Part shown: positions 1 to 64,000 of the stretch, piece by piece
Position numbering within the stretch: position 1 is the stretch's first letter
Layout of the letters: every line of letters begins with the position of its first letter
Source of the DNA: an uncultured Anaerolineales bacterium
GTDB lineage: Bacteria > Chloroflexota > Anaerolineae > Anaerolineales > UBA11858
Assembly: GCA_964419495.1 (NCBI GenBank)
Contig: CAYQQX010000003.1
Location: 4,943-68,942 of the forward strand
Length of the DNA stretch: 64,000 nt
Reading direction: 5' to 3'
Program-made: the position numbers and the translations under genes
Notes under the pieces: generated by a model
What the model was told of the DNA's origin: nothing
Databases searched by the model: none
The model's input: only the letters and a program-made list of their open reading frames with translations

Positions 1-289
1 TTTGTTGGCGATCCAGATCATAGATGTTAGTGCCGTTGATCCCAACGCGGCCCCCGGTTGGTTCTAATAATCGGAGCATGGTTCTACCTACAGTGGTTTT
101 CCCGCACCCAGACTCGCCTACCAATCCTAAGGTTTCCCCGCGCTTGATGGTGAAACTAACCCCATCAACAGCTTGCACCCAATCGATAATCTTCTTGAGT
201 ACTCCACCACGTATGGGGAAGTATTTGACCAAGTCTTGAACAACAATCAGATCATCGCCACGGCCATTCCCCTGGTTATGTTTGTTCAT
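1..289 (-). CDS. Opp/Dpp-type ABC transporter ATP-binding protein, N-terminal part (runs off the left edge)
   Basis: It is absent from the ORF track because it is edge-truncated. The reverse complement from the ATG at 289..287 reads [25 protein letters not shown]...[24 protein letters not shown], with a Walker A motif. The + strand ORF 24..239 is its antisense shadow. Confidence 0.85.
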
Positions 290-325
290 TCATTCTCCTG
301 AAACATACAAGTAAATTGATCATCA

Positions 326-1495
326 TCATACCATGTGGGTTACACTGACCCGAGTGTAGACATCAATTTCTTCCAGCTCGCGGAAGAAGGGTTCCGGATC
401 GATGGCAAGTTCGGGAGGGTAAACACCTGCATCGACCTTACCTTCCGCCAACCAGATCGCCGCAATCGCGGGAACAGCACCTGTTGGCCAGGCACCCTTG
501 ACGGTCACGGTTCCTAAGCGATAACTGAGATCTTTACCATCTTTTGTGCCGTTGATTTCGGTAACAATCTCTTTGACCCAATCGGGCGGCTGAGTTGTCG
601 GCGGAGCCAGCAAATCGACAAGCTCAGGAACATAACCGCCCATCAGCGCCATCATGAGATCGTGTGGCACAACTTGCTGACCTTTGACATCAATTGGCTG
701 ATCACTGTTGAAGCCAAAATCAACCAAAATACTTACCTTCTCGATCATTTCCTTGGCCATGCCCCAGTAGTTGATCTTGAAAAAACATTCTTGCACGCCT
801 TTATCTGCGAAGGAGACTGGCAAAGTGGCGACTTCTGAGTGCAAAGAAAGATGCATGGGCAACATACCCAAAGGCTCAATGAACCAGTAATCTTCGAAAC
901 CACTCAAGGGGGGCTTGGCTTTGAACTCGCCATCCTCGAAAACCATCGGTTCTACGGTCAGCTCTTCTACAATGGTCGGGACAGCATACGAGAAATTCGT
1001 GCTATCTGGCGGTGGGGGTTTGATGCCATCGAATATCTTGATGCTCTCGATGGTATCTAAGCGATCTGCCGCGTAACGAGCCTGAATATTAGGCATCCCC
1101 GGCGCGGATCCCAACCCCAGGACAGCGCAGAGCCCAGCTTCCTTGAAACGCTCATGTAACTCAAGTTGTTTTCGAGTTACAAAAAACAACCCGCCCATAT
1201 CGTTATAATGAACACCAGCTTCAAGGCAGGCTTCCATCACCTGTAGGTTGGTATAGTAAACCGTAGCATTGAGACAGGCGTCTGCGCCCTTGAGCGCAGC
1301 GACCAGTTCAGCATAGTCATTGACATCAACAGCCTGGATCTTAACCTTTGGGCTGTTCAGATAATCTGCGACAACCTTGGCGTTTTCCATATTGATATCG
1401 GCAATGACAACTTCATCGACGCGCGAGTCGTTGGCCAAAGCTTGGACCGAAATACAACCCATTTTTCCAGCACCACCTAGAACAACGATTTTCAT
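326..1495 (-). CDS. Saccharopine dehydrogenase family NAD(P)-binding oxidoreductase
   Basis: It is 389 aa with an N-terminal Rossmann motif MKIVVLGGAGKMG. The overall layout matches Sacchrp_dh-type enzymes, a family that also holds carboxy(nor)spermidine dehydrogenases. Confidence 0.7.
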   Translation of the reverse strand: MKIVVLGGAGKMGCISVQALANDSRVDEVVIADINMENAKVVADYLNSPKVKIQAVDVNDYAELVAALKGADACLNATVYYTNLQVMEACLEAGVHYNDMGGLFFVTRKQLELHERFKEAGLCAVLGLGSAPGMPNIQARYAADRLDTIESIKIFDGIKPPPPDSTNFSYAVPTIVEELTVEPMVFEDGEFKAKPPLSGFEDYWFIEPLGMLPMHLSLHSEVATLPVSFADKGVQECFFKINYWGMAKEMIEKVSILVDFGFNSDQPIDVKGQQVVPHDLMMALMGGYVPELVDLLAPPTTQPPDWVKEIVTEINGTKDGKDLSYRLGTVTVKGAWPTGAVPAIAAIWLAEGKVDAGVYPPELAIDPEPFFRELEEIDVYTRVSVTHMV

Positions 1496-1597
1496 TTACA
1501 GCCTCCTAAAGCTATAAAATTCACCGCAAAGTCACTAAGAACGCAAAGGAATTTTTCTCTTAGCTATCTCTGCTTCTTCGCGGTGATTCTTCTATCA

Positions 1598-3481
1598 TCA
1601 ATCCATTAATTCGGCCACCCAATCTAGGCCTAATTCTGCCAACCTATCCTTCGTGGGCATACCGGTAGAAGTTTCCCAACCAGCCTCCTCATAATACATG
1701 TCTTTGGCAATTTCCAGCACTCCCTCATCCAGCGCAACACCATCAGTAGCTCCCCCCACTCGAGGCTGGAACAGCTTAGGCGGTAGTTTATCTTGATCAC
1801 GTCCGACACCTTCACGGGCGTTATATACTCGGAGCATATTCAGGCGTCGAGCACCCACCTCCAGCAGCTCTTCCATGCTCACATCCCAACCCGTGACCAA
1901 TTCGACGAGATTCCGCAATTGTTCGGAACTATATAATTGCCAGGATGGCCCAAAGACAAACTGACAGATATTAATTGTGTCTAAGGCTGAATAAAGGTAT
2001 TGAGTAGTCAGTGCATAACGCACCTTCTCAAGGTTGAGCACGTCTGCCGGCTGAGGATTTGTCAAGCCAATTTCTTTCATCTTTTCTGGATAATCTTCAT
2101 AGGAGGGGTCGTGCTCACTGGATTGGTGATCTGCGCCAAAGGGGTTGACGGCGTAGATCAATCCTAGCGATCGCTTAACTTCGGGCATGTGTGCGGGCAG
2201 TTCCAGTCCTTTAACCGCCACAACCAGATCCTGGCCTTTACCCAGTTTTTCTGCTGCTTTCGCTGATCCTTCTGCCAGCATATCCCCAAAACCCTCACGC
2301 AAGGCAATCATCTTAGTCATCTCAGTCATTACCTTTGCATCGCCGAAACGCAGTTCAATGCCGCCAGTGTCTTTCTTCGTGAGGATACCTTGCTCGAAAC
2401 AATCCATCGCCCAGGCGATCGTTGCTCCACAGGAGATCGTATCCATGCCATATTGGTTGCAGTATTGATTGGCAAGGGATACAGAAGGTAGATTGTCGAT
2501 ACCGCAATACGAACCAAACGTAGATACCGTTTCGTATTCTGGACCACCATGAACTGGATCAACTAAGTAATCCCCTTCGGTAACCTCAACAACCCGTTTG
2601 CATTTAACTGTGCAGGCGTAACAGGTATCACGTTCTTTCAAGATGGTATCAGCCATGGTCTTGCCATCGAGGGCTTCAAAGCCTTCAAAGGTCCCAGACT
2701 TCCAGTTGCGGGTTGGCAAGCCACCTGTTTCATCCTGCCAACTTGTGACTTCAGCCGTCCCATACATACCCATGCCAAAGATGTCAGAGTCGGGAAAATT
2801 TTTGGCGCCCCAGCGAGCCAAATCATTCAAGCCACTTTTGTCGACCACCGTCGGACGCATTTTACCGCGCACCGCGATAGCCTTTAGATTTTTGCTACCC
2901 ATCACTGCACCAAGACCAGTGCGGCCATTGGCACGGTTTGCCATGCTAATCAGTGCAGCGAAGCGAACGAGGTTCTCTCCGGCAATCCCGGTTTGGAGAA
3001 TATGAACGCGTTTGTCATCTAATTCAGTTTTGATCAAGGATTCAACTTCAGCGGTATCCTTACCCCATAGATGCTCTGCCGGGCGCAATTCAACTTCCCC
3101 TTCCTTAATCCAAAGGTATACTGGTTTCTCGGCTTTTCCATGTAGAATAATCCCATCAAATCCAGCAAACTTCATCTCCGCGGGGAAGAACCCGCCAGAT
3201 TGGGAATCGCCGATCGCCCCGGTGAGGGGAGATTTTGCCGAAGCCGTCATACGGCTCTGCCCAGAGATGGCTACACCGGTCAGCACACTGAGTGTGAGTG
3301 CCAGGGTATTCTTTGGGTCAAAGGGATCGACGTTGGGCGGCGTGTGCTTGAGAACATAATACATACCCAAAGCACTTCCACCCATGTACTTGCGGTAAAA
3401 CTCATCGGATGGTGTTTCAACTTCCCACGTGAGATCACCCAAATTTACATGCAGTATCTTTCCATGATATCCGTCAGGCAT
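1598..3481 (-). CDS. Aldehyde:ferredoxin oxidoreductase (tungstopterin AOR family)
   Basis: It is 627 aa. The N-terminus GKILHVNLGD...YMGGSALGMYYV...SPLTGAIGDSQSGGFF is typical of AOR. A CxxCxxxC cluster motif (CYACTVKC) is present. Confidence 0.85.
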   Translation of the reverse strand: MPDGYHGKILHVNLGDLTWEVETPSDEFYRKYMGGSALGMYYVLKHTPPNVDPFDPKNTLALTLSVLTGVAISGQSRMTASAKSPLTGAIGDSQSGGFFPAEMKFAGFDGIILHGKAEKPVYLWIKEGEVELRPAEHLWGKDTAEVESLIKTELDDKRVHILQTGIAGENLVRFAALISMANRANGRTGLGAVMGSKNLKAIAVRGKMRPTVVDKSGLNDLARWGAKNFPDSDIFGMGMYGTAEVTSWQDETGGLPTRNWKSGTFEGFEALDGKTMADTILKERDTCYACTVKCKRVVEVTEGDYLVDPVHGGPEYETVSTFGSYCGIDNLPSVSLANQYCNQYGMDTISCGATIAWAMDCFEQGILTKKDTGGIELRFGDAKVMTEMTKMIALREGFGDMLAEGSAKAAEKLGKGQDLVVAVKGLELPAHMPEVKRSLGLIYAVNPFGADHQSSEHDPSYEDYPEKMKEIGLTNPQPADVLNLEKVRYALTTQYLYSALDTINICQFVFGPSWQLYSSEQLRNLVELVTGWDVSMEELLEVGARRLNMLRVYNAREGVGRDQDKLPPKLFQPRVGGATDGVALDEGVLEIAKDMYYEEAGWETSTGMPTKDRLAELGLDWVAELMD

Positions 3482-3496
3482 AACAACCTCCTTAAA

Positions 3497-4813
3497 TCAA
3501 CTCACTGCAGCTCTAACCGAGTCATTGAATTTATTAAGAGTTTCATCTACATCGCCATCGCTGAGCGCATGACACAAGAACCAGGGTTCCCGACCATCCC
3601 CATCAGGTTGAATACCGCGCTTGATTAGTTCAATTGCGATCTCCTCATAAAGACCTCCATCACCTTTGAGATAATCTCTAAAGTCATGAGGTTCTTCATC
3701 TTTGCCCAAAAAGATGCCAGGCATTGTTGGCACACCAATGACCACATGGGGGATACCAGCCTCGGTGAGTATTTCATCAATGCCTTTCATCAAGGCCTCG
3801 CCACGTTTGTTTATAGTTTCGATGACCGGCTGCGTCTCCAGTATTTCAAGTGTGGCATCAGCAGCAGCAACACCAACAACATTTCCGGAATACGTGCCAC
3901 CATGGGCCATGGATCCGGGTTGAATGGTCATCATGACATCTTCCTTCCCAGCAATAGCTGCTACTGGAAATCCGTTTCCCATGGCCTTGGCGTAGGTGAC
4001 CAAATCCGCCTGGATGCCGAAATACTCCTGAGCACCACCATTGGCTATACGAAAGCCGGTTTTGACTTCATCAAAAACCATCACGATGCCATACTTGTCG
4101 CATAATTCACGTATCTTTTCATGGAAGCCAGGTTTGGGCATGATGCTGGCGCAGTTTCCCAACATGGGCTCAATAAAGATTGCCGCCAAATCTTCCCATT
4201 CTTTTTCAATGGTTTCCTCTAATCTTTCAAAATCATTGAACGGCAAATTGATAACATATTTTTTGATGTCTTTAGGAATACCCAAGGAATTCGGCGCGGT
4301 ATTGGCACCACCTATGCTGCCAAGCGTTTCCTCACTAGCCGAGGCGGTTCCATACATGAAATAATCGATCATGCCATGGTATTGGCCCTCGAATTTGATG
4401 AATTTCTCCCTCTTGGTGTGAGCTCGGGCAATCCGTAAAGCGTGGAAGGTGGCCTCGGTTCCTGTATTTGTCAGACGCACCTTGTCAACCTTGCACATGC
4501 GCGCGATGCGCTCAGCAACAGTGATCTCCAGGGGAGTTGTCCAGGCAAAGATATTGCCCATATCTAGAGACTCTTGAACTCGTGCGCTCACTGCGGGGTG
4601 GGCATGCCCCAAAATTACCGGTCCGAATCCCAAACGGTAATCTATGTACCTTTTGCCGTCTTGATCCCAAACATAGGTGCCTTCACCACGGGAAACGACT
4701 AAAGTATCGTCATCGCCCCAATAGCGAAAATTCGAATTCACCCCATGCGGAATAAACTTCTTGGCCTTCTGAAATATTGCTTTTGTTTTGTCTCCTGAAA
4801 TACCCATGAGCAT
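3497..4813 (-). CDS. Class-III PLP aminotransferase (glutamate-1-semialdehyde aminomutase-like)
   Basis: It is 438 aa and contains GEGTYVWDQDGKRYIDYRLGFGPVILGHAHP, VMVFDEVKTGFR and TYAKAMGNGFP (the PLP-lysine region). Confidence 0.8.
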   Translation of the reverse strand: MLMGISGDKTKAIFQKAKKFIPHGVNSNFRYWGDDDTLVVSRGEGTYVWDQDGKRYIDYRLGFGPVILGHAHPAVSARVQESLDMGNIFAWTTPLEITVAERIARMCKVDKVRLTNTGTEATFHALRIARAHTKREKFIKFEGQYHGMIDYFMYGTASASEETLGSIGGANTAPNSLGIPKDIKKYVINLPFNDFERLEETIEKEWEDLAAIFIEPMLGNCASIMPKPGFHEKIRELCDKYGIVMVFDEVKTGFRIANGGAQEYFGIQADLVTYAKAMGNGFPVAAIAGKEDVMMTIQPGSMAHGGTYSGNVVGVAAADATLEILETQPVIETINKRGEALMKGIDEILTEAGIPHVVIGVPTMPGIFLGKDEEPHDFRDYLKGDGGLYEEIAIELIKRGIQPDGDGREPWFLCHALSDGDVDETLNKFNDSVRAAVS

Positions 4814-4842
4814 TCTCCTTTTATTTTCTAGTAATTATATTT

Positions 4843-6123
4843 TTATGATAACCAATCTCGTACTCGGTAATACATTACCGCCAGCGGCATAAACCAGGGA
4901 TTTTTCCGATAGAAGAAGAACGTCTGGTGGGGAATTTCAGCAAAAGGACTGCTGTCCTTCTCTCCAGTGATCAGCTGTGCAACCTCGCGTCCCAGATAGA
5001 TAGCCGTATGCAGGCCATGCCCACAATTGCCCAAAGCATAGTAAATTCCGTCGAGAGTCCCAATATGAGGCATCAAGTCGAACGTCAAGCCCAATTGGCC
5101 TGTCCAGGAATGGGTGACAGAGATATCACTCAATTGCGGAAAGGCTCGTACCATTTCTTTCCTCAGAACCTCCGCCGAACCGGCCAAATCAAGTGTAGTG
5201 CTCAGGTTGTTTCTACCACCCCAAAGCATGCGGCCATCGGGGGTCAGGCGGAAATAATTCAAGAACCACTTGCTATCCCAGAACGTCATACCTCGCGGGC
5301 TGATTTCCTGCTGTAATTCTTTAGACAGCGGCTCCGTAACGATGCTGTAACTGCCTACGGGGATGACCTTTGAGCGTAATCCTCGCACTACCTCGTCAGT
5401 GTAGCCATTGGTGGCAACGACGACGTGCTTGGCTTGAATGCTTCCTCGATCTGAATGGACAAGATATCCGTTGGTTTGATTTTCGATTCGGGTTACTGCT
5501 GCATTCTCACATAAAAGAGCGCCATATTTGGCAGCAATTTCCGCCATGCCAAAAACCAATTTCGCAGGATGTAAATCGGCGCCGTGCGCATCAACAACAC
5601 CTCCAAAATATGCATCACTGCCAATGTACGCTCGCATATCTTCCGGTGAGATTAATTCCAGCTCATGATCTAATGTGTCGGCATGCCAATGTTTCCATTG
5701 TGGATCCTCTTCATAATGGGAAGGTTTATAGTAAACACTCATATCCCCATTCTGATGCCAATCGCAATCGATACCCTCCTCATAAACGAGTTCTTTGATC
5801 AATTCTAAAGCATCTAATGAAATATTCCAAAATATGTGGCCATATTCTTCGCCATATATTTTGAATATCTTGTTTGTTTTCTGTTTCAGGCTGCAGCCAG
5901 TGATGCCGGCATTCCGGGAGGAAGCCCCCCAGCCCATAGTTTCACTCTCCAACACTGCGACAGAAACTCCATCTTTGGCAAGGGTACGGGCCGCGCTCAG
6001 TCCGGTATAGCCGCCTCCAATAACAGCGACATCAATTTTGCCAGGAAGATCCTCGGCGACTGGAAGATCGACGGGTCGGGGATAGTCATCAATCCAATAG
6101 GATGTGAATTTCATTGAGTTCAT
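4843..6123 (-). CDS. FAD-dependent oxidoreductase (DAO family, gamma-glutamylputrescine-oxidase-like)
   Basis: It is 426 aa with the dinucleotide-binding motif DVAVIGGGYTGLSAA. It is a distant paralogue of 44234..45589 and 45630..46994. Confidence 0.75.
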   Translation of the reverse strand: MNSMKFTSYWIDDYPRPVDLPVAEDLPGKIDVAVIGGGYTGLSAARTLAKDGVSVAVLESETMGWGASSRNAGITGCSLKQKTNKIFKIYGEEYGHIFWNISLDALELIKELVYEEGIDCDWHQNGDMSVYYKPSHYEEDPQWKHWHADTLDHELELISPEDMRAYIGSDAYFGGVVDAHGADLHPAKLVFGMAEIAAKYGALLCENAAVTRIENQTNGYLVHSDRGSIQAKHVVVATNGYTDEVVRGLRSKVIPVGSYSIVTEPLSKELQQEISPRGMTFWDSKWFLNYFRLTPDGRMLWGGRNNLSTTLDLAGSAEVLRKEMVRAFPQLSDISVTHSWTGQLGLTFDLMPHIGTLDGIYYALGNCGHGLHTAIYLGREVAQLITGEKDSSPFAEIPHQTFFFYRKNPWFMPLAVMYYRVRDWLS

Positions 6124-6194
6124 TCCTTCAAAAGTGATTTAGTCGTCATTGTTTTTTGTTTTGAATAGTCATCGAAATCAGAAATACTCAATTT

Positions 6195-7625
6195 TCAGGC
6201 TTCTTTGGCCCTTTGCTCGATGCGATCCAGTTCTTTTTCAACTTCGGGAGGCAACGGCAAGGGTTTGTGCTCAGCTAGTAATCTATCAACTTTTTCGCGA
6301 GCTTCTTCCAGGATGTCTCTCTTCCCGGAAGCTTCCCATGACTTACGGGGCTCATGTACACCGAGACGAGGGATCAGCCATTCCCCGGACCGCATGCTGA
6401 TGGCTGTGGATTTCTCACCCAGAAAATTTCCGCCCGGGCCAACGCGTTGGATAACGTCATCCAGCCAAGTACTCTCACTTGCTTTGATCCCCCGATGAGC
6501 CTGCTTGTTCATTCGAAACATCTCAGCGTCGATGACCAACTGCTCGAGGCTCAAGATCATTGACCCGCCAAGTAATCCGGCTCCAATCATTAAATCTGGC
6601 CAGGAGAGCATCGGCAGCATGGCGTTCATGGAGCGTTCAAGGCTGGCTTGAATTCCAGGAGCATAGGTATCCGTTCCTCCACCAGACCCTTCAACAGGTA
6701 ATTCGTAGTAGCGCGCCATCTCGATGATAGCGCTTCCGAGCAATCCATTTTCGATTGCACCAGAGCTTAACATCCCCGTGCGCGGATTCATAACCGACTG
6801 AACTGCCGCGTATATAAATGGCGTTCCGGGCGCAGCAGCCTGAACGAGGCACAACATTGATAACACTTCACAGTTGCCCAGAATGGTTACTGAAAGCATG
6901 CTCCCTGGGCCTGTGCCTCCCATCAGGGCCATTGGCATGACAGCAATAGGGATATCCCAACCAACGAGTTCTAAATAAGCATCTGTGTGTTGCTCTTCAA
7001 TGATCAATGGTGATTGCGGACAGACCAAAAAAGAGTAGGGATGATTTTGGCGGATTGTTTTTTTATCGCCAAATACTGCTTGCAAAACTTCCAGCAACCA
7101 GCGACTTTCTTCGGCCGTTGCCGGAGAGTCTTGGATGTGCTTGGAGAAGTTTCTGAACATTTTCCGCCAGTGACTGATTGAATCTGGGATTGTTTCTTGC
7201 CCTTCCCCGGGATCGGCCATTGCCCAATACACACCGATCTCATCCAGTGCATCTGTAATTCGGGTAGATTCCAACCAATCGTTGTAAGTGGTTGGTCGAT
7301 GCTCACCTGTTTTACGATCGATTACAGTAATCCCTTCCCCATCAGGCATCAACGTACAATCCCCGCTGTTCATAGGCAGATCCCAGCCAGGACGGCGTGC
7401 CCCAAGGCTGAATGTCTTTGGTGCCAGCCGCAGCGATTCTTCTACCAAGGCTCGCGGGATACGAACGATTTTTGTGTTTTCATCCACTTCAGCACCGGCA
7501 TCTTTGAGATACTGGCGCCCTTTAGCAGTATCAACTCGTACACCCGTTTCAGCCAGGATCTTCAGCGAACGCTCATGCACTTGCGTTTTTTCATTTTCAG
7601 AGAGAACTTGAAGTAAAGTTTCCAA
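6195..7625 (-). CDS. MttB-superfamily methyltransferase (non-Pyl), divergent clade
   Basis: It is 476 aa with an apparent TTG start. It has the MttB-like N-terminus (ERSLKILAETGVRVD) and contains NPRTG and GPGGNFLGEKST. There is no in-frame TAG. Confidence 0.8.
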   Translation of the reverse strand: METLLQVLSENEKTQVHERSLKILAETGVRVDTAKGRQYLKDAGAEVDENTKIVRIPRALVEESLRLAPKTFSLGARRPGWDLPMNSGDCTLMPDGEGITVIDRKTGEHRPTTYNDWLESTRITDALDEIGVYWAMADPGEGQETIPDSISHWRKMFRNFSKHIQDSPATAEESRWLLEVLQAVFGDKKTIRQNHPYSFLVCPQSPLIIEEQHTDAYLELVGWDIPIAVMPMALMGGTGPGSMLSVTILGNCEVLSMLCLVQAAAPGTPFIYAAVQSVMNPRTGMLSSGAIENGLLGSAIIEMARYYELPVEGSGGGTDTYAPGIQASLERSMNAMLPMLSWPDLMIGAGLLGGSMILSLEQLVIDAEMFRMNKQAHRGIKASESTWLDDVIQRVGPGGNFLGEKSTAISMRSGEWLIPRLGVHEPRKSWEASGKRDILEEAREKVDRLLAEHKPLPLPPEVEKELDRIEQRAKEA

Positions 7626-7638
7626 AGCTTATCCTTAT

Positions 7639-9081
7639 TTATGCGAGTTCTTTTTCTGCGGCTTCAATAATACGTTTCAGTTCAGTTTGCTGATCTTCAG
7701 TCAGCTGTTCGGGATGATGGTTCTTTAGGATCCAATCCGTTTTCTCTCTTGCAACCACAATGGGATCCCGGTAACTGCCATCCTTTTCTGGGACATTAAC
7801 CACTTCCGAATATTCGAATTTATGCATGAATTCGCGAGTATGATGTTGACCAAGGTAGTGCCCTCTTTGGCCCACTTTTTGTATTACATCCAACGCCATT
7901 TTTTCTGGGCTGATATCCACTCCACCTGAATTTACTCGAACGCTGTGATAAAGTTCGGCGTCCAATACAAGGCCTTCCGGGTAGAGCAATGTACTGCCTT
8001 CCAGCAATCCCATTCCACTGCCAGTTTCCGCGCCGCATAAAGCACACAGCAAGGATGACACACCTCCGCCCATGGTTGATTCCCAACCTGGCTTGGATGC
8101 GCCACCCCCGAAAGTGCCTGCTAACGTAGGAACGCCCCACATATGTGCTAGTTCTACGCCAACGGCGTAAATGGTGGCATCATGTGAAATATAAGCCCCT
8201 GTACGTGGATGTGTCAGTCCTGGCATAAAGGAGTGATAGATAGGTGCACCGGGATAGGCCATCTGCATAAGCACCATGGCTGAGACTATTTCTGCATCAC
8301 CTTCTGATATTGTGCCTTCAATGGTAGCAGGAGAAGTTGATCCCGTATTGGGCATGGACATAAAACCAACTGGAATGCCCGCTTCAGCAGCTACCAAAGC
8401 GGCATCCATGCTCTCAGCATCCTGCGCCAATGGCGCAATAGTGCAAATCAGCAATGAAAGCGGTGGGCGTTTGCGCATTGTCTCTTCATCCCCAGCGACC
8501 ACTTTAGCCATTTCCACAGCATAACGGGTTGTAATTTCCTCTACAACCGTTGGAGTTTGAACGTGTTTGAGAGTGTTATTGAAGGAAGCATCTAATTCGT
8601 GAAGAGATGGGCAAATTGGATGGTCCTGGGCACTCACCATCGGCCAATAGAAACTGATCGAGGATAAATAATCGGCAATACGGGCAGATTTGGCCACATC
8701 GTTTTTTAGGGAAGAACGCAGCTCCCCAGTATCATAATCGACTGTTTTTGTTCCGGTACCGTCCGTGGCTTCATATGTTTCCCCTTTTGACAAATCGAGA
8801 TCGAAAGCCTCTATGCGGCCTCCCATGGTGTAGTAGCGCGGTGCATGAGATAGCGCTTCAAGGATCACATCTGGCGACAGCTTGACAATTTGTGTGTCGA
8901 AATCAACATCACCTCCATGCTCGGCGTAGATTTTCAATGCGCGTTCTGATGGGCAATGAAAACCGGTTTTCTCAAGAATTTCAAAGGTATTATTTTTGAA
9001 CTGCTCCAGTTGCTCATCGCTCAGAATACGAACGCGAAATGCAGGTTTGATGGGTTTGATGGGTGGTGTTGTGCTGGTCAT
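7639..9081 (-). CDS. MttB-superfamily methyltransferase (non-Pyl)
   Basis: It contains the blocks SFYWPMVSAQD, NTLKHVQ, MPNTGSTSPAT, DAEIVSAMVLMQMAYPGAP, HPRTG and LLYPE. I prefer the ATG at 9081 (GGAGA 5 nt upstream) over the TTG at 9102 used by the ORF track. It is a close paralogue of 29944..31395. Confidence 0.85.
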   Translation of the reverse strand: MTSTTPPIKPIKPAFRVRILSDEQLEQFKNNTFEILEKTGFHCPSERALKIYAEHGGDVDFDTQIVKLSPDVILEALSHAPRYYTMGGRIEAFDLDLSKGETYEATDGTGTKTVDYDTGELRSSLKNDVAKSARIADYLSSISFYWPMVSAQDHPICPSLHELDASFNNTLKHVQTPTVVEEITTRYAVEMAKVVAGDEETMRKRPPLSLLICTIAPLAQDAESMDAALVAAEAGIPVGFMSMPNTGSTSPATIEGTISEGDAEIVSAMVLMQMAYPGAPIYHSFMPGLTHPRTGAYISHDATIYAVGVELAHMWGVPTLAGTFGGGASKPGWESTMGGGVSSLLCALCGAETGSGMGLLEGSTLLYPEGLVLDAELYHSVRVNSGGVDISPEKMALDVIQKVGQRGHYLGQHHTREFMHKFEYSEVVNVPEKDGSYRDPIVVAREKTDWILKNHHPEQLTEDQQTELKRIIEAAEKELA

Positions 9082-9098
9082 TAATTCTCCATATTGAG

Positions 9099-10031
9099 TC
9101 AATCAGAATATAATTTGAGCAGATCGCCGTAGCTATCCACTCGCCGGTCACGATAGGGGAATGAAAACTGCTTCTTGGTTTCTTCTACATCGGCTAAATC
9201 AACGGGGCATATGACAAGCTCTTCGTGATCTCGGGAAGCTTGTTTCACAATGCTCCCATCCGGGTCAGCGACAAAGCTCTGGCCCCAAAAATTGATCCCG
9301 CTTTCTCCGTTGGGCCCCACACCGGGCGAATTACCATGGGTCTGTGGAAGCGCAATTGACGGGTATTCTTCAAAGCCCACCCGGTTGACTGCGGCCAAAA
9401 AACAAGCATTGGCAACAGCATGACCGCGCTGGACTACTTGCCAGGATTGGTCGTATTCGGAACCCTCCTCAGGTTGAGAATATCCAATTGCAGTAGGGAT
9501 AAAGATGATCTCTGCTCCTTGAAGGCCTAACAACCGGGCAGGTTCCGGATACCACTGGTCCCAACAGATCAAGACTCCAATATCGGCATATCGAGTGTGG
9601 AAAACCTTATATCCCAGGTCACCAGGTGTGAAGTAGAACTTCTCATAATAATGGGGATCATCAGGGATGTGCATCTTGCGATATTTCCCTACGTAGCCCC
9701 CATCGGCATCGATAACCACAGTCGTGTTATGGTAAAGACCCAAGGCTCGCTTTTCGAACAGGCTGGCGATGAGCACTACTTGAAAATCCTTCGCCAATTT
9801 ACTTAAGGTTTGAACTGTGGAGCCATCTTTGGAAACATCTTCTGCCAGATCAAAATGTGTGGAATCCTCTGACTGGCAAAAATAAAGTGATTTGAACAAT
9901 TCTTGCATGCAGATGATCTGAGCGCCTTCAGATGCTGCCTGCTCAATATAATTGAGTGTCTTTTCAAAGTTCGCTTGCACATCTTCGGTGCAAGTCATCT
10001 GGATCAAGCCAATATTGGCAACTCTGCTCAC
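9099..10031 (-). CDS. aguB: N-carbamoylputrescine amidase (carbon-nitrogen hydrolase)
   Basis: It is 310 aa with a GTG start behind AGGAG. The nitrilase-superfamily catalytic Cys lies in VLICWDQWYPE. It sits immediately downstream of agmatine deiminase. Confidence 0.8.
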   Translation of the reverse strand: MSRVANIGLIQMTCTEDVQANFEKTLNYIEQAASEGAQIICMQELFKSLYFCQSEDSTHFDLAEDVSKDGSTVQTLSKLAKDFQVVLIASLFEKRALGLYHNTTVVIDADGGYVGKYRKMHIPDDPHYYEKFYFTPGDLGYKVFHTRYADIGVLICWDQWYPEPARLLGLQGAEIIFIPTAIGYSQPEEGSEYDQSWQVVQRGHAVANACFLAAVNRVGFEEYPSIALPQTHGNSPGVGPNGESGINFWGQSFVADPDGSIVKQASRDHEELVICPVDLADVEETKKQFSFPYRDRRVDSYGDLLKLYSD

Positions 10032-10040
10032 TGCATTCTC

Positions 10041-11138
10041 CTATTCATCAGCCTTTGACAAGGGCTGCTGCTGGGTAACACAATGCATCATGCCGCCCCG
10101 TTCCGCTGTACGCCAAGCTGGAATGCCAACAATTTCGCGAGTTGGGAAGTGCTCTGCGATGATGCTCTTCGCATTAGCATCATTGACATCACCATACACC
10201 GGAACCAGCACAACATTGTTGGCGATATAGAAGTTTGCATAGGTGCCCAACGATAGAATATTCTCGAATGGCGGTCGTGTGCCTTCCGTGAGTGTTGAGT
10301 ACATCTCGTTTTTAGGTTTCGGCAAGCACACCAGTGTCAATGATTTTCCCGATTCGGTCTGGGCATCATGCAGTTCATCTAAGTGTTGTTTCAGAACCGG
10401 ATAAAAATGATTATCCTCATCATCTGTCCAAGAATACAGCACTGTGGCCTCATCAGTGAAACGGGCGTAGCCATCCACATGAAGATCTGTATCACTACCC
10501 ACTAAATCGCAAAAATCACGTGAAGCCCCCGACAGCCAAATAATATTTTCAATGCCAAGATAACCTTTGATTGCGCCTTCAATCTCTTGCTGACTAACCC
10601 CAGGGTTACGATTGGGGTTGATAATCGAGCTACGGGTGGCGATCAGGGTTCCTTGGCCATTGACTTCAATCGCGCCTCCTTCCAGGGTGATGGGCCCTTT
10701 AAACAAGGGTAGTGACGCTGTTTCTGCAACACCGGCGGGTACTAAGCGATCTTTTTTGAAGGGATATCTCTCCCCCCAGCCGTTGAAATTCCATTCTGTG
10801 ACAGCCAACTCACCGCGGTCATTCACCAAAAAGATGGGGCCACAATCTCGCGCCCAGACATCGTCATTGGGGATAACTTGAACATCTATTTTGCTCTCAT
10901 CCAAGCCGTAATACCTCAACTGATGATGCAGGTGTTCTCTACGATGATCATCAGGAACAATGATATGCACAGTTTCGTGCTGATTCAAAACCATGGTCAT
11001 CTCCAGCCAGAGATGCTCCAAGTGTAAGGGTGTATCCTCGTGAGTATCGTTATGCGGCCATATTAGCCAGGTACCCTCATGGGGTTCCCACTCAGCGGGC
11101 ATGGTATAACCCAAGGTTTTGGGAGTCATATTATCCAT
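10041..11138 (-). CDS. aguA: Agmatine deiminase
   Basis: It is 365 aa. MPAEWEPHEGTWLIWPH is at the N-terminus and GGMMHCVTQQQP (catalytic Cys) at the C-terminus. Confidence 0.85.
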   Translation of the reverse strand: MDNMTPKTLGYTMPAEWEPHEGTWLIWPHNDTHEDTPLHLEHLWLEMTMVLNQHETVHIIVPDDHRREHLHHQLRYYGLDESKIDVQVIPNDDVWARDCGPIFLVNDRGELAVTEWNFNGWGERYPFKKDRLVPAGVAETASLPLFKGPITLEGGAIEVNGQGTLIATRSSIINPNRNPGVSQQEIEGAIKGYLGIENIIWLSGASRDFCDLVGSDTDLHVDGYARFTDEATVLYSWTDDEDNHFYPVLKQHLDELHDAQTESGKSLTLVCLPKPKNEMYSTLTEGTRPPFENILSLGTYANFYIANNVVLVPVYGDVNDANAKSIIAEHFPTREIVGIPAWRTAERGGMMHCVTQQQPLSKADE

Positions 11139-11143
11139 AGTTT

Positions 11144-12601
11144 CTATTGCAACTTCTCCGCTTCACGTTCTGCTGCAGCCAATATTCGCTCCAGTTCGGT
11201 AATTACTTCTTCCGAGAGGGGTTCGGGGTGATGGGTTTCATTGATGCGGTTGAATTCTTCCAGGGCAATCTCGCGCGAAGGCCGCGGAGAGTCACTGGCA
11301 TAGATTTCATCAGATATAGGATCGATGACAAAATCGCGGATATGCTTTCGGGTGTGTTTCTGCCGCAAAAAGTGGGATCCCGGTCCCACGGCTTTGATGA
11401 CATCCAAGGCCAGGTCAGCCTCATCGAACTCGACATCCTTAAACCCCTCATAAACTTCCATGCAAATCATGTGGTCTAAAATAATTTGCTCGGGATAAAG
11501 CAACATTGAGCCATCCAGCATGCCCAGGTAGCCGCAAATTTCCCCTCCACTGAGAGGGATGAACATTGCACCAGCCCCAGTCGCGTAGCCGGAATACCAG
11601 CCTATGTCTTTGGCACCACTACTGGTGCCGCCCCCTCCCAAGCTGGGCAATTTCCAGTTATGCCCGATTTGCACCGTCAAAGTTTCAAAGGGGATGCCGG
11701 TGCCGGTCACATAACCACCCGTGCGCGGGTGCATCAGGGACACTTCGATGGAATGAAAGACCGGGGCGCCGGCATATGCTAACTGGATCAGCACCATGGC
11801 GCTGATGACCTCCGCGTCACCGGTAACCAAGGCACCCCAGGGTGTGGCTGGCGCGGTAGTACCCATGGTTGGCATAGCCATAAAGCTGAAGGGGATGCCC
11901 GCTTCGGCGTAAACCAGAGCCGATTCGATTCCGTGTTCGTCGTGGGCCAGCGGGGCAATGCTGCAAATATTGGCACAGATCGGGGGACGCGCCCGTCTCT
12001 CTTCTTCGCTTCCAGTTACTACGGTGGCCATCTCCACAAGATAGGGAGCCAGTTCGGGGAATACCGTGGTTCCGCCACGCACGTGCTTGAGGGTGTTGGT
12101 CAACCCGGCGTGACATTCATGCAACGGAGCGGTGAGCCCGAAATCTTGCGCGCTGACCAGCGGCCAGAAGAAGCTGATCGTCGGCAGCGCGTCGCAGATG
12201 CGGGCCATGCGGGCAACATCATCTTTGCGTGAGCTGCGTTCCTGTCGGTTTTCCAGATCGATGACACGGGTTCCGCAGCCATCGGTACATAAATAGGTAT
12301 TTTTTCCATCCAGCGTTAGATCAAATCTGGGTTCTCGTCCGCCTAAAATAAAGGAACGCGGTGCCGAGGACATGGCTTTCTCAACCAGATCAGGCGCCAA
12401 CCGAACAATTTGAGTATCCCAATCTACATCCGCCCCGTGGTCTGAAAAGATCTTGAGCGCCTTTTCAGAAGGGAAACGAACACCGACATCTTCCAGCAAT
12501 TGCAATGTTCCCGCTTTGAGCATGTCAAGTTGCGATTGCGATAGCACCTTGTGGTGGATCGTTGATGGGTATGCGAGAATATCAGGTGTAATGGATTTCA
12601 T
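11144..12601 (-). CDS. MttB-superfamily methyltransferase (non-Pyl)
   Basis: It is 485 aa and contains SFFWPLVSAQDFG..PLHECHAGLTNTLKHVRGGTTV, PPICANICSIAPL, DAEVISAMVLIQLA, HPRTGGY and HFLRQKHTRKH. It belongs to the same clade as 24611..26077 and 55684..57144. Confidence 0.88.
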   Translation of the reverse strand: MKSITPDILAYPSTIHHKVLSQSQLDMLKAGTLQLLEDVGVRFPSEKALKIFSDHGADVDWDTQIVRLAPDLVEKAMSSAPRSFILGGREPRFDLTLDGKNTYLCTDGCGTRVIDLENRQERSSRKDDVARMARICDALPTISFFWPLVSAQDFGLTAPLHECHAGLTNTLKHVRGGTTVFPELAPYLVEMATVVTGSEEERRARPPICANICSIAPLAHDEHGIESALVYAEAGIPFSFMAMPTMGTTAPATPWGALVTGDAEVISAMVLIQLAYAGAPVFHSIEVSLMHPRTGGYVTGTGIPFETLTVQIGHNWKLPSLGGGGTSSGAKDIGWYSGYATGAGAMFIPLSGGEICGYLGMLDGSMLLYPEQIILDHMICMEVYEGFKDVEFDEADLALDVIKAVGPGSHFLRQKHTRKHIRDFVIDPISDEIYASDSPRPSREIALEEFNRINETHHPEPLSEEVITELERILAAAEREAEKLQ

Positions 12602-12656
12602 TGAGTTTCTCTTTGTTGAAGTGATAGAGTTATTGATCTGCTGCGGGGTATATTCA

Positions 12657-14120
12657 TCAAGAACAGGAGCCTTTTAGCGCTTTGTCTGCTGCAGCAAGAA
12701 TCCGGTCGATCTCCTTCTGGACATCCGCTTGCGGTGGTTCTGGACGATGATTCTCGAGAATCCAAGATACTTTCTCGCGAGCGTATTCCACAGGATGGCG
12801 GTACTTGCTCATTGAATCCAATTGAAGCGTAACACCCCGCACCATGGATGTACGCATATATTTGCGAGTGTGCTTCTGACTCAAAAAATGACCGCCCGGG
12901 CCAACCCGGTCAATGGTCTCTACAGCCAGTGCTTCTGGGTTGATCTCCATGTTCAGCAGGCTGTAGCGAGCCTGATGGTAAAGATCATCATCAAGAATAA
13001 TAGCTTCTGGATACAGAAGGGTGTACGTATCACGCAGACCTATCCCAGTGACGATTTCCGCACCAGCCAGCCCTACCAAAAGGGGATCTGTAGCTACATC
13101 GGCTGCCGATTGCCAACTATCCACTTCAGGGCTTTCAGTACCGAACGCACCACCAAGGGCTGGCATCCCCCAATGGTGGGCCATTTCGACAGGTGCGTAG
13201 CGTACTCTAGAATCCAAGGGGTAGCCAACATAAGCTGCTGTACGCGGATCAGCCCAAGCGTGTAGCAGGGAGTGAAAAACAGGTGCACCAGGATATGCTA
13301 ACTGAAGCAAGACAGCTGCACTAATAATTTCCGCATCTCCTAAAACTAAGGCACCCGCATACGTTGCAGGAGCGGTCGTTCCCATGGTGGGCATGGACAT
13401 GATCACAACCGGGATGCCAGCCTCGGCAAGCACTAAAGCACCCTCGATGGCCTCTTTATCCTGCATCAGGGGAGAGACCGTGCACACGATCAGTGAGATC
13501 GGTGGGCGCTTACGCACTTCTTCCAGGCTGCCTCGCAGCACTGTCGCCATCTCCACCCCATAGCGACAAATCTCTTCACCCATCATGGTCACACTCTGAT
13601 AATGCTTGGTGTTATTCTTCCAGGTGACATCGATCTCGTGGAGCGGGGAGGGTACTCCGCAATCCTGCGCGCTGACCATTGTCCAACTAAAGGCCATGGA
13701 AGACAAATAGTCGTTTATGCGGGCCATCATGCCAACATCGGCTTTTGCCGAAGCACGACGTTCTCCAGTCTTAAAATCTACTACATTGTGGCCACACCCA
13801 TCATTAGTGAAATAGGAAACTCCATCCTGGAGCTGAAGATCAAAATTGGGATTCCGAGCCCCTAACGTGAAATAACGCGGCACAGTGGACATAGCTTTAA
13901 GAACCAGGTCGCGCGGAATTTTCACAATTTGGGTTTCGTGATCCACCTCCACCCCGTTTTCAGCGAAGACAGCTAAAGCTTTATCAGATGGAAATTGGAC
14001 GCCAGTATTCTCAAGGATATTGAGAGTCGCTTCTTGCAAGCGATCCAGCTGTTTACCATCTAAAAAACCCAACTTATACGGGGTCTTGATTGGTTCAATA
14101 GCATTGGGCTCCGATGTCAT
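12657..14120 (-). CDS. MttB-superfamily methyltransferase (non-Pyl)
   Basis: It contains the MttB blocks FSWTMVSAQD, MPTMGTTAPAT, DAEIISAAVLLQLAYPGAPV, DPRTAAY, LLYPE and GPGGHFLSQKHTRKY. I prefer the ATG at 14120 (GGAGA upstream) over the track start at 14147. Confidence 0.85.
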   Translation of the reverse strand: MTSEPNAIEPIKTPYKLGFLDGKQLDRLQEATLNILENTGVQFPSDKALAVFAENGVEVDHETQIVKIPRDLVLKAMSTVPRYFTLGARNPNFDLQLQDGVSYFTNDGCGHNVVDFKTGERRASAKADVGMMARINDYLSSMAFSWTMVSAQDCGVPSPLHEIDVTWKNNTKHYQSVTMMGEEICRYGVEMATVLRGSLEEVRKRPPISLIVCTVSPLMQDKEAIEGALVLAEAGIPVVIMSMPTMGTTAPATYAGALVLGDAEIISAAVLLQLAYPGAPVFHSLLHAWADPRTAAYVGYPLDSRVRYAPVEMAHHWGMPALGGAFGTESPEVDSWQSAADVATDPLLVGLAGAEIVTGIGLRDTYTLLYPEAIILDDDLYHQARYSLLNMEINPEALAVETIDRVGPGGHFLSQKHTRKYMRTSMVRGVTLQLDSMSKYRHPVEYAREKVSWILENHRPEPPQADVQKEIDRILAAADKALKGSCS

Positions 14121-14203
14121 AACTGCATCTCCATTTATAGTCCTCATATCGTGTAAAGAGCACGGTTATTCAGCCATGTAACAAATCTGAGGATATGGAT
14201 ACA

Positions 14204-15148
14204 TTATTCCCCAATTTCTGCAAGAACTTTATAAGGGTCTAAGGCATCGCGCAGCCCGTCACCGATATAATTCACTGAGATGATGGTCAAAAAGATCATT
14301 ATTCCAGGGAAAATAGCCAGCCAGGGATATTGGACGAGATGATCTTGGGCATTATTGAGCATATTGCCCCAGGATGGCGTGGGCGGCATAATCCCAAATC
14401 CTAAGAAAGATAAGCCCGATTCCTCCATAATGGCATATCCAAGCCCTAAAGTAGATTGGACAATTATGGGTCCGAAACCATTTGGCAATAATTCTCTCAG
14501 TATTATTCTCAGGTCAGAAGCTCCTAATGCTCGTGCAGCCTGAATATAATCCATCTCACGCAGCGTTAAGAATACCGCCCGTACCAACCGGGCGACAGTT
14601 GGCCAGGAAAGGACTCCCAGAACCAGTGCGATTGTCATTTTGCTGTTGCTTTGAACAAAGGGCAGATCGGCCTCACGCAGGATTGCGGCTAACAAGATCA
14701 TGAACAGTAAAGCTGGAAGAGCAAGTGTTGCATCAATAATCCGCATCAGGATATTGTCTATCCACCCGCCATAATAACCGGCAACAGTACCAATGGGAAT
14801 GCCAATACCCAGTGTTATTGCAACGACCATTAAGCCGACAGTCATTGAAACCCGCCCGCCATAAAATGTACGGGTCATTAGATCTCTCCCCAATCCATCG
14901 GTACCAAAGGGATGGGCTAGTGAAGGTGATTGAAATCTATTTTTAATATCTGATTTTTCAGGATCATATGGGGATAGAGAGGCGAAAACTGCCGTTAAAA
15001 TCATAAGGATCATTACGAATGCCCCAACCATCGCGCCTGGGTGACGGCGGAAACGCTTCCAGGCCAGGGACATCATCGTCTCTGGAGGTCGGATATTATT
15101 CTTTATCTCGCCATTTTGTTCGAGCGTTTTTTCGTTGTTTTTCATCAT
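14204..15148 (-). CDS. ABC transporter permease (DppC/OppC-like)
   Basis: It is 314 aa and multi-pass hydrophobic. It has the BPD-transporter EAA-type region (YIQAARALGASDLRII). Confidence 0.85.
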   Translation of the reverse strand: MMKNNEKTLEQNGEIKNNIRPPETMMSLAWKRFRRHPGAMVGAFVMILMILTAVFASLSPYDPEKSDIKNRFQSPSLAHPFGTDGLGRDLMTRTFYGGRVSMTVGLMVVAITLGIGIPIGTVAGYYGGWIDNILMRIIDATLALPALLFMILLAAILREADLPFVQSNSKMTIALVLGVLSWPTVARLVRAVFLTLREMDYIQAARALGASDLRIILRELLPNGFGPIIVQSTLGLGYAIMEESGLSFLGFGIMPPTPSWGNMLNNAQDHLVQYPWLAIFPGIMIFLTIISVNYIGDGLRDALDPYKVLAEIGE

Positions 15149-15166
15149 CTTTGTTGCTTCTCTCGA

Positions 15167-16207
15167 TTATTCATAGCGAACTCTTGGATCTAGATAGGCA
15201 TAGGCAATATCAGCCAATAAATTAGATATAATTACTATGCCAGCACCAATGATTAGGACGCCCAACAATACGGGGTAATTTCGGGCAGTCGCAGCGTCAT
15301 AATATAGGCGCCCCATCCCTGGCCAAGAGAAGATCAATTCGGCATAAATATAGCCCGTGAACATATAAGGGAAATCTAAGGCAAACAGTGTTACTACAGG
15401 AATAAGTGCATTTTTGAAAGCATGTTTGTAAAGAACTTTACGCTCATTTTGACCTTTCGCGCGTGCCGTACGGATGTAGTCTTGATTGATGACTTCAAGC
15501 ATGCTGGAACGCAGGTAGCGTGAGTACCAGGCGACCCAACCCACCAACCCCATCGTAACAGGAAGGATTAAATGTTTGATCCTGTCCCAGATGGAGAAAT
15601 CTGCGCCTAAGGTATACATACCACCAGAGGGCAGGAGGGCGTCACCTGTAAATGGATTGTTCAGGGTGGCATAAAAAACAAGGATTAAGATTAAACCGAA
15701 CCAGAAATCAGGGATGGCCTGTCCCATGAAGGATAAAGTTGTTGCCGTAATATCGAAGGCGGAATATTGTTTCACCGCGGATATGATTCCAATAGGAATA
15801 GCGATAAGCCCGGTGAAGAGCATCATAAAAAATAACAAATACAACGTGTTTGGAAGACGCTCCCCAATTTCATCTAAGACAGGTTCGCGGGTCTTATATG
15901 AAAAGCCAAAATCGCCGCGCAGGATACCTTTACGAGTTCCATATGAGTCTAGAATACCGTCCCCGGTTGTGTCAACTTTCATCCAATCGTTCCCGGCCAG
16001 CCAGACAACATATTGAACTGGCAGGGGCTTATCCAGGCCAAATTGCCGCTTGAGTGCCTCTGCTCTTTCAGCAGTCATACGCCGTGAACGGCTATATTGG
16101 GACAGAGGTCCACCAGGTGCCAAATTTACAAGCCCAAAAAGAACAATACTTACGATTAATAACATTGGGATGGCCTGAAGCAAGCGGCGTACGATATAAG
16201 TTCCCAT
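15167..16207 (-). CDS. ABC transporter permease (DppB/OppB-like)
   Basis: The N-terminus is typical (YIVRRLLQAIPMLL) and YIRTARAKG is present. The ATG at 16207 lies 5 nt after AGGAG and is preferred over the GTG at 16213. Confidence 0.85.
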   Translation of the reverse strand: MGTYIVRRLLQAIPMLLIVSIVLFGLVNLAPGGPLSQYSRSRRMTAERAEALKRQFGLDKPLPVQYVVWLAGNDWMKVDTTGDGILDSYGTRKGILRGDFGFSYKTREPVLDEIGERLPNTLYLLFFMMLFTGLIAIPIGIISAVKQYSAFDITATTLSFMGQAIPDFWFGLILILVFYATLNNPFTGDALLPSGGMYTLGADFSIWDRIKHLILPVTMGLVGWVAWYSRYLRSSMLEVINQDYIRTARAKGQNERKVLYKHAFKNALIPVVTLFALDFPYMFTGYIYAELIFSWPGMGRLYYDAATARNYPVLLGVLIIGAGIVIISNLLADIAYAYLDPRVRYE

Positions 16208-16283
16208 ACACACTCCTATAACTAGGGGGGAGGGTCAATAATGATCCTCCCCCCAATTTAACGAACAATGGTAAATCTATCTT

Positions 16284-18038
16284 CTATTCTTCAACTGTCC
16301 AATCAGCGACGTTCCAGGTCAAAATGTCAAAAGCTGAGGGCCTGATACCTTGCATCCGATCGGAAAGCCCGAACATCTCGAGGGTCGAGAAGAGCTCAAT
16401 TGCTGGTAGTTCCTCTTCGAGAATCAAGGCAATATCACAAAAGACTTCCATGCGATATTCTTCATCCACCGTGTAGAGCTCATCTACCAACGCTGCAACT
16501 GTTTCAGCTTCCTCGCCGGTCCAATTGGCTAAGTTCCATTCGCTATCCGAGGCATAGTAATAGTAATCCCAGAGGTAGCTTGTTGGATCAACTCCCGCAT
16601 AACCATTGTCCCACATATTGATATCGAAATTGCCAGCCAACTCAATTCCGCCATCCTCTACCTGTGCCCACAAGACAGCGCCTTCAACGATTGATAGCTC
16701 TGTCTGGATTCCGAGACTGGCCCAGGCCTCGGCGATGAATTGGTGTGCCAGTTCAAGGGTTTCGCCGTATTCAGCATAGATCATGAATTCCATGGTCATT
16801 AAGTCGCCTTCTTCAGCATGCAGGCAGCCATGGCATTCATTAACTCCATCTCCATCGGTATCTTCCCAGCCGGCTTCTTTCAAAAGCGCAGCAGCGCCTG
16901 CCATATCAAATTCTGGCCTGGGGATTCCACAGCTATCTTCGAATGGTGGTCGGAAGAATTCAGACCAGACAGGTTCGCCGAATCCAAGGAAGATATCATT
17001 GATAATGGTATCCACGTCGATCGCCATCCGCAGCGCTTGACGAACACGCTTATCTGCCAAGATTGGATGTGGTATCGTTTCTTCGCCTGGTGTATCACCT
17101 CTCGCCTTGGTGTTGGGGAATATTTTCATTATCCAACGCTCAGTTGGCGATACAGCATATTTTGTGCCGTTGCCTTCTTCCTGATAAGAAATTGCGTTGT
17201 TTTCAGCAGGCCAGTAGTGCACATCGGCGTCACCTTCATCCATGATCGCTCTCTTGACAGATTCTTCTGGAACGATCCTTAAAATAACCTCGTCGATGTA
17301 CGGTTTGGGCGCATCATAGTAGTTGGGGTTGCGCACAAATGTCAGGTGGTCATCATCGACCCACTCAGCCAGGGTATAGGGACCACTGCTCAAAGGTTGA
17401 CGGGTACAATTCCACTCCCAGTATCCCTGCTCGGCATCACAATAATGCTCAGCAAAGATGGGGAAATCTTCTCCACCAAAGTGAATTATATACTCAGGAT
17501 TTGGATAATAGTAATTCACCTGTATTGTGAAATCATCGATCTTTACCACAGATTCAGTTGCATCTGCTGCTGATGACCAAATCTCTGCGGCTTGTACAGC
17601 ATCCCAGGTGAAGATGACATCATCGGCGGTAACCTGCTCGCCATCTTCCCAGTAGATATCCTGGCGAAGATGCCAGGTAACGGTTGTCTCCCATGTCTCT
17701 TCATCCATGACCACGCCGCCATTTTCGACGGTGGGAATTTCAGTCGCTAGTTCTGGGAAGTAGTTTCCTTGGTCATCAACTTCCGCTACCGAAAGCATAA
17801 CCAGCTCACTTATTACTTCTTCAAAGCCTGTGCCCGCGCCATATCCATGGAATTCAGCCGGATTATCGGGAATAAGAATGGTGACGCTGGTTTTTTCAGC
17901 AGCCGGTTCTTCCGCGGCGGGTTCTTCAGCAGCCGGTTCTTCAGCAGCCGGTTGTGGCGCGCAGCTTGCTACGCTGATAATTAACATAAGCGTAATCAGC
18001 CCAAACACCAAGCCTTTCAAAATCTTACTGTAGTTCAT
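16284..18038 (-). CDS. ABC transporter substrate-binding lipoprotein, family 5 (peptide/opine/nickel type)
   Basis: It is 584 aa. It has a signal peptide with a lipobox (ISVASC), followed by an AAEEP x3 linker and then an SBP_bac_5-like body. Confidence 0.8.
   Translation of the reverse strand: MNYSKILKGLVFGLITLMLIISVASCAPQPAAEEPAAEEPAAEEPAAEKTSVTILIPDNPAEFHGYGAGTGFEEVISELVMLSVAEVDDQGNYFPELATEIPTVENGGVVMDEETWETTVTWHLRQDIYWEDGEQVTADDVIFTWDAVQAAEIWSSAADATESVVKIDDFTIQVNYYYPNPEYIIHFGGEDFPIFAEHYCDAEQGYWEWNCTRQPLSSGPYTLAEWVDDDHLTFVRNPNYYDAPKPYIDEVILRIVPEESVKRAIMDEGDADVHYWPAENNAISYQEEGNGTKYAVSPTERWIMKIFPNTKARGDTPGEETIPHPILADKRVRQALRMAIDVDTIINDIFLGFGEPVWSEFFRPPFEDSCGIPRPEFDMAGAAALLKEAGWEDTDGDGVNECHGCLHAEEGDLMTMEFMIYAEYGETLELAHQFIAEAWASLGIQTELSIVEGAVLWAQVEDGGIELAGNFDINMWDNGYAGVDPTSYLWDYYYYASDSEWNLANWTGEEAETVAALVDELYTVDEEYRMEVFCDIALILEEELPAIELFSTLEMFGLSDRMQGIRPSAFDILTWNVADWTVEE
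17895..17954 (-). repeat. Four tandem 15-nt units encoding the (P)AAEE linker of the lipoprotein
   Basis: The units ttcagcagccggttc / ttccgcggcgggttc / ttcagcagccggttc / ttcagcagccggttg are read directly from the sequence. Confidence 0.9.
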
Positions 18039-18091
18039 CTGTAGCCTCCTTTTGGTATTAATGAACTATAAAAATTGGTTTCTCACAAAAT

Positions 18092-18739
18092 CTATGCTGG
18101 AGCATCTGCCAGGCGGAATGCCATATCGACAGCGGAGATGGCATCCTCGGCATAGCCATCAGCACCGATCCTCTTGGAAAATTCATCCGTGACAGGTGCC
18201 CCACCGACCATAACTTTAACTTGCTGACGTAATCCAGCTTCATCTAAAGCCTGGATTAGCTTTTCTTGCTGCAGCATGGTGGTTGTCAGCAGCGCAGAAG
18301 CTCCGACGATTGTCGCACCAACTTCTTTAACTGCTTCAACAAAAGCCGATGCCGGTTGATCTACACCGATGTCTTTAACTTGGAACCCGTTCGCGGTCAA
18401 CATGGTTCCGACCAGCGTCTTGCCAATCTCGTGCAGATCACCTTGAACTGTTCCAAGAACAACAGTTGCGACAACATCGCGTTTCTGATCTCCAACAAGG
18501 GCCGGTTCGAGTATTTCCAACGCCTCTTTCATGGCATCTGCACCGATGATCAGTTCGGGCAAATAGTATTCGCCGCTGGCAAATAACTCACCCACTTTTT
18601 GGATCCCTTTTGTTAGGCCGCGGGTGATGCACTCAAGAGGATCCAAACCCTGCTCAAGAGCCTCCTTGGCGAGGGCTACTGCATCTTCCGGCTCGCCATC
18701 AATCACAGCCTGGGCCAACTTCTCAAACATATCTGACAT
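18092..18739 (-). CDS. Cobalamin-binding corrinoid protein (MtbC/MttC/MtgC-like)
   Basis: It contains the B12-binding motif DxHxxG (GDLHEIGK), then SALLTTT and VMVGGAP, with an N-terminal helical cap domain. The ATG at 18739 lies 5 nt after a perfect AGGAGG and is preferred over the track start at 18769. Confidence 0.88.
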   Translation of the reverse strand: MSDMFEKLAQAVIDGEPEDAVALAKEALEQGLDPLECITRGLTKGIQKVGELFASGEYYLPELIIGADAMKEALEILEPALVGDQKRDVVATVVLGTVQGDLHEIGKTLVGTMLTANGFQVKDIGVDQPASAFVEAVKEVGATIVGASALLTTTMLQQEKLIQALDEAGLRQQVKVMVGGAPVTDEFSKRIGADGYAEDAISAVDMAFRLADAPA

Positions 18740-18952
18740 AAAATCCTCCTTGCTAATCGATGCGAACAACTTTTGTTTTTAATCTTCGCTCTCAAATTTC
18801 CAATAAGACCTCCTCAGATATCTACACTTTTCCACTTGTGATCTTCTTTGATGCCACCACAATATTTAACTCATGTTACACACACGTAGCGAGGTTTCCC
18901 TGAGCTTGCGTAACATCAATATTTAAATTAGAAAAAGACCATAATAAAATAA

Positions 18953-18986
18953 AACCCAGGTTGAGCAATTCACTCTGCACTGGGTT
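18953..18986 (-). terminator. Possible intrinsic terminator of the Lrp gene
   Basis: The 7-bp stem aacccag/ctgggtt is followed on the - strand by ttattttatt. The loop is large (20 nt) and contains the Lrp stop codon. Confidence 0.3.
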
Positions 18987-19449
18987 CTAAAACGTTTGGG
19001 GGCATCCAGGTATCAAAATCCTTAATCTTTAGAGGCAAAAGATAAGATTGGGTTCGGGTGACACCGGGTATCTTACCAATCGTCTCAGACACAAAGTTGA
19101 ACAATTCTTCAATACTTCGCACTCGCAACGAGATACTGACATCTGTAGCTCCAGTAGCGCAAGCGACATACGTAACTTCCGGAAACTCAGCCGTTTTTCT
19201 TGCTACTTCTCGCACTCTTCCTGGCTCAACTTCGATGAAGACATCAGCCATCACATTGTAGCCAACTGGCTCTGGGTTCACAATTGCGCGAATATTGATG
19301 AAGCCTTGTTCCGTCAAGGCATTGATCCGATTGGTTACCGTACGCGCAGATACATTGCCTAACCGCCGGGAAATCTCAGTACTCGGCATGCGTCCATCAT
19401 CTTTAAGCAGTGCAATAATCTCCCAATCTGTACAATCTGGTTTATCCAT
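18970..19449 (-). CDS. Lrp/AsnC family transcriptional regulator
   Basis: It has an HTH region (DWEIIALLKDDGRMPSTEISRRLGNVSARTVTNRINAL) followed by an AsnC-type ligand domain. The ATG at 19449 is preferred over the TTG at 19458. Confidence 0.85.
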   Translation of the reverse strand: MDKPDCTDWEIIALLKDDGRMPSTEISRRLGNVSARTVTNRINALTEQGFINIRAIVNPEPVGYNVMADVFIEVEPGRVREVARKTAEFPEVTYVACATGATDVSISLRVRSIEELFNFVSETIGKIPGVTRTQSYLLPLKIKDFDTWMPPNVLEPSAE

Positions 19450-19735
19450 AGGCCCCAACCCAACAACCCAATCTGATTAGATTATTCTTTCGTCTTCCAG
19501 AATACCCGAATGTTTCCAAAAAGTCAATACTTAGCACTAATACTTTCCAAATTCGACACAACTATTGGACAACTCGGAATATAATGTATCACGCATGCTA
19601 TAATGCGGCTAATATGGAAACAATCAATCGATATATACGTCTTAGGATATCGATTAATGTGTTTCTCGAACGCGCCGCCAATCAAGGCAAGAGCAGGTTT
19701 GGAATTTTCGTAAACAAATTCATGGAGGTTGAAGG

Positions 19736-22159
19736 ATGCAATCACATGCTCGCGTTGTAATTATTGGGGGTGGCATTATGGGTGTCGGCCTGTTGTACCA
19801 CCTGATCGAAGCGGGCTGGGATGATTGTGTGCTTATTGAAAAAGCTGAGCTGACTTCCGGCTCTACCTGGCATGCTGCTGGTCAATGTCCTAATTTCACT
19901 GCAGATTACAACATTGCCAAGATCCAACACTACAGCAATACATTCTATCCAAGATTAGAAAAATTGACTGGGCAGGCAACTGGTTGGCATGGCGTCGGTG
20001 GGATTCGTTTGGCAACCACGAAAGAAGAATTAGACAATTTCCGGCAAGTAGAGGGCATCGCAAAAAATGTCGGATTCCGTATGCAGATTATCAGCCCTGA
20101 GGAGATTCGACGGCTCAATCCCTTTGTATCCCTGGAAGGTGTACTTGCTGGTGCCTGGACACTAGACGATGGCTATGTTGATCCGGCAGGCGTTACCAAT
20201 GCAATGGCCATCGGAGCAAAAAACATGGGGGCAACGATTGTCCGCCATAATCAAGTTACCAATATCAACCTGCTCCCAAATGGGGAATGGGAAGTATTGA
20301 GTCAACAAGGGACAATCATTTGTGAGCATGTAGTCAACGCTGGCGGCTGCTATGCTGCTCGAATCGGCGCCTGGGTAGGTCTAGATCTTCCAATCGTCCC
20401 AATGAAGCACCAATATCTGGTCACCGAACCAATCAAAGAATTTATCGAGCGAGATGAAGAGATCCCCGTCATGCGTGATCCCTACCCCAATGCCTACTAT
20501 CGCCAGGAACAGCATTCAGGACTGATAGGCATTTATGAGCGCAGCGATACCCAGGAGGCCTGGTATGGTTCGCCAGGGCAGGATTGGGATTCAGAGAGCG
20601 AACTCTTTCCGGCAGATTTCGATATCATTATGCCCGGGCTTGAACGCGTCATGGAGCGCATGCCTTTATTTGCCGAAGCAGGGATTATGCGTGTCATCAA
20701 TGGGGCTAACACCCGCACTCCAGACCACAATCCGTTGGTGGGGCCCGCTCCTGGGCTGCGAAATTTTTGGCTCAGTTGTGGACAAAATATGGGGATTGGG
20801 CAAGGGGCTGGTGCTGGAAAATACTTGGCGCAATGGATGATGCATGGAGATGCTGACATTAACATGGTCGGCGTCGACCCGCGCCGCTTTGGACCTTACG
20901 CCGATCGAGAATACGCTCGCGCCAAAGCGCACCAAGACTTCAGCTTCATGTATATTCTGCGCCTGCCAGGTGAGGAGCGCCCCGCGGGACGACCAGCTCG
21001 CACCAGCCCATTGTATGCAAAACTAAAAGCCAAAGGCGGAAATTTCGCTGAGACCTTTGGCTGGGAACGCCCCAAGTGGTTTTCTCTGGATGGCCGTGAG
21101 GAAGAAAAAAGTTATCGGCGCAACAATATTTTCGAAGTGGTCGGTGATGAGTGCAGGGCGGTCCGCGAGCGGGTGGGCGTTTTGGACCTTTCCAGTTTCA
21201 CCAAGCACGAGGTGACCGGACCTGATGCTGTGGCGTTTCTAAACCGGGTGTTAGCGAACCGGGTATCCCAGCGGGATGGCGGCATTGTCCTGGCACACGG
21301 CTTATCAAACCAGGGTCGCATCCTAAGTGAATATACAGTAACACGCCTGGGCGAGGAACATTTTTACCTGCTCTCAGCCGCAGCCGCGAACATCCGCAGC
21401 AGCGATCAACTCGACCAAAGTAAACGCGATAATGAAGAAGTAATCATCGAAAATATCACCGAGGAATGGGGCACGCTGGTCTTGGCCGGACCTCGTTGTC
21501 GTGATCTACTCAAAAAAATCACAAATACGTATTTGACAAATGACCACTTCCCTTGGCTGATAGGAAAAGAAGTCGAGGTGGCCGGGGTGAAGCTGCGTGC
21601 GTTGCGCATCAATTATGTAGGCGAACTAGGCTGGGAACTCCACATGCCCATCGCACAGCTCGAATTCATCTATGATGCAGTTTGGGAAGCTGGCGAAGAA
21701 TTCGGCATCGCAGATTTTGGCATGTATGCCTTGAGCAGCCTGGGCAAAGAAAAAGCCTATTATTCATGGGGTATAGAGTTGATCAACGAGATCACTTTGA
21801 TCGAGGCCGGTATGCTACGTTTCGTGGACTTCGACAAAGGGGATTTCGTCGGAAGGGAAGCGTTGATACGTCGCCAACAAGAGCAGTTGGCCTGGAATAT
21901 TGTCTATGTAGAAGTGGACGCAGTGGATGCTGAGGTGCGCGGCAGTGAACCAGCGCTGGATGGTGATAAAGTAATCGGCGTAACAACATCGGGCGCATAT
22001 GGGTATGCCGTCAAAAAAAGCCTGGCCTTTGTCTATGTTCCCCCAGAATATGCTGAGCCAGGAACCACCTTCGATATTGAGATCCTCGGTCGTCGCCGTC
22101 GCGCGCAAGTGCTGGCGGAAGCGGCCTATGACCCTCGGAATAAACGTCTACGATCTTAG
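19736..22159 (+). CDS. Dimethylglycine/sarcosine dehydrogenase-oxidase-like flavoprotein (FAD domain + GcvT folate-binding domain)
   Basis: It is 807 aa and contains VVIIGGGIMGVGLLYHL, the covalent-FAD-type motif SGSTWHAAGQ, and the C-terminal aminomethyltransferase block INYVGELGWELHMP. Confidence 0.85.
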   Translation: MQSHARVVIIGGGIMGVGLLYHLIEAGWDDCVLIEKAELTSGSTWHAAGQCPNFTADYNIAKIQHYSNTFYPRLEKLTGQATGWHGVGGIRLATTKEELDNFRQVEGIAKNVGFRMQIISPEEIRRLNPFVSLEGVLAGAWTLDDGYVDPAGVTNAMAIGAKNMGATIVRHNQVTNINLLPNGEWEVLSQQGTIICEHVVNAGGCYAARIGAWVGLDLPIVPMKHQYLVTEPIKEFIERDEEIPVMRDPYPNAYYRQEQHSGLIGIYERSDTQEAWYGSPGQDWDSESELFPADFDIIMPGLERVMERMPLFAEAGIMRVINGANTRTPDHNPLVGPAPGLRNFWLSCGQNMGIGQGAGAGKYLAQWMMHGDADINMVGVDPRRFGPYADREYARAKAHQDFSFMYILRLPGEERPAGRPARTSPLYAKLKAKGGNFAETFGWERPKWFSLDGREEEKSYRRNNIFEVVGDECRAVRERVGVLDLSSFTKHEVTGPDAVAFLNRVLANRVSQRDGGIVLAHGLSNQGRILSEYTVTRLGEEHFYLLSAAAANIRSSDQLDQSKRDNEEVIIENITEEWGTLVLAGPRCRDLLKKITNTYLTNDHFPWLIGKEVEVAGVKLRALRINYVGELGWELHMPIAQLEFIYDAVWEAGEEFGIADFGMYALSSLGKEKAYYSWGIELINEITLIEAGMLRFVDFDKGDFVGREALIRRQQEQLAWNIVYVEVDAVDAEVRGSEPALDGDKVIGVTTSGAYGYAVKKSLAFVYVPPEYAEPGTTFDIEILGRRRRAQVLAEAAYDPRNKRLRS

Positions 22160-22179
22160 AACATCACCGCACTAACATT

Positions 22180-23454
22180 ATGAGGAACTTCTTTACTATC
22201 CAAAATGCTCACGCGCTGCATCCCGAAATTGTGAAATATTTTAAGCGCAATTTTTTCGTCAACGTGATGGATGCAGGTTTTTGGTTCTTTGGCGATAGTT
22301 TTGTAGCCGCGTATACCATATTGCCGGTATTCATGAGCACGCTCACAGATTCGCCCCTTTTAATTGGGCTGATACCAGCCTTGGAAGGAGCTGGCTGGTT
22401 TTTGCCACAAATATTTTTGGCCCGACATTTGGAAGGCAAGAGTCGACGTTTGCCTTTGGTTCGGGCTTTGGGAGCTCTCGACCGGCTGCCATTTTTGCTA
22501 CTGGCATTGAGTACTTTCTTCATCTCGATGATGGACACAAATTTGGCTATCGGATTGTTTTTAGCAATCTATGGGATCAAAGTATTTTCAGGCGGATTAG
22601 TGGCCTTGCCCTGGCAAGAGTTAATTGCCACCGTCATCCCTGTTTCTCACCGAGGGCGTTATTGGGGTACGGCATTAATTCTGGGAAAACTGATGGGGAT
22701 GATTGGCGCTGTACTGACTGGCTTCTTGCTAGTCAATTTTGCTTATCCAGTGAATTACGCATATATGTTTTTGATTGGTTTTGTTTGCGTGATGTTTTCG
22801 TATGTTTTCTTATACATGAATTTTGAACCCGCGATAGAGCGCCAGGCTCCGCAAGAAGAGATCCCAATCTGGGGGCGTATCACTGGAATTCTTAGGGCAG
22901 ATCATAATTTTGGGATGTATCTAGTAAATCGGGGATTCGTATTTCTGAGTTTTATGGGGTTGGGATTTATTACCGTTTATGGGATCCAGAAATTCAACCT
23001 GCCCCTTTCGTATTCAGCAGTTTTTACCGGCGTGATGCTGGTTTCTGAAATTGTGGGGTATGGGATTTGGGGAACAGTTGGGGATAAAATGGGATATAAA
23101 CGAGTCATTGAATACAGCAACGTTTTCTTGATAGTGGGATTATTTGCCATCTTAACAATTAAATCGGTCTGGGGGTTATACCTGGTATTTGGGATCATCA
23201 GTTTTGCCCATTCAGGGGAGTACATTGCCGATCAAAATATCGCTATGGAATTCGGGTCGGAAGCAAACCGGCCAATATACATTGGTATGTCTAAAACATT
23301 AACCGGTCCAGTCCTATTACTCGCGCCCCTGATTGGAGGGAGTCTGGTGAAAATTTGGGGATACCAAAGCATGTTTGCAACTGCCTTGATTGTTTCGACG
23401 ATTGCCTTCGTTATTATCAAATTCTTTGTAGTAGAACCCAGACATTCAAATTGA
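22180..23454 (+). CDS. MFS transporter
   Basis: It is 424 aa with about 12 predicted hydrophobic spans. It starts 21 nt after the preceding gene. Confidence 0.75.
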   Translation: MRNFFTIQNAHALHPEIVKYFKRNFFVNVMDAGFWFFGDSFVAAYTILPVFMSTLTDSPLLIGLIPALEGAGWFLPQIFLARHLEGKSRRLPLVRALGALDRLPFLLLALSTFFISMMDTNLAIGLFLAIYGIKVFSGGLVALPWQELIATVIPVSHRGRYWGTALILGKLMGMIGAVLTGFLLVNFAYPVNYAYMFLIGFVCVMFSYVFLYMNFEPAIERQAPQEEIPIWGRITGILRADHNFGMYLVNRGFVFLSFMGLGFITVYGIQKFNLPLSYSAVFTGVMLVSEIVGYGIWGTVGDKMGYKRVIEYSNVFLIVGLFAILTIKSVWGLYLVFGIISFAHSGEYIADQNIAMEFGSEANRPIYIGMSKTLTGPVLLLAPLIGGSLVKIWGYQSMFATALIVSTIAFVIIKFFVVEPRHSN

Positions 23455-23726
23455 TTAGATCATCTTCAAAGTTGTTCAAGACTTTTTAGTAATTTCCTAA
23501 AAAATCACACCCAATCTCCAAGATATATTGCCAACTCCTTCTGATAAAAGGAGCGTAATTCAGTTTGGGAGTGAGATTTCAAAAATACATTTTGTTCTTC
23601 AGTCGGAGTTACTCTACCATCGCCCCCCGACCCTCAATTCTAGGGGGGCGGACAAGAATTCCCCCCGAAACAGAAACGCACACTGATGAAATGAGATGTT
23701 GCAAAATTATCATGGTCGCGATATTA

Positions 23727-23742
23727 TAGTAATATATTACTA
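23727..23742. promoter_or_regulatory. Perfect 16-bp palindrome TAGTAATATATTACTA, candidate GntR operator
   Basis: The palindrome is read directly and lies 142 nt upstream of the GntR start codon. It has the GT...AC core symmetry typical of GntR/FadR-type operators. Confidence 0.4.
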
Positions 23743-23883
23743 AACATATTAATTGATTTCTTTAGAATACGCTCCATTACCAACCTTGTCTTTCTTGAAG
23801 TAAATTGAAATGTTAATACTCCCCTGTCATTTGAGATTTCTATCAACACAAACCACAAATATAAAGAGAGTGTAAATGCAATC

Positions 23884-24549
23884 ATGTCAAATCCAATAAC
23901 AAAAAAAGACAGAGCGTTTCGGGAAATTAAAAAGGCCATTATTGCCGGAAAGTTGGAATCAACAAAAATTTTCAGCATTGCCGAGTTGTCTGAAACGTTT
24001 GAGTACGGCAGAACACCCATAAGAGAAGCATTAGTAATACTCGCTTCAGAGGGATTGGTTGAACCTATTCCAAAATTAGGTTATCAGGTGAAATCCCTTT
24101 CTGTTCATGACATGCTAGAAATTTTCCACCTCAGAAGTATTCTTGAGGTTGAAGCAGCAGGGCTGGCAGCAGAGAAAATTACAGATGAAGATATTAGTTT
24201 GCTGGAAACGAACATCCGTTTAGAACAAGAATTAGTAATAAGCCTACAATCAGAAAAATTAACTCATTCATATGAGGATGCACATGCGCTAAATTTGAAG
24301 TTTCACCAAATCATCGCACGTGCATCTGGCAATAATCGTTTGGCCGGTATGGTGGAAAAGTTACTAAACGAATTGGAAATCGTGCTTGGATATGACCCAA
24401 AAATTGCAAGGGTCGAAATTGCTGCTGCGGCTGCAATACAGCATTATGAAATAATTGAAAGGCTGCGACGAAGAGATAAATCGGGTTCGGAAGAAGCCAT
24501 GAAAAAGCACATTGAGAATGCTAAAAATAATTCCTTGATTCGATTTTAA
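23884..24549 (+). CDS. GntR family transcriptional regulator (FadR/FCD-type C-terminal domain)
   Basis: It is 221 aa with the winged-helix region FREIKKAIIAGKL...IAELSETFEYGRTPIREAL and a helical C-terminal domain. Confidence 0.85.
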   Translation: MSNPITKKDRAFREIKKAIIAGKLESTKIFSIAELSETFEYGRTPIREALVILASEGLVEPIPKLGYQVKSLSVHDMLEIFHLRSILEVEAAGLAAEKITDEDISLLETNIRLEQELVISLQSEKLTHSYEDAHALNLKFHQIIARASGNNRLAGMVEKLLNELEIVLGYDPKIARVEIAAAAAIQHYEIIERLRRRDKSGSEEAMKKHIENAKNNSLIRF

Positions 24550-24610
24550 CGTTTGTCTTCCGAATTCATGAGTCCATTGCTCCAGAAAAATATTTGAGGA
24601 AAAACAAATA

Positions 24611-26077
24611 ATGGAAAAATATTCCAAAACACCTGAAATTATCTCGATTTCATCTCACCATAAGATTGAAATATTAAGTCCATCTGAAATTGACAGCCTT
24701 CGTAAGGGGACATACAAGCTATTAGCGGAAGTTGGGGTGTATTATCCTTCCAAGAAAGCGTTAACGATATTTGCTGAACATGGTGCTGAGGTTGATTGGA
24801 ATTCTAAGATTGTGCACATCCCCCCCGATTTGGTCGATAAAGCAATGGCAACTGCACCACGCAATATTGTTCTTGCGGGGCGTGAACCACGTTTTGACCT
24901 GACGCTGGATGGCAGTCGCTCATACCTGACAACGGATGGCTGCGGTGTGCATGTGATCGATTTGGAGACCCGCGAAAAACGAGCCTCGAGAAAGGCAGAT
25001 GTCGCCATGATGGCCCGCGTTGGTGATGCTATTCCATTGGTCAGTTTCTTCTGGCCATCGGTCAGCGCTCAGGATTTCGGAATAACTGCTCCTTTACATG
25101 AATGTCACGCTGGTCTAACAAACACCTTAAAACATGTTCGAGGCGGGACAACGGTATACCCTGAGCTAGCACCCTACCTGGTAGAAATGGCGACTGTGGT
25201 TGCTGGTTGTGAGGCTGAGCGGCGGAAACGCCCTCCAATTTGCGCCAATATCTGCGCAATTCCGCCCCTCAGTCATGATGAACATGGCATTGAAACCGCT
25301 TTGATTTATGCAGCCGCGGGCATCCCGATCAGTTTTATGGCAATGCCTAATATGGGATCAACTGCCCCGATGTCTGTTCTGGGGGCAATCTTGCAAGGGG
25401 ATGCTGAATCAGTCAGTGCGATGGTTCTAATGCAATTAGCAAATCCGGGTACGCCGGTATTTCATGCAATCATCACCTCGGTGATGGATCCTCGCACTGG
25501 AGGTTACATTGCCAGTATGCCCTTACCGTTGAGATTTATCGCGGTTCAAATGGCCCATGCTTGGGGTGTGCCCTGTCTGGGAGGCGGCACTTTCAGTAGT
25601 GATGCTGGTGACCTTGGTTGGCAGTCTGCTTTTCAAGGTGCATTTGGAGGCGCTCAAATCCCCCTGGCTGGGGGAGAAATATGCGGTTATCTGGGATTAA
25701 TGAATTCATCCACAACGCTTTATCCCGAACAGATCATGTTGGATGCTGAGATAGCCATGCATGTCTATGAAACCTATAAGGCATTTGAATTTAAGGATCT
25801 TGACGTAAACCTGGACGTGATAAAAGAGGTTGGTCCTCGGAACCATTTCCTACGCCAGAAACATACCCGAAACCACATGCGTGATTTTTATTATTCTCCC
25901 ATCTTCAATCAACACGATCAAGATGGTAATCTGCGAGAACCACGTGATGTCGCTCTCGAGAAGTTTAAGGAACTGGAGAAAAACCACCATCCTGAGCCAC
26001 TGCCTCAGGATGTGTTAAAAGAATTAGATAAGATCATGGATGCCGCGGATAAAAAATCATTGGAGTTAGGAATTTGA
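24611..26077 (+). CDS. MttB-superfamily methyltransferase (non-Pyl)
   Basis: It is 488 aa and shares the blocks of 11144..12601 and 55684..57144 (SFFWPSVSAQDFG, LHECHAGLTNTLKHVRGGTTV, PPICANICAIPPL, DPRTGGY). Confidence 0.88.
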   Translation: MEKYSKTPEIISISSHHKIEILSPSEIDSLRKGTYKLLAEVGVYYPSKKALTIFAEHGAEVDWNSKIVHIPPDLVDKAMATAPRNIVLAGREPRFDLTLDGSRSYLTTDGCGVHVIDLETREKRASRKADVAMMARVGDAIPLVSFFWPSVSAQDFGITAPLHECHAGLTNTLKHVRGGTTVYPELAPYLVEMATVVAGCEAERRKRPPICANICAIPPLSHDEHGIETALIYAAAGIPISFMAMPNMGSTAPMSVLGAILQGDAESVSAMVLMQLANPGTPVFHAIITSVMDPRTGGYIASMPLPLRFIAVQMAHAWGVPCLGGGTFSSDAGDLGWQSAFQGAFGGAQIPLAGGEICGYLGLMNSSTTLYPEQIMLDAEIAMHVYETYKAFEFKDLDVNLDVIKEVGPRNHFLRQKHTRNHMRDFYYSPIFNQHDQDGNLREPRDVALEKFKELEKNHHPEPLPQDVLKELDKIMDAADKKSLELGI

Positions 26078-26256
26078 TAGGGCAAAGTAGAAACAGCTTG
26101 AAATGGGAATTTCCAAAGGAGGCGAAAGTCTTGGTCATTGGAGGAGGGGTGGTCGGCTGCAGCGTTGCAAACCATCTCACTAAGCCAGGATGGAAAGACG
26201 TTATTATTTCAGAAAAAATCCAAATTTCGGCTGAACAATGTAAAAGAACCGAGTAG
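26074..26256 (+). pseudogene. Relic of the N-terminus of a DMGO-like flavoprotein
   Basis: Residues AKVLVIGGGVVGCSVANHLTKPGWKDVIISEK (about 26122..26217) align with [32 protein letters not shown] of 48467..50947. Similarity then stops and the frame terminates at 26256. There is no credible start or RBS. Confidence 0.6.
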
Positions 26257-26290
26257 CCAATTTGCTAGAATCAGATACAAAGGAGATCCG

Positions 26291-27460
26291 ATGAAAATAC
26301 TACTATTAGGTGTTGGGCTTCAGGGCAAAGCAACCATACATGACTTGGTCGGTAGTCCAGCAGTCACACAAGTCATTGCCGCAGATAAAAATTATGAAGA
26401 TCTCACCGCTTTCGTAGATACACTTAAGACCGATAAGGTCATACCTATACAATTGGATGTTCGTGATAAGGCACAAGTTGCAGAACAAATGCAGCGTGTG
26501 CAAGCCGTCATCGTTTTGTTGCCAAAAGAATTACGCCTGGATGTGGCCCGGCTAGCGGTTGAGAACGGGATTCATTTCATTGAAACATCGTATATATTGC
26601 CTGAATTTGTGCAGCTTGGCGCAGAAGCTAAAGCACGTGGGATAGCACTTCTTCCAGAATGTGGGCTAGATCCCGGGATCGATCTCGTGCTTGCGGGGCG
26701 CGCGATCAGGGAATTCGATGAAGTCCACGAATTACATGCATATGGAACTGGTGTCCCTGAACCAAAAGCAGCCGACAACCCGATAAAGTACAAGATCTCT
26801 TGGATTTTTGCCGGTGTACTGAGCGCCTATAATCGCTCTGCACGCTTTTTGAAAGGCGGGGAAATTGTCGACATAACCCCGGGCGAAATGTTTGACCAAG
26901 CGTATATTCACAATGTAGACATGGGTGACCTGGGTACAATGGAAGCCTACTACAATGGTGATGCTATCCAGTATCTGGATATTCTAGAAATTGCCGATAC
27001 CATTACCGACACTGGCCGGTATTCCATGCGCTGGTCAGGACACGCAGCTTTCTGGAAAAAGTTAGTCGACCTGGGATTCTTAGAAGAAGAGCCTATCCTT
27101 GTTGGGGAAAATGAAGTATCTCCACGGCAGTTTGTTCATGACCTCTTGGCTCCACAATTGCAATACGGACCAAAAGAAAGAGATATAGCTGGGCTTCGTA
27201 TCGAAGTTGTTGGTTTAAAGAATGGAAAATCTAAACGCGTCATATACCAGATGGTTGACCGCCGCGATTTGGAAACAGGCCTACTGGCTATGCAACGCAC
27301 CGTGGGCTTTACTGCCAGCATCGGTGCCCAAATGATCTTAAATGGACAGATCACAAAACGTGGACTCCTGACACCTACTCGCGATATTCCATCGGACATC
27401 TTAATTGAAGAATTGAAAAAACGAGGGATATCCATCCAACGGACAGAAAGTGACTCCTGA
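26291..27460 (+). CDS. Saccharopine dehydrogenase family oxidoreductase
   Basis: The ATG at 26291 follows AAAGGAG. MKILLLGVGLQGKA is the Rossmann start. I rejected the track's upstream extension from 26138. Confidence 0.7.
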   Translation: MKILLLGVGLQGKATIHDLVGSPAVTQVIAADKNYEDLTAFVDTLKTDKVIPIQLDVRDKAQVAEQMQRVQAVIVLLPKELRLDVARLAVENGIHFIETSYILPEFVQLGAEAKARGIALLPECGLDPGIDLVLAGRAIREFDEVHELHAYGTGVPEPKAADNPIKYKISWIFAGVLSAYNRSARFLKGGEIVDITPGEMFDQAYIHNVDMGDLGTMEAYYNGDAIQYLDILEIADTITDTGRYSMRWSGHAAFWKKLVDLGFLEEEPILVGENEVSPRQFVHDLLAPQLQYGPKERDIAGLRIEVVGLKNGKSKRVIYQMVDRRDLETGLLAMQRTVGFTASIGAQMILNGQITKRGLLTPTRDIPSDILIEELKKRGISIQRTESDS

Positions 27461-27586
27461 AAACAATAGCCGCAGTTCTTGGATTGCGGCTGTTCATGTT
27501 TGCTGCACCTGATTTTTTCTGGATAGCCTTTGTGATCATTAAAATTTTTGCAACGCTTCAGATATGCTATTCGATAGTTAATCAAT

Positions 27587-29947
27587 ATGACTACCACAAA
27601 CCAACCCCCACATCAGGACGATCTCCTTGAAACCCCAGCCCCAAATTTTTCCGACACGCAAGTAGGAGCTCTGGTCAAAAAGTTATTCGGTTTATCTGGC
27701 AACCTATCTCCTTTGGATAGCGAGAGAGACAAGAATTTCCGTATCAAAGTTGAGACGGGGGAGAAATATGTAATAAAAATCGCCAACAGTGCTGAGGACA
27801 CCGCTATCATTGATATGCAAATCAAAGCACTAGAACATATTGCTATAACAGACCCAGGAATACCTGTGCCTCAGGTATTATATTCTCTAAATGGGCAAGC
27901 AATTGAGCATGTCCAATCCGAAGATGGCACAAAACACGATGTGCGCGTACTAACCTACTTACCAGGTGCCTATCCTGAGTATGACCCTGCAGAGTTGTCG
28001 TTGCTACGCCCCATGGGTGCTTGCCTGGCAAGACTCGCTCGCAGTTTGCGAGGTTTTTTTCATCCAATAGCAAATTATGAGTTGTTATGGGATCTGAAAC
28101 ATACTTCTAAACTCAGGCAGTTTTTACACCACATAACTGATCCGGATCATCACGAACTTACCAGATACTTTCTGGATCGCTTTGATCTGAATGTGCTTCC
28201 CCAGATACCCAAGCTAAGGGCGCAGATTGTTCATAATGACTTAACGCTCGATAATATCGTTGTGGCAGAGGATGATCCGGGAAGCATTGTTGGAATTATT
28301 GATTTCGGGGACATGACTCACACGCTCCTGATCGTTGATTTGGCCACCACAATTGCACCCATGCTGCGCTGCCAGGATGATCTCCTGCGAGCAGCTGCAG
28401 AAGTTGTCGCTGGTTACCATAAAATAATTCCGCTTGAAGATGCTGAACTGAGCGTACTCTATGATCTGATCGCGGCTCGCTTGACAATGCTGAATGTCAT
28501 CGCTTACTGGCGAGTGACCCTTCACCCCAACAATCGAGAATATATCACTGGGGGCGTCGAAGAAACGTGGGCCACATTAAATGCATGGAGAGCGCTAGAT
28601 CCAGCAGATGTCACCAAGAAATTCTTCAGGGTTTGTGGTTTATGGGAAGCAGAGGAAGCCAGTCCGAGCCAAAAAGCGGAAAAAGAAACCCTTCAATCTC
28701 ATTTAACTCGTCGGATGCGCCTCTTAGGGTCCTGCGCTTATTTGTTCTACGACAATCCACTGCATATCGTGGACAGTGAAGGTGTCTGGCTACATGATGT
28801 GGATGGCAATCGATATTTAGATGCATACAACAATGTTTCCCATGTTGGTCACTGTCACCCCCATGTAGTAAATGCTATAACCAAACAGGCACGACGCTTG
28901 AATACAAGCACACGCTATATGCATGGGCTGATCCTCGAACTAGCCGAGCAAATCACAAATCGGATGCCAGAGCCTTTGAGTGTATGCATGTTTGTTTGTT
29001 CCGGATCAGAAGCCAATGAACTTGCCTGGCAGATGTCGCAACTAGTATCTGGCAACAATGGCGCACTAATTACGGAATTCTCGTATCACGGCAGCAGTAC
29101 GGCTACTAAACAGTTCAGCACCGAAAGTATCTCTCTTGAGAAATTGCCAGCGCACGTACAAACGCTGCTCGCGCCGACATCAAACACCACCTTCCACAAA
29201 CCAGATTCCGGCATCAGTGATGCAATCAGAGCCTTGGATCAAAAAGGCCATCAGCCGGCAATGCTGATCGTAGATACATCTTTTGTGAGTGATGGGATTT
29301 TCACATCACCACAGGGTTATCTCCAAACGCTCTTTTCAAAGACCCGGTCCGCTGGGGGATTATGTGTCGCAGACGAAGTCCAGGGTGGGTTTGGACGCTT
29401 CGGGGAGAATTTTTGGGGTTTTCAATATGATGATGTAATACCCGACATTGTGACTTTGGGAAAACCAATTGGCAATGGGCATCCCCTTGCAGCAGTAGTA
29501 ACCCGTCCAGAAATTGCTGAGGTTCTGGCCAAGGAAACGGGCTATTTCAGCACCTTTGGGGGGAACCCGGTTTCATGTGCCGCTGGGCTCGCTGTGCTGG
29601 AAGTGATTGAAAAGGAACAGTTGCAGCAAAATGCACATGAAGTAGGCCAATACCTGAGAAAAGGTTTAGTCCGATTACAAAAAGAATGTCCCGCGATTGG
29701 TGAATTGCACGGAGCGGGATTGCTCCAGGGCATTGATATCGTCACGCCTGGCGGCGAAGCTGATCCGAGATTGGCCGACCGCATCATGAATCATATGCGT
29801 TCAAATGGCGTTCTTATTGGAACAACTGGGAAAAATTACGACACACTAAAAATTCGCCCACCGATAGTATTCCAGAAGGAACATGTCGATATGCTGATAG
29901 CTGCTTTGAAGATGGCGCTGGGCATTCTATATACGGAGAAGAGATGA
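27587..29947 (+). CDS. Fusion protein: APH/HYKK-like small-molecule kinase domain + AGXT2L-type class-III PLP phospho-lyase/aminotransferase domain
   Basis: It is 786 aa. The N-terminal half has the kinase catalytic loop [12 protein letters not shown] and IIDFGDM. The C-terminal half has [15 protein letters not shown] and LNTSTRYMH, which resemble the NNVxHVGHCHP / LNTNSR blocks of ethanolamine-phosphate and 5-phosphohydroxylysine phospho-lyases. The PLP-lysine lies in [11 protein letters not shown]. Confidence 0.75.
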
Positions 29948-31395
29948 TCAACCAAACACCCCAACTAGAACCGGTTATTCCAGCCTATCAAATTCAGATT
30001 CTCAGTGATGAGCAACTGGAGAATTTTAAATCCAACACGTTTACAATCCTGGAAGAGACAGGTTTTCACTGTCCTTCTACGAGAGCATTGAAAATCTATG
30101 CAGAAAATGGTGGCGTAGTAGATTTCGACACGCAGATAGTTAAGCTATCACCGGAAGTGATCCTGGAAGCCCTTTCCCATGCGCCGCGTTACTACACCAT
30201 GGGTGGACGCACAGATTCATTCGATCTTGATTTAACGAAGGGAGTCACGCATGTATCTACCGATGGAACCGGGGCAAAGACCATCGACTATGTGACCCGA
30301 AAACTTCGCTCTTCCATCAAGGATGATGTTGCCAAATCAGCCCGGATTTCCGATTACCTGTCTTCGGTCAGTTTTTATTGGCCTATGGTCAGCGCACAAG
30401 ATCACCCGGTTTCCCCCTCACTGCATGAGTTAGATGCTTCCTTCAACAATACCCTCAAGCACGTCCAGACTCCGACCCTGGTGGAGGATATTTCGACACG
30501 CTATGCAGTGGAAATGGCCAAAGTTGTGGCTGGCAGCGAGGAGGAAATGCGGAAACGCCCTCCCCTCTCATTGCTGGTTTGCACAATTGCTCCGCTGGCT
30601 ATGGATGCTGAGAGTATGGACGCCGCATTGGTGGCAGCTGAGGCTGGAATCCCAGTGGGTTTTATGTCCATGCCCAACACAGGTTCTACTGGGCCCGCCA
30701 CACTAGCCGGGACGATATCTCAAGGTGATGCTGAGATTGTCTCAGCCATGGTCTTAATCCAAATGGCGTATCCTGGCGCACCCATATACCACTCCTTGAT
30801 GCCCGGCATGACTCACCCACGCACAGGAGCTTTCTACGGCCATAACAGCCACGTTTATGCCATTGGTGTTGAGTTGGCGCACATGTGGGGTGTTCCCACG
30901 CTGGCAGCAATGGGTGGCTCGGATGCCCATGAACTGGGTTGGGAAAGCAGCATGGCTGGCGGGAAGAGTCAGTTGCTGGGCGCGTTATGCGGCGCAGAAA
31001 CTGGTGCCGGAATGGGATTGGTGCGATGCAGCACCGTGCTATACCCTGAGGCACTGGTTTTGGAAAGGGAAATTTATCGTAATGTTTGCGACGCTACAGC
31101 GGGATTAGATACCAGCCCCGACCAAATGGCCCTGGATGTCATTCAAGCGGTGGGGCCGCGCGGCCATTTTCTCCGGGAAAAGCATACCCGAGAGTTTTTC
31201 CGCAAGTTAAACTTTTCAGATGTTGTATATGTTCCGGATACAGATGGAACATACCGCGACCCGCTTGAGGTTGCCAGAGAAAAAACCGATTGGATTTTGA
31301 AGAATCACCACCCAGAACCGTTGAGCGAAAACCAACAAAGTGAACTGACTCGGATTGTTGAAACAGCAGAGCGAGAATTATGTCGGGAGGATTGA
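29944..31395 (+). CDS. MttB-superfamily methyltransferase (non-Pyl)
   Basis: It is 483 aa. Its start overlaps the previous stop (ATGA). It is a close paralogue of 7639..9081, sharing QIVKLSP(D/E)VILEALSHAPRYYTMGGR and SFYWPMVSAQDHP. Confidence 0.88.
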   Translation: MINQTPQLEPVIPAYQIQILSDEQLENFKSNTFTILEETGFHCPSTRALKIYAENGGVVDFDTQIVKLSPEVILEALSHAPRYYTMGGRTDSFDLDLTKGVTHVSTDGTGAKTIDYVTRKLRSSIKDDVAKSARISDYLSSVSFYWPMVSAQDHPVSPSLHELDASFNNTLKHVQTPTLVEDISTRYAVEMAKVVAGSEEEMRKRPPLSLLVCTIAPLAMDAESMDAALVAAEAGIPVGFMSMPNTGSTGPATLAGTISQGDAEIVSAMVLIQMAYPGAPIYHSLMPGMTHPRTGAFYGHNSHVYAIGVELAHMWGVPTLAAMGGSDAHELGWESSMAGGKSQLLGALCGAETGAGMGLVRCSTVLYPEALVLEREIYRNVCDATAGLDTSPDQMALDVIQAVGPRGHFLREKHTREFFRKLNFSDVVYVPDTDGTYRDPLEVAREKTDWILKNHHPEPLSENQQSELTRIVETAERELCRED

Positions 31396-31618
31396 GGCTT
31401 TGGAAACGTTATTGGAACTTCGTTCTGAAACAGAAAACCCATATACATGAGTGAGTAAAGAAGATGTTATCTGAAACGAGAGGTCAAGCAAAACAAAAAA
31501 ACGATGAGATTTTTTCTATAGACAGGAATATTATAGAGATTAGCTCTAAACCTTCCCACGGATAACTGCCAAAGAAAATGTTTACATTAGCCTGATATGT
31601 AATACCAGGGAGCATATT

Positions 31619-32647
31619 ATGTCGACATCAAAGGAACGAGTGTTTCAGGCTCTCAGGGGTGAAACACCCGATCAGATCCCAGCTGCACCTGCTTATCTGA
31701 TTCTCTTTCTGGCAGACTTCGAGCGCAACTATTACATCGAGCAATACCGTCAGCGGATGCGAGGACTCAGCCGCTATCCTGTCGACCACCAGGAGGATAC
31801 CCGCTATCGAGCGCAGGCTATCTATCAGGCTTACGGTATATTCAAGGATCGACCGGACTGGATGGAAATCGGGCAGGGGGCGAGCCGCTCCTGGGCTGAG
31901 AGAACTGAAATCGTTGATAAGGACGGTGTACTCCATTACGAAGACCAGCACACGGGCGCATGCCTACCCATGCACGCCTACCCGCTTCCCAGGGGTACTA
32001 TGGAGCACACATCCGAACACGATTCCACGAAGGATATCTGGGATACATCAGGAAAGATCCAGAGCGAGGAACAGGTTGATATTCGTCTGCCACTCCCTGA
32101 CCTGCATGCGATGCTGGAGCGGGGAGATTTTGACCTGCCGCGCCAGGTAATGGCCGACTATGGCGATTCAAAATTTATCACCACCATTCTTGACACACCC
32201 TTTTCTGACGCCTATGACGTTCTCGGTTTCAAGGGGCTGATGGTCATCCAACGCAGACGACCAGAACTCTTTCACTATCTCCTGGAGCGCCAACTGGAAG
32301 TCACAAAGAAAGTGATGGAGGTTTGGGCAAAAGTTGGTATTCATGGGGTCTATGTCGAGGAAGTTTTTACTGGGGCGGATATTATTTCACCCCGCGCTTA
32401 TGACGAGTTTGTCTTTGCCTACAATCAACCCTATTTTAAACATATGAGCGGCCTTGGATTACGGCCGATCCACTATATCTGCGGTGACGTGATCCCGCGC
32501 CTCGAGCGGATTGCTCAGCTCGACATCGCGGCCGTGGGAGTGGAGGAGAGCAAGAAGAAATTCGTGATCGAGCTTGAAGAAGTGGTGCGGCAGGTCGCCG
32601 GACGGGTAGCAGTCTTGGGTAATATTGATGCAGTGCGCTATGGATAA
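31619..32647 (+). CDS. URO-D / MtaA-MtbA family (methylcobamide:acceptor methyltransferase-like) protein, as terminated by TAA at 32645
   Basis: It is 342 aa and shows URO-D-family features: the N-terminal RVFQALRGETPDQIP, then ISPRAYDEFVFAYNQPYF, IHYICGD and VLGNIDAV. Confidence 0.7.
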   Translation: MSTSKERVFQALRGETPDQIPAAPAYLILFLADFERNYYIEQYRQRMRGLSRYPVDHQEDTRYRAQAIYQAYGIFKDRPDWMEIGQGASRSWAERTEIVDKDGVLHYEDQHTGACLPMHAYPLPRGTMEHTSEHDSTKDIWDTSGKIQSEEQVDIRLPLPDLHAMLERGDFDLPRQVMADYGDSKFITTILDTPFSDAYDVLGFKGLMVIQRRRPELFHYLLERQLEVTKKVMEVWAKVGIHGVYVEEVFTGADIISPRAYDEFVFAYNQPYFKHMSGLGLRPIHYICGDVIPRLERIAQLDIAAVGVEESKKKFVIELEEVVRQVAGRVAVLGNIDAVRYG

Positions 32648-32815
32648 AACGCATCTCTGGAAGATATGGCGGCCGAGGCAAACCGGCAACTGCGCATCGG
32701 TCAGGATGCACAAGGCTTTTTGCTCAGTACGGGAAGCCCCTTCCCGCTGGACACCAACCCGAGGTTGATTGATACGATGATTACCACCGCACACGCATAC
32801 ACATCAAAAACTTAA
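32648..32815 (+). other. In-frame continuation encoding the missing URO-D C-terminus
   Basis: It is in the same frame as 31619..32647, directly after the TAA. It reads NASLEDMAAEANRQLRIGQDAQGFLLSTGSPFPLDTNPRLIDTMITTAH, which matches the usual URO-D C-terminal pattern (G-F-I-L-S-T-G...P.DTP..N...M). Confidence 0.6.
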
Positions 32816-32939
32816 GAGATCGTCATTTGGCTGCAAATCAAAGGTGTCGTGAGAAATAATACGAATGATAACCAGATGCACATCAGATATTCTTTGAACA
32901 GCGTGTGAAAAAAAGTCGTTCATAACACCGGAGAGATTT

Positions 32940-34163
32940 ATGTCTCAAACACAGGTCAATCTTGTCGTTCGCGGTAAAACTCCCATTGATGGCACAGGCG
33001 CGGAACCAATTTCACCTGGAGTGGTTGCCATTAATGGCAAAAACATCATCTATGCTGGTCCCGCAGATAGAGCGCCAGAATATCCCAATGCCCAGGTCAT
33101 TGATCTGCCCGAGGCAACTTTAATGCCCGGCCTGATCGACATGCATGTTCATCCTAGCTATTATTGGGAAGAGCCAGACTCAGGAACCTACACCGATACA
33201 TCTGATAATTTGAAGGTCTACAACCCGGTCACTGCTGCTCTAAAGGCCAGCAATTATCTTTACAAGACTCTAATGTCAGGTGTCACTACGGCGCGTGACA
33301 CAGGTGGCCTTCTCGGTGTCATGCCAGAGGTCAGGTGGGCAATCCAAAATGGTTGGATCCCCGGACCCAAGGTTTACATAGCATGCCGCATGATCACGCC
33401 CACTGGCGGACATTGTCATTTCCTACCAAAATTTTCCAACCAGGCAGATGGTCAGGATGGCTTTCGCCGCGCGGTGCGCGAAGAAATACGATCTGGCGCA
33501 GATTTTATTAAGCTTGCCAACAATGGCGCCGATCTTACCCAAGATGAACTAGACGCGGCGGTAGACGAGGCGCACCGGTTGGGACTCAAGGTGGTCTGTC
33601 ACACAAGCAAACCCCCATCTCAAAGTATGGCAATAAATGCTGGTGTCGATACCTTTGAGCATGGAGCTCTCTCTCGAGAAGAGATCGATCTTGCAGTAGA
33701 AAAAGGGATTACCTGGACCCCGACTGTGACAGTAACTACCTTGTATGACAAGATGTACAAAAAGAATCTCGAATCTGATGACCCGAAGGTTGTGCTTGCT
33801 GCTGAGAAAGCGCTTGCGGAGTCCAGGGAGTTGGTAGCCCGTAAGAAAGAGTCAATCTTTTATGCCTTGGGAGCAGGTTTAAAGCTAGCAGTCGGAACTG
33901 ATTGTTGGATCAGTACCTGGCGAGAACAAGCAATGGCAATCGAACTGAACAATTTAGTCGAGTATGGTTGCAGCCCAATGCAGGCTATCCAAGCTGCAAC
34001 CGGGTGGGCGGCCGAGGCCATGGGCTGGGAAGACATTGGCATGCTGGCACCCGGTAAACTCGCGGACCTAATTGCCGTTGATGGAGATCCCCTGGCAAAT
34101 ATCGAGGTGATGAGAAAGGTCAGCCTCGTGATGCAAGAAGGGGTGATAAGAAAACAAGAATAA
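32940..34163 (+). CDS. Amidohydrolase family metal-dependent hydrolase
   Basis: It is 407 aa and contains LMPGLIDMHVHP (HxH metal motif), later VCHT, and a C-terminal GKLADLIAVDGDPL. Confidence 0.8.
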   Translation: MSQTQVNLVVRGKTPIDGTGAEPISPGVVAINGKNIIYAGPADRAPEYPNAQVIDLPEATLMPGLIDMHVHPSYYWEEPDSGTYTDTSDNLKVYNPVTAALKASNYLYKTLMSGVTTARDTGGLLGVMPEVRWAIQNGWIPGPKVYIACRMITPTGGHCHFLPKFSNQADGQDGFRRAVREEIRSGADFIKLANNGADLTQDELDAAVDEAHRLGLKVVCHTSKPPSQSMAINAGVDTFEHGALSREEIDLAVEKGITWTPTVTVTTLYDKMYKKNLESDDPKVVLAAEKALAESRELVARKKESIFYALGAGLKLAVGTDCWISTWREQAMAIELNNLVEYGCSPMQAIQAATGWAAEAMGWEDIGMLAPGKLADLIAVDGDPLANIEVMRKVSLVMQEGVIRKQE

Positions 34164-34274
34164 TGATGCATCAATCTGAATCAACAATCCGTCTACTTCA
34201 CACTGCTACATTCTCAGCGTAACGTACTGGCTATTCTGTGGAATAGGAAATCACATCTATGAAAGGAAAAGAAT

Positions 34275-35447
34275 ATGCTTGACAGAGCGATAAAGATAAA
34301 GGATCAAATTATCTCTTGGCGGCGCGATTTCCACATGCACCCAGAGTTAGGGTTTAAAGAAACCCGTACCGCGGGGATAGTCGCAATAGCCTTGGATGAG
34401 ATGGGAATACGAGTGGAAACTGAAGTTGGAAAGACGGGTGTGGTCGGCCACCTGGGGGAAGGCTCCCCAGTGGTGGGCATTCGGGCAGATATGGACGCGC
34501 TTCCACTGCAAGAAGCCAATGATGTCCCTTATGCCTCTCAGAACCCTGGCGTGATGCACGCCTGTGGCCACGACGCCCATACGGCGATATTGCTGGGGGT
34601 TGCTAGCATTCTCTCGGAGATGCCTGGCCGGCCTCCAGGGGAGATACGGTTCCTCTTCCAGCCGAGTGAAGAGGATTGGGATGAAGAACTTAAGTCAGGC
34701 GCCACGCGCATGATCGAGGATGGCGCTTTGGAAGGTCTGGACGCGGTCATCGCATTGCACGTAGATGATAGTACCCCAACAGGACAAATTGAGATCAACA
34801 GCGGCAATGCTTCAGCAGCCGTAGATTCTTTTCAGGCTACCATCATTGGGCAGGGCGGACATGGAGCATATCCCCACGATACGGTAGACCCCACCTTTAT
34901 TCTCGCTCAGGTGATCAACGCCATTCATGGCATTCGGGCGCGGCGCATCAAGCCAATCGACCCGGCAGTCATCTCGATAGGGGCGATCCACGCCGGGCAT
35001 ACGAGCAATGTGATTCCTGATAGTGTAGAAATGATGGGCACAATTCGCAGTTTTGACACGGAGGTGCGTGAGCAGCTCTCGGAAGAGTTAGAAAAGGCAT
35101 TCGCCCTTACCCGCGCCTTTGGCGGGAATTACACACTTACCATAGAAAAGGGGTTCCCCTCCTTGTATAATGACTCCGAGGTGGTCGAACTCATCTGCCA
35201 GACGGCCAGTGAGATGTTAGGTGAAGACAAGGTAGCTACCTGCGAGGCGGAAATGGGCGCAGAAGATTTCAGTTATATGAGTCAGTTGGCCCCTGGGGCT
35301 ATGTTTTGGCTGGGCGTGAACATTGACGATACACCGCGACCCGCTCACAGCCCTACCTTCGACATCAATGAAGATGCTTTGCCGATTGGCGCGGCCTTGC
35401 TGGCTGAAGTCGCATGCCGTTTACTCAAATCCCCACCCCAGACATAA
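34275..35447 (+). CDS. M20D-family amidohydrolase (N-acyl-amino-acid / hippurate hydrolase-like)
   Basis: It is 390 aa and contains WRRDFHMHPELGFKE, ADMDALP and MHACGHDAHTAILLG. Confidence 0.85.
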   Translation: MLDRAIKIKDQIISWRRDFHMHPELGFKETRTAGIVAIALDEMGIRVETEVGKTGVVGHLGEGSPVVGIRADMDALPLQEANDVPYASQNPGVMHACGHDAHTAILLGVASILSEMPGRPPGEIRFLFQPSEEDWDEELKSGATRMIEDGALEGLDAVIALHVDDSTPTGQIEINSGNASAAVDSFQATIIGQGGHGAYPHDTVDPTFILAQVINAIHGIRARRIKPIDPAVISIGAIHAGHTSNVIPDSVEMMGTIRSFDTEVREQLSEELEKAFALTRAFGGNYTLTIEKGFPSLYNDSEVVELICQTASEMLGEDKVATCEAEMGAEDFSYMSQLAPGAMFWLGVNIDDTPRPAHSPTFDINEDALPIGAALLAEVACRLLKSPPQT

Positions 35448-35472
35448 TCTTCTATTCAAGAGAGACATATCT

Positions 35473-36936
35473 ATGAGTTCACGCAAGCCCAATATCCTGT
35501 TGATCTTCGTTGATAACCAGCCTGCGAACATGATGGGCTGTTATGGAAACGATGAGATCTTCTCACCCCATCTCGATGAATTGGCTTCCAAAGGGGTGCT
35601 CTTCCGCAACGCTTTCTGCCCCAATTCCATGTGCTCCCCTTGCCGGGCATCCATGCTCACCGGGCTTATGCCTTCACAGCACGGAATTCACACCTGGCTC
35701 GATGACTATCTTATGGATACCTGGCCCGAAGGTTATAACGCCATTGGCGAATTTGAAACCTTGCCGGAAATCCTAGCGGAACAAGGTTATCACACCGCCC
35801 TGATCGGGAAATATCATCTCGGGTTTGCAGATGAACCCCAAAACGGATTCAAGCATTGGGTTGTGATGGAACAAGGGACGATGGAATCGTTCTATGACGT
35901 CCCAATGATCGACAACGGTCACCGCCACATGGCCCCCGAACATTCGGTCGATTATTTCACCAGAAAATCGCTTGACTACCTTGACGAACATGCCAGCCCA
36001 AACGAGCCGCCTTTCTTTCTTTGTCTGACTTACAACGCCCCCTACGGAAATGTCCCGGATCCAGACCATCGCTACTCCCATCTGTATGCAGATTTACCGA
36101 TGAACTCGGTTCCTAGGGAAGGATTGAGTCCAGAACTCATTGATTGGATCTTGTTGTGCAAAGAGAAATATCCTGCTGAAGATTTCGCCTGGTACCGGCG
36201 GCTCGCGGAGCAGCCTAACAATTTACCTGCAATGCGGCGATTCTATTCACAGGTGAGCATGGTAGATGACGGTGTCGGGCAGGTGTTGGCGAAGCTGCAA
36301 GAGAAGGGGGTATTAGAAAATACCCTCGTCATCTATACCGCCGATCATGGCAAGTCGAATGGCCAACATGGATTTTGGGGGCACGGAGAAGATACCTGGC
36401 CTTCGAATATGCACCATTCAACCAATAGTATCCCGCTGCTGATCAGTTATCCAGGGTTCGCACAAGCGGGTCTGGAGGTAGACAATCTGGTAGGAACAAC
36501 CGATATCTTTGCGACGATTCTTGATCTTGCAGATTGCGAACTCGAGTCTCCTGAGCTTGTTTTTGGTCAAAGTTTTGGCACGCTACTTAGGGGCGAAACC
36601 ACGGTGTTTCGAGATGAGATTTTTATGGAACAAGAAGAGACTCGTGCAATTCGGACATCAGAGTGGCTTTTTATGAAATGTCTGGAAAATACCAAATATG
36701 GATTCAAGAATGAGTTATATGATTTGGTCAATGATCCTGATGAACGCAGGAATCTCGCGCAGCAGCCTGACTACGCCGATGTAGTCGCAAAGTTAAGTGA
36801 CCGCTTAGACGATTTCTTCTCTCAACATGCCAACCCGCGTTGGGATCTATGGAAGGGGGGGACCGTCAAATCCAACTCTACCCGACCTTTCTTGTGGGAG
36901 GAAGTTTGGGGAGACGATTGGAAGCCCGAATTCTAA
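35473..36936 (+). CDS. Sulfatase family enzyme, Cys-type, no signal peptide (copy 1)
   Basis: It starts at MSSRKPNILLIFVDNQ (ATG 35473; the track extension from 35323 is rejected). The formylglycine motif reads CSPCRASMLTG, and ADHGKSNGQHGFWGHG is present. Confidence 0.85.
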   Translation: MSSRKPNILLIFVDNQPANMMGCYGNDEIFSPHLDELASKGVLFRNAFCPNSMCSPCRASMLTGLMPSQHGIHTWLDDYLMDTWPEGYNAIGEFETLPEILAEQGYHTALIGKYHLGFADEPQNGFKHWVVMEQGTMESFYDVPMIDNGHRHMAPEHSVDYFTRKSLDYLDEHASPNEPPFFLCLTYNAPYGNVPDPDHRYSHLYADLPMNSVPREGLSPELIDWILLCKEKYPAEDFAWYRRLAEQPNNLPAMRRFYSQVSMVDDGVGQVLAKLQEKGVLENTLVIYTADHGKSNGQHGFWGHGEDTWPSNMHHSTNSIPLLISYPGFAQAGLEVDNLVGTTDIFATILDLADCELESPELVFGQSFGTLLRGETTVFRDEIFMEQEETRAIRTSEWLFMKCLENTKYGFKNELYDLVNDPDERRNLAQQPDYADVVAKLSDRLDDFFSQHANPRWDLWKGGTVKSNSTRPFLWEEVWGDDWKPEF

Positions 36937-36976
36937 CCACTTCAAAATGAAAATAACAGGATTTGAAGGGACCTAA

Positions 36977-38446
36977 ATGGCAACAAAAAAACCGAACATT
37001 GTGCTGGTCTATGTCGATAATCATCCCGGTGCTGTTATGGGTTGTGCCGGAAACGCTGAGGCTTACACGCCTAATTTAGATCGTCTTTCACAAGAAGGGA
37101 CACTTTTTACAGAGGCTTATTGTCCTAATGCAATGTGTTCACCTTGTCGGGCATCGGTTCTAACGGGATTAATGCCCTCACAACACGGAATTCACACCTG
37201 GATCGATGAGTATTATCAAGATGACTGGCCCGATAATTGGAATGCCATTAAAGAATTTGATACCTTACCGGAAAAACTCGCTCGTGAGGGCTACGATACA
37301 GCCTTAATTGGTAAGTACCATCTGGGCAACGCAGAGAGCGCCACTGATATATTTAAAAAATGTGTAACCATGCAGATCGGCCATGTCCAGTCATTTTATG
37401 ACAATGACATTATAGATTGTGATGAGAGATATAAGCATCCCGGACATTCCGTTGACTTTTTTACGGATAAAGCTGTTGAATATATCGATCAATGCAGTGA
37501 AGAAAATGAAAAGCCATTTTTTCTCTTTCTAACCTATCCCGCACCATACGGTCACTGGCCCTCGATTCAAGGTGAACCCGCAAACCGTTATGCAGATCGG
37601 TTTCGTGGCAGCCAAATGTTATCTGTACCCCGGGAAGGGCTTAGTAAGCAGGCGATTGCTTGGATAGCGATTCTAAATGAAAAAGGTTATGGCGATGAAG
37701 GCTATGATGTATTACTTCAGATCCCCAATGACCTTCCTTCGCTTCGCAATTACTACTCACAGATAAGCATGGTTGACGATGGTGTCGGCCGTGTTTTTGA
37801 TGCCTTAGAAAACAAAAATTTGGCTGACGATACGCTGTTTATATTTGCATCTGATCACGGCATGTCACTTGGACAGCATGGATTTTGGGGGCATGGGGAA
37901 GATACCTGGCCATCCAATACCCATCGTGAAGCAAATCATATCCCGTTAATCATTAAAGCACCTGATGATAGGAATAAGCAAAAGGTCGTAGATTCTCTGG
38001 TCGGCACAACCGATATATATGCCACAATTTTAGATTATGCCGGCTTGGAGCTGCCATTTGCTAAAGAAAGCCCAGCAAGAAGTATGAGACCATTAATTGA
38101 AAGTGATAATTCAGTTTGGGATAATGTCAGTTTTATGGAGCAAGAGGAAACTCGGGCGATTCGCACATCTCAGTGGCTCTTCATGCTGCGCATCCAAAAC
38201 ACAGAATATGACTTCAAACCCGAGCTGTATGATCTGGTGGCTGACCCAGGTGAGCGGATAAACCTGGCACAAGATCCCGAATATGCCAAAGTGGTAGCAA
38301 AGCTCAGAGCCCGCCTGAATGAATTCTTTTCAGATTTCGCCAATCCCCGCTGGGATCTCTGGAAGGGAGGCACGGTCAAGTCTAATTCCACGCGGCCCTT
38401 CTTGTGGCAGGAAACCTGGGGAGACGACTGGGCCCCAGAGTATTAA
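36977..38446 (+). CDS. Sulfatase family enzyme, Cys-type, no signal peptide (copy 2)
   Basis: It is 489 aa and contains KPNIVLVYVDN, CSPCRASVLTG and SDHGMSLGQHGFWGHG. Confidence 0.85.
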   Translation: MATKKPNIVLVYVDNHPGAVMGCAGNAEAYTPNLDRLSQEGTLFTEAYCPNAMCSPCRASVLTGLMPSQHGIHTWIDEYYQDDWPDNWNAIKEFDTLPEKLAREGYDTALIGKYHLGNAESATDIFKKCVTMQIGHVQSFYDNDIIDCDERYKHPGHSVDFFTDKAVEYIDQCSEENEKPFFLFLTYPAPYGHWPSIQGEPANRYADRFRGSQMLSVPREGLSKQAIAWIAILNEKGYGDEGYDVLLQIPNDLPSLRNYYSQISMVDDGVGRVFDALENKNLADDTLFIFASDHGMSLGQHGFWGHGEDTWPSNTHREANHIPLIIKAPDDRNKQKVVDSLVGTTDIYATILDYAGLELPFAKESPARSMRPLIESDNSVWDNVSFMEQEETRAIRTSQWLFMLRIQNTEYDFKPELYDLVADPGERINLAQDPEYAKVVAKLRARLNEFFSDFANPRWDLWKGGTVKSNSTRPFLWQETWGDDWAPEY

Positions 38447-38495
38447 GTCAGCTTTCTTCATGTGTAGCATATTCTTTGAAACAAGAGAGGAATCC

Positions 38496-39962
38496 ATGAG
38501 TTCTCGTAAACCAAATATCCTGCTGATTTTCGTCGACAACCAGCCTGCCAACATGATGGGCTGTTATGGAAACGATGAGATCTTCTCACCTAATCTCGAC
38601 AAATTGGCTGCCAATGGTGTACGTTTCAGCAATGCTTTCTGCCCCAATTCCATGTGCTCCCCTTGCCGGGCATCCATGCTTACCGGGCTTATGCCTTCAC
38701 AGCACGGAATTCACACCTGGCTTGATGATGACATCATGGACCAATGGCCTGAAAACTACAACGCCATCGCCGAATTCGAAACCCTACCAGAAAAGCTCGC
38801 TGAGGCGGGTTATGACACCGCCCTGATCGGAAAATATCATCTTGGATTTGCCGATAAACCGCAAAACGGCTTCAACCATTGGGTCACGATGGCAAAGGGC
38901 ATGATGGATTCATTCTATGGGGTTGAGATGAACGACAATGGGAAATTCGAGACTGCAGAAGAGCACTCTGTCGATTACTTCACGAAAAAATCTGTCGAAT
39001 ATATCGATCAACAGGCTGATAAGGACGAGCCCTTTTTCCTGTTCTTGACCTACAACGCTCCATACGGAGAGATGTATGAAAGCGAACCAGAACATCGCTA
39101 CTCACACTTATATGCGGAGTTACCCATGGACTCCGTACCGCGCGAAGGGGTATCCCCAGAACTCATCGATTGGGTCCTAATCCGCAAGGAGAAATTGCCC
39201 GATTATGATTTCGATTGGTATAAAGAACTCCCTGAAATGCCCAATAACCTATTCTACATACGGCAATTCTATTCGCAGGTGAGCATGGTCGATGATGGGG
39301 TTGGGCAGGTGATCGCGAAATTAGAAGAAAAAGGTGTGTTGGATGATACCCTCGTCATCTATACCGCCGATCACGGTCTGTCGAACGGCCAGCATGGATT
39401 TTGGGGACACGGAGAAGATACCTGGCCCTCGAATATGCATCGCGCGACAAGCAACATTCCGCTCATTATCAGCCATCCCGATTTCAAAGAACCGGGCCGG
39501 CAGGTGGACAACTTGGTTGGAACATCAGATATATTCGCCACCATTCTGGATATCGCGGACTGCAAACTCGACTCCCCCGAAAATGTTTCAGGCCTCAGCT
39601 TAAGTCCACTTTTGCGCGCTGAAGAAGAGGATTTCCGTGATGAAATCTTTATGGAACAAGAGGAGACCCGCGCGATTCGAACATCCCAGTGGCTCTTTAT
39701 GAAGCGCGTCCAAAATAAAGAGTACGACTTCAAACACGAGCTCTATGATCTTGTAAATGACCCGGATGAGCGGGTGAATCTGGCACAAGATCCCAAATAT
39801 GCTGAAGTAGTAGCGGAGCTCAGTACCCGTGTTGATGATTTCTTTACAAAATATGCAAATCCCCGATGGGATCTCTGGAAGGGTGGCGTCGTCAAATCCA
39901 ATTCCACGCGACCCTTCTTGTGGGAAGAAGTCTGGGGTGAAGATTGGGCACCAAAGTATTAG
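38496..39962 (+). CDS. Sulfatase family enzyme, Cys-type, no signal peptide (copy 3)
   Basis: It starts at the ATG at 38496 (the track extension from 38319 is rejected). It contains MSSRKPNILLIFVDNQ and CSPCRASMLTG. Of the three copies it is closest to copy 1. Confidence 0.85.
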   Translation: MSSRKPNILLIFVDNQPANMMGCYGNDEIFSPNLDKLAANGVRFSNAFCPNSMCSPCRASMLTGLMPSQHGIHTWLDDDIMDQWPENYNAIAEFETLPEKLAEAGYDTALIGKYHLGFADKPQNGFNHWVTMAKGMMDSFYGVEMNDNGKFETAEEHSVDYFTKKSVEYIDQQADKDEPFFLFLTYNAPYGEMYESEPEHRYSHLYAELPMDSVPREGVSPELIDWVLIRKEKLPDYDFDWYKELPEMPNNLFYIRQFYSQVSMVDDGVGQVIAKLEEKGVLDDTLVIYTADHGLSNGQHGFWGHGEDTWPSNMHRATSNIPLIISHPDFKEPGRQVDNLVGTSDIFATILDIADCKLDSPENVSGLSLSPLLRAEEEDFRDEIFMEQEETRAIRTSQWLFMKRVQNKEYDFKHELYDLVNDPDERVNLAQDPKYAEVVAELSTRVDDFFTKYANPRWDLWKGGVVKSNSTRPFLWEEVWGEDWAPKY

Positions 39963-40121
39963 CTCAGTATATTCTTTTTGAGAACATAGAAAAATACCGT
40001 CTAACAACCGCATGTAATGGGGCTGGCCGATGGCCGACCACTGATGCAAGGCGCTAGGTTTCGAGAAAGTGCGATGGTTGAGAATGAGCCATCATCAGCA
40101 TGATGAAAAAGGAAAAATAAA

Positions 40122-41612
40122 ATGGGTTTAGTCGCAAGTACAACCTGGGGAAGAATAAAAGGCATAAAAGTAAATGAGTATGTACTTCGCTTTACCGGTA
40201 TCCCTTATGCCAAACCACCGATTGGTAAATTGCGGTTCAAGGCCCCTGTTAACCCTGAACCGTGGACAGGCATAAAAGATGCCACCAAGTTCGGCCCTGT
40301 CAGTATTCAGCCTTATGATGAAGGGGAAGCAGTTTCTATGGGGTCACAAAGTGAAGATTGCCTTTTGCTTAACGTCTGGACACAAGGGCTGGATGACAAT
40401 AAAAATCGGCCCGTCATGGTGTGGATACATGGTGGTGGATTTTTTACCGGCGGCACAAATGATCCTTGGTATGATGGCACCTTTTTTGCCGAACGCGGTG
40501 ATGTGGTGCTGGTGTCTATACAGTATCGGTTGGGTGCTTTAGGTTGGCTATATCTGGATGAACTGGGTGGAGAAGAATTTAGCAGTTCCAAAAACAATGG
40601 CCTACTCGATCAGGTTGCTGCGTTGAAATGGGTTAAAAACAATATCAAAAACTTTGGTGGAGATCCAGAAAACATAACCATCTTCGGAGAATCCGTGGGG
40701 GGTACGAGTGTAGCCACACTGATGGTCACACCCGGGGCTAAAGGCTTGTTCAACAAGGTGATTGACCAGAGTGGAACATTCCATCATTGCCGTACTCACA
40801 AAAAACGCGGGCCTCATTACAGAAAGGCATTTATGGATTCATGCGGGGTGGACGATATCAACGGATTGATGAACTTGAGTGAAGAACAGATTCGCTCTGC
40901 CACATATGAAGTCACTGAAGAAGCCACCTTTATGGCTGACCGGATGTTCATGCCAGTTTTTGATGGAGATGTGCTACCGGAAGATCCTTATGACTATATT
41001 GCCGAGGGCAACACATCCGATATTCTTTTGATGCACGGCAGCACAAAAGATGAATATCACTATTGGCTGAATTATTATTCTGAATCGATGCGCAACACTC
41101 CCCGCGAGGCCCTGATGGGGTTATACAAACATGTATTCCGCCTATCAGATGATCAGATTGATGAGCTTTATCAGTGCCATACAGATTACGACCCGGATAA
41201 AAGTGAATCGGATAACTATATTGATATGGCTACTTGGGGGCACTTCCGCTCCACACATGCACGATTATCTGCTGCCCAGTCGCAACATAGCCCTACCTGG
41301 GAATATCTATTTGAATGGTCTTCTCCGATTAATCCTGAAATGGGAGCTCATCACGCAATTGAAATCCCTTTTGTATTTTATGTTGAAGAAGATGAAATTT
41401 ATGGAGACAACCCACCCATTGCATTAATAGAGCAAATTCAAAATGCGTGGATCAGTTTTGCCCGCAATGGTGATCCCAACCACTCTGAACTTCCGGCATG
41501 GCCACAGTATAACGAGAAAGAAAAACCTAAAATGGTTTTTAATGTAAACCCACGTGTGGAAAATGATCCGGATGGGGTTTTGCGAGAAAAGTGGGAAGAA
41601 GTTATGGGTTAA
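40122..41612 (+). CDS. Type-B carboxylesterase (cholinesterase / p-nitrobenzyl esterase family)
   Basis: It is 496 aa and contains EDCLLLNVW, VMVWIHGGGFFTGG (oxyanion hole) and the nucleophile elbow FGESVGG. Confidence 0.85.
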   Translation: MGLVASTTWGRIKGIKVNEYVLRFTGIPYAKPPIGKLRFKAPVNPEPWTGIKDATKFGPVSIQPYDEGEAVSMGSQSEDCLLLNVWTQGLDDNKNRPVMVWIHGGGFFTGGTNDPWYDGTFFAERGDVVLVSIQYRLGALGWLYLDELGGEEFSSSKNNGLLDQVAALKWVKNNIKNFGGDPENITIFGESVGGTSVATLMVTPGAKGLFNKVIDQSGTFHHCRTHKKRGPHYRKAFMDSCGVDDINGLMNLSEEQIRSATYEVTEEATFMADRMFMPVFDGDVLPEDPYDYIAEGNTSDILLMHGSTKDEYHYWLNYYSESMRNTPREALMGLYKHVFRLSDDQIDELYQCHTDYDPDKSESDNYIDMATWGHFRSTHARLSAAQSQHSPTWEYLFEWSSPINPEMGAHHAIEIPFVFYVEEDEIYGDNPPIALIEQIQNAWISFARNGDPNHSELPAWPQYNEKEKPKMVFNVNPRVENDPDGVLREKWEEVMG

Positions 41613-41669
41613 ATCAGATAACACAGCATAAAACCCAATCATGGTGTAGAGCAGACGCCTAAAAGAGTG

Positions 41670-41711
41670 CCGTTCAAAAAAAGGATTATTTTTGAACGGT
41701 TTTCACTTTTT
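41670..41711 (+). terminator. Intrinsic terminator downstream of the esterase gene
   Basis: The 11-bp stem ccgttcaaaaa/tttttgaacgg has an 8-nt loop and is followed by ttttcacttttt. Confidence 0.6.
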
Positions 41712-41877
41712 CTAAAGTTTTTGTTCAGCTATATCCTTGGTGCGCGACTTAATTTCCATCTCATCAGGGAACTTCCGATCATCTTTTCCCGATTCAGACG
41801 CTTTAGGACTTTATTGCTCAGCAAACATGAGGCATCCAATAATTAAGAATTATCTAGATTTTCGGTAGATTATCACT

Positions 41878-42111
41878 CCCGGCACTCCTGTGCCGGGGCA
41901 GCGAGAGAGTGTGTATGGATACCACTCTCTCGCTGATAATCGCAAAAATAGGATTCCAGCAGCGCAGAACGCTGCTGGAATCCTATTTTTGCGTAATACC
42001 CCCTTCCCCGTTCCATTAGAAATGGGGAAGGGGGGACGCGAAGCGGGAGGATGGGGATAAAAAGACATGACACATCCAGAATATTAAATCTGGGGTGTGT
42101 CATGTCTTTTT
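41878..42111. other. Stack of five consecutive perfect-stem hairpins between convergent operons; two have the A-tract/T-tract form of bidirectional terminators
   Basis: The stems were paired base by base. They are 41878-41897 (8 bp), 41899-41935 (13 bp), 41941-41993 (24 bp, flanked by A5/T5), 41999-42034 (11 bp) and 42059-42111 (16 bp outer plus 5 bp inner, flanked by A5/T5). Confidence 0.7.
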
Positions 42112-42147
42112 ATAAGTGATTTATTCTAATCTAACTTTCCAGTGATC

Positions 42148-43956
42148 CTACGTATCATGAGTTAACAAATCATCCACAGCCCGCTTAGATATCCTCGTAG
42201 TTCCCTGGTTATCAGAAATCCCGTTTAGATCGGTGTGAGCAAAAGCGATGCGACCAAAGCGTTGGCCGGCATCATAAATGGGAACGCCGGGGATTGGCTC
42301 TTCGGAACTGCCACTGCCAAAAGCAAACCCCGGATAGCAGATTATCTCAGCATGTCCCCAACGATTAAGTGCAATTCCTTCGATATCCTCTGCGGGATCA
42401 AATCCAGCCTCACCAAAAACATCTAACAACTCCTGGCGAAGCAAAAATTCATATTCCTCAAAAGATCGATTGTTCATGTCAGTCCGCGCTCGCTTGGTTT
42501 GCTCCTCATAGTCACCATCAAATCCGGGATCGGGGAGTTGGGGACACCACATGGTAATGCAATTGGGCCTCTCCGGATCACGATCTGGGGCATTTCCCGC
42601 TTCCGTGATACCGTCGGCGATAGTGAGGTAGTTGGCTATTCTTGGGTTCCAAATTCCGCCCGAATAACCAAAGTTCAGATTATCTAACGCCCTGGAGTTG
42701 TTTATCCAGACATTTGCTACTGTATAAACAGAATAGTGGAATTTGTCATACGCCTCTTTCTGCTCCTTAGGCAGATCCGTTACGATATGTTTGGTCATAT
42801 ACCCGCCACCGGCCATAATTACCGATTTCGCCCTGAGTTTATATAGTTTTCCGCCCTGAATGTACTTGATCAGAACATATTGTGCGTGTTCAGCTGCGCC
42901 TTCATGATTGACCTCGACAACCGTAGAATTCAGCCGAATTCTGGTATTATTTTCCGATCGATCAAGAGCTTTGTAGTCAATCCTTCCAGTGATAATATCC
43001 CGTCCGTTGAGAGCTTTAGTGATCAGGGCGTTTACAAGATGACGTGCAAACCCGGACATACCACCTGGCCATTTATAATTAACACCTTCACCGCCCGAAT
43101 AATTCCAAAAGCCTGCTGCCGCAGAAAGGGTATCCACGCCTGCTCCAAAATCTGACCTGACCCACATGTCCATTAGATGGGTCACTTGCGGATCCCAGCC
43201 ATTTATATCCTCCATCCATTCTTTGAAACTGATTTTGTCCCACTCAGCCAATTCCGCCTTAACTCTTGACCAAGGCGTCCACTTAAATGTCTCGAGGAAT
43301 TCAAATAAAGCATCGTAATCATCCTGGATCTTTTTTGACCAGGGTGAAATGGCGCTGTTGTAACCTGTCTCCCAGAAATCCATTACCCATTGGCCATCGA
43401 TGAACATGTTATCTTGATAGGCTTCTGCCGCAAATTTGATTGCGGAAAGATCAATCCCAAGGTCTCTCCAGAGTTTTCTTACATCCCGGTATTCCGGATC
43501 AATATTCCATTGATAATCACAACCTTGGGTGACAATGATATTCTGACCTTTGACGGTTAATTCATTGCGCTGGGCAACGCCACCGAAATCAGCATGATTG
43601 TCAAGCAGCAGAATTTTCTCTTCCGGACGCTCCTGATTATAAAAATTGGCTGCTGTGAGCCCTCCCAGCCCGGCGCCAACCACAACCAGATCATATAGTT
43701 CGCCGGTATATTCCGCTCCCTGGCTGAGATGCTCTGCATCGCGAACCTGGTGGCACACGAAACGTGAGTCGTCAGTATTCCCCCCAATAGTCAACGTACC
43801 AGACTGGGATGTCAAACCAGTGCACCCAGGAATTAAAAGGGAAGCAGCCCCGACCATCATGAGCTTGCCAAAGTCTCTCCTCGTAATCGGTCGATCAAGC
43901 CCCAGGCGCTTTTTTTCTTCAGCGTTCAAATGAAATTTTCTACTTCCTTGGGGCAC
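42148..43956 (-). CDS. TAT-exported lipoprotein-type FAD/NAD(P)-binding amine oxidoreductase (spermidine dehydrogenase SpdH-like)
   Basis: It is 602 aa with a GTG start. It has the twin-arginine motif [15 protein letters not shown] plus the lipobox LIPGC. The dinucleotide fold is [16 protein letters not shown], followed by [17 protein letters not shown]. The SpdH resemblance is recalled from memory. Confidence 0.6.
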
Positions 43957-43982
43957 GATTCACCTCTATCAATATGTTTTAT

Positions 43983-44231
43983 TTATAAAGAACCATCAAC
44001 CGCGTTGCTGGATTCCTGATATTCATTAAGGCATTTCTGGCAAACACAAGTTTTACGGACTGCATCTTCGGGAATTAGTGCGAGCAATTCCCTCGGGAAT
44101 TCCACAAATTCACACCAGCACTCGGTAGCTGCCGGGTCTGCAGCGACAGCACAATGGTTAGGTTCACCACAAAGAGGACAAATTGCGGTGTTCAGGGGTT
44201 TTCTTTTAGATAATTTCTTTGATGATGTCAT
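43983..44231 (-). CDS. Cysteine-rich CWC-family small protein
   Basis: It is 82 aa and contains CPLCGEPNHC...ECWCEFVEFP...CVCQKC. It starts 3 nt after the upstream gene's stop codon. Confidence 0.6.
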   Translation of the reverse strand: MTSSKKLSKRKPLNTAICPLCGEPNHCAVAADPAATECWCEFVEFPRELLALIPEDAVRKTCVCQKCLNEYQESSNAVDGSL

Positions 44232-44233
44232 GG

Positions 44234-45589
44234 TTAATTATCCTGTTTCTCCCACATCCATCTGGCACCGCGCCCAAAGATACCTCTCATTCGAGATGGT
44301 CCGGCATATGGAACCCGATGATTAACGACATAGTGGTTGGTGAATTCGTTCGATTCACCCGCCATCAGGTCACCAATGATACGACCAAATGTTTGAGTTG
44401 TTGGAACTCCTTCACTCAAACCAACGCCATAGTAAATGTTTTGATTATCACCCATAACACCCACGGATGGGGTCTCGTTCAACGTGTAAGTAGTGGTACC
44501 ACCCCAGGCATGTTCGATCTCTATACCTTCCAATTGTGGGAAGAAAGCAAACAGATCATCCAGGATTCGTCGGGTGAAGTTTTTATCATTTCCGGAACAT
44601 AAAGCATCGTTGTCATAATACTCAGCTCCCGAACCGCCCATCACAATGCGTTTATTTGGAGTCATCACCAAGTAGCTGAACATCGTGCGCATGTCATAGA
44701 GACCCTGACGATTCTTCCAACCAATTGATTCCCATTGATCTTGGCTTAGGGGTTCGGTGGCAATCTGAAAAACACCGATTGGGAATACACGATTCTTGAA
44801 GAATCCAAGTTTATGAGCATATGCATTCAAGGCTATAACAAGGACAGGGGCACGGATTTCTCCTAACTCAGTATCCACAAGGTTTACTTTCCCAGGGGTG
44901 ATGCGAGTTACGACAGTTCGTTCCCGAACCTTCACTCCGACACCTTCAACAACTCTTTTCATTTCCCGAGCAAGTTTTGCCGGATTTAGAATTGCACCAT
45001 GCGGAATATTCAATCCAGCAATCATGCGCGGTGATTTTATCTCAGTCTCCAATGCCGCCCCATGCAAAAATGTGGAGTTGAGGCCAAAACTCATCAATCG
45101 ATCCTGGTACTTCTTGAGCTCCTGAATATGCTTATCGTTAAGTGCCACCCCCAACATCCCATTCTCTTCAAGATCACAATCGACATCGTATTCTGCGATC
45201 ATTTTCTTGATGAAGTTGAGACCATAGAACGAAACATCCAGGTTTTTCTGTCGGACTTCGGGATCTACCTCATCCAGTTCTCTGATAAGGTCTGTGGCAA
45301 TACAGAATCCGCCATTGCGCCCACTGGCGCCATAGCCGCAGCAAGCCCCCTCCAACAATACAATATGCTTTTCAGGGAATTTTTGCTTTATGTGATACGC
45401 AGCAGAAAGACCAGTATAGCCACCTCCAACAATGACTATATCCGCATTGTGGCTGCCACGCAGCGGCTCATTGATTTTCTGGTTTTCAAGATCAACGGTT
45501 TTGAACCAATAGTTGTCGACATAATATTCGTAGAGATCAGGTGGCCTGAGATTTTTGCGCCTATTCTGCGATTCTGAAAAGTATTTCAT
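44234..45589 (-). CDS. FAD-dependent oxidoreductase (DAO family, gamma-glutamylputrescine-oxidase-like), copy B
   Basis: It is 451 aa and contains ADIVIVGGGYTGLSAAYHI and GYGASGRNGGF. It is a tandem paralogue of 45630..46994. Confidence 0.75.
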   Translation of the reverse strand: MKYFSESQNRRKNLRPPDLYEYYVDNYWFKTVDLENQKINEPLRGSHNADIVIVGGGYTGLSAAYHIKQKFPEKHIVLLEGACCGYGASGRNGGFCIATDLIRELDEVDPEVRQKNLDVSFYGLNFIKKMIAEYDVDCDLEENGMLGVALNDKHIQELKKYQDRLMSFGLNSTFLHGAALETEIKSPRMIAGLNIPHGAILNPAKLAREMKRVVEGVGVKVRERTVVTRITPGKVNLVDTELGEIRAPVLVIALNAYAHKLGFFKNRVFPIGVFQIATEPLSQDQWESIGWKNRQGLYDMRTMFSYLVMTPNKRIVMGGSGAEYYDNDALCSGNDKNFTRRILDDLFAFFPQLEGIEIEHAWGGTTTYTLNETPSVGVMGDNQNIYYGVGLSEGVPTTQTFGRIIGDLMAGESNEFTNHYVVNHRVPYAGPSRMRGIFGRGARWMWEKQDN

Positions 45590-45629
45590 TGTCTACTCCC
45601 TTTTACACACGCTAATAGTCGATTTCAAT

Positions 45630-46994
45630 TTAATGGATTGGCGAAAATCCCAAATTTTTTATCGTCCACTTGACACCCTTGCCAAATATACCTCGTAAGC
45701 TTTTGGGCCCAATATAGGGCAGCCTGCGGTTGACAATAAAATGGTTGGTAAACTTGTTCGCTTCGCCTACCATCAGATCAGCAATGATACGGCCAAAGGT
45801 TTGCGTGGTAGGGACACCTTCACTAATCCCAAATCCGTAAAAGATGTTTTTATGATCCCCCATCACACCTGCGGCAGGAACTTTTCCGATGGTAAAAGCA
45901 TTCGTTCCCCCCCAGGTATGTTCGATTTGCAAACCCTCTAATTGTGGGAAGAACGAGAACAAGTTATCCCTAACAAGTTTTGTAACGGTTTTATCGTTTC
46001 CAGAGCTGATGGCATCATTGTGATAATACGTATAATCTCTTCCACCCATCAATATGCGTCCATCGGCAGTAGGAATGCTGTAACTATACATAATTCTCTC
46101 ATCGGATAACCCCTGCCGCTTTCCCCAGCCAATCGATTCCCACTGAGATTCACTAAGTGGTTCTGTCACGATTTGATAAACACTTACTGGAAATACCCGG
46201 TTCTGGAAAAACCCCAGTTTGTGGGCATAGGCGTTCACTGCTAATACCAGGATAGGCGCACGAATTTCGCCTAATTCAGTATCTACATTATGGACTACCC
46301 CTGGTGTGATGCGTGTAACAACGGTCCGCTCAAATATTTCGATATCATTCTGTTCGACGATTTGCTTCATACCCCGGACTAGTTTTGCTGGATTGAGAAT
46401 GGCGCCTTGAGGTTGCGACAATCCAGCCACAAAGAGCGGGGACTTGATCTCCTGTTCTAATTCTTCCCCATGGAGGATGGATGATTCCAACCCAAACGAG
46501 CTCAATGCATCCCGGTATTCTTCCAGTTCTTCAATCTGCTTATCATCTAAGGCAACGGTGAGCATTCCGTTTTCTTCCAAATCACAATCGATGCCATATT
46601 CTGAGATCATTTGCTTGACGAAATTTAGTCCGTAATAGGATACTTCCATACTTCCCATTCGGATTTCAGGGTCAGGTTGCTCCCAATCGAGCAAGGCGTT
46701 CCCAACACAGAAGCCGCCATTGCGTCCACTAGCACCATACCCACAGCAGGCACCTTCAAGTATGACGATTTTCTTGTCGGGAAACCTCTGGCGAATATGA
46801 TACGCAGCAGAAAGGCCTGTAAAACCTCCTCCCACGATGACCACATCCGCATTATGACTACCGCGTAGAGGTTCGTTGATTTTCTGGTTCTCCAAATCGA
46901 CGGTTTTGAACCAGTAATTATCAACATAATATTCGTAGAGATCTGGTGGTCTGAGGTTTTTGCTACGGTTATGAAACTTTGAAAAATATTTCAT
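45630..46994 (-). CDS. FAD-dependent oxidoreductase (DAO family, gamma-glutamylputrescine-oxidase-like), copy A
   Basis: It is 454 aa. Its first ~100 residues are nearly identical in protein to copy B, although many synonymous DNA differences exist. Its start overlaps the MttB stop (ATGA). Confidence 0.75.
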   Translation of the reverse strand: MKYFSKFHNRSKNLRPPDLYEYYVDNYWFKTVDLENQKINEPLRGSHNADVVIVGGGFTGLSAAYHIRQRFPDKKIVILEGACCGYGASGRNGGFCVGNALLDWEQPDPEIRMGSMEVSYYGLNFVKQMISEYGIDCDLEENGMLTVALDDKQIEELEEYRDALSSFGLESSILHGEELEQEIKSPLFVAGLSQPQGAILNPAKLVRGMKQIVEQNDIEIFERTVVTRITPGVVHNVDTELGEIRAPILVLAVNAYAHKLGFFQNRVFPVSVYQIVTEPLSESQWESIGWGKRQGLSDERIMYSYSIPTADGRILMGGRDYTYYHNDAISSGNDKTVTKLVRDNLFSFFPQLEGLQIEHTWGGTNAFTIGKVPAAGVMGDHKNIFYGFGISEGVPTTQTFGRIIADLMVGEANKFTNHFIVNRRLPYIGPKSLRGIFGKGVKWTIKNLGFSPIH

Positions 46995-48451
46995 GGTCCA
47001 TGCCTTTCTATTTGTTCGGATGCAGCGGTTAGTATATCCCGCAGTTCTTTCTGTAAGGCTTTGTCCAGTGGCTCAGGTTCATGCTCAGTCAGAATTTTGT
47101 CGAATTTCGCCCTGGCGCGCATACGAATATCAGGAGATGGTGGTTCTCCCATTGATATGCGCGGATAAGATAATTCAGGTATCCAAATTTCCCGCAAATA
47201 TTTTCGGGTATGCTTCTGCCCAAGGAAATGTCCCCCTGGTCCGACATTCTTGATCGCATCCATTGCCAAGCCATCAATACTGGTATCAATCCCTTCTACC
47301 AGGGTACGGTGGGTATGATATATCTCATCATCAAAGATGATTTGTTCTGGCACCAGCAAAGTTGAAGACTTGATCATCCCCAGTCCTTCAGCCAGATCTG
47401 CACCAGCCATGGCAGCCATCAGGGCTGTATACACACTGTCCCGCCCCAGTTTCCATGAATTTGGTTCAGGGCTGTCCATGGCGAATGCCCCAGCCAGGGC
47501 GGGAACCCCCCAATCGTGGGCTAACTGAATTCCGGCAGTATTGCACAAATATTTCTCTGATATGCCTACAATGTATCCGGCTGTTTGTGGATCCATAACG
47601 GAAGCACACAGTGAATAGAAAACAGGGGCACCGGGTGCAACCAACTGCATCAGGACGATGGCACTCACCAATTCAGCGTTTCCCACAACCAATGCCCCAC
47701 CCGTCGTGGCTGGTGCAGTGGAGCCAAGCGTGGGCATGGCCATAAATCCAACAGGAACGCTGGCTTTGGCGAAGGTTATGGCAGCTTCGATGGCTTCTTT
47801 GTCCTGGTTCAAGGGTGAAATTGTACAGATTAACGCCGAGAGTGGTGGCTTTGCCCGCATGGTTTCTCGATCTCCGGACACAATCTCAGCCATACGAACG
47901 GCATTTTCGGCAAGAATTGGATTTACGGATGTCACTGTCTGAACGTGCTTGACTGTGTTATTGAAACTGGTCTCAATTTCATGCAACGCCGCGGTTGCCC
48001 CATAGTCTTGAGCACTTACCATTGGCCAATAAAATGCGATGGATGACAGCGCGTCTGCCACTCGTGCCATACTGGCAACGTCTTCTTTTTGAGATGTGCG
48101 CGGTGCTCCCGTGAGAAAATCGAGTGTCTCTACTCCAACGCCATCTGTCCCAAAGTAGCTGCGATTTCCATCCAAGAAAAGCTCATTCCCCTTTTCCCGT
48201 CCCACCAATTGGTAGGTGCGGGGCGCTCTTCTGATTGCATCAAGTACTAGGTCGGGGGATAACTTTACGATGTGGCTATTTCCGTCAACCGCCGCGCCAT
48301 GATCAGCAAAGATTTCCAATGCCTTCTCTGAAGGAAATCGCACCCCCACAGTTTCTAGGAGGTGCAGCGTAGCCGATTGGATAGATTCAACTTCATCAGC
48401 ACGTAGCACATCCAGGCTAAATTTTGGGCAAATTGGTTTGATATTTGACAT
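46991..48451 (-). CDS. MttB-superfamily methyltransferase (non-Pyl)
   Basis: It is 486 aa and contains IAFYWPMVSAQD, NTVKHVQ, MPTLGSTAPAT, NAELVSAIVLMQLVAPGAPV, DPQTAGY and GPGGHFLGQKHTRKY. Confidence 0.85.
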   Translation of the reverse strand: MSNIKPICPKFSLDVLRADEVESIQSATLHLLETVGVRFPSEKALEIFADHGAAVDGNSHIVKLSPDLVLDAIRRAPRTYQLVGREKGNELFLDGNRSYFGTDGVGVETLDFLTGAPRTSQKEDVASMARVADALSSIAFYWPMVSAQDYGATAALHEIETSFNNTVKHVQTVTSVNPILAENAVRMAEIVSGDRETMRAKPPLSALICTISPLNQDKEAIEAAITFAKASVPVGFMAMPTLGSTAPATTGGALVVGNAELVSAIVLMQLVAPGAPVFYSLCASVMDPQTAGYIVGISEKYLCNTAGIQLAHDWGVPALAGAFAMDSPEPNSWKLGRDSVYTALMAAMAGADLAEGLGMIKSSTLLVPEQIIFDDEIYHTHRTLVEGIDTSIDGLAMDAIKNVGPGGHFLGQKHTRKYLREIWIPELSYPRISMGEPPSPDIRMRARAKFDKILTEHEPEPLDKALQKELRDILTAASEQIERHGP

Positions 48452-48466
48452 TCTAGCTACATATCA

Positions 48467-50947
48467 TTAACTTCGCACCCTCTCGTTTTTGGGATCATAA
48501 AGCGGGCGCAACGATGCCTTGGCTGGATAGCGTTCACCGGCGATATCGATTTCATAAGTGCCGCTGTTAATGAATTCATTTGTGGCGCCGCCTTCATGAT
48601 GAACAAACCCCATCCCCATGGCACCGCCCAGGGTAAAGCCATAGGAGCCGGTTTGCAGGTATCCAACGATCTCTCCACTGCGGTAGATGATTTCATTACC
48701 ATAAAGCAGCGGCTCCGGGTCATCGAGCAAGAACAAAACCATGCGATATTTCAGCTGCCCGCTCTCTTTATGGCGTAGGAGCGCATCCCTGCCAATAAAT
48801 CCCCCTGGCTTGTCAAATTTAACTGCCCAACCTAAACCAGCCTCCAGGGGTGTATCTTCGCTATCCATATCATGCCCGTATTCGCGGTAGGCCTTCTCGA
48901 TCCTGAGGGAATTGAGTGCCTGGAAACCGGCATGCCTCAACCCCAGATCCTGACCTGCTTCGACAACAGCTTCATACACATGGGCTGAGAATTCAGCCGG
49001 CACGTAGAACTCAAAGCCTAATTCGCCCTCAAAGGTGACGCGCATGACTTGCACCATGGCATAACCGATATCGATATTTTGAGCCGTCATATAGGGAAAA
49101 GCTTCTTTGGAGACATCTGCTGATGTCAGTCGGCTGACAAGCTGGCGCGACTTTGGGCCCTGCATATTCATCAGTGTATAACCCGAGGTTACATCAGTAA
49201 CCAAGGCGTGGGCATCCTTGGGGATATGCTTATCTAGCCACACCAGGTCATGGCCGTAGAAATCGCCAGCACTGACAATGAAGTATTTGTCCTCTGCCAG
49301 GCGAGTGACGGTCAGGTCTGCTTCCATACCGCCGCGCTCATTCAACCATTGTGTATAAACGACCTTTCCCACAGGAACTGCGACATCGTTAGCGCAGATA
49401 TTATTGAGCACTTTTTCGGCATCGCGCCCCTGAACCAGGAACTTGGACATCGACGTGACATCCATGAGGATGACATCTTCTCGGCAGGCCCTGTGTTCAT
49501 CAGCGTGGTACTCAAACCAATTTTGGCGACCCCATGAATATTCTTCGATTTTGGCTTCAATTCCTGGGGGTGCGTACCAGTCGGGAATCTCCCAGCCCAT
49601 ACCATTGACGAAGAAAGCTCCCGCTTCGGCCAGTTTGTCGTGGATAGCCGTTCGGCGCACGTTCCGTGCGGTCTCGTTGGCCGTATTGGGATAGATGAGT
49701 TTGTATTGTAGACCTAAGGTTTCTACTGTGCGATCCGTCAGGAATTTCTGCGTTCCCTGGAAAGGGAAACAGCGGGCGATATCGATGTCTAGAGGATCGA
49801 CCGGGCAATAGCCATCCACAATCCATTGGGCCATGATTTTGCCTACCCCACCCCCCTCAAGAATGCCCAAAGAGTTCAACCCCGCCGCAACGTAGAAATT
49901 TTTCAACTCTGGCGCTTCCCCCATCAGTGGGCCACCGTCGGGGGTGAAGCTCTCCGGACCACAGAAGAATTTATGAATGCCAGCATCTTTGAGTATTGGT
50001 ACACGCTCCATGGCAATCTCAACATAAGGCATCATGCGGTCCCAATCGGGTTTGATTTCTCCAAATGTAAAATTCTTTGGGATGCCATCCATGCCCCAGG
50101 GAGCAGCCACAGGCTCGAAAAAGCCAACCAACAGACCCCCCACTTCCTCTCTAAAATAAGAGTAGCGGCCAAAATCTTCAATAATCGGCAAATCTGGACG
50201 AACCCCTTCTATCGGTTCTGTAAGCAAATAATAGTGCTCGGCTGCCTGCAATGGCACATTGACCCCGGCCATCTTCCCTAACTCACGACCCCACATCCCG
50301 GCACAATTGACCACAAACTCGGCCTCTATTTCGCCCTTATTGGTGACAACGCCTGTAACTCGTCCATTCGCTTTATTAATTCCAATGACCTCAGTTTCTT
50401 CGAGGATCTTGACGCCGCCCATCTTTGCACCTTTTGCAAGGGCCATCGTAAAGTCAACCGGGTTGGCGCGCCCATCTTCCGGCGTGAAAAATCCTGCGAG
50501 CACATCATTGGTATCGGCCAGCGGCCACATCTCTTTGACCTCTTTTGGTGAGATTTCTTGATAATTGATCCCGTGTTTTCGTGCCGCAACCGCCATCCGG
50601 CGCCTTTCTTCCAGCCAATCAGGCGTGCAGGCTAGCTGCAAATATCCAATATCTTTAAACCCTGTGGATTGGCCGGTTTCCGCCTCAAGGCTTTTAATCA
50701 ATTCCCGTGTATAGGTCACCATCTCGACGTACTGCTCATCTCCGCTGGGTGTTACAACTAAGCCAGCCGCGTGCCAGGTCGTCCCTGAGGTGAGTTCTTT
50801 ACGCTCTAAGAGTAATACATCTTTCCACCCAAGTTTTGTAAGATGGTATGCGACACTGCAGCCAATGACACCACCTCCGATGATCACGACTTGTGCATGA
50901 GAAGGTAAATCGCTTATAGAATTTGCTTGTGGCTGATTATTTGCCAT
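48467..50947 (-). CDS. Dimethylglycine oxidase/dehydrogenase-like flavoprotein (FAD + GcvT domains)
   Basis: It is 826 aa and contains VVIIGGGVIGCSVAYHL, SGTTWHAAGL and the C-terminal block TFEGELGFEFYVP. It is a paralogue of 57165..59627. Confidence 0.85.
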   Translation of the reverse strand: MANNQPQANSISDLPSHAQVVIIGGGVIGCSVAYHLTKLGWKDVLLLERKELTSGTTWHAAGLVVTPSGDEQYVEMVTYTRELIKSLEAETGQSTGFKDIGYLQLACTPDWLEERRRMAVAARKHGINYQEISPKEVKEMWPLADTNDVLAGFFTPEDGRANPVDFTMALAKGAKMGGVKILEETEVIGINKANGRVTGVVTNKGEIEAEFVVNCAGMWGRELGKMAGVNVPLQAAEHYYLLTEPIEGVRPDLPIIEDFGRYSYFREEVGGLLVGFFEPVAAPWGMDGIPKNFTFGEIKPDWDRMMPYVEIAMERVPILKDAGIHKFFCGPESFTPDGGPLMGEAPELKNFYVAAGLNSLGILEGGGVGKIMAQWIVDGYCPVDPLDIDIARCFPFQGTQKFLTDRTVETLGLQYKLIYPNTANETARNVRRTAIHDKLAEAGAFFVNGMGWEIPDWYAPPGIEAKIEEYSWGRQNWFEYHADEHRACREDVILMDVTSMSKFLVQGRDAEKVLNNICANDVAVPVGKVVYTQWLNERGGMEADLTVTRLAEDKYFIVSAGDFYGHDLVWLDKHIPKDAHALVTDVTSGYTLMNMQGPKSRQLVSRLTSADVSKEAFPYMTAQNIDIGYAMVQVMRVTFEGELGFEFYVPAEFSAHVYEAVVEAGQDLGLRHAGFQALNSLRIEKAYREYGHDMDSEDTPLEAGLGWAVKFDKPGGFIGRDALLRHKESGQLKYRMVLFLLDDPEPLLYGNEIIYRSGEIVGYLQTGSYGFTLGGAMGMGFVHHEGGATNEFINSGTYEIDIAGERYPAKASLRPLYDPKNERVRS

Positions 50948-51094
50948 GTGTGCCTCCTAAAATTGCGTACTCATCGATGCAAGAGATAACTACAAAAACA
51001 GATTGTGGGATTCGCAATTGGAAGCAGTATACCATAGACATATACCGATTATGCATTAATTCGCAGATATTTTTACCATTTTGTTATATATTTC

Positions 51095-51123
51095 TTGATT
51101 TTTCTTCACAATTGTGATATAGT
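51095..51123 (+). promoter_or_regulatory. Sigma70-like promoter of the Lrp gene, with an embedded palindromic operator candidate
   Basis: The -35 TTGATT (51095-51100) is followed by a 17-nt spacer and then the -10 TATAGT (51118-51123), which is preceded by TGa (extended -10). The perfect 12-bp palindrome TCACAATTGTGA (51106-51117) lies in the spacer. Confidence 0.5.
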
Positions 51124-51153
51124 GCCACGAAATAGTGCAGAATCGAGGGTAAT

Positions 51154-51660
51154 ATGCAGTATGTTGATCTAAAGGGGCAGGCAAAAATTGATGATATAGA
51201 TCTCCAAATCATCAAAATACTAAGTGAAGACGGCAGGACCCCATTTGCGCAAATTGCCAAACAACTGGGGGTATCTACAGGCATGATCCGTCAACGATAT
51301 CAACGCCTTGTTCAGGAAGGCGTTCTCCAGATTGTAGCCGTAACAAACCCCCTAGTGATGGGTTTTGCAACCATGGCTCAGATTGGTGTAAAGGCAGATG
51401 TTCATCGTTTGGAAGAAATTGCCGATGAGATTGCCCAATTTGAGGAAGTTATATATCTCGTATTAGTCACCGGCAGCTATGATCTTCATGTTGAAGTTGT
51501 CTGTAGAGACAAGACCCACCTACTCAACTTCCTTTCAAAGAAACTTCACGCCGTTGAAGGCGTCAAAGAAGCGGAAACTTTCATGTATCTACGTATTGCC
51601 AAAGAGAACTATGGTTGGGCGGGCATTACAGAAGTAAAACATCCTTATGGAGGTGAATAA
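51154..51660 (+). CDS. Lrp/AsnC family transcriptional regulator
   Basis: It is 168 aa with the HTH region DLQIIKILSEDGRTPFAQIAKQLGVSTGMIRQRYQRL followed by an AsnC-type domain. Confidence 0.85.
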   Translation: MQYVDLKGQAKIDDIDLQIIKILSEDGRTPFAQIAKQLGVSTGMIRQRYQRLVQEGVLQIVAVTNPLVMGFATMAQIGVKADVHRLEEIADEIAQFEEVIYLVLVTGSYDLHVEVVCRDKTHLLNFLSKKLHAVEGVKEAETFMYLRIAKENYGWAGITEVKHPYGGE

Positions 51661-51748
51661 TCCTTCAAATCCGCGAACGAAAAACCATTTATTTGGACAC
51701 AAAATATCTATCGAAAAAAATGGAAAATGAAAAAGGAGAGCGATTTCC

Positions 51749-52738
51749 ATGCCAATCCCAAATGAGATTCTTTACCTGACCGAAGAAGATGTCCAGCAAA
51801 CCCTTTCAGTGGCCGAAGCAGTCGATTTAGCAGAGAAAGGCATTAAAGAAGATGCGGTCGGAAATGTCGAGGGCGACAAGTTCTATATGAATGTCAATGA
51901 TGACGGTTTCATCAAACCCTTTTCAGGCTACATAGCGGGGGAAGAGTATGCTTATGTTAAATCGTTCAGTTACTTCCCTGACAATCCAAAGAAATATAAC
52001 CGGGCAACTACGTCTTCACAAGTTATCCTGATTGATTATGAAACCGGTCTTCCAGCGTGCTTCATGGGCGCCGATTGGGTGACGGGACTAAAGACCGCAT
52101 CTTCGACAGCCGTGACGACAGCCTACTTAGCACGACCCGAGTCTGATACGGTGACAATCTTCGGAGCTGGCACATTGGGACGGCTTCACCTCCAGGCGCT
52201 TGCTGAACGCTTTAAGCTCAAGCAAGCGTTTTTTATAGATATTATTCCTGAAGTAGCTCAATCCTGCGCGACAGATCTTGCTGCAGAATTAGGATTTTCT
52301 GTTGAAGCAGTATCTCTAGATGATCGGGAAGGTGCTGTTAGAAAATCGGATATTGTTTTTACGGTAACCACGGGAAGTCAAGAACTGGTTTACCTGGATT
52401 GGCTGAAACCGGGAACTTTTGTGGCGCGCCTGGGATCTTATCAAGAAGTCGCCCACAACGTGATCACCGGAGCCGACAAAGTGGTCCTGGATCGATGGAA
52501 ATATGTCAGCCCCAGGATTCCCGAAGTGATCCAATTGATCAAGGAAGGTAAATTCAGCCAGGAAAGCGTGTACGCCGAATGGCCCGATATTGTCGCAGAG
52601 AAAGTACCTGGACGCGAATCCCCAGATGAGATCATCGTTTTTATTGCGCTAGGAATCTGGGGCGAATATGCCGCCATATTACCCGAGGTTTTCCGTAAAG
52701 CAAAAGCTATGGGCCTGGGACGCGGACTGCCATTTTGA
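51749..52738 (+). CDS. Ornithine cyclodeaminase / mu-crystallin family NAD(P)-dependent enzyme
   Basis: It is 329 aa. TGLKTASSTAVTTAYLA and IFGAGTLGRLHLQAL (Rossmann) match the typical OCD_Mu_crystallin layout. Confidence 0.75.
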   Translation: MPIPNEILYLTEEDVQQTLSVAEAVDLAEKGIKEDAVGNVEGDKFYMNVNDDGFIKPFSGYIAGEEYAYVKSFSYFPDNPKKYNRATTSSQVILIDYETGLPACFMGADWVTGLKTASSTAVTTAYLARPESDTVTIFGAGTLGRLHLQALAERFKLKQAFFIDIIPEVAQSCATDLAAELGFSVEAVSLDDREGAVRKSDIVFTVTTGSQELVYLDWLKPGTFVARLGSYQEVAHNVITGADKVVLDRWKYVSPRIPEVIQLIKEGKFSQESVYAEWPDIVAEKVPGRESPDEIIVFIALGIWGEYAAILPEVFRKAKAMGLGRGLPF

Positions 52739-52866
52739 TTCTGAAAAAGGTAATCGTCATGCGCAGATCGAACAAAAGTAGCAAATAACTTCTATTCGGA
52801 AACCAAGAATAAAGGAAAAATTTCTTGGTTTCCTGGCTTCCAAATTAAATTAGTGAGAGGTATTGT

Positions 52867-54204
52867 ATGAGCAAAGATAAGCAAACGCTAACCGCTGAAG
52901 AAATCGTTCAACTGAGCAAAGAGTACACTTTCTTCTCATGGGCGGTGCAGTCTCAGGTCAACCCCATCCCAGTCACAAAATCCGAGGGCGTGTATTTTTG
53001 GGATGCCGATGGCAAGCGTTACCTGGACTTTTCTTCCCAATTAATGAACCAGAATATAGGCAATCAGCACCCCAAGGTGATCAAAGCCATCCAAGAACAG
53101 GCAGAAGAGTTGTGCTTTGTCCATCCCGGAAATGCCACCGAAGCGCGCGCCAACCTGGGCAAAAAGCTGTCCGAAGTCACCCCGGGAAAATTAAAGAAGA
53201 GCTTCTTTGCTCTGGGTGGTGCTGAAGCTAATGAAAATGCCATCAAGATCGCCCGCTTCTACACCGGGCGCCACAAGATCATGGCGCGCTATCGTTCCTA
53301 TCACGGCGCCACGCATGGAGCCGTAGCCTTGACCGGCGACTACCGCCGTAATGCCGTTGAACCGACGATGCCAGGGACGGTCCATTTCCTTGATCCGTAT
53401 TGTTATCGATGTCCTTTTGGGCAGAAGGTCGAATCCTGCAAACGAGAATGTATTTCCCATGTCGATGAGATCATCCAGTATGAGGGTCCCGACAAGATCG
53501 CTGCGATCATCATGGAGGGCGTCACCGGCTCCAATGGCCTGATCGTACCACCCGATGATTATTGGCCTGCGGTGCGCGAACTCTGCGATAAATACGGCAT
53601 CCTGCTGATTTCCGACGAAGTGATGAGCGGCTGGGGCCGCACAGGGAAATGGTTCGCCGTGGACAACTGGGACGTGGAGCCCGACATCATCACAACTGCT
53701 AAGGGGATCACATCCGGATATGTACCATTAGGGGCTGTGATCGTTTCAGAAGAGATCGCCAATCATTTTGAAGACGAGTATCTTTATGCAGGTTTGACTT
53801 ACAGCGGGCATGCGCTGGCCTGTGCAGCTGCGTTGGCGACCATCGATGTCTATGCCGATGATGGTCTGATTGACAATGCAGCAAATTTGGGGAACTATCT
53901 GGGGAAAGCACTGGAAGATATCAAGGAGCGCCATCCCTCCGTGGGTGATGTGCGCTATATCGGTCTATTCTCAACAATTGAACTCGTTGAAGATCGCAAG
54001 ACGAAAAAACCATTCTCAGCTGCTGTGATGGCTGATGTAAAAAATGCGTTGTTGGATAGTGGTTTGTTCACCTTCATTATGGTAAAGGACATCGGGACGA
54101 TGGTATTCATTGTCCCGCCGCTTTGTATTACAAAAGAACAGCTAGATGAAGGTCTGGCTCTGGTTGAACAGGCTTTAGAAGTTTCTGATCGAAAGGTGAA
54201 ATAA
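52867..54204 (+). CDS. Class-III omega-aminotransferase (beta-alanine/taurine:pyruvate aminotransferase-like)
   Basis: It is 445 aa and contains [62 protein letters not shown] and [10 protein letters not shown] (PLP-lysine). Confidence 0.75.
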
Positions 54205-54205
54205 T

Positions 54206-55675
54206 ATGTCGAAAATCTTGAATTACATCAACAATGAATGGGTAGAACCGAAAGTTAGCGAGTACGCCGAGGTGATCAATCCGGCCACAGGAGAGGTGAT
54301 CGCCAAAACGCCCTTGTGTGGTAAAAGTGAAGTGGATGCAGCCACAATGGCAGCCTCAGAGGCATTTCCAGCGTGGCGTGAGACCCCGGTAAACGATCGC
54401 ATCAAGTATCTGTTTAAATTGCGGGATTTACTCATCGCCAACCATGATGAGATCGGCCGCATTATCACCGAGGAATGCGGCAAGACCTTCGGTGAGGCCA
54501 AAGCCGAAATGGTGCGCGCCATCGAGAATGTGGAAGTTGCCTGCGGCATGCCAATGATGATGAAGGGTGAAATCGCAGAGGATATCGCCCCAGGCATCGA
54601 TGAGATCATGCTGCGCCAACCTTTGGGCGTGTGTACCACGATCGCGCCATTCAACTTCCCGGGCATGATCACCTTTTGGTACCTACCCTATGCGCTGGCA
54701 ACGGGTAATACCTATATCGTCAAACCCTCAGAACGCGTCTCAATGACTATGCAGTTCATCTTCGAATTGATCGAGCAGGTTGGTTTCCCTCCGGGCGTGG
54801 TCAATATGGTGCACGGCTCGAAAGATGCCGTCAATGCCATTCTTGATCACCCTGATATTCGCGCCATCACATTTGTCGGCTCGACAAATGTGGCCAAATA
54901 CGTCTACCGCCGCGCAGCCGAGAACGGCAAACGCGTCCAGGCGCAAGGTGGGGCGAAAAACCCGGTTATCATCATGCCCGATGCCGAAATGGATATGGCA
55001 ACCCAAATTGTTGCCGATTCAGCCTTTGGGTGCGCTGGTCAGCGCTGCTTGGCAGTATCCCTGGCCGTGACGGTTGGAGAAGCACGCAATACCTTCAACG
55101 AAATGATTTGCGACGCGGCATCTAACCGTGTTGTCGGTAACGGCCTCGATGCAGATGTGCAAATGGGTCCCGTGATTAACCAGGCCAGCAAAGCGAACAT
55201 CGAAAAACTTATCGGACTGGGAACCACGGAAGGGGCCACCGCGTTGGTAGATGGACGCGGCACAACTATCGAAGGTTATGAAGGGGGTACGTTTGTCCGT
55301 CCAACAGTTTTATCTGAAGTGCAACCCAACAGTGAAATTTGGAAAACCGAGATCTTTGGTCCGGTGTTGAGCATGATGCATGTCAAAACCATCGAGGAAG
55401 CCATCGAATTGGCCAATAGTCATATTTATGGCAACCAGGCCAGTCTGTTTACTTCCAGTGGGGCCGCGGCGCGCAAGTTCCGTTATGAAGTGGATGCAGG
55501 CAACGTGGGCATTAACATCGGCGTCGCCGCCCCCATGGCATTCTTCCCCTTTAGCGGATGGAAAGACAGCTTCTTTGGAACTCTCCACGGGCAAGGACAA
55601 CATGCCGTCGAGTTTTTCACTCAAACCAAGGTCGTCATTGAGCGTTGGCCCAAGGAATGGTCACGAAAATTCTAG
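54206..55675 (+). CDS. mmsA: Methylmalonate/malonate-semialdehyde dehydrogenase (CoA-acylating ALDH)
   Basis: It is 489 aa and contains the ALDH catalytic blocks [10 protein letters not shown] and EIFGPVL. The C-terminal [13 protein letters not shown] tail is typical of the MmsA/IolA subgroup. Confidence 0.75.
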
Positions 55676-55683
55676 GAGAATAA

Positions 55684-57144
55684 ATGTACTCTGAGACCCC
55701 GGATATCACCTCGATCTCATCCCATCACAAAATCCAGATTCTGAGAGATTCGGAACTGGAGACATTGAAGAACGGCACCATGCAGCTCTTGTCGGAAACG
55801 GGTGTCTATTTCCCCAGCCAAATAGCCTTGTCGATCTTCGCCGATCACGGGGCCAACGTGGATTGGGATACGAAGATCGTCCGCATTCAGCCCGATTTAG
55901 TCAAAAAGGCCATGGCGACCGCCCCACGCAGCTTTGTGTTGGGCGGCCGAGAAGAACGTTTCGACCTGATACTCGATGGTCGTAACTCTTACCTTTGCAC
56001 CGATGGATGCGGGGTCCATGTCATTGATCCAGAAACCCGAGAAAAACGTGCTTCCCGAAAATCGGATGTGGCCATGATGGCGCGCATCAGTGACGCCATT
56101 CCTATGCTCAGCTTCTTCTGGCCATTGGTGAGTGCCCAGGATTTCGGCAAAACTGCACCACTGCACGAATGCCATGCGGGCCTGACCAACACCTTGAAAC
56201 ACGTACGCGGGGGAACAACCGTTCACCCTGAACTGGCCCCCGCGATTGTAGAAATGGCCACCGTTGTCTCGGGAAGTGACGCGGAGAGACGCCGGCGACC
56301 ACCAATTTGTGCCAATATTTGCACAATAGCACCTATGGCTCAAGATGGCCACGGCATCGAAACCGCGTTGATTTATGCAGCCGCAGGAATTCCTGTTAGT
56401 TTTATGGCTATGCCCAACATGGGCTCAACTGCGCCAGCTTCAGTACTTGGTGCGCTGGTTATGGGTGATGCAGAGTCAGTCAGCGCAATGGTGCTGATGC
56501 AGTTGGCGAACCCTGGTGCACCTGTCTTCCATTCGATTATCACCTCGCTGATGGATCCGCGTACCGGTGGATACATCGGGGATATCCCCTTGCCAGTCTC
56601 GTTGATCGCTGTGCAGTTAGCCCATGCCTGGAACGTTCCCAGCTTAGGCGGCGGGTCGTTCAGCAGTGACGCACCCGATGTCGGCTGGCAGTCGGCGTTC
56701 GAAGCAGGTTTTGGCTCAGCAAAGATACCCCTGGCTGGTGGTGAGATTTGCGGCTATATGGGATTGCTGAATTCTTCGATGACTATCTACCCTGAACAGA
56801 TCATTCTTGATGCGGAGATCGCCAGGAATGTTTATGATACATACAAAGAATTCGAATTCAAAGATTTCGATGCTTCATTGGATGTGATCAAAGCTGTAGG
56901 CCCAGGCGGACATTATTTGAGAGAAAAACACACTCGGGTGTACATGCGAGATTTTCACTACTCACCTATCTTCCGCCAATTGGATGCCGAAGGCCACCTG
57001 CGCGAGCCGCGCGATGTAGCATACGATGAATTCAAAAGAATCTATGAAACTCATCAGCCTGAACCGCTGCCTGATGAGGCCATAAAAGAAATGGACAACA
57101 TCCTGGCAGCGGCAGACAGAACGGCAGCAAAATTAGCGGACTAA
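55684..57144 (+). CDS. MttB-superfamily methyltransferase (non-Pyl)
   Basis: It is 486 aa and belongs to the same clade as 11144 and 24611 (SFFWPLVSAQDFG, LHECHAGLTNTLKHVRGGTTV, PPICANICTIAPM, DPRTGGY). Confidence 0.88.
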   Translation: MYSETPDITSISSHHKIQILRDSELETLKNGTMQLLSETGVYFPSQIALSIFADHGANVDWDTKIVRIQPDLVKKAMATAPRSFVLGGREERFDLILDGRNSYLCTDGCGVHVIDPETREKRASRKSDVAMMARISDAIPMLSFFWPLVSAQDFGKTAPLHECHAGLTNTLKHVRGGTTVHPELAPAIVEMATVVSGSDAERRRRPPICANICTIAPMAQDGHGIETALIYAAAGIPVSFMAMPNMGSTAPASVLGALVMGDAESVSAMVLMQLANPGAPVFHSIITSLMDPRTGGYIGDIPLPVSLIAVQLAHAWNVPSLGGGSFSSDAPDVGWQSAFEAGFGSAKIPLAGGEICGYMGLLNSSMTIYPEQIILDAEIARNVYDTYKEFEFKDFDASLDVIKAVGPGGHYLREKHTRVYMRDFHYSPIFRQLDAEGHLREPRDVAYDEFKRIYETHQPEPLPDEAIKEMDNILAAADRTAAKLAD

Positions 57145-57164
57145 CAAAAAAGGTAGGGCAGAAC

Positions 57165-59627
57165 GTGGAGAAACCGAATAGCAAATTACCACCACAAGCT
57201 CGAGTCGTGATTATTGGCGGCGGTGTCATCGGCTGCAGTACCGCCTATCATCTGGCAAAACTGGGCTGGAAAGACATCGTGCTCCTGGAGCGCGCCCAGC
57301 TTACCGCCGGCACCACCTGGCATGCCGCTGGGCTAATTGAGGCGGGTGGGTTCATGGACGCCACCTCAATCGAGATGGCTGATTACACTTTGAAGCTTTA
57401 CAGTTCCCTGGAAGCCGAAACCGGATTGGCAACCGGCTACAAAGATGTGGGCATGATTACTCTGGCATCTACTCCAGAACGATTGGAGGAAATGCGACGA
57501 ATTTCTGCAAAAAACCGCTTCCATAATGTTGAGGTGGAGGAAATCTCCCCGAAGAAGATCAAGGAAATCTGGCCGCTGGCGTATACCGACGACCTCCTGG
57601 CCGGGTTTTATTCACCTGGGGATGGGCGCGTCAATCCCATCGATGTCACCATGGCCTTAGCCAAAGGCGCTCGCATGAGCGGCGTCCAAATCTTCGAAGA
57701 GACGGCTGTCACTGGTTTCAGCATCAAAAACCAGATGGTAACCGGAGTGATTACCGAAAAGGGCGAGATCCAGGCCGAGTACGTAGTCAACTGCGCCGGC
57801 ATGTGGGCCGGAGAGATAGGGAAGCTGGCCGGCGTCAATGTGCCGTTGCAACCCATGGAGCACTACTACCTGATCACAGAGCCAATTGACGGCATTGACC
57901 CCAAATTGCCCGTTTTGGTGGATTCCGATAAGTACGCTTATTATCGAGAAGAAGTGGGGGGTGTGTTGTTCGGCCTGTTCGAGCCTGAGGCTGCTCCCTG
58001 GGCCATGGACGGCATCCCCAAGAACTTCACCTTTGGGGAAATCAACCCCGATTGGGATCGCATGATGCCTTACATCGAGGAGGCCATGAAACGCATCCCG
58101 GTGCTTGAAAATGCAGGTATCCACAAATTCTTCTGCGGCCCGGAGAGCTTCACGCCAGACAATGGCTTCATGATGGGGTTGGCACCCGAGTTGGATAACT
58201 TCTATGTGGCTGCGGGTTTCAACTCCCTGGGAATTCTCATGGGCGGAGGCGCTGGCAAAGTGATGGCTCAATGGATCGTCGATGGCGTCTCGGATGTCGA
58301 CATCACCGAGATCGACATTGCCCGCATGCTGCCATTCCAGAATACCCCCAAATATCGGCAAGACAGGGGTGTCGAGATACTCGGGTACATGTTCAATATC
58401 GGTTATCCCAATAAACAGTTAAAAACCGCCCGCAATGTTCGCCAATCTCCTTTCCATCAAAGATTGGCCGAAGCAGGGGCGTATTTTGGCGTCTATGCCG
58501 GCATGGAATATCCGGATTGGTTTGCACCCAAAGGCGTTGACCCCAAAGTCGAATACTCCTGGGGGCGGCAGAACTGGTTCGAATACAGCGCCGCAGAGCA
58601 TCGCGCCACGCGCGAAAACGTCACCATGATGGATTATTCAGTCATGGGCAAAATCCTGGTCCAGGGTCGCGACGCCGAAAAATATCTCAACCGCATCTGC
58701 GCCAATAACGTCGCCGTGCCTGTCGGGCGTTGTGTCTATACTCAATGGTGCAACGAAACCGGCACCATCGAAGCCGATCTAACAGTTACTCGCCTGGCAG
58801 AAGACCTGTTCCTCATTCTCAGCGGAGATGCCACCATCCCCGCCGTGATGGCCTGGCTGCGAAGACACATTCCCTCCGATGCCCATGCTATCATAACGAA
58901 TATCTCTTCAGCATACAGTGTGCTCAACATCCAGGGTCCGAAATCTCGTGAATTTTTGAGCACCGTTACCCATGCCGATATGTCCAATGAAGCCTTTCCC
59001 TTCCTTACTTCCCAAGAGATCGACATTGGCTATGCCCTGGTAAGAGCCATCCGCATCACGTACGTCGGAGAATTGGGCTGGGAGTTGTATATCCCATCCG
59101 AATTCTCTTTGCACGTCTTCGATACCCTTGTAGAAGCAGGAAAAGATTTTGAACTGAAACACATCGGGCTGCAGGCCTTGAACACGCTGCGCCTAGAAAA
59201 AGCCTATCGCGACTATGGTGGCGATATCGACAACACCGATACGCCCCTGGAAGTTGGCTTGGGCTTCTTTGTTGATTTCGACAAACCTAGCGGATTCATC
59301 GGTCGAGATGCGTTACTAAAACTTAAAGAATCCGGCTACCGCTATCGCATGCCGCAGTTCCTGCTTGAGGATCCTGAACCGATGATGTATTACGGCGAGA
59401 TCATCTACCGGGATGGGGTACCTGTGGGGAATATCATGTCCGGAGGCTTCGGGCACACCTTAGGCGCGTCTGTCGCTGTTGGACCGGTGGAAGGCGAAGA
59501 TGAACCTGTGACGGTCGATTTCATCCAGAGCGGCGCCTATGAAATTGACATTGCGGGTGTGCGCTACCCGGCCAAAGCATCCCTAAGGCCCATGTATGAC
59601 CCCAAGCTCCTTCGAGTACGATGTTAA
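57165..59627 (+). CDS. Dimethylglycine oxidase/dehydrogenase-like flavoprotein (FAD + GcvT domains)
   Basis: It is 820 aa with a GTG start 20 nt after the MttB stop. It contains VVIIGGGVIGCSTAYHL, AGTTWHAAGL and TYVGELGWELYIP. Confidence 0.85.
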   Translation: MEKPNSKLPPQARVVIIGGGVIGCSTAYHLAKLGWKDIVLLERAQLTAGTTWHAAGLIEAGGFMDATSIEMADYTLKLYSSLEAETGLATGYKDVGMITLASTPERLEEMRRISAKNRFHNVEVEEISPKKIKEIWPLAYTDDLLAGFYSPGDGRVNPIDVTMALAKGARMSGVQIFEETAVTGFSIKNQMVTGVITEKGEIQAEYVVNCAGMWAGEIGKLAGVNVPLQPMEHYYLITEPIDGIDPKLPVLVDSDKYAYYREEVGGVLFGLFEPEAAPWAMDGIPKNFTFGEINPDWDRMMPYIEEAMKRIPVLENAGIHKFFCGPESFTPDNGFMMGLAPELDNFYVAAGFNSLGILMGGGAGKVMAQWIVDGVSDVDITEIDIARMLPFQNTPKYRQDRGVEILGYMFNIGYPNKQLKTARNVRQSPFHQRLAEAGAYFGVYAGMEYPDWFAPKGVDPKVEYSWGRQNWFEYSAAEHRATRENVTMMDYSVMGKILVQGRDAEKYLNRICANNVAVPVGRCVYTQWCNETGTIEADLTVTRLAEDLFLILSGDATIPAVMAWLRRHIPSDAHAIITNISSAYSVLNIQGPKSREFLSTVTHADMSNEAFPFLTSQEIDIGYALVRAIRITYVGELGWELYIPSEFSLHVFDTLVEAGKDFELKHIGLQALNTLRLEKAYRDYGGDIDNTDTPLEVGLGFFVDFDKPSGFIGRDALLKLKESGYRYRMPQFLLEDPEPMMYYGEIIYRDGVPVGNIMSGGFGHTLGASVAVGPVEGEDEPVTVDFIQSGAYEIDIAGVRYPAKASLRPMYDPKLLRVRC

Positions 59628-59654
59628 TCAAGCTCATCTCTAAATATTCTTTTT

Positions 59655-59749
59655 GTCACTCTGAGGGAGCGTAGGAAGCGAAGCGGTTGAAGCGACCGAA
59701 GAGTCTCTGATACCATGTGTTCCGGATCCTTCGCTGCGCTCAGGATGAC
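59655..59749. repeat. Imperfect inverted repeat element (GTCAYYCTGAG...GAAGGA arms)
   Basis: The left arm is gtcactctgagggagcgtaggaagc. The reverse complement of the right arm is gtcatcctgagcgcagcgaaggatc. The centre contains reiterated gaagcga units. Confidence 0.5.
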
Positions 59750-59796
59750 ATTACTAAGATAGCTTCTAATCGGATTTAAAAGAAGGAGTGATACCG

Positions 59797-60273
59797 ATGT
59801 CAAACACAGAAAAGAAACACCTCATTGATCAGTTAACTGAAACTCACCTGGCTACCCGGGCAACATTAGATGATGTCGATCTGGATATGCTTGTTCATAA
59901 AGAAACTGGTTGGCGAGTCAGGGACATCGTAGGGCACATAGCGACCTGGGATTGGGAAATTGCGAAATCCCTTCGTGCTTATCAGGCTGGATCAGAATAC
60001 CTTACTCCCAATCTTGATGAGGAAGAGGTTGAATTTAACCAAAATGCGGTTTTAGAGCAACAAAAGCTGACTGATCAACAAATTCTAAATGAATTTGAAA
60101 CCGCGTGTGATGAATTCAGGAAAGCAATTCAGGAAATTCCAGATGATCAATTTCCAGGCGATTTGCTCTATCCTTGGGGAGATGAGCGTGGGGATATCGC
60201 TACGATGGTTGAGTACATGATTGAACACAGTGATGAGCATCGAGAAGAAATCATCGCTGCAATTCAAGAATAG
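59797..60273 (+). CDS. DinB-superfamily four-helix-bundle protein
   Basis: It is about 158 aa from the ATG at 59797 (AAGGAG 8 nt upstream). RDIVGHIATWDWE and the C-terminal EHSDEHREEI give the histidine pattern of DinB-like proteins. Confidence 0.5.
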   Translation: MSNTEKKHLIDQLTETHLATRATLDDVDLDMLVHKETGWRVRDIVGHIATWDWEIAKSLRAYQAGSEYLTPNLDEEEVEFNQNAVLEQQKLTDQQILNEFETACDEFRKAIQEIPDDQFPGDLLYPWGDERGDIATMVEYMIEHSDEHREEIIAAIQE

Positions 60274-60312
60274 AAGATGTTTGAAACCACCTTCTTGTAA
60301 GGATTAACATCT

Positions 60313-60924
60313 ATGGTTGAAAATTTACGAGAACTCGGGGTCGTAAAATTAGTTCAGGTGCAGCCTAACGGCCTGATAATCGAGAAACCCTCCGGTTACT
60401 TTTATGACGTCACCAGACGCGTTGAAGTAGAGCGCTTGATTATTAACGCATTGGGCATCGAAGCCATCACCCCAGATGGGAAGCATGTGCTCGATATCCA
60501 CCACATTAACCACCCTGACAAAGCCTATGATGACGATGATCTGGTTTCCATCGGGTTTACATCGCACTACCAAGCCATAAGGGCACGCTTTGGGGAGCAC
60601 ATGGTCGACGGCAGCGCAGGAGAGAATATCATCATCGATTATGCTGATGAAATTTGGGAGCAAGACCTTGGAAGGCAAATCGCCATCGAAAGCGCGGAGA
60701 CCGGCCATAGAGCGCTGCTGGATTTGGTAAGTTTCGCACCACCGTGCGAGGAGTTCAGCCACTTCGTTGCCCAAAGTCAGCATGAGCGCCTCCCTGCAGC
60801 GGAGTTGAAATCTATCCTTCAGTTCCTGAATAAAGGTCGGCGTGGTTTCTTGCTGGTGCTGAGTGAAGGGCAAAAAGAAGCAACCGTTCAATCAGGGGAT
60901 CGGGTGTTTGTGGTGAAGGAATAA
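60313..60924 (+). CDS. MOSC-like beta-barrel domain protein
   Basis: It is 203 aa. GENIIIDY, PPCEEF, RRGFLLVLSEG and VQSGDRVFV follow the MOSC pattern (GEN...PC...GF..V..G.V..GD.V). Confidence 0.45.
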   Translation: MVENLRELGVVKLVQVQPNGLIIEKPSGYFYDVTRRVEVERLIINALGIEAITPDGKHVLDIHHINHPDKAYDDDDLVSIGFTSHYQAIRARFGEHMVDGSAGENIIIDYADEIWEQDLGRQIAIESAETGHRALLDLVSFAPPCEEFSHFVAQSQHERLPAAELKSILQFLNKGRRGFLLVLSEGQKEATVQSGDRVFVVKE

Positions 60925-60931
60925 GATAAGC

Positions 60932-62662
60932 ATGAAAGCAACCCTGGTTCTAAAAAACGGTGCTGTATACACCGTTGACACAGGTCGTAGTTGGGCCCAG
61001 GCTGTAGCGATTGCTGATCGAAAAATCATCTTTGTCGGTTCCGATACTGACGTCGAAGCCTACATTGATACCGATACAACTGTGATCGATCTGCAGGGCA
61101 AGATGGTGCTGCCTGCCCTCGTGGACAGCCACATGCACCCTGCCCAAAGCGCCCATATATACCAGTGTGGATTGGGACTCTTCGACGTGTCTGGCGAGGA
61201 TCAAATCCAGGCATATCTCAATGCCATACGCGCCTTTGTAGAAAAGCATCCGGCTGCGGCGTGGATTATCGGCGGCGGGTATTCCCGTTCTGCCTTTGAT
61301 GAAGTGGGTCCGCGCAAAGAATGGCTGGATGAGATCGAATCGTCTCGCCCTATTGCGATCACTTCCATCGATGGACACTCGATGTGGGTTAATTCCAAGG
61401 CCCTGGAGCTGGCGGATATCACCAAGGACACACCCCAGCCCGAAGAAGGGGTAATCAAGCATGACCCCAAAACGGGCCAGCCATCGGGATTGCTCCAGGA
61501 GCCGGGGGCGATGAACCTGGTCGCACAGCATATTCCAAATCCACCGAAAGAGCAAATCAAGCAGTCGTTGATTTGGCTTCAGGAGTGGCTAAACGCCAAA
61601 GGTATCACCACAGTGCACGAAGCTATGCTAGGGCTCGATGAGCGCCACATCTACGAAGCTTACGATGAACTTGCTCAAGAAGGAAAATTAACTTTGCGTT
61701 ACCGAGCCTCATGGAAAATGTCACCCGGCGGAGATATCACTGAACAGATCGATCAGGGAAAGGTTTTGGCAAAGAAGTTCACACATCCCCATTTCAAAGC
61801 CCATTCTTTCAAATTTTTTGCTGATCATGTCATCGAGGAAGAGACAGGTTTTCTACTGGAGCCATATACGCACCGGGACGACAATTGGTATGGCATCAAA
61901 GTCTGGGACGACGAAACATTCCAGAAGGCCTTTACCCAAATCGATTCAGCAGGATACCAGATCCACGTCCACGTGATTGGCGATGCAGCCGCACGATATA
62001 CCCTGGATGCGCTTGAATTCGCCCAGGATATGAACGGGAAACGAGACGCGCGGCATTCATTCGCCCATCTTCAGCTGGCAAAACAGGAAGATGTTTTGCG
62101 CATGGGTCAATTGGGTCTCAGCGTCCATACCAGCCCCTACTGGACGATCATAGATGATTATTTTTGGAAGCTGAGCATTCCCTATCTAGGTCGAGAGCGC
62201 GCTTTTTTCCAACAGTATCCTTTTAAGAGTATGTTCAAGGCAGGGGTCAATGTAACCGTCGCCAGCGATTTCTTCGTCACTGAGCCAGACCCAATGGCTG
62301 CCATTTACTGCGGCTTGACCCGCCGGATGTCCCCGACTACTTTCGAGACGGGGTATGGGGGAAAACCAAATTACCAATTGATATCAGATCCAGATGCAGA
62401 ACTAGAACCAGGCGATTTGGGCGTGCTACCACCTATTGAAGAATGCGCCGATCTCGAAGATATGATCGCAGCCTCGACACTCAACGGTGCATATGCCAAC
62501 TTTCTCGATGATGATCTTGGTTCAATCGATGTGGGAAAACTGGCAGATCTGGTCATCCTGGATCAGAATCTTTTTGCCATCGATATCGAACAGATCCCTG
62601 AAACCCAGATTGTGATGACCCTTTTTGAAGGGGAATGTGTTTATTCAGCAAAAGATTCTTAG
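60932..62662 (+). CDS. Amidohydrolase_3 (YtcJ-like) metal-dependent hydrolase
   Basis: It is 576 aa and contains VLPALVDSHMHP, IHVHVIGDAAAR and a C-terminal GKLADLVILDQNLF. Confidence 0.8.
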   Translation: MKATLVLKNGAVYTVDTGRSWAQAVAIADRKIIFVGSDTDVEAYIDTDTTVIDLQGKMVLPALVDSHMHPAQSAHIYQCGLGLFDVSGEDQIQAYLNAIRAFVEKHPAAAWIIGGGYSRSAFDEVGPRKEWLDEIESSRPIAITSIDGHSMWVNSKALELADITKDTPQPEEGVIKHDPKTGQPSGLLQEPGAMNLVAQHIPNPPKEQIKQSLIWLQEWLNAKGITTVHEAMLGLDERHIYEAYDELAQEGKLTLRYRASWKMSPGGDITEQIDQGKVLAKKFTHPHFKAHSFKFFADHVIEEETGFLLEPYTHRDDNWYGIKVWDDETFQKAFTQIDSAGYQIHVHVIGDAAARYTLDALEFAQDMNGKRDARHSFAHLQLAKQEDVLRMGQLGLSVHTSPYWTIIDDYFWKLSIPYLGRERAFFQQYPFKSMFKAGVNVTVASDFFVTEPDPMAAIYCGLTRRMSPTTFETGYGGKPNYQLISDPDAELEPGDLGVLPPIEECADLEDMIAASTLNGAYANFLDDDLGSIDVGKLADLVILDQNLFAIDIEQIPETQIVMTLFEGECVYSAKDS

Positions 62663-62671
62663 GAGCATATT

Positions 62672-63013
62672 ATGAAACTGCCGGTTATCAAACAAGCCAT
62701 AGAACAAACTCTGGAAGATACGGGCGTGCATCCCCAGGCTCTGGAAGGCACTGCCCCCTCAACAGCCTGGATGGAAGTTTTTTATGACGATGAAGGGCGA
62801 GACGCGGGAATTTGGGAATGTTCTCCCGGGAAATATCGTTTGGAACGCGAGAGCGATGAACTATGCTATATCCTCCAAGGACATTGGAAGCTAATTGGGG
62901 ATAATGGCGATGAATATGAGGTCAAAGCGGGGGATGTGCTCTATTTGCGAAAGGGCTGGTGCGGCACCAGCCATGTGATCGAAACCATTCGCAAGGTCTA
63001 TATGGCTTGCTAA
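62672..63013 (+). CDS. Small cupin (DUF861/cupin_3-like)
   Basis: It is 113 aa. GIWECSPGKY...DELCYILQGHWKL...VKAGDVLYLRKGW is the single-domain cupin pattern. Confidence 0.6.
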   Translation: MKLPVIKQAIEQTLEDTGVHPQALEGTAPSTAWMEVFYDDEGRDAGIWECSPGKYRLERESDELCYILQGHWKLIGDNGDEYEVKAGDVLYLRKGWCGTSHVIETIRKVYMAC

Positions 63014-63022
63014 AAAGGTGTG

Positions 63023-63085
63023 AGACTTCCGAAGTTTTATAAGTATCTTGTTGGCCCCACAGGCATTTTAAGACTTCGGAAGTCT
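63023..63085. terminator. Long-loop hairpin between convergent genes (possible terminator)
   Basis: The 13-bp inverted repeat is agacttccgaagt (63023-63035) / acttcggaagtct (63073-63085). On the - strand it is followed by a T5 run (63013-63017). Confidence 0.35.
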
Positions 63086-63194
63086 AAAATGATACTGATT
63101 TCCAGGGGAATCTTATTATCTGGTGTCTTGGTCCAGCACTTTCAGGAATCTGATCAGTTTTCTGCCGTTGTCTACCGAGACGATTTTATTAACC

Positions 63195-64000
63195 TCAACC
63201 TCCCAATGCAAAATTAGCCCCTACATATCCGCGCAAAATTCGTTCGAGCTCTGCTTCGATTTGCGCAGGCAAGCGAGGCGGCTGGTGAGAGGCCAGGATC
63301 TCCCTCGCTTTCTGCCTGCTCTTCTCGGCAACTTGCACTCGGTCTACTACCCAGGTTTCATAGGCATCTTTGTTCAACAATTCTGGCTGCCAGTGTCGCT
63401 TGTATTCTCTCCGAGTATGATTTTCTCTTAGGAAATTTCCTCGTGGGATATTGGCCTTGATCAGGGCAATTTCTTCATCTAGATCATGAAGAGTAATGCC
63501 CTGCATCATTCGCCGTAATCCGGCAATCAATTCGTTGTCCATCACCATCTGGGAAAATGATATCGCTGCCCCTGCATCAACCGCACCAACTCCATAGATG
63601 ATGCTCGCGCCCTCAACAAGTAGTGGAAATGCTGTGACGGCTTTTTCAAATCCAGCCTGCACATCCACTTCTTTGGCATCGGTGGAGAGTCCGCCACACA
63701 TAGAGGGGATGCCATAGAAATTGGCCATAATCGCCGCGCCGCTGTTGATCATACCGCGCTCTGGGGCACCAAGGGGTAATATCCCGGTACGCATATCGAG
63801 AACGCTGGAAACACTCCCATATAAAAGAGGGGTACCTGGGAATAGAATTTGTAAAACAACCACCCACGCCAGGATTTCCAGATTGATGACAACCAATTCG
63901 CCTAACAAAGTCGCCGGGGCAGAGGCACCGCCCATGGCCATGCTCAGCAATGTAATAGGCACACCATGATGAGCCCAGCGCAGCATACACTGAATATTCT
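63195..64000 (-). CDS. MttB-superfamily methyltransferase (non-Pyl), divergent clade, C-terminal part (runs off the right edge)
   Basis: The frame stays open past the track's Met (upstream residues NIQC...). SMAMGGASAPATLLGE, DMRTG and RGNFLRENHTRRE align with MttB blocks. It resembles 6195..7625 more than the other paralogues. Confidence 0.75.
   Translation of the reverse strand, partial: NIQCMLRWAHHGVPITLLSMAMGGASAPATLLGELVVINLEILAWVVVLQILFPGTPLLYGSVSSVLDMRTGILPLGAPERGMINSGAAIMANFYGIPSMCGGLSTDAKEVDVQAGFEKAVTAFPLLVEGASIIYGVGAVDAGAAISFSQMVMDNELIAGLRRMMQGITLHDLDEEIALIKANIPRGNFLRENHTRREYKRHWQPELLNKDAYETWVVDRVQVAEKSRQKAREILASHQPPRLPAQIEAELERILRGYVGANFALGG

Follow-up and report, generated by a model that had tools for sequence, protein, structure and literature searches.

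Why would an uncultured bacterium carry nine methyltransferase genes of a single superfamily within 64 kb, and do their products act on one methylated amine or on several? The stretch in question (64 kb at its full length, here called the window) belongs to an uncultured member of the Anaerolineae (Chloroflexota) and holds exactly nine MttB-superfamily (PF06253) genes. The preliminary description had reported nine such paralogues of the type that does not contain pyrrolysine (Pyl), spread over several deep clades, and this is confirmed: all nine ORFs were recovered at the same positions, translate with 0 internal stops and match the Pfam model PF06253 MTTB (E 4e-47 to 3e-70), while their scores of 253-382 bits against TIGR02369, the Pyl-MttB equivalog, lie below its cutoff of 525 bits. 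A tblastn search of the window with MttB, MtgB and the paralogues as queries gave no MttB fragments beyond these nine regions. The eight complete copies were said to contain no in-frame TAG, and the same is now found for the ninth. Specifically, the window holds only the C-terminal 267 aa of this edge gene (63195-64000, minus strand; orthogroup M63195), which on the parent contig Ga0118724_1000149 is full and uninterrupted, with 474 aa; the residue aligned with Pyl334 falls within the window and is Ser. Across the nine, the Pyl334 column is filled by small residues (G, S, A), and the corrinoid-facing framework is retained, with Met249 (MttB numbering) invariant in all groups and Gly110 almost invariant. 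An AlphaFold model of 46991 (pTM 0.80) resembles the MtgB and MttB structures with TM 0.75-0.78. The best explanation is that the window encodes nine pyrrolysine-free MttB-superfamily methyltransferases that are predicted to be functional, their catalytic activity being read from the sequences.

The nine copies fall into six orthologous groups which, judged by their sequences, are ancient; in 66 Anaerolineae loci, 169 MttB homologues form 8 orthogroups with a mean within-group identity of 60-73%. Clade A consists of 11144-12601 (minus strand, 485 aa, PF06253), 24611-26077 (plus strand, 488 aa, downstream of a GntR/FCD regulator) and 55684-57144 (plus strand, 486 aa), with pairwise identities of 61-74% and of 61-65% for 11144 against the other two. 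Clade B consists of 7639-9081 (minus strand, PF06253; 480 aa as called and in the JGI gene call, with a possible ORF start at 9102) and 29944-31395 (plus strand, 483 aa), which are 75% identical. Two copies stand alone, namely 12657-14120 (minus strand, PF06253, possible ORF start at 14147), whose orthogroup M12657 has 32 orthologues in 31 loci, and 46991-48451 (minus strand, 486 aa, PF06253 E 2.8e-70), whose orthogroup M46991 has 41 orthologues in 39 loci. Up to this point the identities agree with the grouping first made by eye, but the divergent pair that it made of 6195 and 63195, and with it the scheme of four clades, has to be given up. The gene at 6195-7625 (minus strand, 476 aa, TTG start, PF06253 E 3.7e-68; orthogroup M6195) is about 30% identical to every other copy; it and 63195 are no closer to each other than either is to the other seven and represent separate, unrelated lineages, and orthologues of M6195 occur in other Anaerolineae loci at 47-64% identity. 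The motif blocks ascribed to the whole set hold for a superclade of seven members, but none occurs in 6195 or 63195; one of them, GHFLxxKHTR, is also matched by DhMtgB, and the other listed blocks are absent from MttB and MtgB.

Whether these groups differ in substrate can be approached through the binding pocket. In MtgB, R312, F356 and H348 bind glycine betaine, and R312 is conserved in MtcB, MtpB, MthB and MtyB (PMC13080624). R312 and H348 occur in 0/9 window proteins (the R312 position is Glu in 6195), an aromatic residue at F356 only in 12657 (Tyr), and no aromatic residue aligns with MtgB Y97, a column that is ambiguous between alignments; the H348 column moved by one in the 144-sequence alignment. 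Within the M12657 orthogroup, Thr is invariant at the H348 position and Tyr or Phe occupies that of F356. When 454 columns are ranked by conservation within groups and difference between them, R312, F356 and H348 come 3rd, 4th and 8th. This concentration of group-specific columns at pocket positions favours distinct specificities, and the different pocket residues imply about six of them: because five pocket columns show the same residues in all three clade-A copies, the number should be nearer six than nine, with some redundancy likely.

A neighbour-joining tree was built with a small set of references that lacks MtpB and MthB and in which the MtyB and MtcB sequences come from the machine-read text of a supplement. 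It unites MtgB, 4YYC, MtyB and MtcB in one clade (96%) and places each of the nine window proteins on the opposite side with Pyl-MttB (87%). The preliminary description had asked whether all nine might belong to one characterised substrate clade; they lie outside that of MtgB, MtcB and MtyB. This bears on the reading that the nine are redundant methyltransferases for glycine betaine (MtgB-type) or another characterised betaine, kept in multiple copies to raise dosage or to allow differential regulation, which the non-Pyl nature of all nine, the status of glycine betaine as the commonest environmental substrate, the shared clade-A pocket and neighbouring genes like dimethylglycine dehydrogenase (DMGDH), recalling the route from glycine betaine through dimethylglycine to sarcosine, might all suggest. 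It is largely refuted here and retains very little probability, given that the MtgB variants R312L and H348E are essentially inactive, that identity to MtgB, MtcB and MtyB is 17-29%, and that the groups diverge from each other exactly at pocket positions. The sequences support the view that none of the nine is an MtgB-type glycine betaine enzyme, and are best explained if none is of the glycine betaine, carnitine or gamma-butyrobetaine type. The position of all nine on the Pyl-MttB side would in turn suit a role for some copies, above all the 63195 type, in demethylating trimethylamine (TMA) or another non-quaternary methylamine without pyrrolysine, or an origin as function-changed relics of Pyl enzymes; the 63195 type retains MttB Tyr364, Gly110-Thr111 and Met249, and some Chloroflexi encode the Pyl system (PMC5424206). 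However, Ser replaces Pyl334 in 21/22 orthologues of this type, and in the mechanism proposed for MttB the activation of TMA depends on the pyrroline imine. TMA is not known as a substrate of any non-Pyl member, MtgB does not accept it, and growth on TMA is absent in strain DCMF, which has 81 paralogues. Together these points make such a role improbable.

The genomic context adds a second line of evidence. Positions 1-19458 of the minus strand form an operon that is conserved among related Anaerolineae MAGs, with a plan in which AsnC is followed by MttB types, then by one corrinoid protein and an Opp-type ABC importer, and finally by more MttB types, and with a conserved order of AsnC, M63195, M46991, corrinoid, SBP, permeases, M12657, M_X8, M_A, M_B and M6195. 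In the window it is headed by an AsnC/Lrp-family regulator (18970-19458, minus strand), as are the arrays of 29 related loci, and includes an Opp/Dpp-type importer (14204-18038, minus strand) with an SBP_bac_5 binding protein (16284-18038) and two permeases, while the two ATPase genes of the importer are located immediately beyond the left edge of the window. Four of the nine MttB copies, 6195 being the last, sit in this one operon with one transporter and one corrinoid protein, so that the statement that each paralogue has a different enzyme context was wrong for these four. The corrinoid protein (18092-18739, minus strand; B12-binding_2 and B12-binding domains) is the only one in the window, carries a DLHEIG (DxHxxG) motif, scores 218 bits with the MtgC model and 212 bits with pyl_corrinoid, and matches MttC of 7XCN with E 1.8e-50; it is presumed to be the methyl acceptor common to the MttB paralogues. 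Between operon MttB genes lie an N-carbamoylputrescine-amidase-like gene (9099-10031; AguB model 309 bits, under the cutoff of 410) and an agmatine-deiminase-like gene (10041-11138; AguA model 254 bits, under the cutoff of 382), both on the minus strand; the same insertion occurs in the related locus L048, and L020 and L059 have the deiminase-like gene as well. The array further includes a GntE-like aminotransferase, and the distal genes (326-6123, minus strand) comprise a DAO-family FAD oxidoreductase (4843), a class-III aminotransferase (3497), an aldehyde:ferredoxin oxidoreductase (AFOR; 1598) and a saccharopine-dehydrogenase-like gene (326), an order repeated in L071 and L072, with the last gene followed by an aminotransferase in L048 and L052. 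Composition varies between genomes in a cassette-like manner: M_A, M_B, M6195 and X9 come and go, and M_X8 is missing here.

An operon of this kind could also mean that the co-operonic paralogues act in turn on a single poly-N-methylated compound, or on a few related ones, taken up by one importer, each enzyme handling a different methylation state or nitrogen. Such a chain would look like the conserved arrangement, in which a single binding protein, permease pair and corrinoid protein accompany four to seven MttB types, and the embedded deiminase-like, amidase-like and GntE-like genes hint at one guanidino- or polyamine-type skeleton. The variable array is nonetheless easier to reconcile with independent cassettes than with a chain in which every step is needed, the non-Pyl members characterised so far take only the first methyl off a quaternary amine (PMC8604678, PMC13080624), and DMGDH-like and DAO enzymes are at hand for later methyls; we regard stepwise action as rather unlikely. 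The preferred reading of several specificities has a difficulty of its own: four to seven paralogues would be transcribed together with one importer, which fits poorly with the model of one inducible paralogue per substrate in Eubacterium limosum.

The other five MttB copies adjoin DMGDH-like flavoenzymes, DAO oxidoreductases, aminotransferases and aldehyde dehydrogenases. Of three DMGDH-like genes, the first (19736-22159, plus strand) has DAO, FAO_M and GCV_T domains, the second (48467-50947, minus strand) lies directly upstream of 46991 and the third (57165-59627, plus strand) directly downstream of 55684. Downstream of 46991 (42148-46994, minus strand) follow two DAO-family oxidoreductases (45630, 44234), an 82-aa Cys-rich ORF (43983-44231) and an amine-oxidase-like flavoprotein (42148), and the order DMGDH-like, M46991, DAO, DAO, AmOx is kept in L003 and L008. 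Upstream of 55684 (51154-55675, plus strand) are an AsnC regulator, an ornithine-cyclodeaminase-family protein (OCD), an omega-aminotransferase and a CoA-acylating methylmalonate/malonate-semialdehyde dehydrogenase (MMSDH; 560 bits, above the cutoff of 448), and the module OCD, omega-aminotransferase, MMSDH, MttB, DMGDH-like is conserved in L003, L004, L008, L023 and L026. Two genes lie between 24611 and 29944 (26138-29947, plus strand), one saccharopine-dehydrogenase-like, the other encoding a fusion of an APH-type kinase with a class-III aminotransferase (PRK06148, 730 bits); the stop of the fusion gene overlaps the start of 29944. A URO-D-like gene is without the HxC zinc motif and never present in related loci. 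Neither MT2 (pterin-binding or zinc MtaA-type) nor RamA genes were found in the window or its 10-kb contig flanks, which counts against the preferred reading. Corrinoid methyl transfers are reversible in principle, and MtgD of Ruegeria pomeroyi is bidirectional, so the system might instead run from methyl-tetrahydrofolate to amine methylation and osmolytes, or have a non-catalytic role. With an import and catabolic context of ABC importer, MFS transporter, DMGDH-like, DAO, aminotransferase, aldehyde dehydrogenase and AFOR genes, a conserved catalytic framework and no MttB-family precedent for biosynthesis, this is most improbable.

The available data are compatible with a model, which we consider probable, of an N-demethylation system with a common corrinoid protein, nine MttB paralogues and about six predicted specificities; the nine probably demethylate several methylated amines, and none matches an enzyme of known substrate. 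Within a corrinoid methyl-transfer system, each paralogue would supply the first component (MT1), which determines the substrate: its TIM-barrel pocket would bind an N-methylated, most probably quaternary, amine, and one methyl group would pass to Co(I) of the only corrinoid protein. Genes elsewhere in the genome would have to supply a methyl-corrinoid:tetrahydrofolate methyltransferase and a RamA-type reductive activase. The corrinoid protein and the importer would be co-transcribed with four of the paralogues, in an operon presumably inherited across Anaerolineae. In the order of steps that we infer, the satellite DMGDH-like FAD/folate and DAO enzymes would take off the remaining methyls oxidatively, and the carbon skeleton would finally be cleared by aminotransferases with aldehyde dehydrogenases or AFOR. 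The multi-substrate hub of the preliminary description thus stands as far as the pocket columns favour distinct specificities, but the hub model itself had already been published for E. limosum (PMC8604678).

That acetogen has 42 non-Pyl MttB paralogues with one MtqC, MtqA and RamQ (PMC8604678). In both organisms many paralogues (MtpB, MtcB, MtyB and MthB in E. limosum), each presumed specific for one methylated amine, would feed one corrinoid protein, with MT2 and activase genes elsewhere, and a kinase gene adjoins one paralogue here as MthK adjoins MthB there (PMC12155760). The nine Chloroflexota proteins differ from their Firmicutes counterparts: they show 17-27% identity to MtyB and MtcB, fall outside the clade of these two and lack the R312 and H348 that MtgB, MtcB and MtyB share; up to seven types per operon share an importer, whereas those genes are singly and separately induced, and the neighbours are DMGDH-like flavoenzymes rather than a Wood-Ljungdahl context. 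MtgB/MtgC/MtgA of Desulfitobacterium hafniense, the glycine betaine:THF methyltransferase (PDB 2QNE, 9YCE), shares superfamily and fold (TM 0.75-0.77) and has the MtgC to whose models the corrinoid protein is closest, but identity to MtgB is 24-29%, F356 gives way to a non-aromatic residue in all copies but 12657, which has Tyr, and the cluster contains no pterin-binding gene of the MtgA type. With the founding member, the Pyl trimethylamine methyltransferase MttB/MttC of Methanosarcina barkeri (PDB 7XCL, 7XCN), the nine share a side of the tree, the framework residues (plus Thr111 and Tyr364 in the 63195 type) and a related corrinoid protein, but neither the in-frame TAG nor an equivalog-level score, and the host is a bacterium without CoM methylase. 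In R. pomeroyi, aerobic marine glycine betaine catabolism proceeds by an MttB step (MtgB/MtgC/MtgD) and then DMGDH and sarcosine steps (PMC12478193), so that, as proposed here, an MttB-family MT1 takes the first methyl and co-located folate-linked flavoenzymes the later ones; its MtgC, however, resembles CmuA and has a second role as a split methionine synthase, and the betaine-binding residues suited to its substrate are absent from the window proteins. The host here is probably an anaerobe, as the AFOR and relatives from sulfidic Black Sea water and sediment suggest. Compared by description only, 'Candidatus Formimonas warabiya' strain DCMF, a Peptococcaceae acetogen-like organism with 81 full-length MttB-superfamily genes, shows a similarly extreme expansion in an anaerobe, mostly without known substrates (PMC8163858), but a conserved multi-MttB operon with an ABC importer is undescribed there. 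Taken together, these comparisons point to a known kind of gene expansion in a new lineage, which extends the E. limosum model to a new phylum.

The follow-up analysis confirms that the stretch encodes nine uninterrupted members of the MttB superfamily among its 45 substantial genes, as the preliminary description had claimed. All nine (6195, 7639, 11144, 12657, 24611, 29944, 46991, 55684 and 63195, each named by its left coordinate) match PF06253 (MTTB; COG5598) with 160-237 bits (E 4e-47 to 3e-70; gathering score 25), eight of them end to end and 63195, which is cut by the right window edge, across its visible C-terminal 267 aa. The other translations are 476-496 aa long and free of internal stops, and 63195 is a complete, uninterrupted ORF of 474 aa on the JGI metagenome contig Ga0118724_1000149 (89.7 kb), of which the window forms positions 5116-69115. 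tblastn of the window with the paralogues, MttB and MtgB as queries returned exactly nine regions and no fragments or pseudogenes of MttB type. The sole NCBIfam model matched by the nine is TIGR02369, the equivalog model for pyrrolysine trimethylamine methyltransferase, and all nine score 253-382 bits, below its curated equivalog cutoff of 525 bits. None has an in-frame UAG at the position of Pyl334, where every copy has G, S or A instead; a search for tRNA(Pyl) found no tRNA, and no cobalamin riboswitch or other RNA matched Rfam at the gathering score. The motif blocks that had been quoted for the nine are real, but they are signatures of a seven-member superclade rather than of the MttB superfamily: none occurs in 6195 or 63195, and MttB and MtgB lack them save for GHFLxxKHTR, a block also matched by DhMtgB. 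For 46991, the only paralogue modelled, the AlphaFold2 prediction (pLDDT 73.7, pTM 0.80) matches 9YCE, 2QNE, 7XCL and 4YYC with TM 0.75-0.78 (E 1e-24 to 5e-29) and resembles the MtgB and MttB structures equally well, so that the TIM-barrel fold of MttB/MtgB with its C-terminal extension is predicted to hold for this protein.

Pairwise BLASTP bears out most of the clades that had been judged by eye. Clade A (11144, 24611 and 55684) has 61-74% internal identity, the two members of clade B (7639 and 29944) are 75% identical, and 12657 and 46991 stand as singletons, about 45% identical to A, to B and to one another. The proposed divergent pair of 6195 and 63195 had to be abandoned, because the two are only about 30% identical, no closer than either is to the other seven, and are placed apart in neighbor-joining (NJ) trees. 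In two such trees (100 bootstraps, few reference sequences), clades A and B with 12657 and 46991 form a superclade at 98-100% bootstrap, from which 63195 is separate; 6195 lies nearer to these seven with 100% in the first tree and is not resolved in the second. With 169 further full-length homologues from related loci, average linkage gives eight orthogroups of 60-73% mean internal identity, four of which single linkage at 52% identity had merged. Six of the eight are represented in the window, the missing ones being X8 and X9.

The nine proteins differ from the characterised enzymes precisely where those bind their substrates. In MtgB, Y97 and F356 hold the trimethylammonium group and R312 and H348 the carboxylate, the R312L and H348E variants have virtually no activity, and R312 is stated to be conserved in MtcB, MtpB, MthB and MtyB (PMC13080624). 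For comparison, the sequences of M. barkeri MttB (7XCL), D. hafniense MtgB (2QNE, 9YCE) and S. meliloti 4YYC were rebuilt from PDB alignments, and those of E. limosum MtyB and MtcB were taken from the machine-read Figure S6 of PMC8604678, with a few dropped letters; the alignment numbering recovers all four pocket residues in the MtgB sequence. At the R312 position, whose column is stable across every alignment, seven of the nine carry Leu, 6195 carries Glu and 63195 Met, and at the H348 position the nine variously carry G, S, A, T, E, I or Y. The carboxylate-binding pair of MtgB is absent from all nine. At the F356 position, seven carry Ser and 63195 carries Gly, leaving 12657 as the only one with Tyr, and the residue aligned with Y97 is never aromatic, in a column that shifts by 1-2 residues between alignments and was misplaced by fast MAFFT. 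The X8 orthogroup carries Asn, Tyr and Ala at the R312, H348 and F356 positions. MtyB and MtcB, like MtgB, have Arg, Leu and His at the R312, Pyl334 and H348 positions. The NJ tree unites MtgB, 4YYC, MtyB and MtcB in one clade (96%) and places the nine window proteins across that split (87%), along with Pyl-MttB, their identities to the characterised enzymes being 17-30%; MtpB and MthB were left out of this tree, and for both only the published statement on R312 was used. Because of this split, the nine do not belong to a single characterised clade. That they are redundant glycine betaine enzymes, the deflationary reading considered in the preliminary description, is essentially excluded, with pocket residues and tree both opposing it. 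A census in a 144-sequence alignment, used for R312 only since the H348 column slid by one there, finds Arg at this position in only 13 of 126 diverse full-length relatives, so that lack of the betaine signature is common in the family's uncharacterised bulk.

The 63195 type retains Tyr364, Gly110-Thr111 and Met249 of MttB and has Ser in place of pyrrolysine. Tyr364 is otherwise kept only in the X8 group outside the window; all nine have Gly110, and clade B and 63195 also have Thr111. In MttB, Tyr364 and the Gly110-Thr111 pair activate pyrrolysine (PMC9842639), and because pyrrolysine itself is absent here, these residues cannot define membership of the Pyl-MttB group. A pyrrolysine-independent use of trimethylamine by the 63195 type is highly improbable: it would be without precedent, and neither MtgB nor strain DCMF uses trimethylamine.

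The pocket positions also stand out when the orthogroups are compared with one another. Among 454 aligned columns scored for conservation inside an orthogroup and difference between orthogroups, those of R312, F356 and H348 rank 3rd, 4th and 8th, and by our own estimate, chance alone would place three of four columns chosen beforehand among the top eight with a probability of about 2e-5. The corrinoid-facing framework is constant, with Met249 invariant and Gly110 nearly so (MttB numbering). Such a pattern would be expected of active enzymes that have kept their chemistry and changed their substrate. Of the 30 most group-specific columns, 5-9 differ among the three clade-A copies, which agree at the five pocket columns; 13 differ between the two clade-B copies and 22-23 between clades. 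Because of this contrast, about six specificities would be a fairer estimate than nine.

Pfam and NCBIfam annotation, together with the contig flanks, places four of the nine in a long minus-strand operon that runs leftwards from 19458. It begins with an AsnC regulator, which is followed by the corrinoid protein with its DLHEIG motif, a SBP_bac_5 binding protein, two permeases, MttB 12657, MttB 11144, an agmatine-deiminase-like and an N-carbamoylputrescine-amidase-like gene, MttB 7639, MttB 6195, a DAO-family oxidoreductase, a class-III aminotransferase, an aldehyde:ferredoxin oxidoreductase, a saccharopine-dehydrogenase-like (SacDH-like) gene and, just outside the window, two ABC ATPases. Gaps are 230 nt directly after the regulator and 5-102 nt between the genes thereafter, and a promoter and terminator scan, which found fewer sites than in shuffled sequence, was uninformative. 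Gene maps of related loci identify this as an inherited Anaerolineae operon, whose fuller version reads AsnC, M63195, M46991, corrinoid protein, binding protein, permeases, M12657, M_X8, M_A, (deiminase, amidase), M_B, M6195, SacDH-like and aminotransferase, where M denotes the MttB orthogroups. Here, M63195 and M46991 have been relocated elsewhere in the window and M_X8 is missing. In most related MAGs (e.g., L016, L019, L028, L048 and L052), X8 sits between the 12657 type and clade A, two genes that are just 55 nt apart in the window (12602-12656). The MttB composition of the operon varies in a cassette-like manner between genomes, and this variation weighs against a stepwise action of the paralogues on one poly-methylated substrate class; the single importer and the co-transcription would suit such a scheme, and the family's known chemistry, which removes one methyl, speaks against it, so that it appears rather unlikely. 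A biosynthetic direction is contradicted by the genomic context, which is catabolic.

The five remaining MttB copies lie in satellite modules outside the operon. One consists of a DMGDH-like gene, MttB 46991, two DAO genes and an amine oxidase, an order conserved in the related loci L003 and L008. A second comprises an AsnC regulator, an OCD-family protein, an omega-aminotransferase, a CoA-acylating semialdehyde dehydrogenase, MttB 55684 and a DMGDH-like gene, and recurs wholly or partly in L003, L004, L008, L023 and L026. A third contains a DMGDH-like gene, an MFS transporter, a GntR regulator, MttB 24611, a SacDH-like gene, a kinase-aminotransferase fusion and MttB 29944. The three DMGDH-like (DAO-FAO_M-GCV_T) paralogues, at 19736-22159 (+), 48467-50947 (-) and 57165-59627 (+), each adjoin or lie near an MttB gene, and their presence is unusual in a probable anaerobe; the second and third share 63% identity with one another and 33-34% with the first. 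No ETF genes occur in the window. Between DAO 44234 and the amine-oxidase-like gene 42148, an 82-aa Cys_rich_CWC ORF (JGI call; 43983-44231, -) is conserved in a contig from a second sample.

Several neighbors carry possible clues to the skeletons being processed. The class-III aminotransferase of the operon (3497-4813, -) scores 562 bits on the NCBIfam model GntE, a guanitoxin-biosynthesis transaminase (cutoff 525), and the co-occurrence of GntE-like, deiminase-like and amidase-like genes in one operon offers a hint of a guanidino-amine substrate. Directly upstream of MttB 55684, at 51749-55675 (+), lie the OCD-family protein, the omega-aminotransferase (PRK06062, above cutoff) and the dehydrogenase, which matches a methylmalonate/malonate-semialdehyde dehydrogenase model with 560 bits (cutoff 448); that this set would suit a beta-alanine-type skeleton is speculation only. 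At 27587-29947 (+), an APH-type kinase is fused to a class-III aminotransferase (PRK06148, 730 bits), with its stop overlapping the start of MttB 29944. The combination of kinase and MttB is reminiscent of MthK/MthB in E. limosum, in which phosphorylation of choline precedes its demethylation, and the fusion is presumably also akin in architecture to hydroxylysine kinase/phospho-lyase pairs. Downstream of MttB 29944, at 35323-41612 (+), stand three tandem sulfatase paralogues (57-75% identical), whose best NCBIfam matches are arylsulfatase and choline-sulfatase models under their cutoffs, and a type-B carboxylesterase; these enzymes might release amines from sulfate or carboxyl esters. Directly past MttB 63195, to the right of the window, the contig stretch L069 encodes at 12162-17780 an 1872-aa protein, for which Aminotran_1_2 is the only Pfam match recorded, followed by an AMP-binding enzyme gene; the large protein may be a biosynthetic megaenzyme.

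The only corrinoid protein gene in the window, 18092-18739, combines B12-binding_2 and B12-binding domains with the DLHEIG (DxHxxG) motif, and its bit scores are 218 against the MtgC model and 212 against pyl_corrinoid. It shares its operon with four MttB genes and adjoins MttB arrays in 21 related loci. The window contains no methyl-corrinoid methyltransferase (MT2), whether pterin-binding, MtrH-type or zinc MtaA-type, the examined contig flanks contain none of the pterin-binding/MtrH type, and no RamA-type reductive activase occurs in the window or within the adjoining 10 kb of contig at either end. The lack of a local MT2 is compatible with a three-component system, since E. limosum, too, encodes its MT2 elsewhere. 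Two sets of candidates for these components were rejected. Large unassigned ORFs near related MttB arrays proved to be Arg-rich antisense artefacts or other proteins, including a secreted repeat protein, an IorA-like oxidoreductase and a binding protein. The URO-D-like protein 31619-32647 (+) matches MtaA/CmuA in its C-terminal half only (64 bits, cutoff 235), lacks the HxC zinc motif, contains just two Cys residues and has no counterpart in the related loci.

Anoxic marine sediments and water columns harbor Anaerolineae in abundance. When one genome per GTDB species was scanned with the 46991 protein, 66 loci were recovered, nearly all from Anaerolineae/Anaerolineales MAGs of the Chloroflexota, with the best matches, including 'Candidatus Desulfolinea nitratireducens' and Black Sea 750 m MAGs, about 80% identical; the aldehyde:ferredoxin oxidoreductase in the operon fits an anaerobic lifestyle. 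The same proteins recur on long contigs with mostly the same neighbors in at least five JGI samples (3300009127, 3300009374, 3300009332, 3300009431 and 3300013119), which suggests one abundant population sampled repeatedly. A whole-library HMMER search linked 46991 to 6457 clusters at 50% identity, 1106 of them at E 1e-30 or better. To our knowledge, non-pyrrolysine MttB homologues are among the genes most often mis-annotated as 'trimethylamine methyltransferase' in metagenomes, and only five substrates have been established. Large expansions of the family have been described in E. limosum (42 paralogues; PMC8604678) and strain DCMF (81; PMC8163858), and mttB-annotated genes have been noted in Anaerolineae MAGs (PMC11264602). 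The searched literature contains no description of this conserved multi-MttB operon, of its orthogroups or of their place outside the betaine clade. The new results do not reveal a new kind of system; what they add is that six to eight MttB orthogroups of Anaerolineae form a conserved, co-transcribed array, that their pockets differ precisely at the known substrate-binding positions and that the nine copies in the window all fall outside the clade of characterised betaine enzymes. As such, the MttB genes, one corrinoid protein and one binding protein constitute an ordered target set for substrate discovery, and the findings bear on the recycling of osmolyte-derived methyl groups and nitrogen without the release of trimethylamine or methane precursors.

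A bolder proposal, which we consider possible though unlikely, is that the operon encodes a pathway for methylated amines of a class used by no known MttB-family enzyme. Here, four to seven co-expressed paralogues of a lineage on the Pyl-MttB side would do the work, with the anion-binding Arg/His pair of the characterised betaine enzymes replaced by hydrophobic or small residues. Candidate substrates would be non-acidic, such as guanidino- or polyamine-type quaternary amines, or phosphorylated amines produced by the adjacent kinase, with the skeleton handled by the agmatine-deiminase-like and amidase-like enzymes. Were this so, corrinoid-dependent demethylation would reach beyond betaines, and a major source of nitrogen and C1 units would be identified for the abundant Chloroflexi of sediments.

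For the MttB system as a whole, the analysis demonstrates homology, intactness, conservation, pocket divergence and synteny, and we infer activity, a shared partner, a demethylating direction and distinct substrates. Each paralogue would bind its own methylated amine, most probably a quaternary one, and transfer a single methyl group to Co(I) on the common corrinoid protein; an MT2 from another part of the genome would hand the methyl to tetrahydrofolate (THF), and a RamA-type activase would repair oxidised cobalt. DMGDH-like and DAO flavoenzymes may then strip the remaining methyls as methylene-THF or formaldehyde, and aminotransferases with aldehyde dehydrogenases or the aldehyde:ferredoxin oxidoreductase would consume the skeleton. 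This scheme corresponds to the E. limosum model, in which many MttB paralogues feed one MtqC, MtqA and RamQ (PMC8604678), and its sequence of MttB followed by DMGDH has the logic demonstrated for R. pomeroyi (PMC12478193).

Follow-up and report, generated by a model that had tools for sequence, protein, structure and literature searches.

Much of the carbon and nitrogen in marine organic matter is carried by quaternary amines, among them choline, carnitine, betaines and methylated lysines, from which methane and trimethylamine can also arise. In the MttB-family pathways known to us, one methyl group is removed and the remainder of the molecule is excreted. In a stretch of 64,000 nucleotides from an uncultured Anaerolineales bacterium (the window), a gene joining a kinase to a PLP-dependent phospho-lyase-type domain is found among genes for MttB-family methyltransferases, and the question is what such an enzyme would do there. 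A first-pass annotation, made from the letters of the sequence, had suggested that it may dispose of the amino-alcohol left after demethylation of a hydroxylated quaternary amine, with an aldehyde:ferredoxin oxidoreductase (AOR) elsewhere in the window as a possible aldehyde sink.

Domain architecture of the fusion protein

The reading frame at 27587–29947 on the plus strand was open throughout and encodes a protein of 786 amino acids (P0001). Pfam placed an APH domain at residues 42–278 (2.5e-24, 86.8 bits against a cutoff of 23.2) and an Aminotran_3 domain at residues 392–778 (2.2e-71, 241 bits), in agreement with the single frame holding a kinase and a class-III PLP domain described in the first-pass annotation. 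More than 100 full-length homologues with 67–81% identity have the same two domains, and the fused frame is therefore not due to chance. In the AF2 model of the whole protein (mean pLDDT 88.8, pTM 0.56) the kinase domain (residues 1–353, 27587–28645) and the PLP domain (residues 366–786, 28682–29944) are joined by a flexible, disordered linker of 12 residues (354–365, 28646–28681, pLDDT below 50), which stands where a longer form of the protein has an M23 domain. The motif blocks quoted at the outset were all present (HNDLTLDN at residue 216, IDFGD at 238, the class-III PLP block at 415 and LNTSTRYMH at 438) and align with the corresponding blocks of the phospho-lyases A1RDF1 and human ETNPPL, the latter a resemblance that had already been remarked upon. 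Eight sequencing runs contained matching sequence; all are DNA metagenomes of marine or seawater origin, produced in two studies, and several of the runs may underlie the assembly; no RNA run was among the eight listed.

The kinase domain contains Lys64, a Brenner motif (H216-N-D218...N223) and D239-F-G-D242. Asp218, Asn223 and D239–D242 were invariant, His216 was invariant or nearly so and Lys64 was present in at least 90% of the sequences; K64, D218, N223 and D239-FG-D242 were kept across homologues at 33–81% identity. The domain matched positions 6–348 of PRK06148 with 281 bits, the runner-up being the alternative homoserine kinase (2e-13). Its best sequence match in the PDB was weak (6ef6, E 0.0013). 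The domain model (pLDDT 93) had AmiN, the homoserine kinase HSK-II (2ppq), the aminopropanol kinase 6ef6 and also 6sui as Foldseek neighbours, and the Protein Atlas returned generic 'phosphotransferase' clusters only. The Pfam scan of P0001 gave no Choline_kinase match. Sequence and model thus support well the assignment of the N-terminal domain as a predicted APH-fold small-molecule kinase with intact catalytic residues, in agreement with its original description as APH/hydroxylysine-kinase-like.

For the PLP domain, phmmer against the PDB retrieved 5g4i (A1RDF1) at 3.4e-101 and 6tor (human ETNPPL) at 4.5e-89, with GABA-AT as the best chain that is not a phospho-lyase (5.3e-46), so that more than 40 orders of magnitude separate the verified phospho-lyases from the first transaminase. 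No transaminase, racemase or decarboxylase with this fold came as near to the domain in these searches as the verified phospho-lyases did. Foldseek aligned the predicted fold with 5g4i and 6tor at TM scores of 0.92 and 0.90. The Schiff-base Lys626 (codon 29462–29464) and Asp596, an aspartate of the class that binds the pyridine nitrogen in the class-III fold, were invariant in 34 homologues. An assignment of the C-terminal domain to the phospho-lyase type, as proposed in the first-pass annotation, is well supported by sequence and predicted fold.

A distinct clade among known fusions

The fusion architecture is already known and catalogued and is not itself new. NCBIfam NF004799 (PRK06148) and NF004800 (PRK06149) have homologous end domains (positions 6–348 and 581–1008); they consist of APH, Peptidase_M23 and a class-III aminotransferase, whereas the window protein has no M23 domain. 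It scored 729.6 against PRK06148 (cutoff 1128) and 570.8 against PRK06149 (cutoff 973), below both curated cutoffs. The same genome also encodes a canonical APH-M23-lyase paralogue of 1022 residues on contig C45, with Peptidase_M23 between the end domains and 1296 bits against PRK06148. Pfam detected M23 in this paralogue and in locus L062, and only APH and Aminotran_3, with no Peptidase_M23, in the window fusion.

In a quick IQ-TREE search, the orthologues of the window fusion (61–81% identity) formed one well-supported Anaerolineae clade of their own (SH-aLRT 100, stem 0.6), apart from the three-domain forms, and the lyase domain was placed on a different major branch from theirs. One row of this tree (L032_orth, end branch 2.6) is an ordinary transaminase and was disregarded, and the 'split' row L031 represents an orthologue broken by a frameshift, from a contig of 5 kb. 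In Steroidobacteraceae, kinase and lyase are encoded by separate adjacent genes, which argues for consecutive steps. The association with MttB and DMGDH-like genes belonged to the short Anaerolineae clade only and not to the three-domain forms. The distinctive element is thus the methylamine-gene context of a separate Anaerolineae clade.

Genes surrounding the fusion in the window

The fusion lies between a Sacchrp_dh gene and an MttB gene, with another MttB gene upstream, as was first described. The downstream gene (29944–31395, plus strand, MttB6 type, Pfam MTTB 3.9e-47) starts with an ATG that overlaps the TGA of the fusion, the ATGA at 29944–29947 being read directly from the sequence. It is 75% identical to a further MttB of the window (7639–9102), and its orthologues of 77–82% identity cluster with the fusion in L026, L035, L037 and L100. 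The upstream gene (24611–26077, plus strand, MttB5/8 type, Pfam MTTB 3.1e-64) is 74% identical to the MttB at 55684–57144; in L035, L037 and L100 an MttB8-type gene is found immediately 5' of the fusion. Next to it, frame translation revealed the remnant of a DMGDH-like gene (26062–26190, plus strand), a stop-terminated FAD-binding N-terminus that reads KVLVIGGGVVGCSVANHLTKPGWKDV...*, like the beginnings of two DMGDH-like genes, at 48467 and 57165. The Sacchrp_dh gene had been listed at 26138–27460 on the plus strand; a likelier start is MKILLLGVG at 26291, and its position was revised to 26291–27460. Its product (Pfam Sacchrp_dh_NADP and Sacchrp_dh_C) resembles saccharopine reductase 1e5l (2.8e-37), human AASS (2.8e-35) and PH1688 (1.9e-22) in the PDB, and is just 25% identical to the Sacchrp_dh located after the fusion in relatives. 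Between this gene and the fusion, a consensus scan and reading of the sequence revealed a terminator-like hairpin of 13 pairs (27465–27494, plus strand). The fusion and the MttB at 29944 may therefore form a transcription unit of their own.

Further components are spread over the same stretch. A GntR/FCD regulator (23884–24549, Pfam) heads the plus-strand block; its orthologue of 74% identity adjoins the fusion in L026, and a GntR gene stands upstream in L035 and L037. The DMGDH-like FAD/folate N-demethylase DMGDH_a (19736–22159, plus strand, Pfam DAO, FAO_M, GCV_T and GCV_T_C) and an MFS transporter (22180–23454, plus strand, MFS_1) have orthologues adjoining the fusion in L026, L027, L034 and L099, at 82–84% and 66–74% identity respectively, with DMGDH_a also in L030. 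Downstream, a gene of the URO-D/MtaA methyltransferase family (31619–32815, plus strand; Pfam, NCBIfam and read-through translation) carries an in-frame TAA at 32645–32647, and its orthologue in L026 (82%) is intact. A corrinoid (B12-binding) methyl-carrier protein is encoded on the minus strand at 18092–18769 (Pfam; NCBIfam MtgC-like, 9.4e-65), and in L020 a corrinoid gene is directly 5' of the fusion orthologue. The AOR gene was recovered by Pfam (AFOR_N and AFOR_C) at 1598–3481 on the minus strand and encodes a tungsten-type enzyme and possible aldehyde sink; in L001/L028 and L019 its orthologues (59–60% identity) are 0.5–3.6 kb away from the fusion, and in L102 the fusion is followed by a less closely related AOR. 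Three sulfatases (35323–39962) were considered as choline-sulfatases, for which they scored about 150 bits against a cutoff of 433, with better matches to arylsulfatase; the carboxylesterase of the window gave no informative NCBIfam match, and neither was therefore taken as evidence for choline.

Conservation of the methylamine context in relatives

Methylamine genes (MttB, DMGDH-like or corrinoid) were found within 10 kb of the fusion orthologue in 15 of 17 loci counted as independent, though not fully so, as these relatives are kin and rich in MttB genes, with as many as 26 in one genome. MttB was present in 13 of these loci and a DMGDH-like gene in 11. Gene order around the orthologues was shuffled between loci, with one block (MttB5/8-type, fusion, Sacchrp_dh, MttB6-type) recurring in L035, L037 and L100 and rearranged in the window. 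About 55 more distant homologues had no methylamine context, with one exception. Their neighbours were unrelated to one another (SDR, branched-chain ABC transporter, DapB, GcvT-like, GH97, glucokinase, M81, Ku) and gave no clue to the substrate. The proposed link of the fusion to MttB-dependent demethylation thus finds support in comparison, through a context that is conserved among orthologues and mostly absent around distant homologues. A possible role of AOR as aldehyde sink also gains support from aldehyde enzymes directly 3' of the fusion in some relatives: ThiS-AOR in L001, and in L102 a series of Sacchrp_dh, Fe-ADH and AOR.

This context could instead reflect a general catabolic or nitrogen-scavenging enzyme for amino-alcohols (ethanolamine or hydroxylysine) that shares a rearranged amine and peptide island and has no mechanistic link to MttB. 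The island also carries peptide ABC importers, peptidases, agmatine deiminase, sulfatases and transaminases, and L018 and L029 had no methylamine genes near the orthologue within their 14-kb contigs. Moreover, the canonical long paralogue adjoins MttB in several genomes of the genus, which reflects the density of MttB genes in these genomes. The background rate, however, favours a link: with 23 MttB matches and about four full-length, GCV_T-bearing DMGDH-like genes in the 5 Mb of the host genome, no more than about 10% of it can be within 10 kb of the former and about 2% within 10 kb of the latter. The association also outlasts extensive reshuffling of gene order and involves specific MttB subfamilies as well as the rare DMGDH-like genes (about four per genome), and in genome G022, which has just two MttB genes, the orthologue still has a corrinoid protein on one side and an MFS transporter on the other. 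We therefore regard a general role as rather unlikely.

Proposed function

The domain identities, the intact catalytic residues, the clade structure and the conserved gene context are directly supported by the data above. From them we infer two activities, an order of steps and a range of substrates. In our preferred reading, which we hold to be moderately probable from sequence evidence, one protein would serve both as amino-alcohol kinase and as O-phospho-amino-alcohol phospho-lyase; its clade would have been recruited into methylamine islands and would act after N-demethylation. Corrinoid/MttB and DMGDH-type enzymes would N-demethylate a hydroxylated amine to leave a hydroxylated primary amine, whose hydroxyl, adjacent to the terminal CH2-NH2, would be phosphorylated by the APH-fold domain at the expense of ATP. 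The class-III PLP domain would then form an external aldimine with this primary amine and eliminate phosphate, the released enamine would hydrolyse to an aldehyde and ammonium, and the aldehyde would be passed to AOR, an alcohol dehydrogenase or an enzyme of Sacchrp_dh type. The almost constant methylamine-gene setting in the lineage makes removal of nitrogen from a demethylated hydroxylated amine probable. Counted against this reading are the hairpin that sets the fusion off from the genes 5' of it and the in-frame stop in the downstream URO-D gene.

As to the substrate, ethanolamine derived from choline-type compounds is a possible but doubtful candidate. Slightly less probable is 5-hydroxylysine from hydroxylated (trimethyl)lysine; we give it about the same weight as 4-amino-3-hydroxybutyrate from carnitine, 1-amino-2-propanol and 2-hydroxyputrescine taken together. 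The neighbours give conflicting hints: a small aldehyde would fit Fe-ADH and AOR, and aminoadipate semialdehyde the saccharopine-reductase-like neighbour. Of other routes, neither EutB nor a PF01633-type choline kinase turned up in the 92%-complete genome, which counts in favour of the preferred reading.

The kinase might also act first, on the quaternary amine itself, as in converting choline to phosphocholine, with MttB demethylating the phospho-compound and the lyase coming last, for instance on phosphoethanolamine. In Eubacterium limosum, the MttB-family protein MthB depends on the adjacent kinase MthK, as it demethylates phosphocholine but leaves choline untouched, and the authors state that the other known MttB substrates bear an acid group (PMC12155760). 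A kinase-made phosphocholine thus serves as substrate of an MttB system, and phosphorylation by the fusion would supply the flanking MttB enzymes with an acidic handle. Translational coupling ties the fusion to one MttB gene, in several genomes MttB genes of two subfamilies flank it, and a genome-wide search for a PF01633-type choline kinase found none in the 92%-complete genome. On the other hand, the kinase is orthologous to the PRK06148-type kinase, carries IDFGD in place of the choline-kinase motif and, in the Pfam scan, was matched by APH and not by Choline_kinase. In most other phyla, the kinase-lyase pair occurs without an MttB gene, which suggests that the domains act in succession. 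We judge a kinase-first order improbable. Very improbable is an ordinary omega-transaminase, racemase or PbfA-type lyase joined to an unrelated antibiotic or protein kinase: Pfam and NCBIfam label the C-terminal domain merely 'aminotransferase class III' and many transaminase models match (1e-45 to 1e-68), but in the PDB search the verified phospho-lyases far outscored every transaminase, racemase and decarboxylase, the model of the PbfA-type (R)-1-hydroxy-2-aminoethylphosphonate ammonia-lyase (NCBIfam NF049939) reached 187.6 bits against a cutoff of 525, and fusion or adjacency of the lyase with the kinase is conserved across phyla.

With the kinase and lyase placed after N-demethylation, we tentatively envisage an undescribed, largely oxygen-independent route in marine Anaerolineae that would fully mineralise a hydroxylated quaternary amine (choline or diatom-derived delta-hydroxy-trimethyllysine), in which MttB and DMGDH enzymes demethylate, the fusion frees ammonia and AOR, ADH or Sacchrp_dh takes the aldehyde. 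If true, MttB-rich Chloroflexota would gain nitrogen and a two-carbon or larger aldehyde without ethanolamine ammonia-lyase, and the large family of bacterial kinase/phospho-lyase fusions would have its first physiological role. The conserved four-gene block is small enough for its proteins to be produced and assayed jointly.

Comparison with known systems

A full-text literature search found no paper proposing a link of MttB with a phospho-lyase or ethanolamine. Bacterial kinase-lyase fusions reportedly served as a clue for assigning the human enzymes in 2012. To our knowledge, the phospho-lyases assayed so far are the stand-alone A1RDF1 and the animal enzymes. In animals, as set out in PMC12138971, PMC5714238 and PMC8154272, the hydroxylysine kinase HYKK/AGPHD1 is paired with the ammoniophospho-lyases PHYKPL (AGXT2L2) and ETNPPL (AGXT2L1). 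The two folds are the same as in the window enzyme, as is the proposed phosphorylation followed by elimination to aldehyde, NH3 and Pi. The animal proteins, however, are separate and have no link to corrinoid demethylation, whereas the window enzyme is a single chain.

The top match of the C-terminal domain in sequence and fold is A1RDF1, the PLP-dependent O-phosphoethanolamine phospho-lyase of Arthrobacter aurescens TC1 (5g4i/5g4j), with 40% identity over 419 columns and the common blocks NNVxHVGH, DEVQxGFGR and GKPxGNGHP. Unlike the fused window protein, A1RDF1 stands alone with 446 residues and has no kinase domain. The N-terminal domain resembles the aminopropanol kinase 6ef6 of the mycobacterial aminoacetone/aminopropanol microcompartment, which shares the APH fold (TM 0.71/0.77), acts on a vicinal amino alcohol and works alongside a class-III phospho-lyase. 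At 17% identity the two are distant, and 6ef6 is encoded by a separate gene in a microcompartment locus without MttB.

We know of only one described small-molecule kinase that is coupled functionally and genomically to an MttB-family methyltransferase and corrinoid protein, that of the MthK-MthB pair, and the fusion, if our reading is true, would represent a second type of such partnership. MthK-MthB-MthC-MthA of E. limosum forms a choline:tetrahydrofolate methyltransferase system (Jiang et al. 2025, PMC12155760) whose pathway goes no further than dimethylaminoethanol, an excreted product; the supplement text of that paper makes no mention of Chloroflexi or aminotransferases. Both systems place a small-molecule kinase beside MttB genes, in E. 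limosum with a hydroxylated quaternary amine as substrate. MthK, however, is of choline-kinase type and has no lyase domain, whereas the window fusion has a phospho-lyase domain, which implies full demethylation followed by deamination.

Domains, fold and catalytic residues of the fusion protein

The reading frame at 27587-29947 (+) is a real gene encoding 786 residues, in which Pfam places an APH domain at residues 42-278 and an Aminotran_3 domain at residues 392-778. The motifs quoted for this kinase/phospho-lyase fusion in the first-pass annotation were all found, at the kind of position it had given. When all PDB sequences were searched, the C-terminal domain matched best to the Arthrobacter phospho-lyase A1RDF1 (5g4i, 3.4e-101), followed by human O-phosphoethanolamine phospho-lyase (6tor, 4.5e-89), and the next chain, a GABA aminotransferase, reached just 5.3e-46. 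Fold ranking by Foldseek agreed with the sequence, with TM scores of 0.92 for 5g4i and 0.90 for 6tor. The AlphaFold model of the full-length protein has a mean pLDDT of 88.8, residues 354-365 forming a disordered linker. Modeled alone (pLDDT 93), the kinase domain is nearest to the solved folds of amicoumacin kinase, the type-II homoserine kinase 2ppq and the microcompartment aminopropanol kinase 6ef6. Across 34 aligned homologues, with identities down to 33%, the PLP domain keeps D596 and its Schiff-base lysine K626 without exception, the kinase domain likewise keeps D218, N223 and D239-F-G-D242, and K64 is nearly invariant. Given these conserved residues and the fold and sequence matches, both halves look catalytically competent. 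Kinase-then-phospho-lyase chemistry is the natural reading.

As an architecture, such a fusion is not new. In 2012, Veiga-da-Cunha et al. reportedly traced the human enzymes with the help of just such bacterial fusions, of two and of three domains. One passage of a review cites that study where it deals with gene fusions that reveal enzyme functions (PMC12138971). NCBIfam models exist for the three-domain form; the fusion matches these, PRK06148 and PRK06149, at both ends and scores below their cutoffs because the central M23 domain is absent. A large protein collection contained more than 100 full-length two-domain homologues at 67-81% identity, labeled Anaerolineales or Chloroflexi whenever they were labeled. 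The window's genome itself (G000; 5.0 Mb, 92% complete) encodes a second, canonical APH-M23-lyase paralogue of 1022 residues on contig C45 (24719-27742; locus L025:8399-11464), which passes the PRK06148 cutoff with 1296 bits. This long form is present in 11 of the 13 genomes of the genus, where the short form is patchy, and in five of them its orthologue is convergent and adjacent to an MttB gene.

Genomic surroundings in the window

The neighborhood described at first pass was borne out: a Sacchrp_dh-family gene and a further MttB gene lie 5' of the fusion, and in the ATGA at 29944-29947 the fusion's stop codon overlaps the start codon of the MttB homologue that follows. The Sacchrp_dh gene probably does not start at the listed TTG (26138); its Rossmann motif MKILLLGVG starts at 26291, and 5' of this position lies, in another frame, what is left of the FAD-binding N-terminus of a DMGDH-like gene (26062-26190, +), directly after the MttB gene at 24611-26077. 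This remnant points to an MttB-DMGDH pair that was split as the fusion and the Sacchrp_dh gene moved in. A terminator-like hairpin of 13 pairs follows the Sacchrp_dh stop. The sole URO-D/MtaA-like methyltransferase gene of the fusion's block (31619-32815, +) contains an in-frame TAA at 32645-32647, past which the family's C-terminal part runs on in the same frame; its orthologue (82%) at the related locus L026 has an intact frame of 406 residues. The interrupted gene could reflect a pseudogene, a sequencing error or read-through.

The surrounding island comprises eight MttB genes and a ninth at the edge, with 23 MttB matches in the whole genome, and three of the genome's approximately four full-length DMGDH-like genes, together with a corrinoid protein, an MtaA-like gene and an AOR. 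At 3497-4813 (-), a class-III aminotransferase scores above the NCBIfam threshold for the guanitoxin-biosynthesis transaminase GntE (561.7 versus 525 bits); it shares a minus-strand operon with a DAO oxidase, the AOR, an agmatine deiminase and four MttB genes, a hint that a methylated guanidino or diamine compound is broken down. Three tandem sulfatase genes (35323-39962, +) match arylsulfatase models and, less well, choline-sulfatase models, with every score well short of the cutoff.

Conserved context of the fusion orthologues

Orthologues of 61-81% identity were drawn from representative genomes, relatives of the window's genome and metagenome contigs, and their flanks were annotated from Pfam matches and BLAST comparison with the window's proteins, giving 17 independent loci with usable flanks. 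Within 10 kb of the fusion orthologue, an MttB gene was found at 13 of these loci, a DMGDH-like gene at 11, any of MttB, DMGDH-like or corrinoid genes at 15 and a Sacchrp_dh gene at eight, at four directly downstream; an AOR lay within 5 kb at three. The 10-kb surroundings of MttB genes (23 in 5 Mb) cover at most about 10% of the genome and those of DMGDH-like genes (about four) at most about 2%, so the association of the fusion with methylamine genes is far above chance, in genomes that are related and not independent. An MttB neighbor occurred in just one of about 55 more distant homologues, which include two-domain forms of Actinomycetota, Chloroflexia and Bacteroidota, split kinase and lyase genes of Steroidobacteraceae and three-domain forms of SAR324 and Rhizobiales. 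A maximum-likelihood tree of the lyase domains, from a quick search, groups the orthologues as one clade (SH-aLRT 100, stem 0.6) and places the three-domain forms, along with the long paralogue from G000, on a separate branch.

Gene order varies greatly from locus to locus, with three recurrent themes. A block of MttB5/8-type, fusion, Sacchrp_dh and MttB6-type genes is found in L035, L037 and L100; the window carries the block with a different Sacchrp_dh gene, lying 5' of the fusion, and in L026 these genes stand in another order. In L026, L027, L030, L034 and L099, MFS, DMGDH_a (the DMGDH-like gene at 19736-22159 (+) in the window), DAO and MttB7 adjoin the fusion. Aldehyde enzymes lie directly 3' of it in L001 (ThiS-AOR) and L102 (Sacchrp_dh, Fe-ADH, AOR). 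Even in G022, with 3 Mb and just two MttB genes, the orthologue is flanked by a corrinoid protein and an MFS transporter.

Further observations concern the MttB complement. An extreme MttB array on a relative's contig, L100:1767-22144, holds nine MttB, two Sacchrp_dh and one SDR gene with the fusion on a single strand of about 20 kb. At L020:5551-7712, in a genome with only two MttB genes, two reading frames of 331 and 389 residues, lacking a Pfam match, lie directly 5' of corrinoid, fusion and MFS genes and may be an unrecognized methyltransferase pair. Several MttB matches in related Anaerolineae, some scoring up to 640 bits with the Pfam model, have exactly one in-frame TAG (for example G026:C494:1950-3449, G008:C16:23080-24534, G007:C22:16101-17564, G003:C88:1836-3299 and G021:C76:2493-3947) and could be pyrrolysine-type trimethylamine methyltransferases.

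Candidate substrates and order of steps

Ethanolamine, giving acetaldehyde, and 5-hydroxylysine, giving aminoadipate semialdehyde, are possible substrates. The Fe-ADH and AOR downstream of the fusion in relatives point to a small aldehyde such as acetaldehyde; the window's Sacchrp_dh neighbor, which resembles true saccharopine reductases (1e5l, 2.8e-37; human AASS; PH1688), points to aminoadipate semialdehyde. The relatives' Sacchrp_dh proteins are closer to carboxyspermidine dehydrogenase, which likewise couples an aldehyde with an amine. Carnitine-derived 4-amino-3-hydroxybutyrate, 1-amino-2-propanol and 2-hydroxyputrescine are further possible candidates.

A PLP lyase requires a primary amine and can therefore act only once all N-methyl groups have been removed. 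Quaternary (or tertiary) amines lose a methyl group to MttB enzymes, and DMGDH-type enzymes demethylate tertiary and secondary ones. Acting together, these enzymes could supply the fusion with a primary amino alcohol for conversion to aldehyde, ammonium and phosphate. The initial proposal, disposal of the amino alcohol left by demethylation of a hydroxylated quaternary amine, has the comparative support of a conserved, clade-specific gene context. Neither an ethanolamine ammonia-lyase (EutB) nor a PF01633 choline kinase was found in the window's 5.0-Mb, 92% complete genome. What is specific to this case is the gene context, not the enzyme architecture, and the fusion is a well-defined candidate for the missing step, deamination, by which marine Anaerolineae would break down a hydroxylated methylamine completely.

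The MttB homologue MthB of Eubacterium limosum acts on phosphocholine, which the adjacent kinase MthK makes, and does not demethylate choline itself (PMC12155760). Since MthB acts on a substrate supplied in this way, it is by analogy possible that the fusion's kinase domain acts first and its lyase domain last, with demethylation taking place on the phosphorylated compound. In contrast to the MthK-MthB system, however, the kinase of the fusion is of the PRK06148 type and not of the choline-kinase type.

Follow-up and report, generated by a model that had tools for sequence, protein, structure and literature searches.

Gene content of the locus

The plus strand of the window, i.e., the whole 64,000-nucleotide stretch analysed here, carries a gene pair formed by M8 (55684–57144, 486 aa), a non-Pyl methyltransferase of the MttB superfamily (PF06253, E = 5e-63, residues 15–472 of 486), and D3 (57165–59627, 820 aa, GTG start), a DMGDH-like FAD/folate amine demethylase with the domains DAO, FAO_M, GCV_T, and GCV_T_C. 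The gap between them is 20 nt. The M8 ORF contains no in-frame UAG, and the Pyl residue of MttB 7xcl aligns with a Phe. By analogy with its family, M8 is proposed to be a quaternary amine:corrinoid methyltransferase taking the first methyl group, and D3 is proposed to remove the second, possibly also the third, as 5,10-methylene-THF. D3 scores 517 bits against human/rat DMGDH and 360 bits against DMGO. Its H53 aligns with DMGO H48, the covalent 8-alpha-FAD histidine of the TWHAAG motif, and with the DMGDH motif. This flavinylation histidine is invariant across D3 and its two paralogues in the window, D1 and D2, and all four domains lie above the Pfam cutoffs in the three proteins. In the folate domain, the Asp of “IEADLTV” aligns with DMGO D552, the acidic residue of that domain; human DMGDH has a Glu there.

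The genes upstream of the pair, all on the plus strand, begin with an AsnC/Lrp regulator (51154–51660), whose position between two divergent operons is kept in relatives. It is followed by an ornithine cyclodeaminase/mu-crystallin family NAD(P) enzyme (OCD, 51749–52738; PF02423, under every NCBIfam cutoff), which is kept at the operon head in relatives. Its PDB relatives are SbnB-like proteins, Pyr2C reductase, and an archaeal alanine dehydrogenase; it may be an amino-acid dehydrogenase or an imine reductase. The next gene, AT3_a (52867–54204), encodes a class-III omega-aminotransferase (PF00202; NF004718 above cutoff) whose best solved relative is the taurine:2-oxoglutarate aminotransferase 6jix (411 bits, next match 294); its proposed role is to deaminate the primary amine left once all methyl groups are gone. 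A CoA-acylating (methyl)malonate-semialdehyde dehydrogenase-type ALDH (54206–55675; TIGR01722, 560 bits, cutoff 448.5) directly precedes M8. Downstream of D3, genes of the DinB family, with a MOSC domain, and of the Amidohydro_3 type (59788–62662, plus strand) are kept in the closer relatives. The model proposed below assigns no function to the OCD-family, DinB, MOSC, and amidohydrolase genes.

On the minus strand, a second pair is found in the opposite gene order: D2 (48467–50947, 826 aa, with DAO, FAO_M, GCV_T, and GCV_T_C) is followed after 15 nt by M7 (46991–48451, 486 aa; PF06253, E = 3e-70, residues 13–474). The M7 ORF is likewise uninterrupted, with an Ala aligned to the Pyl position of MttB 7xcl. 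For both pairs, the coordinates and gaps given in an earlier sequence-only reading of this DNA proved exact. Since the two MttB proteins are 45% identical and the two DMGDH-like proteins 63% identical, M8–D3 and D2–M7 are old paralogues and no recent copy. Farther downstream lie two DAO-only FAD oxidoreductases (45630–46994 and 44234–45589, minus strand; PF01266), which weakly resemble models of aminophosphonate oxidoreductase and pipecolate oxidase, with scores under the cutoffs. D2 is proposed to serve as a second oxidative demethylase, as sarcosine dehydrogenase does beside DMGDH, and the minus-strand operon D2–M7–DAO–DAO is read as an accessory branch sharing its regulon with the plus-strand operon.

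A further MttB paralogue, M5 (24611–26077, plus strand), is 74% identical to M8. A 60-aa ORF (26074–26256, plus strand) overlaps its stop codon and contains a relic of a D3-like N-terminus: the stretch 26107–26232 shows 52–55% identity to residues 7–54 of D2/D3 (tblastn, E ~1e-6) and ends just ahead of the TWHAAG flavinylation motif with the FAD histidine. The decayed N-terminus reported earlier after this MttB gene is thus real. Because of the 74% identity between M5 and M8, M5 with its relic is best read as a decayed duplicate of the plus-strand pair, in which M5 has stayed intact despite the decay of its DMGDH partner. The long ORF at 26138–27460 belongs to the saccharopine dehydrogenase family, and its translation probably begins at the ATG at 26291.

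Two further components lie apart from the pairs. D1 (19736–22159, plus strand) is a third DMGDH-like gene with the same four domains and no MttB neighbour. With 606 bits against mitochondrial DMGDH, it is closer to that enzyme than D2 and D3, which are 33–34% identical to D1 and form a clade of their own. The sole cognate-type corrinoid protein of the window (18092–18769, minus strand; B12-binding and B12-binding_2) has MtgC as its best NCBIfam model (218 bits, under the cutoff of 310). It is encoded 37 kb from M8 in another operon, and it is presumed to be the methyl acceptor common to the MttB paralogues. Neither D1, nor this corrinoid protein, nor the total of nine MttB-family genes appears in the sequence-only reading.

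Conservation of the pair across relatives

With 9 MttB paralogues among the 44 genes of the window, the adjacency seen there says little when taken alone. When the gene labels were shuffled over the 44 genes, at least two same-strand MttB/DMGDH adjacencies arose in 31% of trials (P = 0.31). Nor are the three cases on which the sequence-only reading based a recurrent linkage independent, one of them being the decayed duplicate. The linkage does recur across genomes: the survey of MttB neighbourhoods that the same reading had suggested reveals a FAD-GcvT gene, the D3 orthologue, directly after the M8 orthologue in 17 of 18 GTDB species representatives, and the absence from related genomes that it had named as a sign of chance adjacency is not seen for M8–D3. 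For M5-type MttB, a D3-like gene is directly downstream in four of six loci, and the orthologues in L016–L018 have an intact one 1 nt downstream. The same loci also hold ~162 MttB genes from other subclades; of these, four have a DMGDH-like gene directly downstream and two have one directly upstream. The pairing is therefore not beyond chance on the window alone and is beyond chance across genomes for M8–D3.

In most relatives, the stop and start codons of the M8/D3-type genes are 1 nt apart, and an AGGA-type motif lies within the MttB 3′ end; the orthologues are likely translationally coupled. The flanks of the conserved pair vary, with an ALDH, a corrinoid protein, an aminotransferase, or a SacDH-like gene upstream and a DinB or AFOR gene downstream. 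A corrinoid protein is directly upstream of the M8-type pair in L008, L009, L014, and L079, the last being an Acidimicrobiia MAG, so that the pair is also seen in another phylum. In L010, corrinoid protein, ABC transporter, OCD, aminotransferase, MttB, and DMGDH-like genes form one co-directional cluster. M8 orthologues in Anaerolineales MAGs are 70–89% identical; the ALDH found at this operon position in relatives is only 40–61% identical but is still of the MMSDH type in four lineages. A D2-like gene co-occurs in 12–13 of the 21 loci holding the M8–D3 pair. In 80 diverse metagenomic DMGDH-like loci, an MttB-family gene was found within 8 kb in 12, some with a corrinoid protein. The host relatives are marine Anaerolineales, most of them sampled in oxygen-poor waters and sediments of the sea, and across them the M8–D3 operon is conserved.

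RNA contigs of at least 99% identity cover 51670–62600 in two marine metatranscriptomes, including the DinB/MOSC/Amidohydro_3 stretch 3′ of D3. The same metatranscriptomes are blank over 20000–40000 and 44000–51500: no RNA contig was seen for M7, and none but one 198-nt piece for D1. RNA depth in the window peaks at the corrinoid protein gene (18092–18769), which shares one contig with an SBP gene. The M8/D3 junction is not bridged by any RNA contig, and coverage is shallow.

That the adjacency is a product of chance or a coincidence of annotation among dense MttB genes is very improbable. The label shuffle would fit it, as would the D2–M7 pair, which several close relatives lack and which was unseen as RNA; M7 follows D2 in L005, L008, and L009, whereas L001/L004 and L019/L022 lack it and have the DAO-only genes directly after D2. 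The chance reading fails for M8–D3, given the 17/18 conservation, the relic of a duplicated pair, and the occurrence of the pair outside the phylum (L079). Chance adjacency is a fair description of D2–M7 alone, in which M7 is an accessory member of some genomes only and which makes the weaker case of the two. The coupled pathway postulated in the sequence-only reading is well supported by comparative genomics for M8–D3, where near-universal adjacency, corrinoid neighbours, primary-amine enzymes, and RNA all point to it, and less so for D2–M7.

A shared regulation with no substrate–product link is the more serious alternative, although we still regard it as unlikely. The locus would then be a methylated-amine catabolism island in which the MttB and DMGDH-like enzymes act on different imports (e.g., a quaternary amine versus free dimethylglycine or sarcosine), their being neighbours reflecting no more than that both feed the THF one-carbon pool. 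Nine MttB and three DMGDH-like genes packed into one window with many amine-handling enzymes, and an adjacency that is not significant there by itself, would agree with this. So would M5 and M7, which show that MttB genes are modular and persist with no adjacent DMGDH-like gene, and D1, the paralogue nearest to true DMGDH, which has no MttB partner. However, a 1-nt stop/start distance that persists in 17 of 18 species while the flanks change is more than shared regulation requires, and so is the confinement of the pairing to a single subclade each of MttB and DMGDH; D2/D3-type proteins (at least 65% identity) were found in MttB neighbourhoods only.

Proposed pathway and substrate

The order and domain make-up of the genes, the conserved pairing, the key cofactor residues, and the presence of RNA are directly established. 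We consider it probable, at about 0.6, that the plus-strand region 51154–59627 is a conserved Anaerolineales operon for the complete breakdown of a small quaternary-ammonium osmolyte through serial demethylation by M8 and D3. By family analogy, M8 would demethylate the quaternary amine once and pass the N-methyl group on to a Co(I) corrinoid protein, either the one at 18092–18769 or, in relatives, the adjacent copy, and a methylcorrinoid:THF methyltransferase encoded elsewhere would hand this methyl group to THF. The resulting tertiary amine would be the substrate of D3, which would oxidise an N-methyl group on its covalent FAD and form 5,10-methylene-THF on the GcvT domain, the electrons leaving via an acceptor such as ETF. 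The last methyl group may be removed by D3 itself or by its paralogue D2. The gene content suggests that the primary amine is then transaminated by AT3_a and that the MMSDH-type ALDH, replaced in relatives by an aldehyde:ferredoxin oxidoreductase, oxidises the aldehyde to an acyl-CoA. Such a pairing of omega-aminotransferase with CoA-acylating semialdehyde dehydrogenase is what one would expect for the consumption of a primary amine.

Some partners of this scheme are not encoded nearby. No pterin-binding methylcorrinoid:THF (or CoM) methyltransferase, RamA-type reductive activase, or ETF gene turned up, whether in the window, within 10 kb past each end, or near the pair in ~28 relatives (21 kb per locus); the sole methylcorrinoid:THF methyltransferase candidate in the window is a divergent URO-D-family ORF (31619–32647). 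The lack of an MT2 gene near any of the ~28 pairs would be explained if M8, the corrinoid protein, and D3 formed a complex in which D3, or its GcvT-bound THF, replaced the methylcorrinoid:THF methyltransferase, making the pair a self-contained demethylase. The corrinoid protein–MttB–DMGDH triplets (L008, L009, L014, L079) and the tight stop/start spacing, which suggests matched amounts of both proteins, are also in line with such a coupling. We nevertheless hold it to be very unlikely: to our knowledge, there is no precedent for a GcvT fold taking a methyl group from Co(III), and the absence of MT2 is an absence within 21 kb per locus. In R. pomeroyi, MT2 (MtgD) is simply encoded elsewhere (PMC12478193).

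As to the substrate of the serial M8/D3 pathway, glycine betaine is bound in MtgB by Y97, R312, H348, and F356 (PMC13080624). At ~30% identity, where positions may shift by one, these residues align with C/L/G/S in M8 and V/L/E/S in M7. As the MtgB glycine-betaine-binding residues are absent, the substrate of the M8–D3 operon is probably a small betaine other than glycine betaine. A C2–C3 omega-trimethylammonio acid, namely beta-alanine betaine or the corresponding sulfonate, N,N,N-trimethyltaurine, can be named as a speculative and rather doubtful candidate. This guess derives from family-level assignments.

Comparison with known systems

M8 belongs to the same PF06253 TIM-barrel family, devoid of pyrrolysine, as MtgB of Desulfitobacterium hafniense (PDB 2QNE/9YCE) and MtyB, MtcB, MtpB, and MthB of Eubacterium limosum, and the reaction expected is the same: quaternary amine and Co(I)-corrinoid protein yield tertiary amine and methyl-Co(III). 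It scores 146 bits against MtgB and 153 bits against Pyl-MttB and differs in the substrate pocket. In the MtgB system, dimethylglycine accumulates; the sequence-only reading had named it as a reported end product of that anaerobic system. Its remark agrees with E. limosum on gamma-butyrobetaine, where the tertiary amine 4-dimethylaminobutyrate accumulates 1:1; the characterised non-Pyl MttB members stop at the tertiary amine after taking one methyl (PMC8604678). Whereas E. limosum excretes this amine, a gene for consuming it is here fixed beside the MttB gene.

D3 is built from the same four domains as mitochondrial DMGDH (PDB 5L46, 4PAB) and Arthrobacter DMGO (1PJ5) and matches them in the histidine that binds FAD covalently and in having an acidic residue in the folate domain. 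D2/D3 are set apart as a clade of their own, and D1 is the paralogue closer to DMGDH. The catabolism of beta-alanine and taurine employs an omega-aminotransferase and a malonate-semialdehyde or sulfoacetaldehyde dehydrogenase, e.g., BauA/BauC. The resemblance is at the family level: AT3_a is nearest to taurine:2-oxoglutarate aminotransferase (Toa of taurine catabolism, PDB 6JIX), and the ALDH is of the MMSDH type. Unlike those pathways, which begin at a free primary amine, both genes lie here upstream of a demethylation pair.

The hybrid corrinoid and flavin/folate scheme has already been published for glycine betaine in marine Proteobacteria, and the idea is not new. Ruegeria pomeroyi and others use the corrinoid MtgBCD, followed by demethylation of dimethylglycine and sarcosine, and in aerobic marine bacteria the later-step genes are often near mtgBCD (PMC12478193). 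Drawings of mtgB clusters on cold-seep contigs likewise include DMGDH and soxB (PMC8547467). As in R. pomeroyi, an MttB-family enzyme would take the first methyl group and THF-linked oxidative demethylases the later ones, here proposed from the genes. In contrast to R. pomeroyi, the host is a member of the Chloroflexota (Anaerolineales), M8 shares only ~30% identity with MtgB and has none of the four residues that bind glycine betaine there, the MttB and DMGDH-like genes are a 1-nt-spaced pair in most relatives, no MtgD-type MT2 is nearby, and the omega-aminotransferase and MMSDH point to a non-glycine product.

Outlook

It is possible, with the odds against it, that the M8–D3 operon represents an undescribed route which fully degrades a non-glycine betaine in marine Anaerolineales of oxygen-poor waters. 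If so, a candidate substrate, beta-alanine betaine or N,N,N-trimethyltaurine, would be converted to acetyl-CoA or sulfoacetyl-CoA, and both the MttB and the DMGDH families would gain new substrate specificities. Such a route would also explain the fate of the tertiary amines excreted by the known anaerobic MttB systems.

Gene Pairs and Their Paralogy

Besides being rich in other amine-handling enzymes, the window carries nine MttB-family genes, M1 to M9 (at 6195, 7639, 11144, 12657, 24611, 29944, 46991, 55684, and 63195, the last cut off by the window end), three DMGDH-like genes of the FAD/folate amine demethylase type, D1 to D3 (19736, 48467, and 57165), and a single corrinoid protein gene (18092–18769). 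Both MttB/DMGDH-like pairs described in the sequence-only reading were found where it had placed them. On the plus strand, M8 (55684–57144, 486 aa, Pfam PF06253) is followed after 20 nt by D3 (57165–59627, 820 aa, GTG start), while on the minus strand D2 (50947–48467, 826 aa) is followed after 15 nt by M7 (48451–46991, PF06253). D2 and D3 both have the complete set of DAO, FAO_M, GCV_T, and GCV_T_C domains. The decayed DMGO N-terminus reported after a further MttB gene, M5 (24611–26077), is likewise genuine: a 60 aa ORF (26074–26256) overlaps the stop codon of M5, and tblastn aligns 26107–26232 with residues 7–54 of D2/D3 at 52–55% identity, the homology stopping just short of the TWHAAG flavinylation motif. 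A misread Rossmann motif of the neighboring saccharopine-dehydrogenase-family ORF (26138–27460) was ruled out as its origin, given that tblastn places the 42 aa of D2/D3-like relic in another frame. The true start of the dehydrogenase gene is probably the ATG at 26291.

The pairing had been called recurrent, and three cases do exist, but the paralogue identities (74% for M8/M5, 45% for M8/M7, 63% for D2/D3) mean that they are not independent. M5 and its relic are a duplicate of M8-D3 that has decayed, and D2-M7, with its reversed gene order, is an arrangement of old paralogues. M8 is also 65% identical to M3, and D1 is 33–34% identical to D2/D3. The window derives from an uncultured marine member of the Anaerolineales (Chloroflexota), the label borne by M8 orthologues at 76–89% identity. 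Its sequence also occurs in metagenomes of marine and seawater origin, as well as on a JGI contig of 94 kb.

Conservation of the Pairing across Genomes

Within the window alone, two adjacencies are not significant: when labels were shuffled over its 44 genes (nine of them MttB), at least two same-strand MttB/DMGDH adjacencies arose in 31% of the trials (P = 0.31). The case for the pairing therefore rests on cross-genome conservation. The gene-neighborhood survey of MttB homologues for which the sequence-only reading had called was run by scanning a single genome for each GTDB species, with the window's eight full-length MttB paralogues aligned as the query. It returned 77 loci, nearly all from Anaerolineae MAGs, whose ORFs were called and then labeled by comparison with the window's proteins. 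A D3-like gene lies immediately downstream of M8-type MttB genes (at least 70% identity to M8) in 17 of 18 loci, or 20 of 21 once three extra copies are added, and downstream of M5-type genes in four of six, one of the six being cut by a contig end. Among roughly 162 genes of other MttB subclades at the same loci, a DMGDH-like gene is immediately downstream of four and immediately upstream of two.

The M8-D3 pair is constant while its flanks vary, with an ALDH (aldehyde dehydrogenase), corrinoid protein, aminotransferase, or saccharopine dehydrogenase (SacDH)-like gene upstream and, downstream, either a DinB gene or an aldehyde:ferredoxin oxidoreductase (AFOR) gene in convergent orientation. 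In most relatives, a single nucleotide separates the MttB stop from the DMGDH-like start (TAA-T-ATG), and an AGGA-type motif lies within the MttB 3' end. The close spacing suggests translational coupling of the two genes. The arrangement extends to a corrinoid protein-MttB-DMGDH-like triplet in an Acidimicrobiia MAG (L079) and to the order DMGDH-MttB-DMGDH in a Thermoflexia MAG (L060). A reverse survey, starting from DMGDH-like genes 47–71% identical in diverse metagenomic loci, gave an indicative count of 12 in 80 with an MttB-family gene at most 8 kb away, some with a corrinoid protein.

The D2-M7 pair recurs in three loci (L005, L008, and L009). In L001/L004 and L019/L022, a DAO gene directly follows D2 with no MttB gene between, and in more distant genomes the D2-like gene faces a DinB-MttB(M7-like)-MOSC unit. 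The coupled demethylation pathway proposed for both arrangements thus has partial support, strong for M8-D3 through its conserved adjacency and weak for D2-M7, where the MttB gene is missing in several relatives.

Enzyme Identity, Operon Context, and Substrate

Neither M8 nor M7 contains pyrrolysine (Pyl), as the Pyl position of MttB 7xcl aligns with Phe and Ala, respectively. The two are about equally similar to Pyl-MttB and MtgB (M8, 153 and 146 bits; M7, 202 and 196 bits). The glycine-betaine-binding residues of MtgB, Y97, R312, H348, and F356 (PMC13080624), align with C/L/G/S in M8 and V/L/E/S in M7, in alignments of about 30% identity. Because these four residues are not conserved, M8 and M7 are unlikely to be glycine-betaine enzymes. 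Glycine betaine was rejected as first-choice substrate on this ground and on the gene content of the operon, where an omega-aminotransferase and a methylmalonate-semialdehyde dehydrogenase (MMSDH) take the place of genes for handling glycine or serine. D3 scores 517 bits against human/rat DMGDH and 360 bits against Arthrobacter DMGO, and retains the flavinylation histidine as well as an acidic residue aligned with DMGO D552; D1, at 606 bits to DMGDH, is the paralogue nearer true DMGDH.

The conserved unit around the pair comprises an AsnC regulator, an OCD/mu-crystallin-family enzyme, one or two class-III aminotransferases, the ALDH, MttB, and the DMGDH-like gene, occasionally with a SacDH-like gene before the ALDH or a corrinoid protein between the ALDH and MttB. 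In L010 and others, genes for the corrinoid protein and for an ABC transporter of the Opp/Dpp type precede the operon. The window's ALDH (54206–55675, plus strand) belongs to the CoA-acylating (methyl)malonate-semialdehyde dehydrogenase family (NCBIfam TIGR01722, 560 bits vs a cutoff of 448.5). Three relatives have an ALDH of this family in the corresponding place, despite identities of only 40–61%. For the class-III omega-aminotransferase before it (52867–54204, plus strand), the nearest solved relative is the taurine:2-oxoglutarate aminotransferase 6JIX (411 bits; next match 294). Beta-alanine-like primary amines are classically consumed by an omega-aminotransferase together with an acylating semialdehyde dehydrogenase. 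Two other readings were discarded: a GABA shunt (gamma-butyrobetaine via GABA to succinate), for which the ALDH scores 287 bits against the SSADH cutoff of 646, but 560 against 448 for MMSDH; and a lysine/ornithine route built on the OCD, aminotransferase, and ALDH genes, for which P6C and P5C dehydrogenase models score far under their cutoffs.

We place the probability of a serial-demethylation model for the locus at about 60%. MttB and the corrinoid protein would convert the quaternary amine to a tertiary amine, D3 and D2 would carry this through the secondary to the primary amine, the aminotransferase would form the aldehyde, and the ALDH (AFOR in relatives) would yield the acyl-CoA. A D2-like gene is present in 12–13 of the 21 loci carrying the M8-D3 pair, a co-occurrence that suits two successive oxidative demethylations, by analogy with DMGDH and sarcosine dehydrogenase. 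As to the substrate, beta-alanine betaine or its sulfonate analogue trimethyltaurine is a tentative guess, with the odds against it. Methylated taurines are marine osmolytes. Beta-alanine betaine is produced by natural marine communities (PMC9321204).

In seven loci (L007, L010, L013, L016, L017, L023, and L025), the AFOR gene converges on M8-D3 from the opposite strand, downstream of the D3 orthologue; relatives with this arrangement include some without the ALDH. The arrangement suggests that, in AFOR-bearing relatives, the aldehyde step takes a route that needs no oxygen.

Partner Enzymes

No pterin-binding MT2 (methylcorrinoid:THF methyltransferase), RamA-type reductive activase, or ETF was found in the window, in the 10 kb past each of its ends, or around the pair in some 28 relatives. 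In the relatives, the search grouped all unlabeled ORFs of at least 150 aa from 31 loci into clusters and scanned cluster representatives; OppD/F ATPases were the one family to recur. In R. pomeroyi, MT2-, activase-, and ETF-type partners are likewise scattered over the genome (PMC12478193), so that their absence near the pair is not contradictory to the serial-demethylation model. The result does allow a non-canonical reading in which the M8-D3 pair works without the usual MT2, which we consider highly improbable. The only candidate MT2 is a divergent URO-D-family ORF (31619–32647, plus strand), with a Pfam match to residues 191–337 only, no NCBIfam match, and marginal PDB similarity (E ≈ 0.004) to uroporphyrinogen decarboxylase and MtaA-type methylcobalamin:CoM methyltransferase. 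It is kept after an M5-type MttB gene in L021 and is possibly an unusual methylcorrinoid methyltransferase.

Transcription in Seawater

RNA contigs at least 99% identical to the window occur in two seawater metatranscriptomes and cover 1–19500, the long minus-strand operon, and 51670–62600, the M8-D3 operon, the latter at depth 1–8. One contig of 2.3–2.5 kb in each of the two runs joins the solute-binding protein (SBP) and corrinoid genes (16275–18770) at depth 32–35, the window's highest and 5–10 times that of any other part. In the same two metatranscriptomes, no RNA contigs lie over 20000–40000 (D1, M5 with its relic, and M6) or 44000–51500 (D2, M7, and the DAO genes), although zero contig depth may still leave RNA present, and none spans the M8/D3 junction (57080–57247). 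Because the coverage is patchy, DNA carry-over as the source of these contigs is argued against. One contig (run X9) lacks a single base at 58108, inside D3, which could reflect strain variation or an assembly error.

Other Loci in and near the Window

An operon of about 20 kb (1–19458, minus strand) runs about 2.2 kb past the window start and is transcribed in situ. It encodes the corrinoid protein, SBP5, two permeases, M4, M3, agmatine deiminase, an N-carbamoylputrescine amidase-type CN hydrolase, M2, M1, DAO, an aminotransferase, a tungsten-type AFOR, and a SacDH-like protein, with OppD/F ATPases just outside the window. Many Anaerolineae MAGs keep the order from M4 through M3, the deiminase, the hydrolase, and M2 to M1. 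All this suggests that the MttB substrates are related to methylated agmatine or to amines of the putrescine type. Within it, a class-III aminotransferase (3497–4813, minus strand) matches the NCBIfam equivalog for the guanitoxin-biosynthesis transaminase GntE (562 bits vs a cutoff of 525), but further guanitoxin genes are not evident. Since this aminotransferase type sits within the M8-D3 operon in relatives, GntE is probably too specific a label and the enzyme a catabolic one.

A 786 aa fusion of an APH-type kinase and a class-III aminotransferase-fold domain (27587–29947, plus strand) overlaps the start of M6 (29944–31395) by 4 nt and is kept beside MttB genes in L021, L070, and L078. It resembles the kinase and phospho-lyase pairs acting on ethanolamine or hydroxylysine phosphate, and the substrates of M6 could accordingly be of the choline or phosphocholine type. 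Three tandem sulfatase genes (35323–39962, plus strand), over which the two metatranscriptomes hold no RNA contigs, are followed by a carboxylesterase gene (40122–41612). As called, the sulfatase ORF starts overlap their neighbors by more than 100 nt, so that translation probably begins further downstream in each. Past M9, some 1 kb outside the 3' end of the window, an unusually large PLP protein is encoded (L161, 13902–19520); it has 1872 residues and Aminotran_1_2 as its sole match, and its gene is followed by one for an AMP-binding enzyme.

Relation to Known Systems and Outlook

The characterized non-Pyl MttB enzymes remove one methyl group, and the known anaerobic systems of this family leave a tertiary amine behind. 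Cultures of E. limosum on gamma-butyrobetaine accumulate 4-dimethylaminobutyrate 1:1, and the authors called its fate unknown (PMC8604678). Aerobic marine Proteobacteria use MtgBCD to remove one methyl from glycine betaine as the first step, and their later demethylation genes are "often found near mtgBCD" (PMC12478193). A cold-seep study described mtgB cluster types including DMGDH and soxB, many of them assigned to Chloroflexi (PMC8547467). Since such gene sets have been described, the hybrid corrinoid and flavin/folate scheme suggested in the sequence-only reading is already known, having been published for glycine betaine (PMC12478193). What the system studied here adds is a new lineage, distinct MttB and DMGDH subclades, a fixed pair with 1-nt spacing, and an operon context that points to a betaine other than glycine betaine. 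A literature search gave no description of this Anaerolineales operon, and nothing specific was found on Anaerolineae/Chloroflexi MttB with DMGDH, on Desulfolinea, or on methylated taurines.

With the general scheme known, the locus is therefore of value for its new lineage, its new enzyme subclades, and a substrate that is likely also new. Betaines are major marine osmolytes and sources of carbon, nitrogen, and methyl groups. The M8-D3 operon, transcribed in situ, is a clonable candidate for the complete mineralization of a betaine other than glycine betaine by uncultured Anaerolineales, and it offers a starting point for substrate assignment among the very many uncharacterized MttB paralogues, nine of which lie in this 64-kb window.
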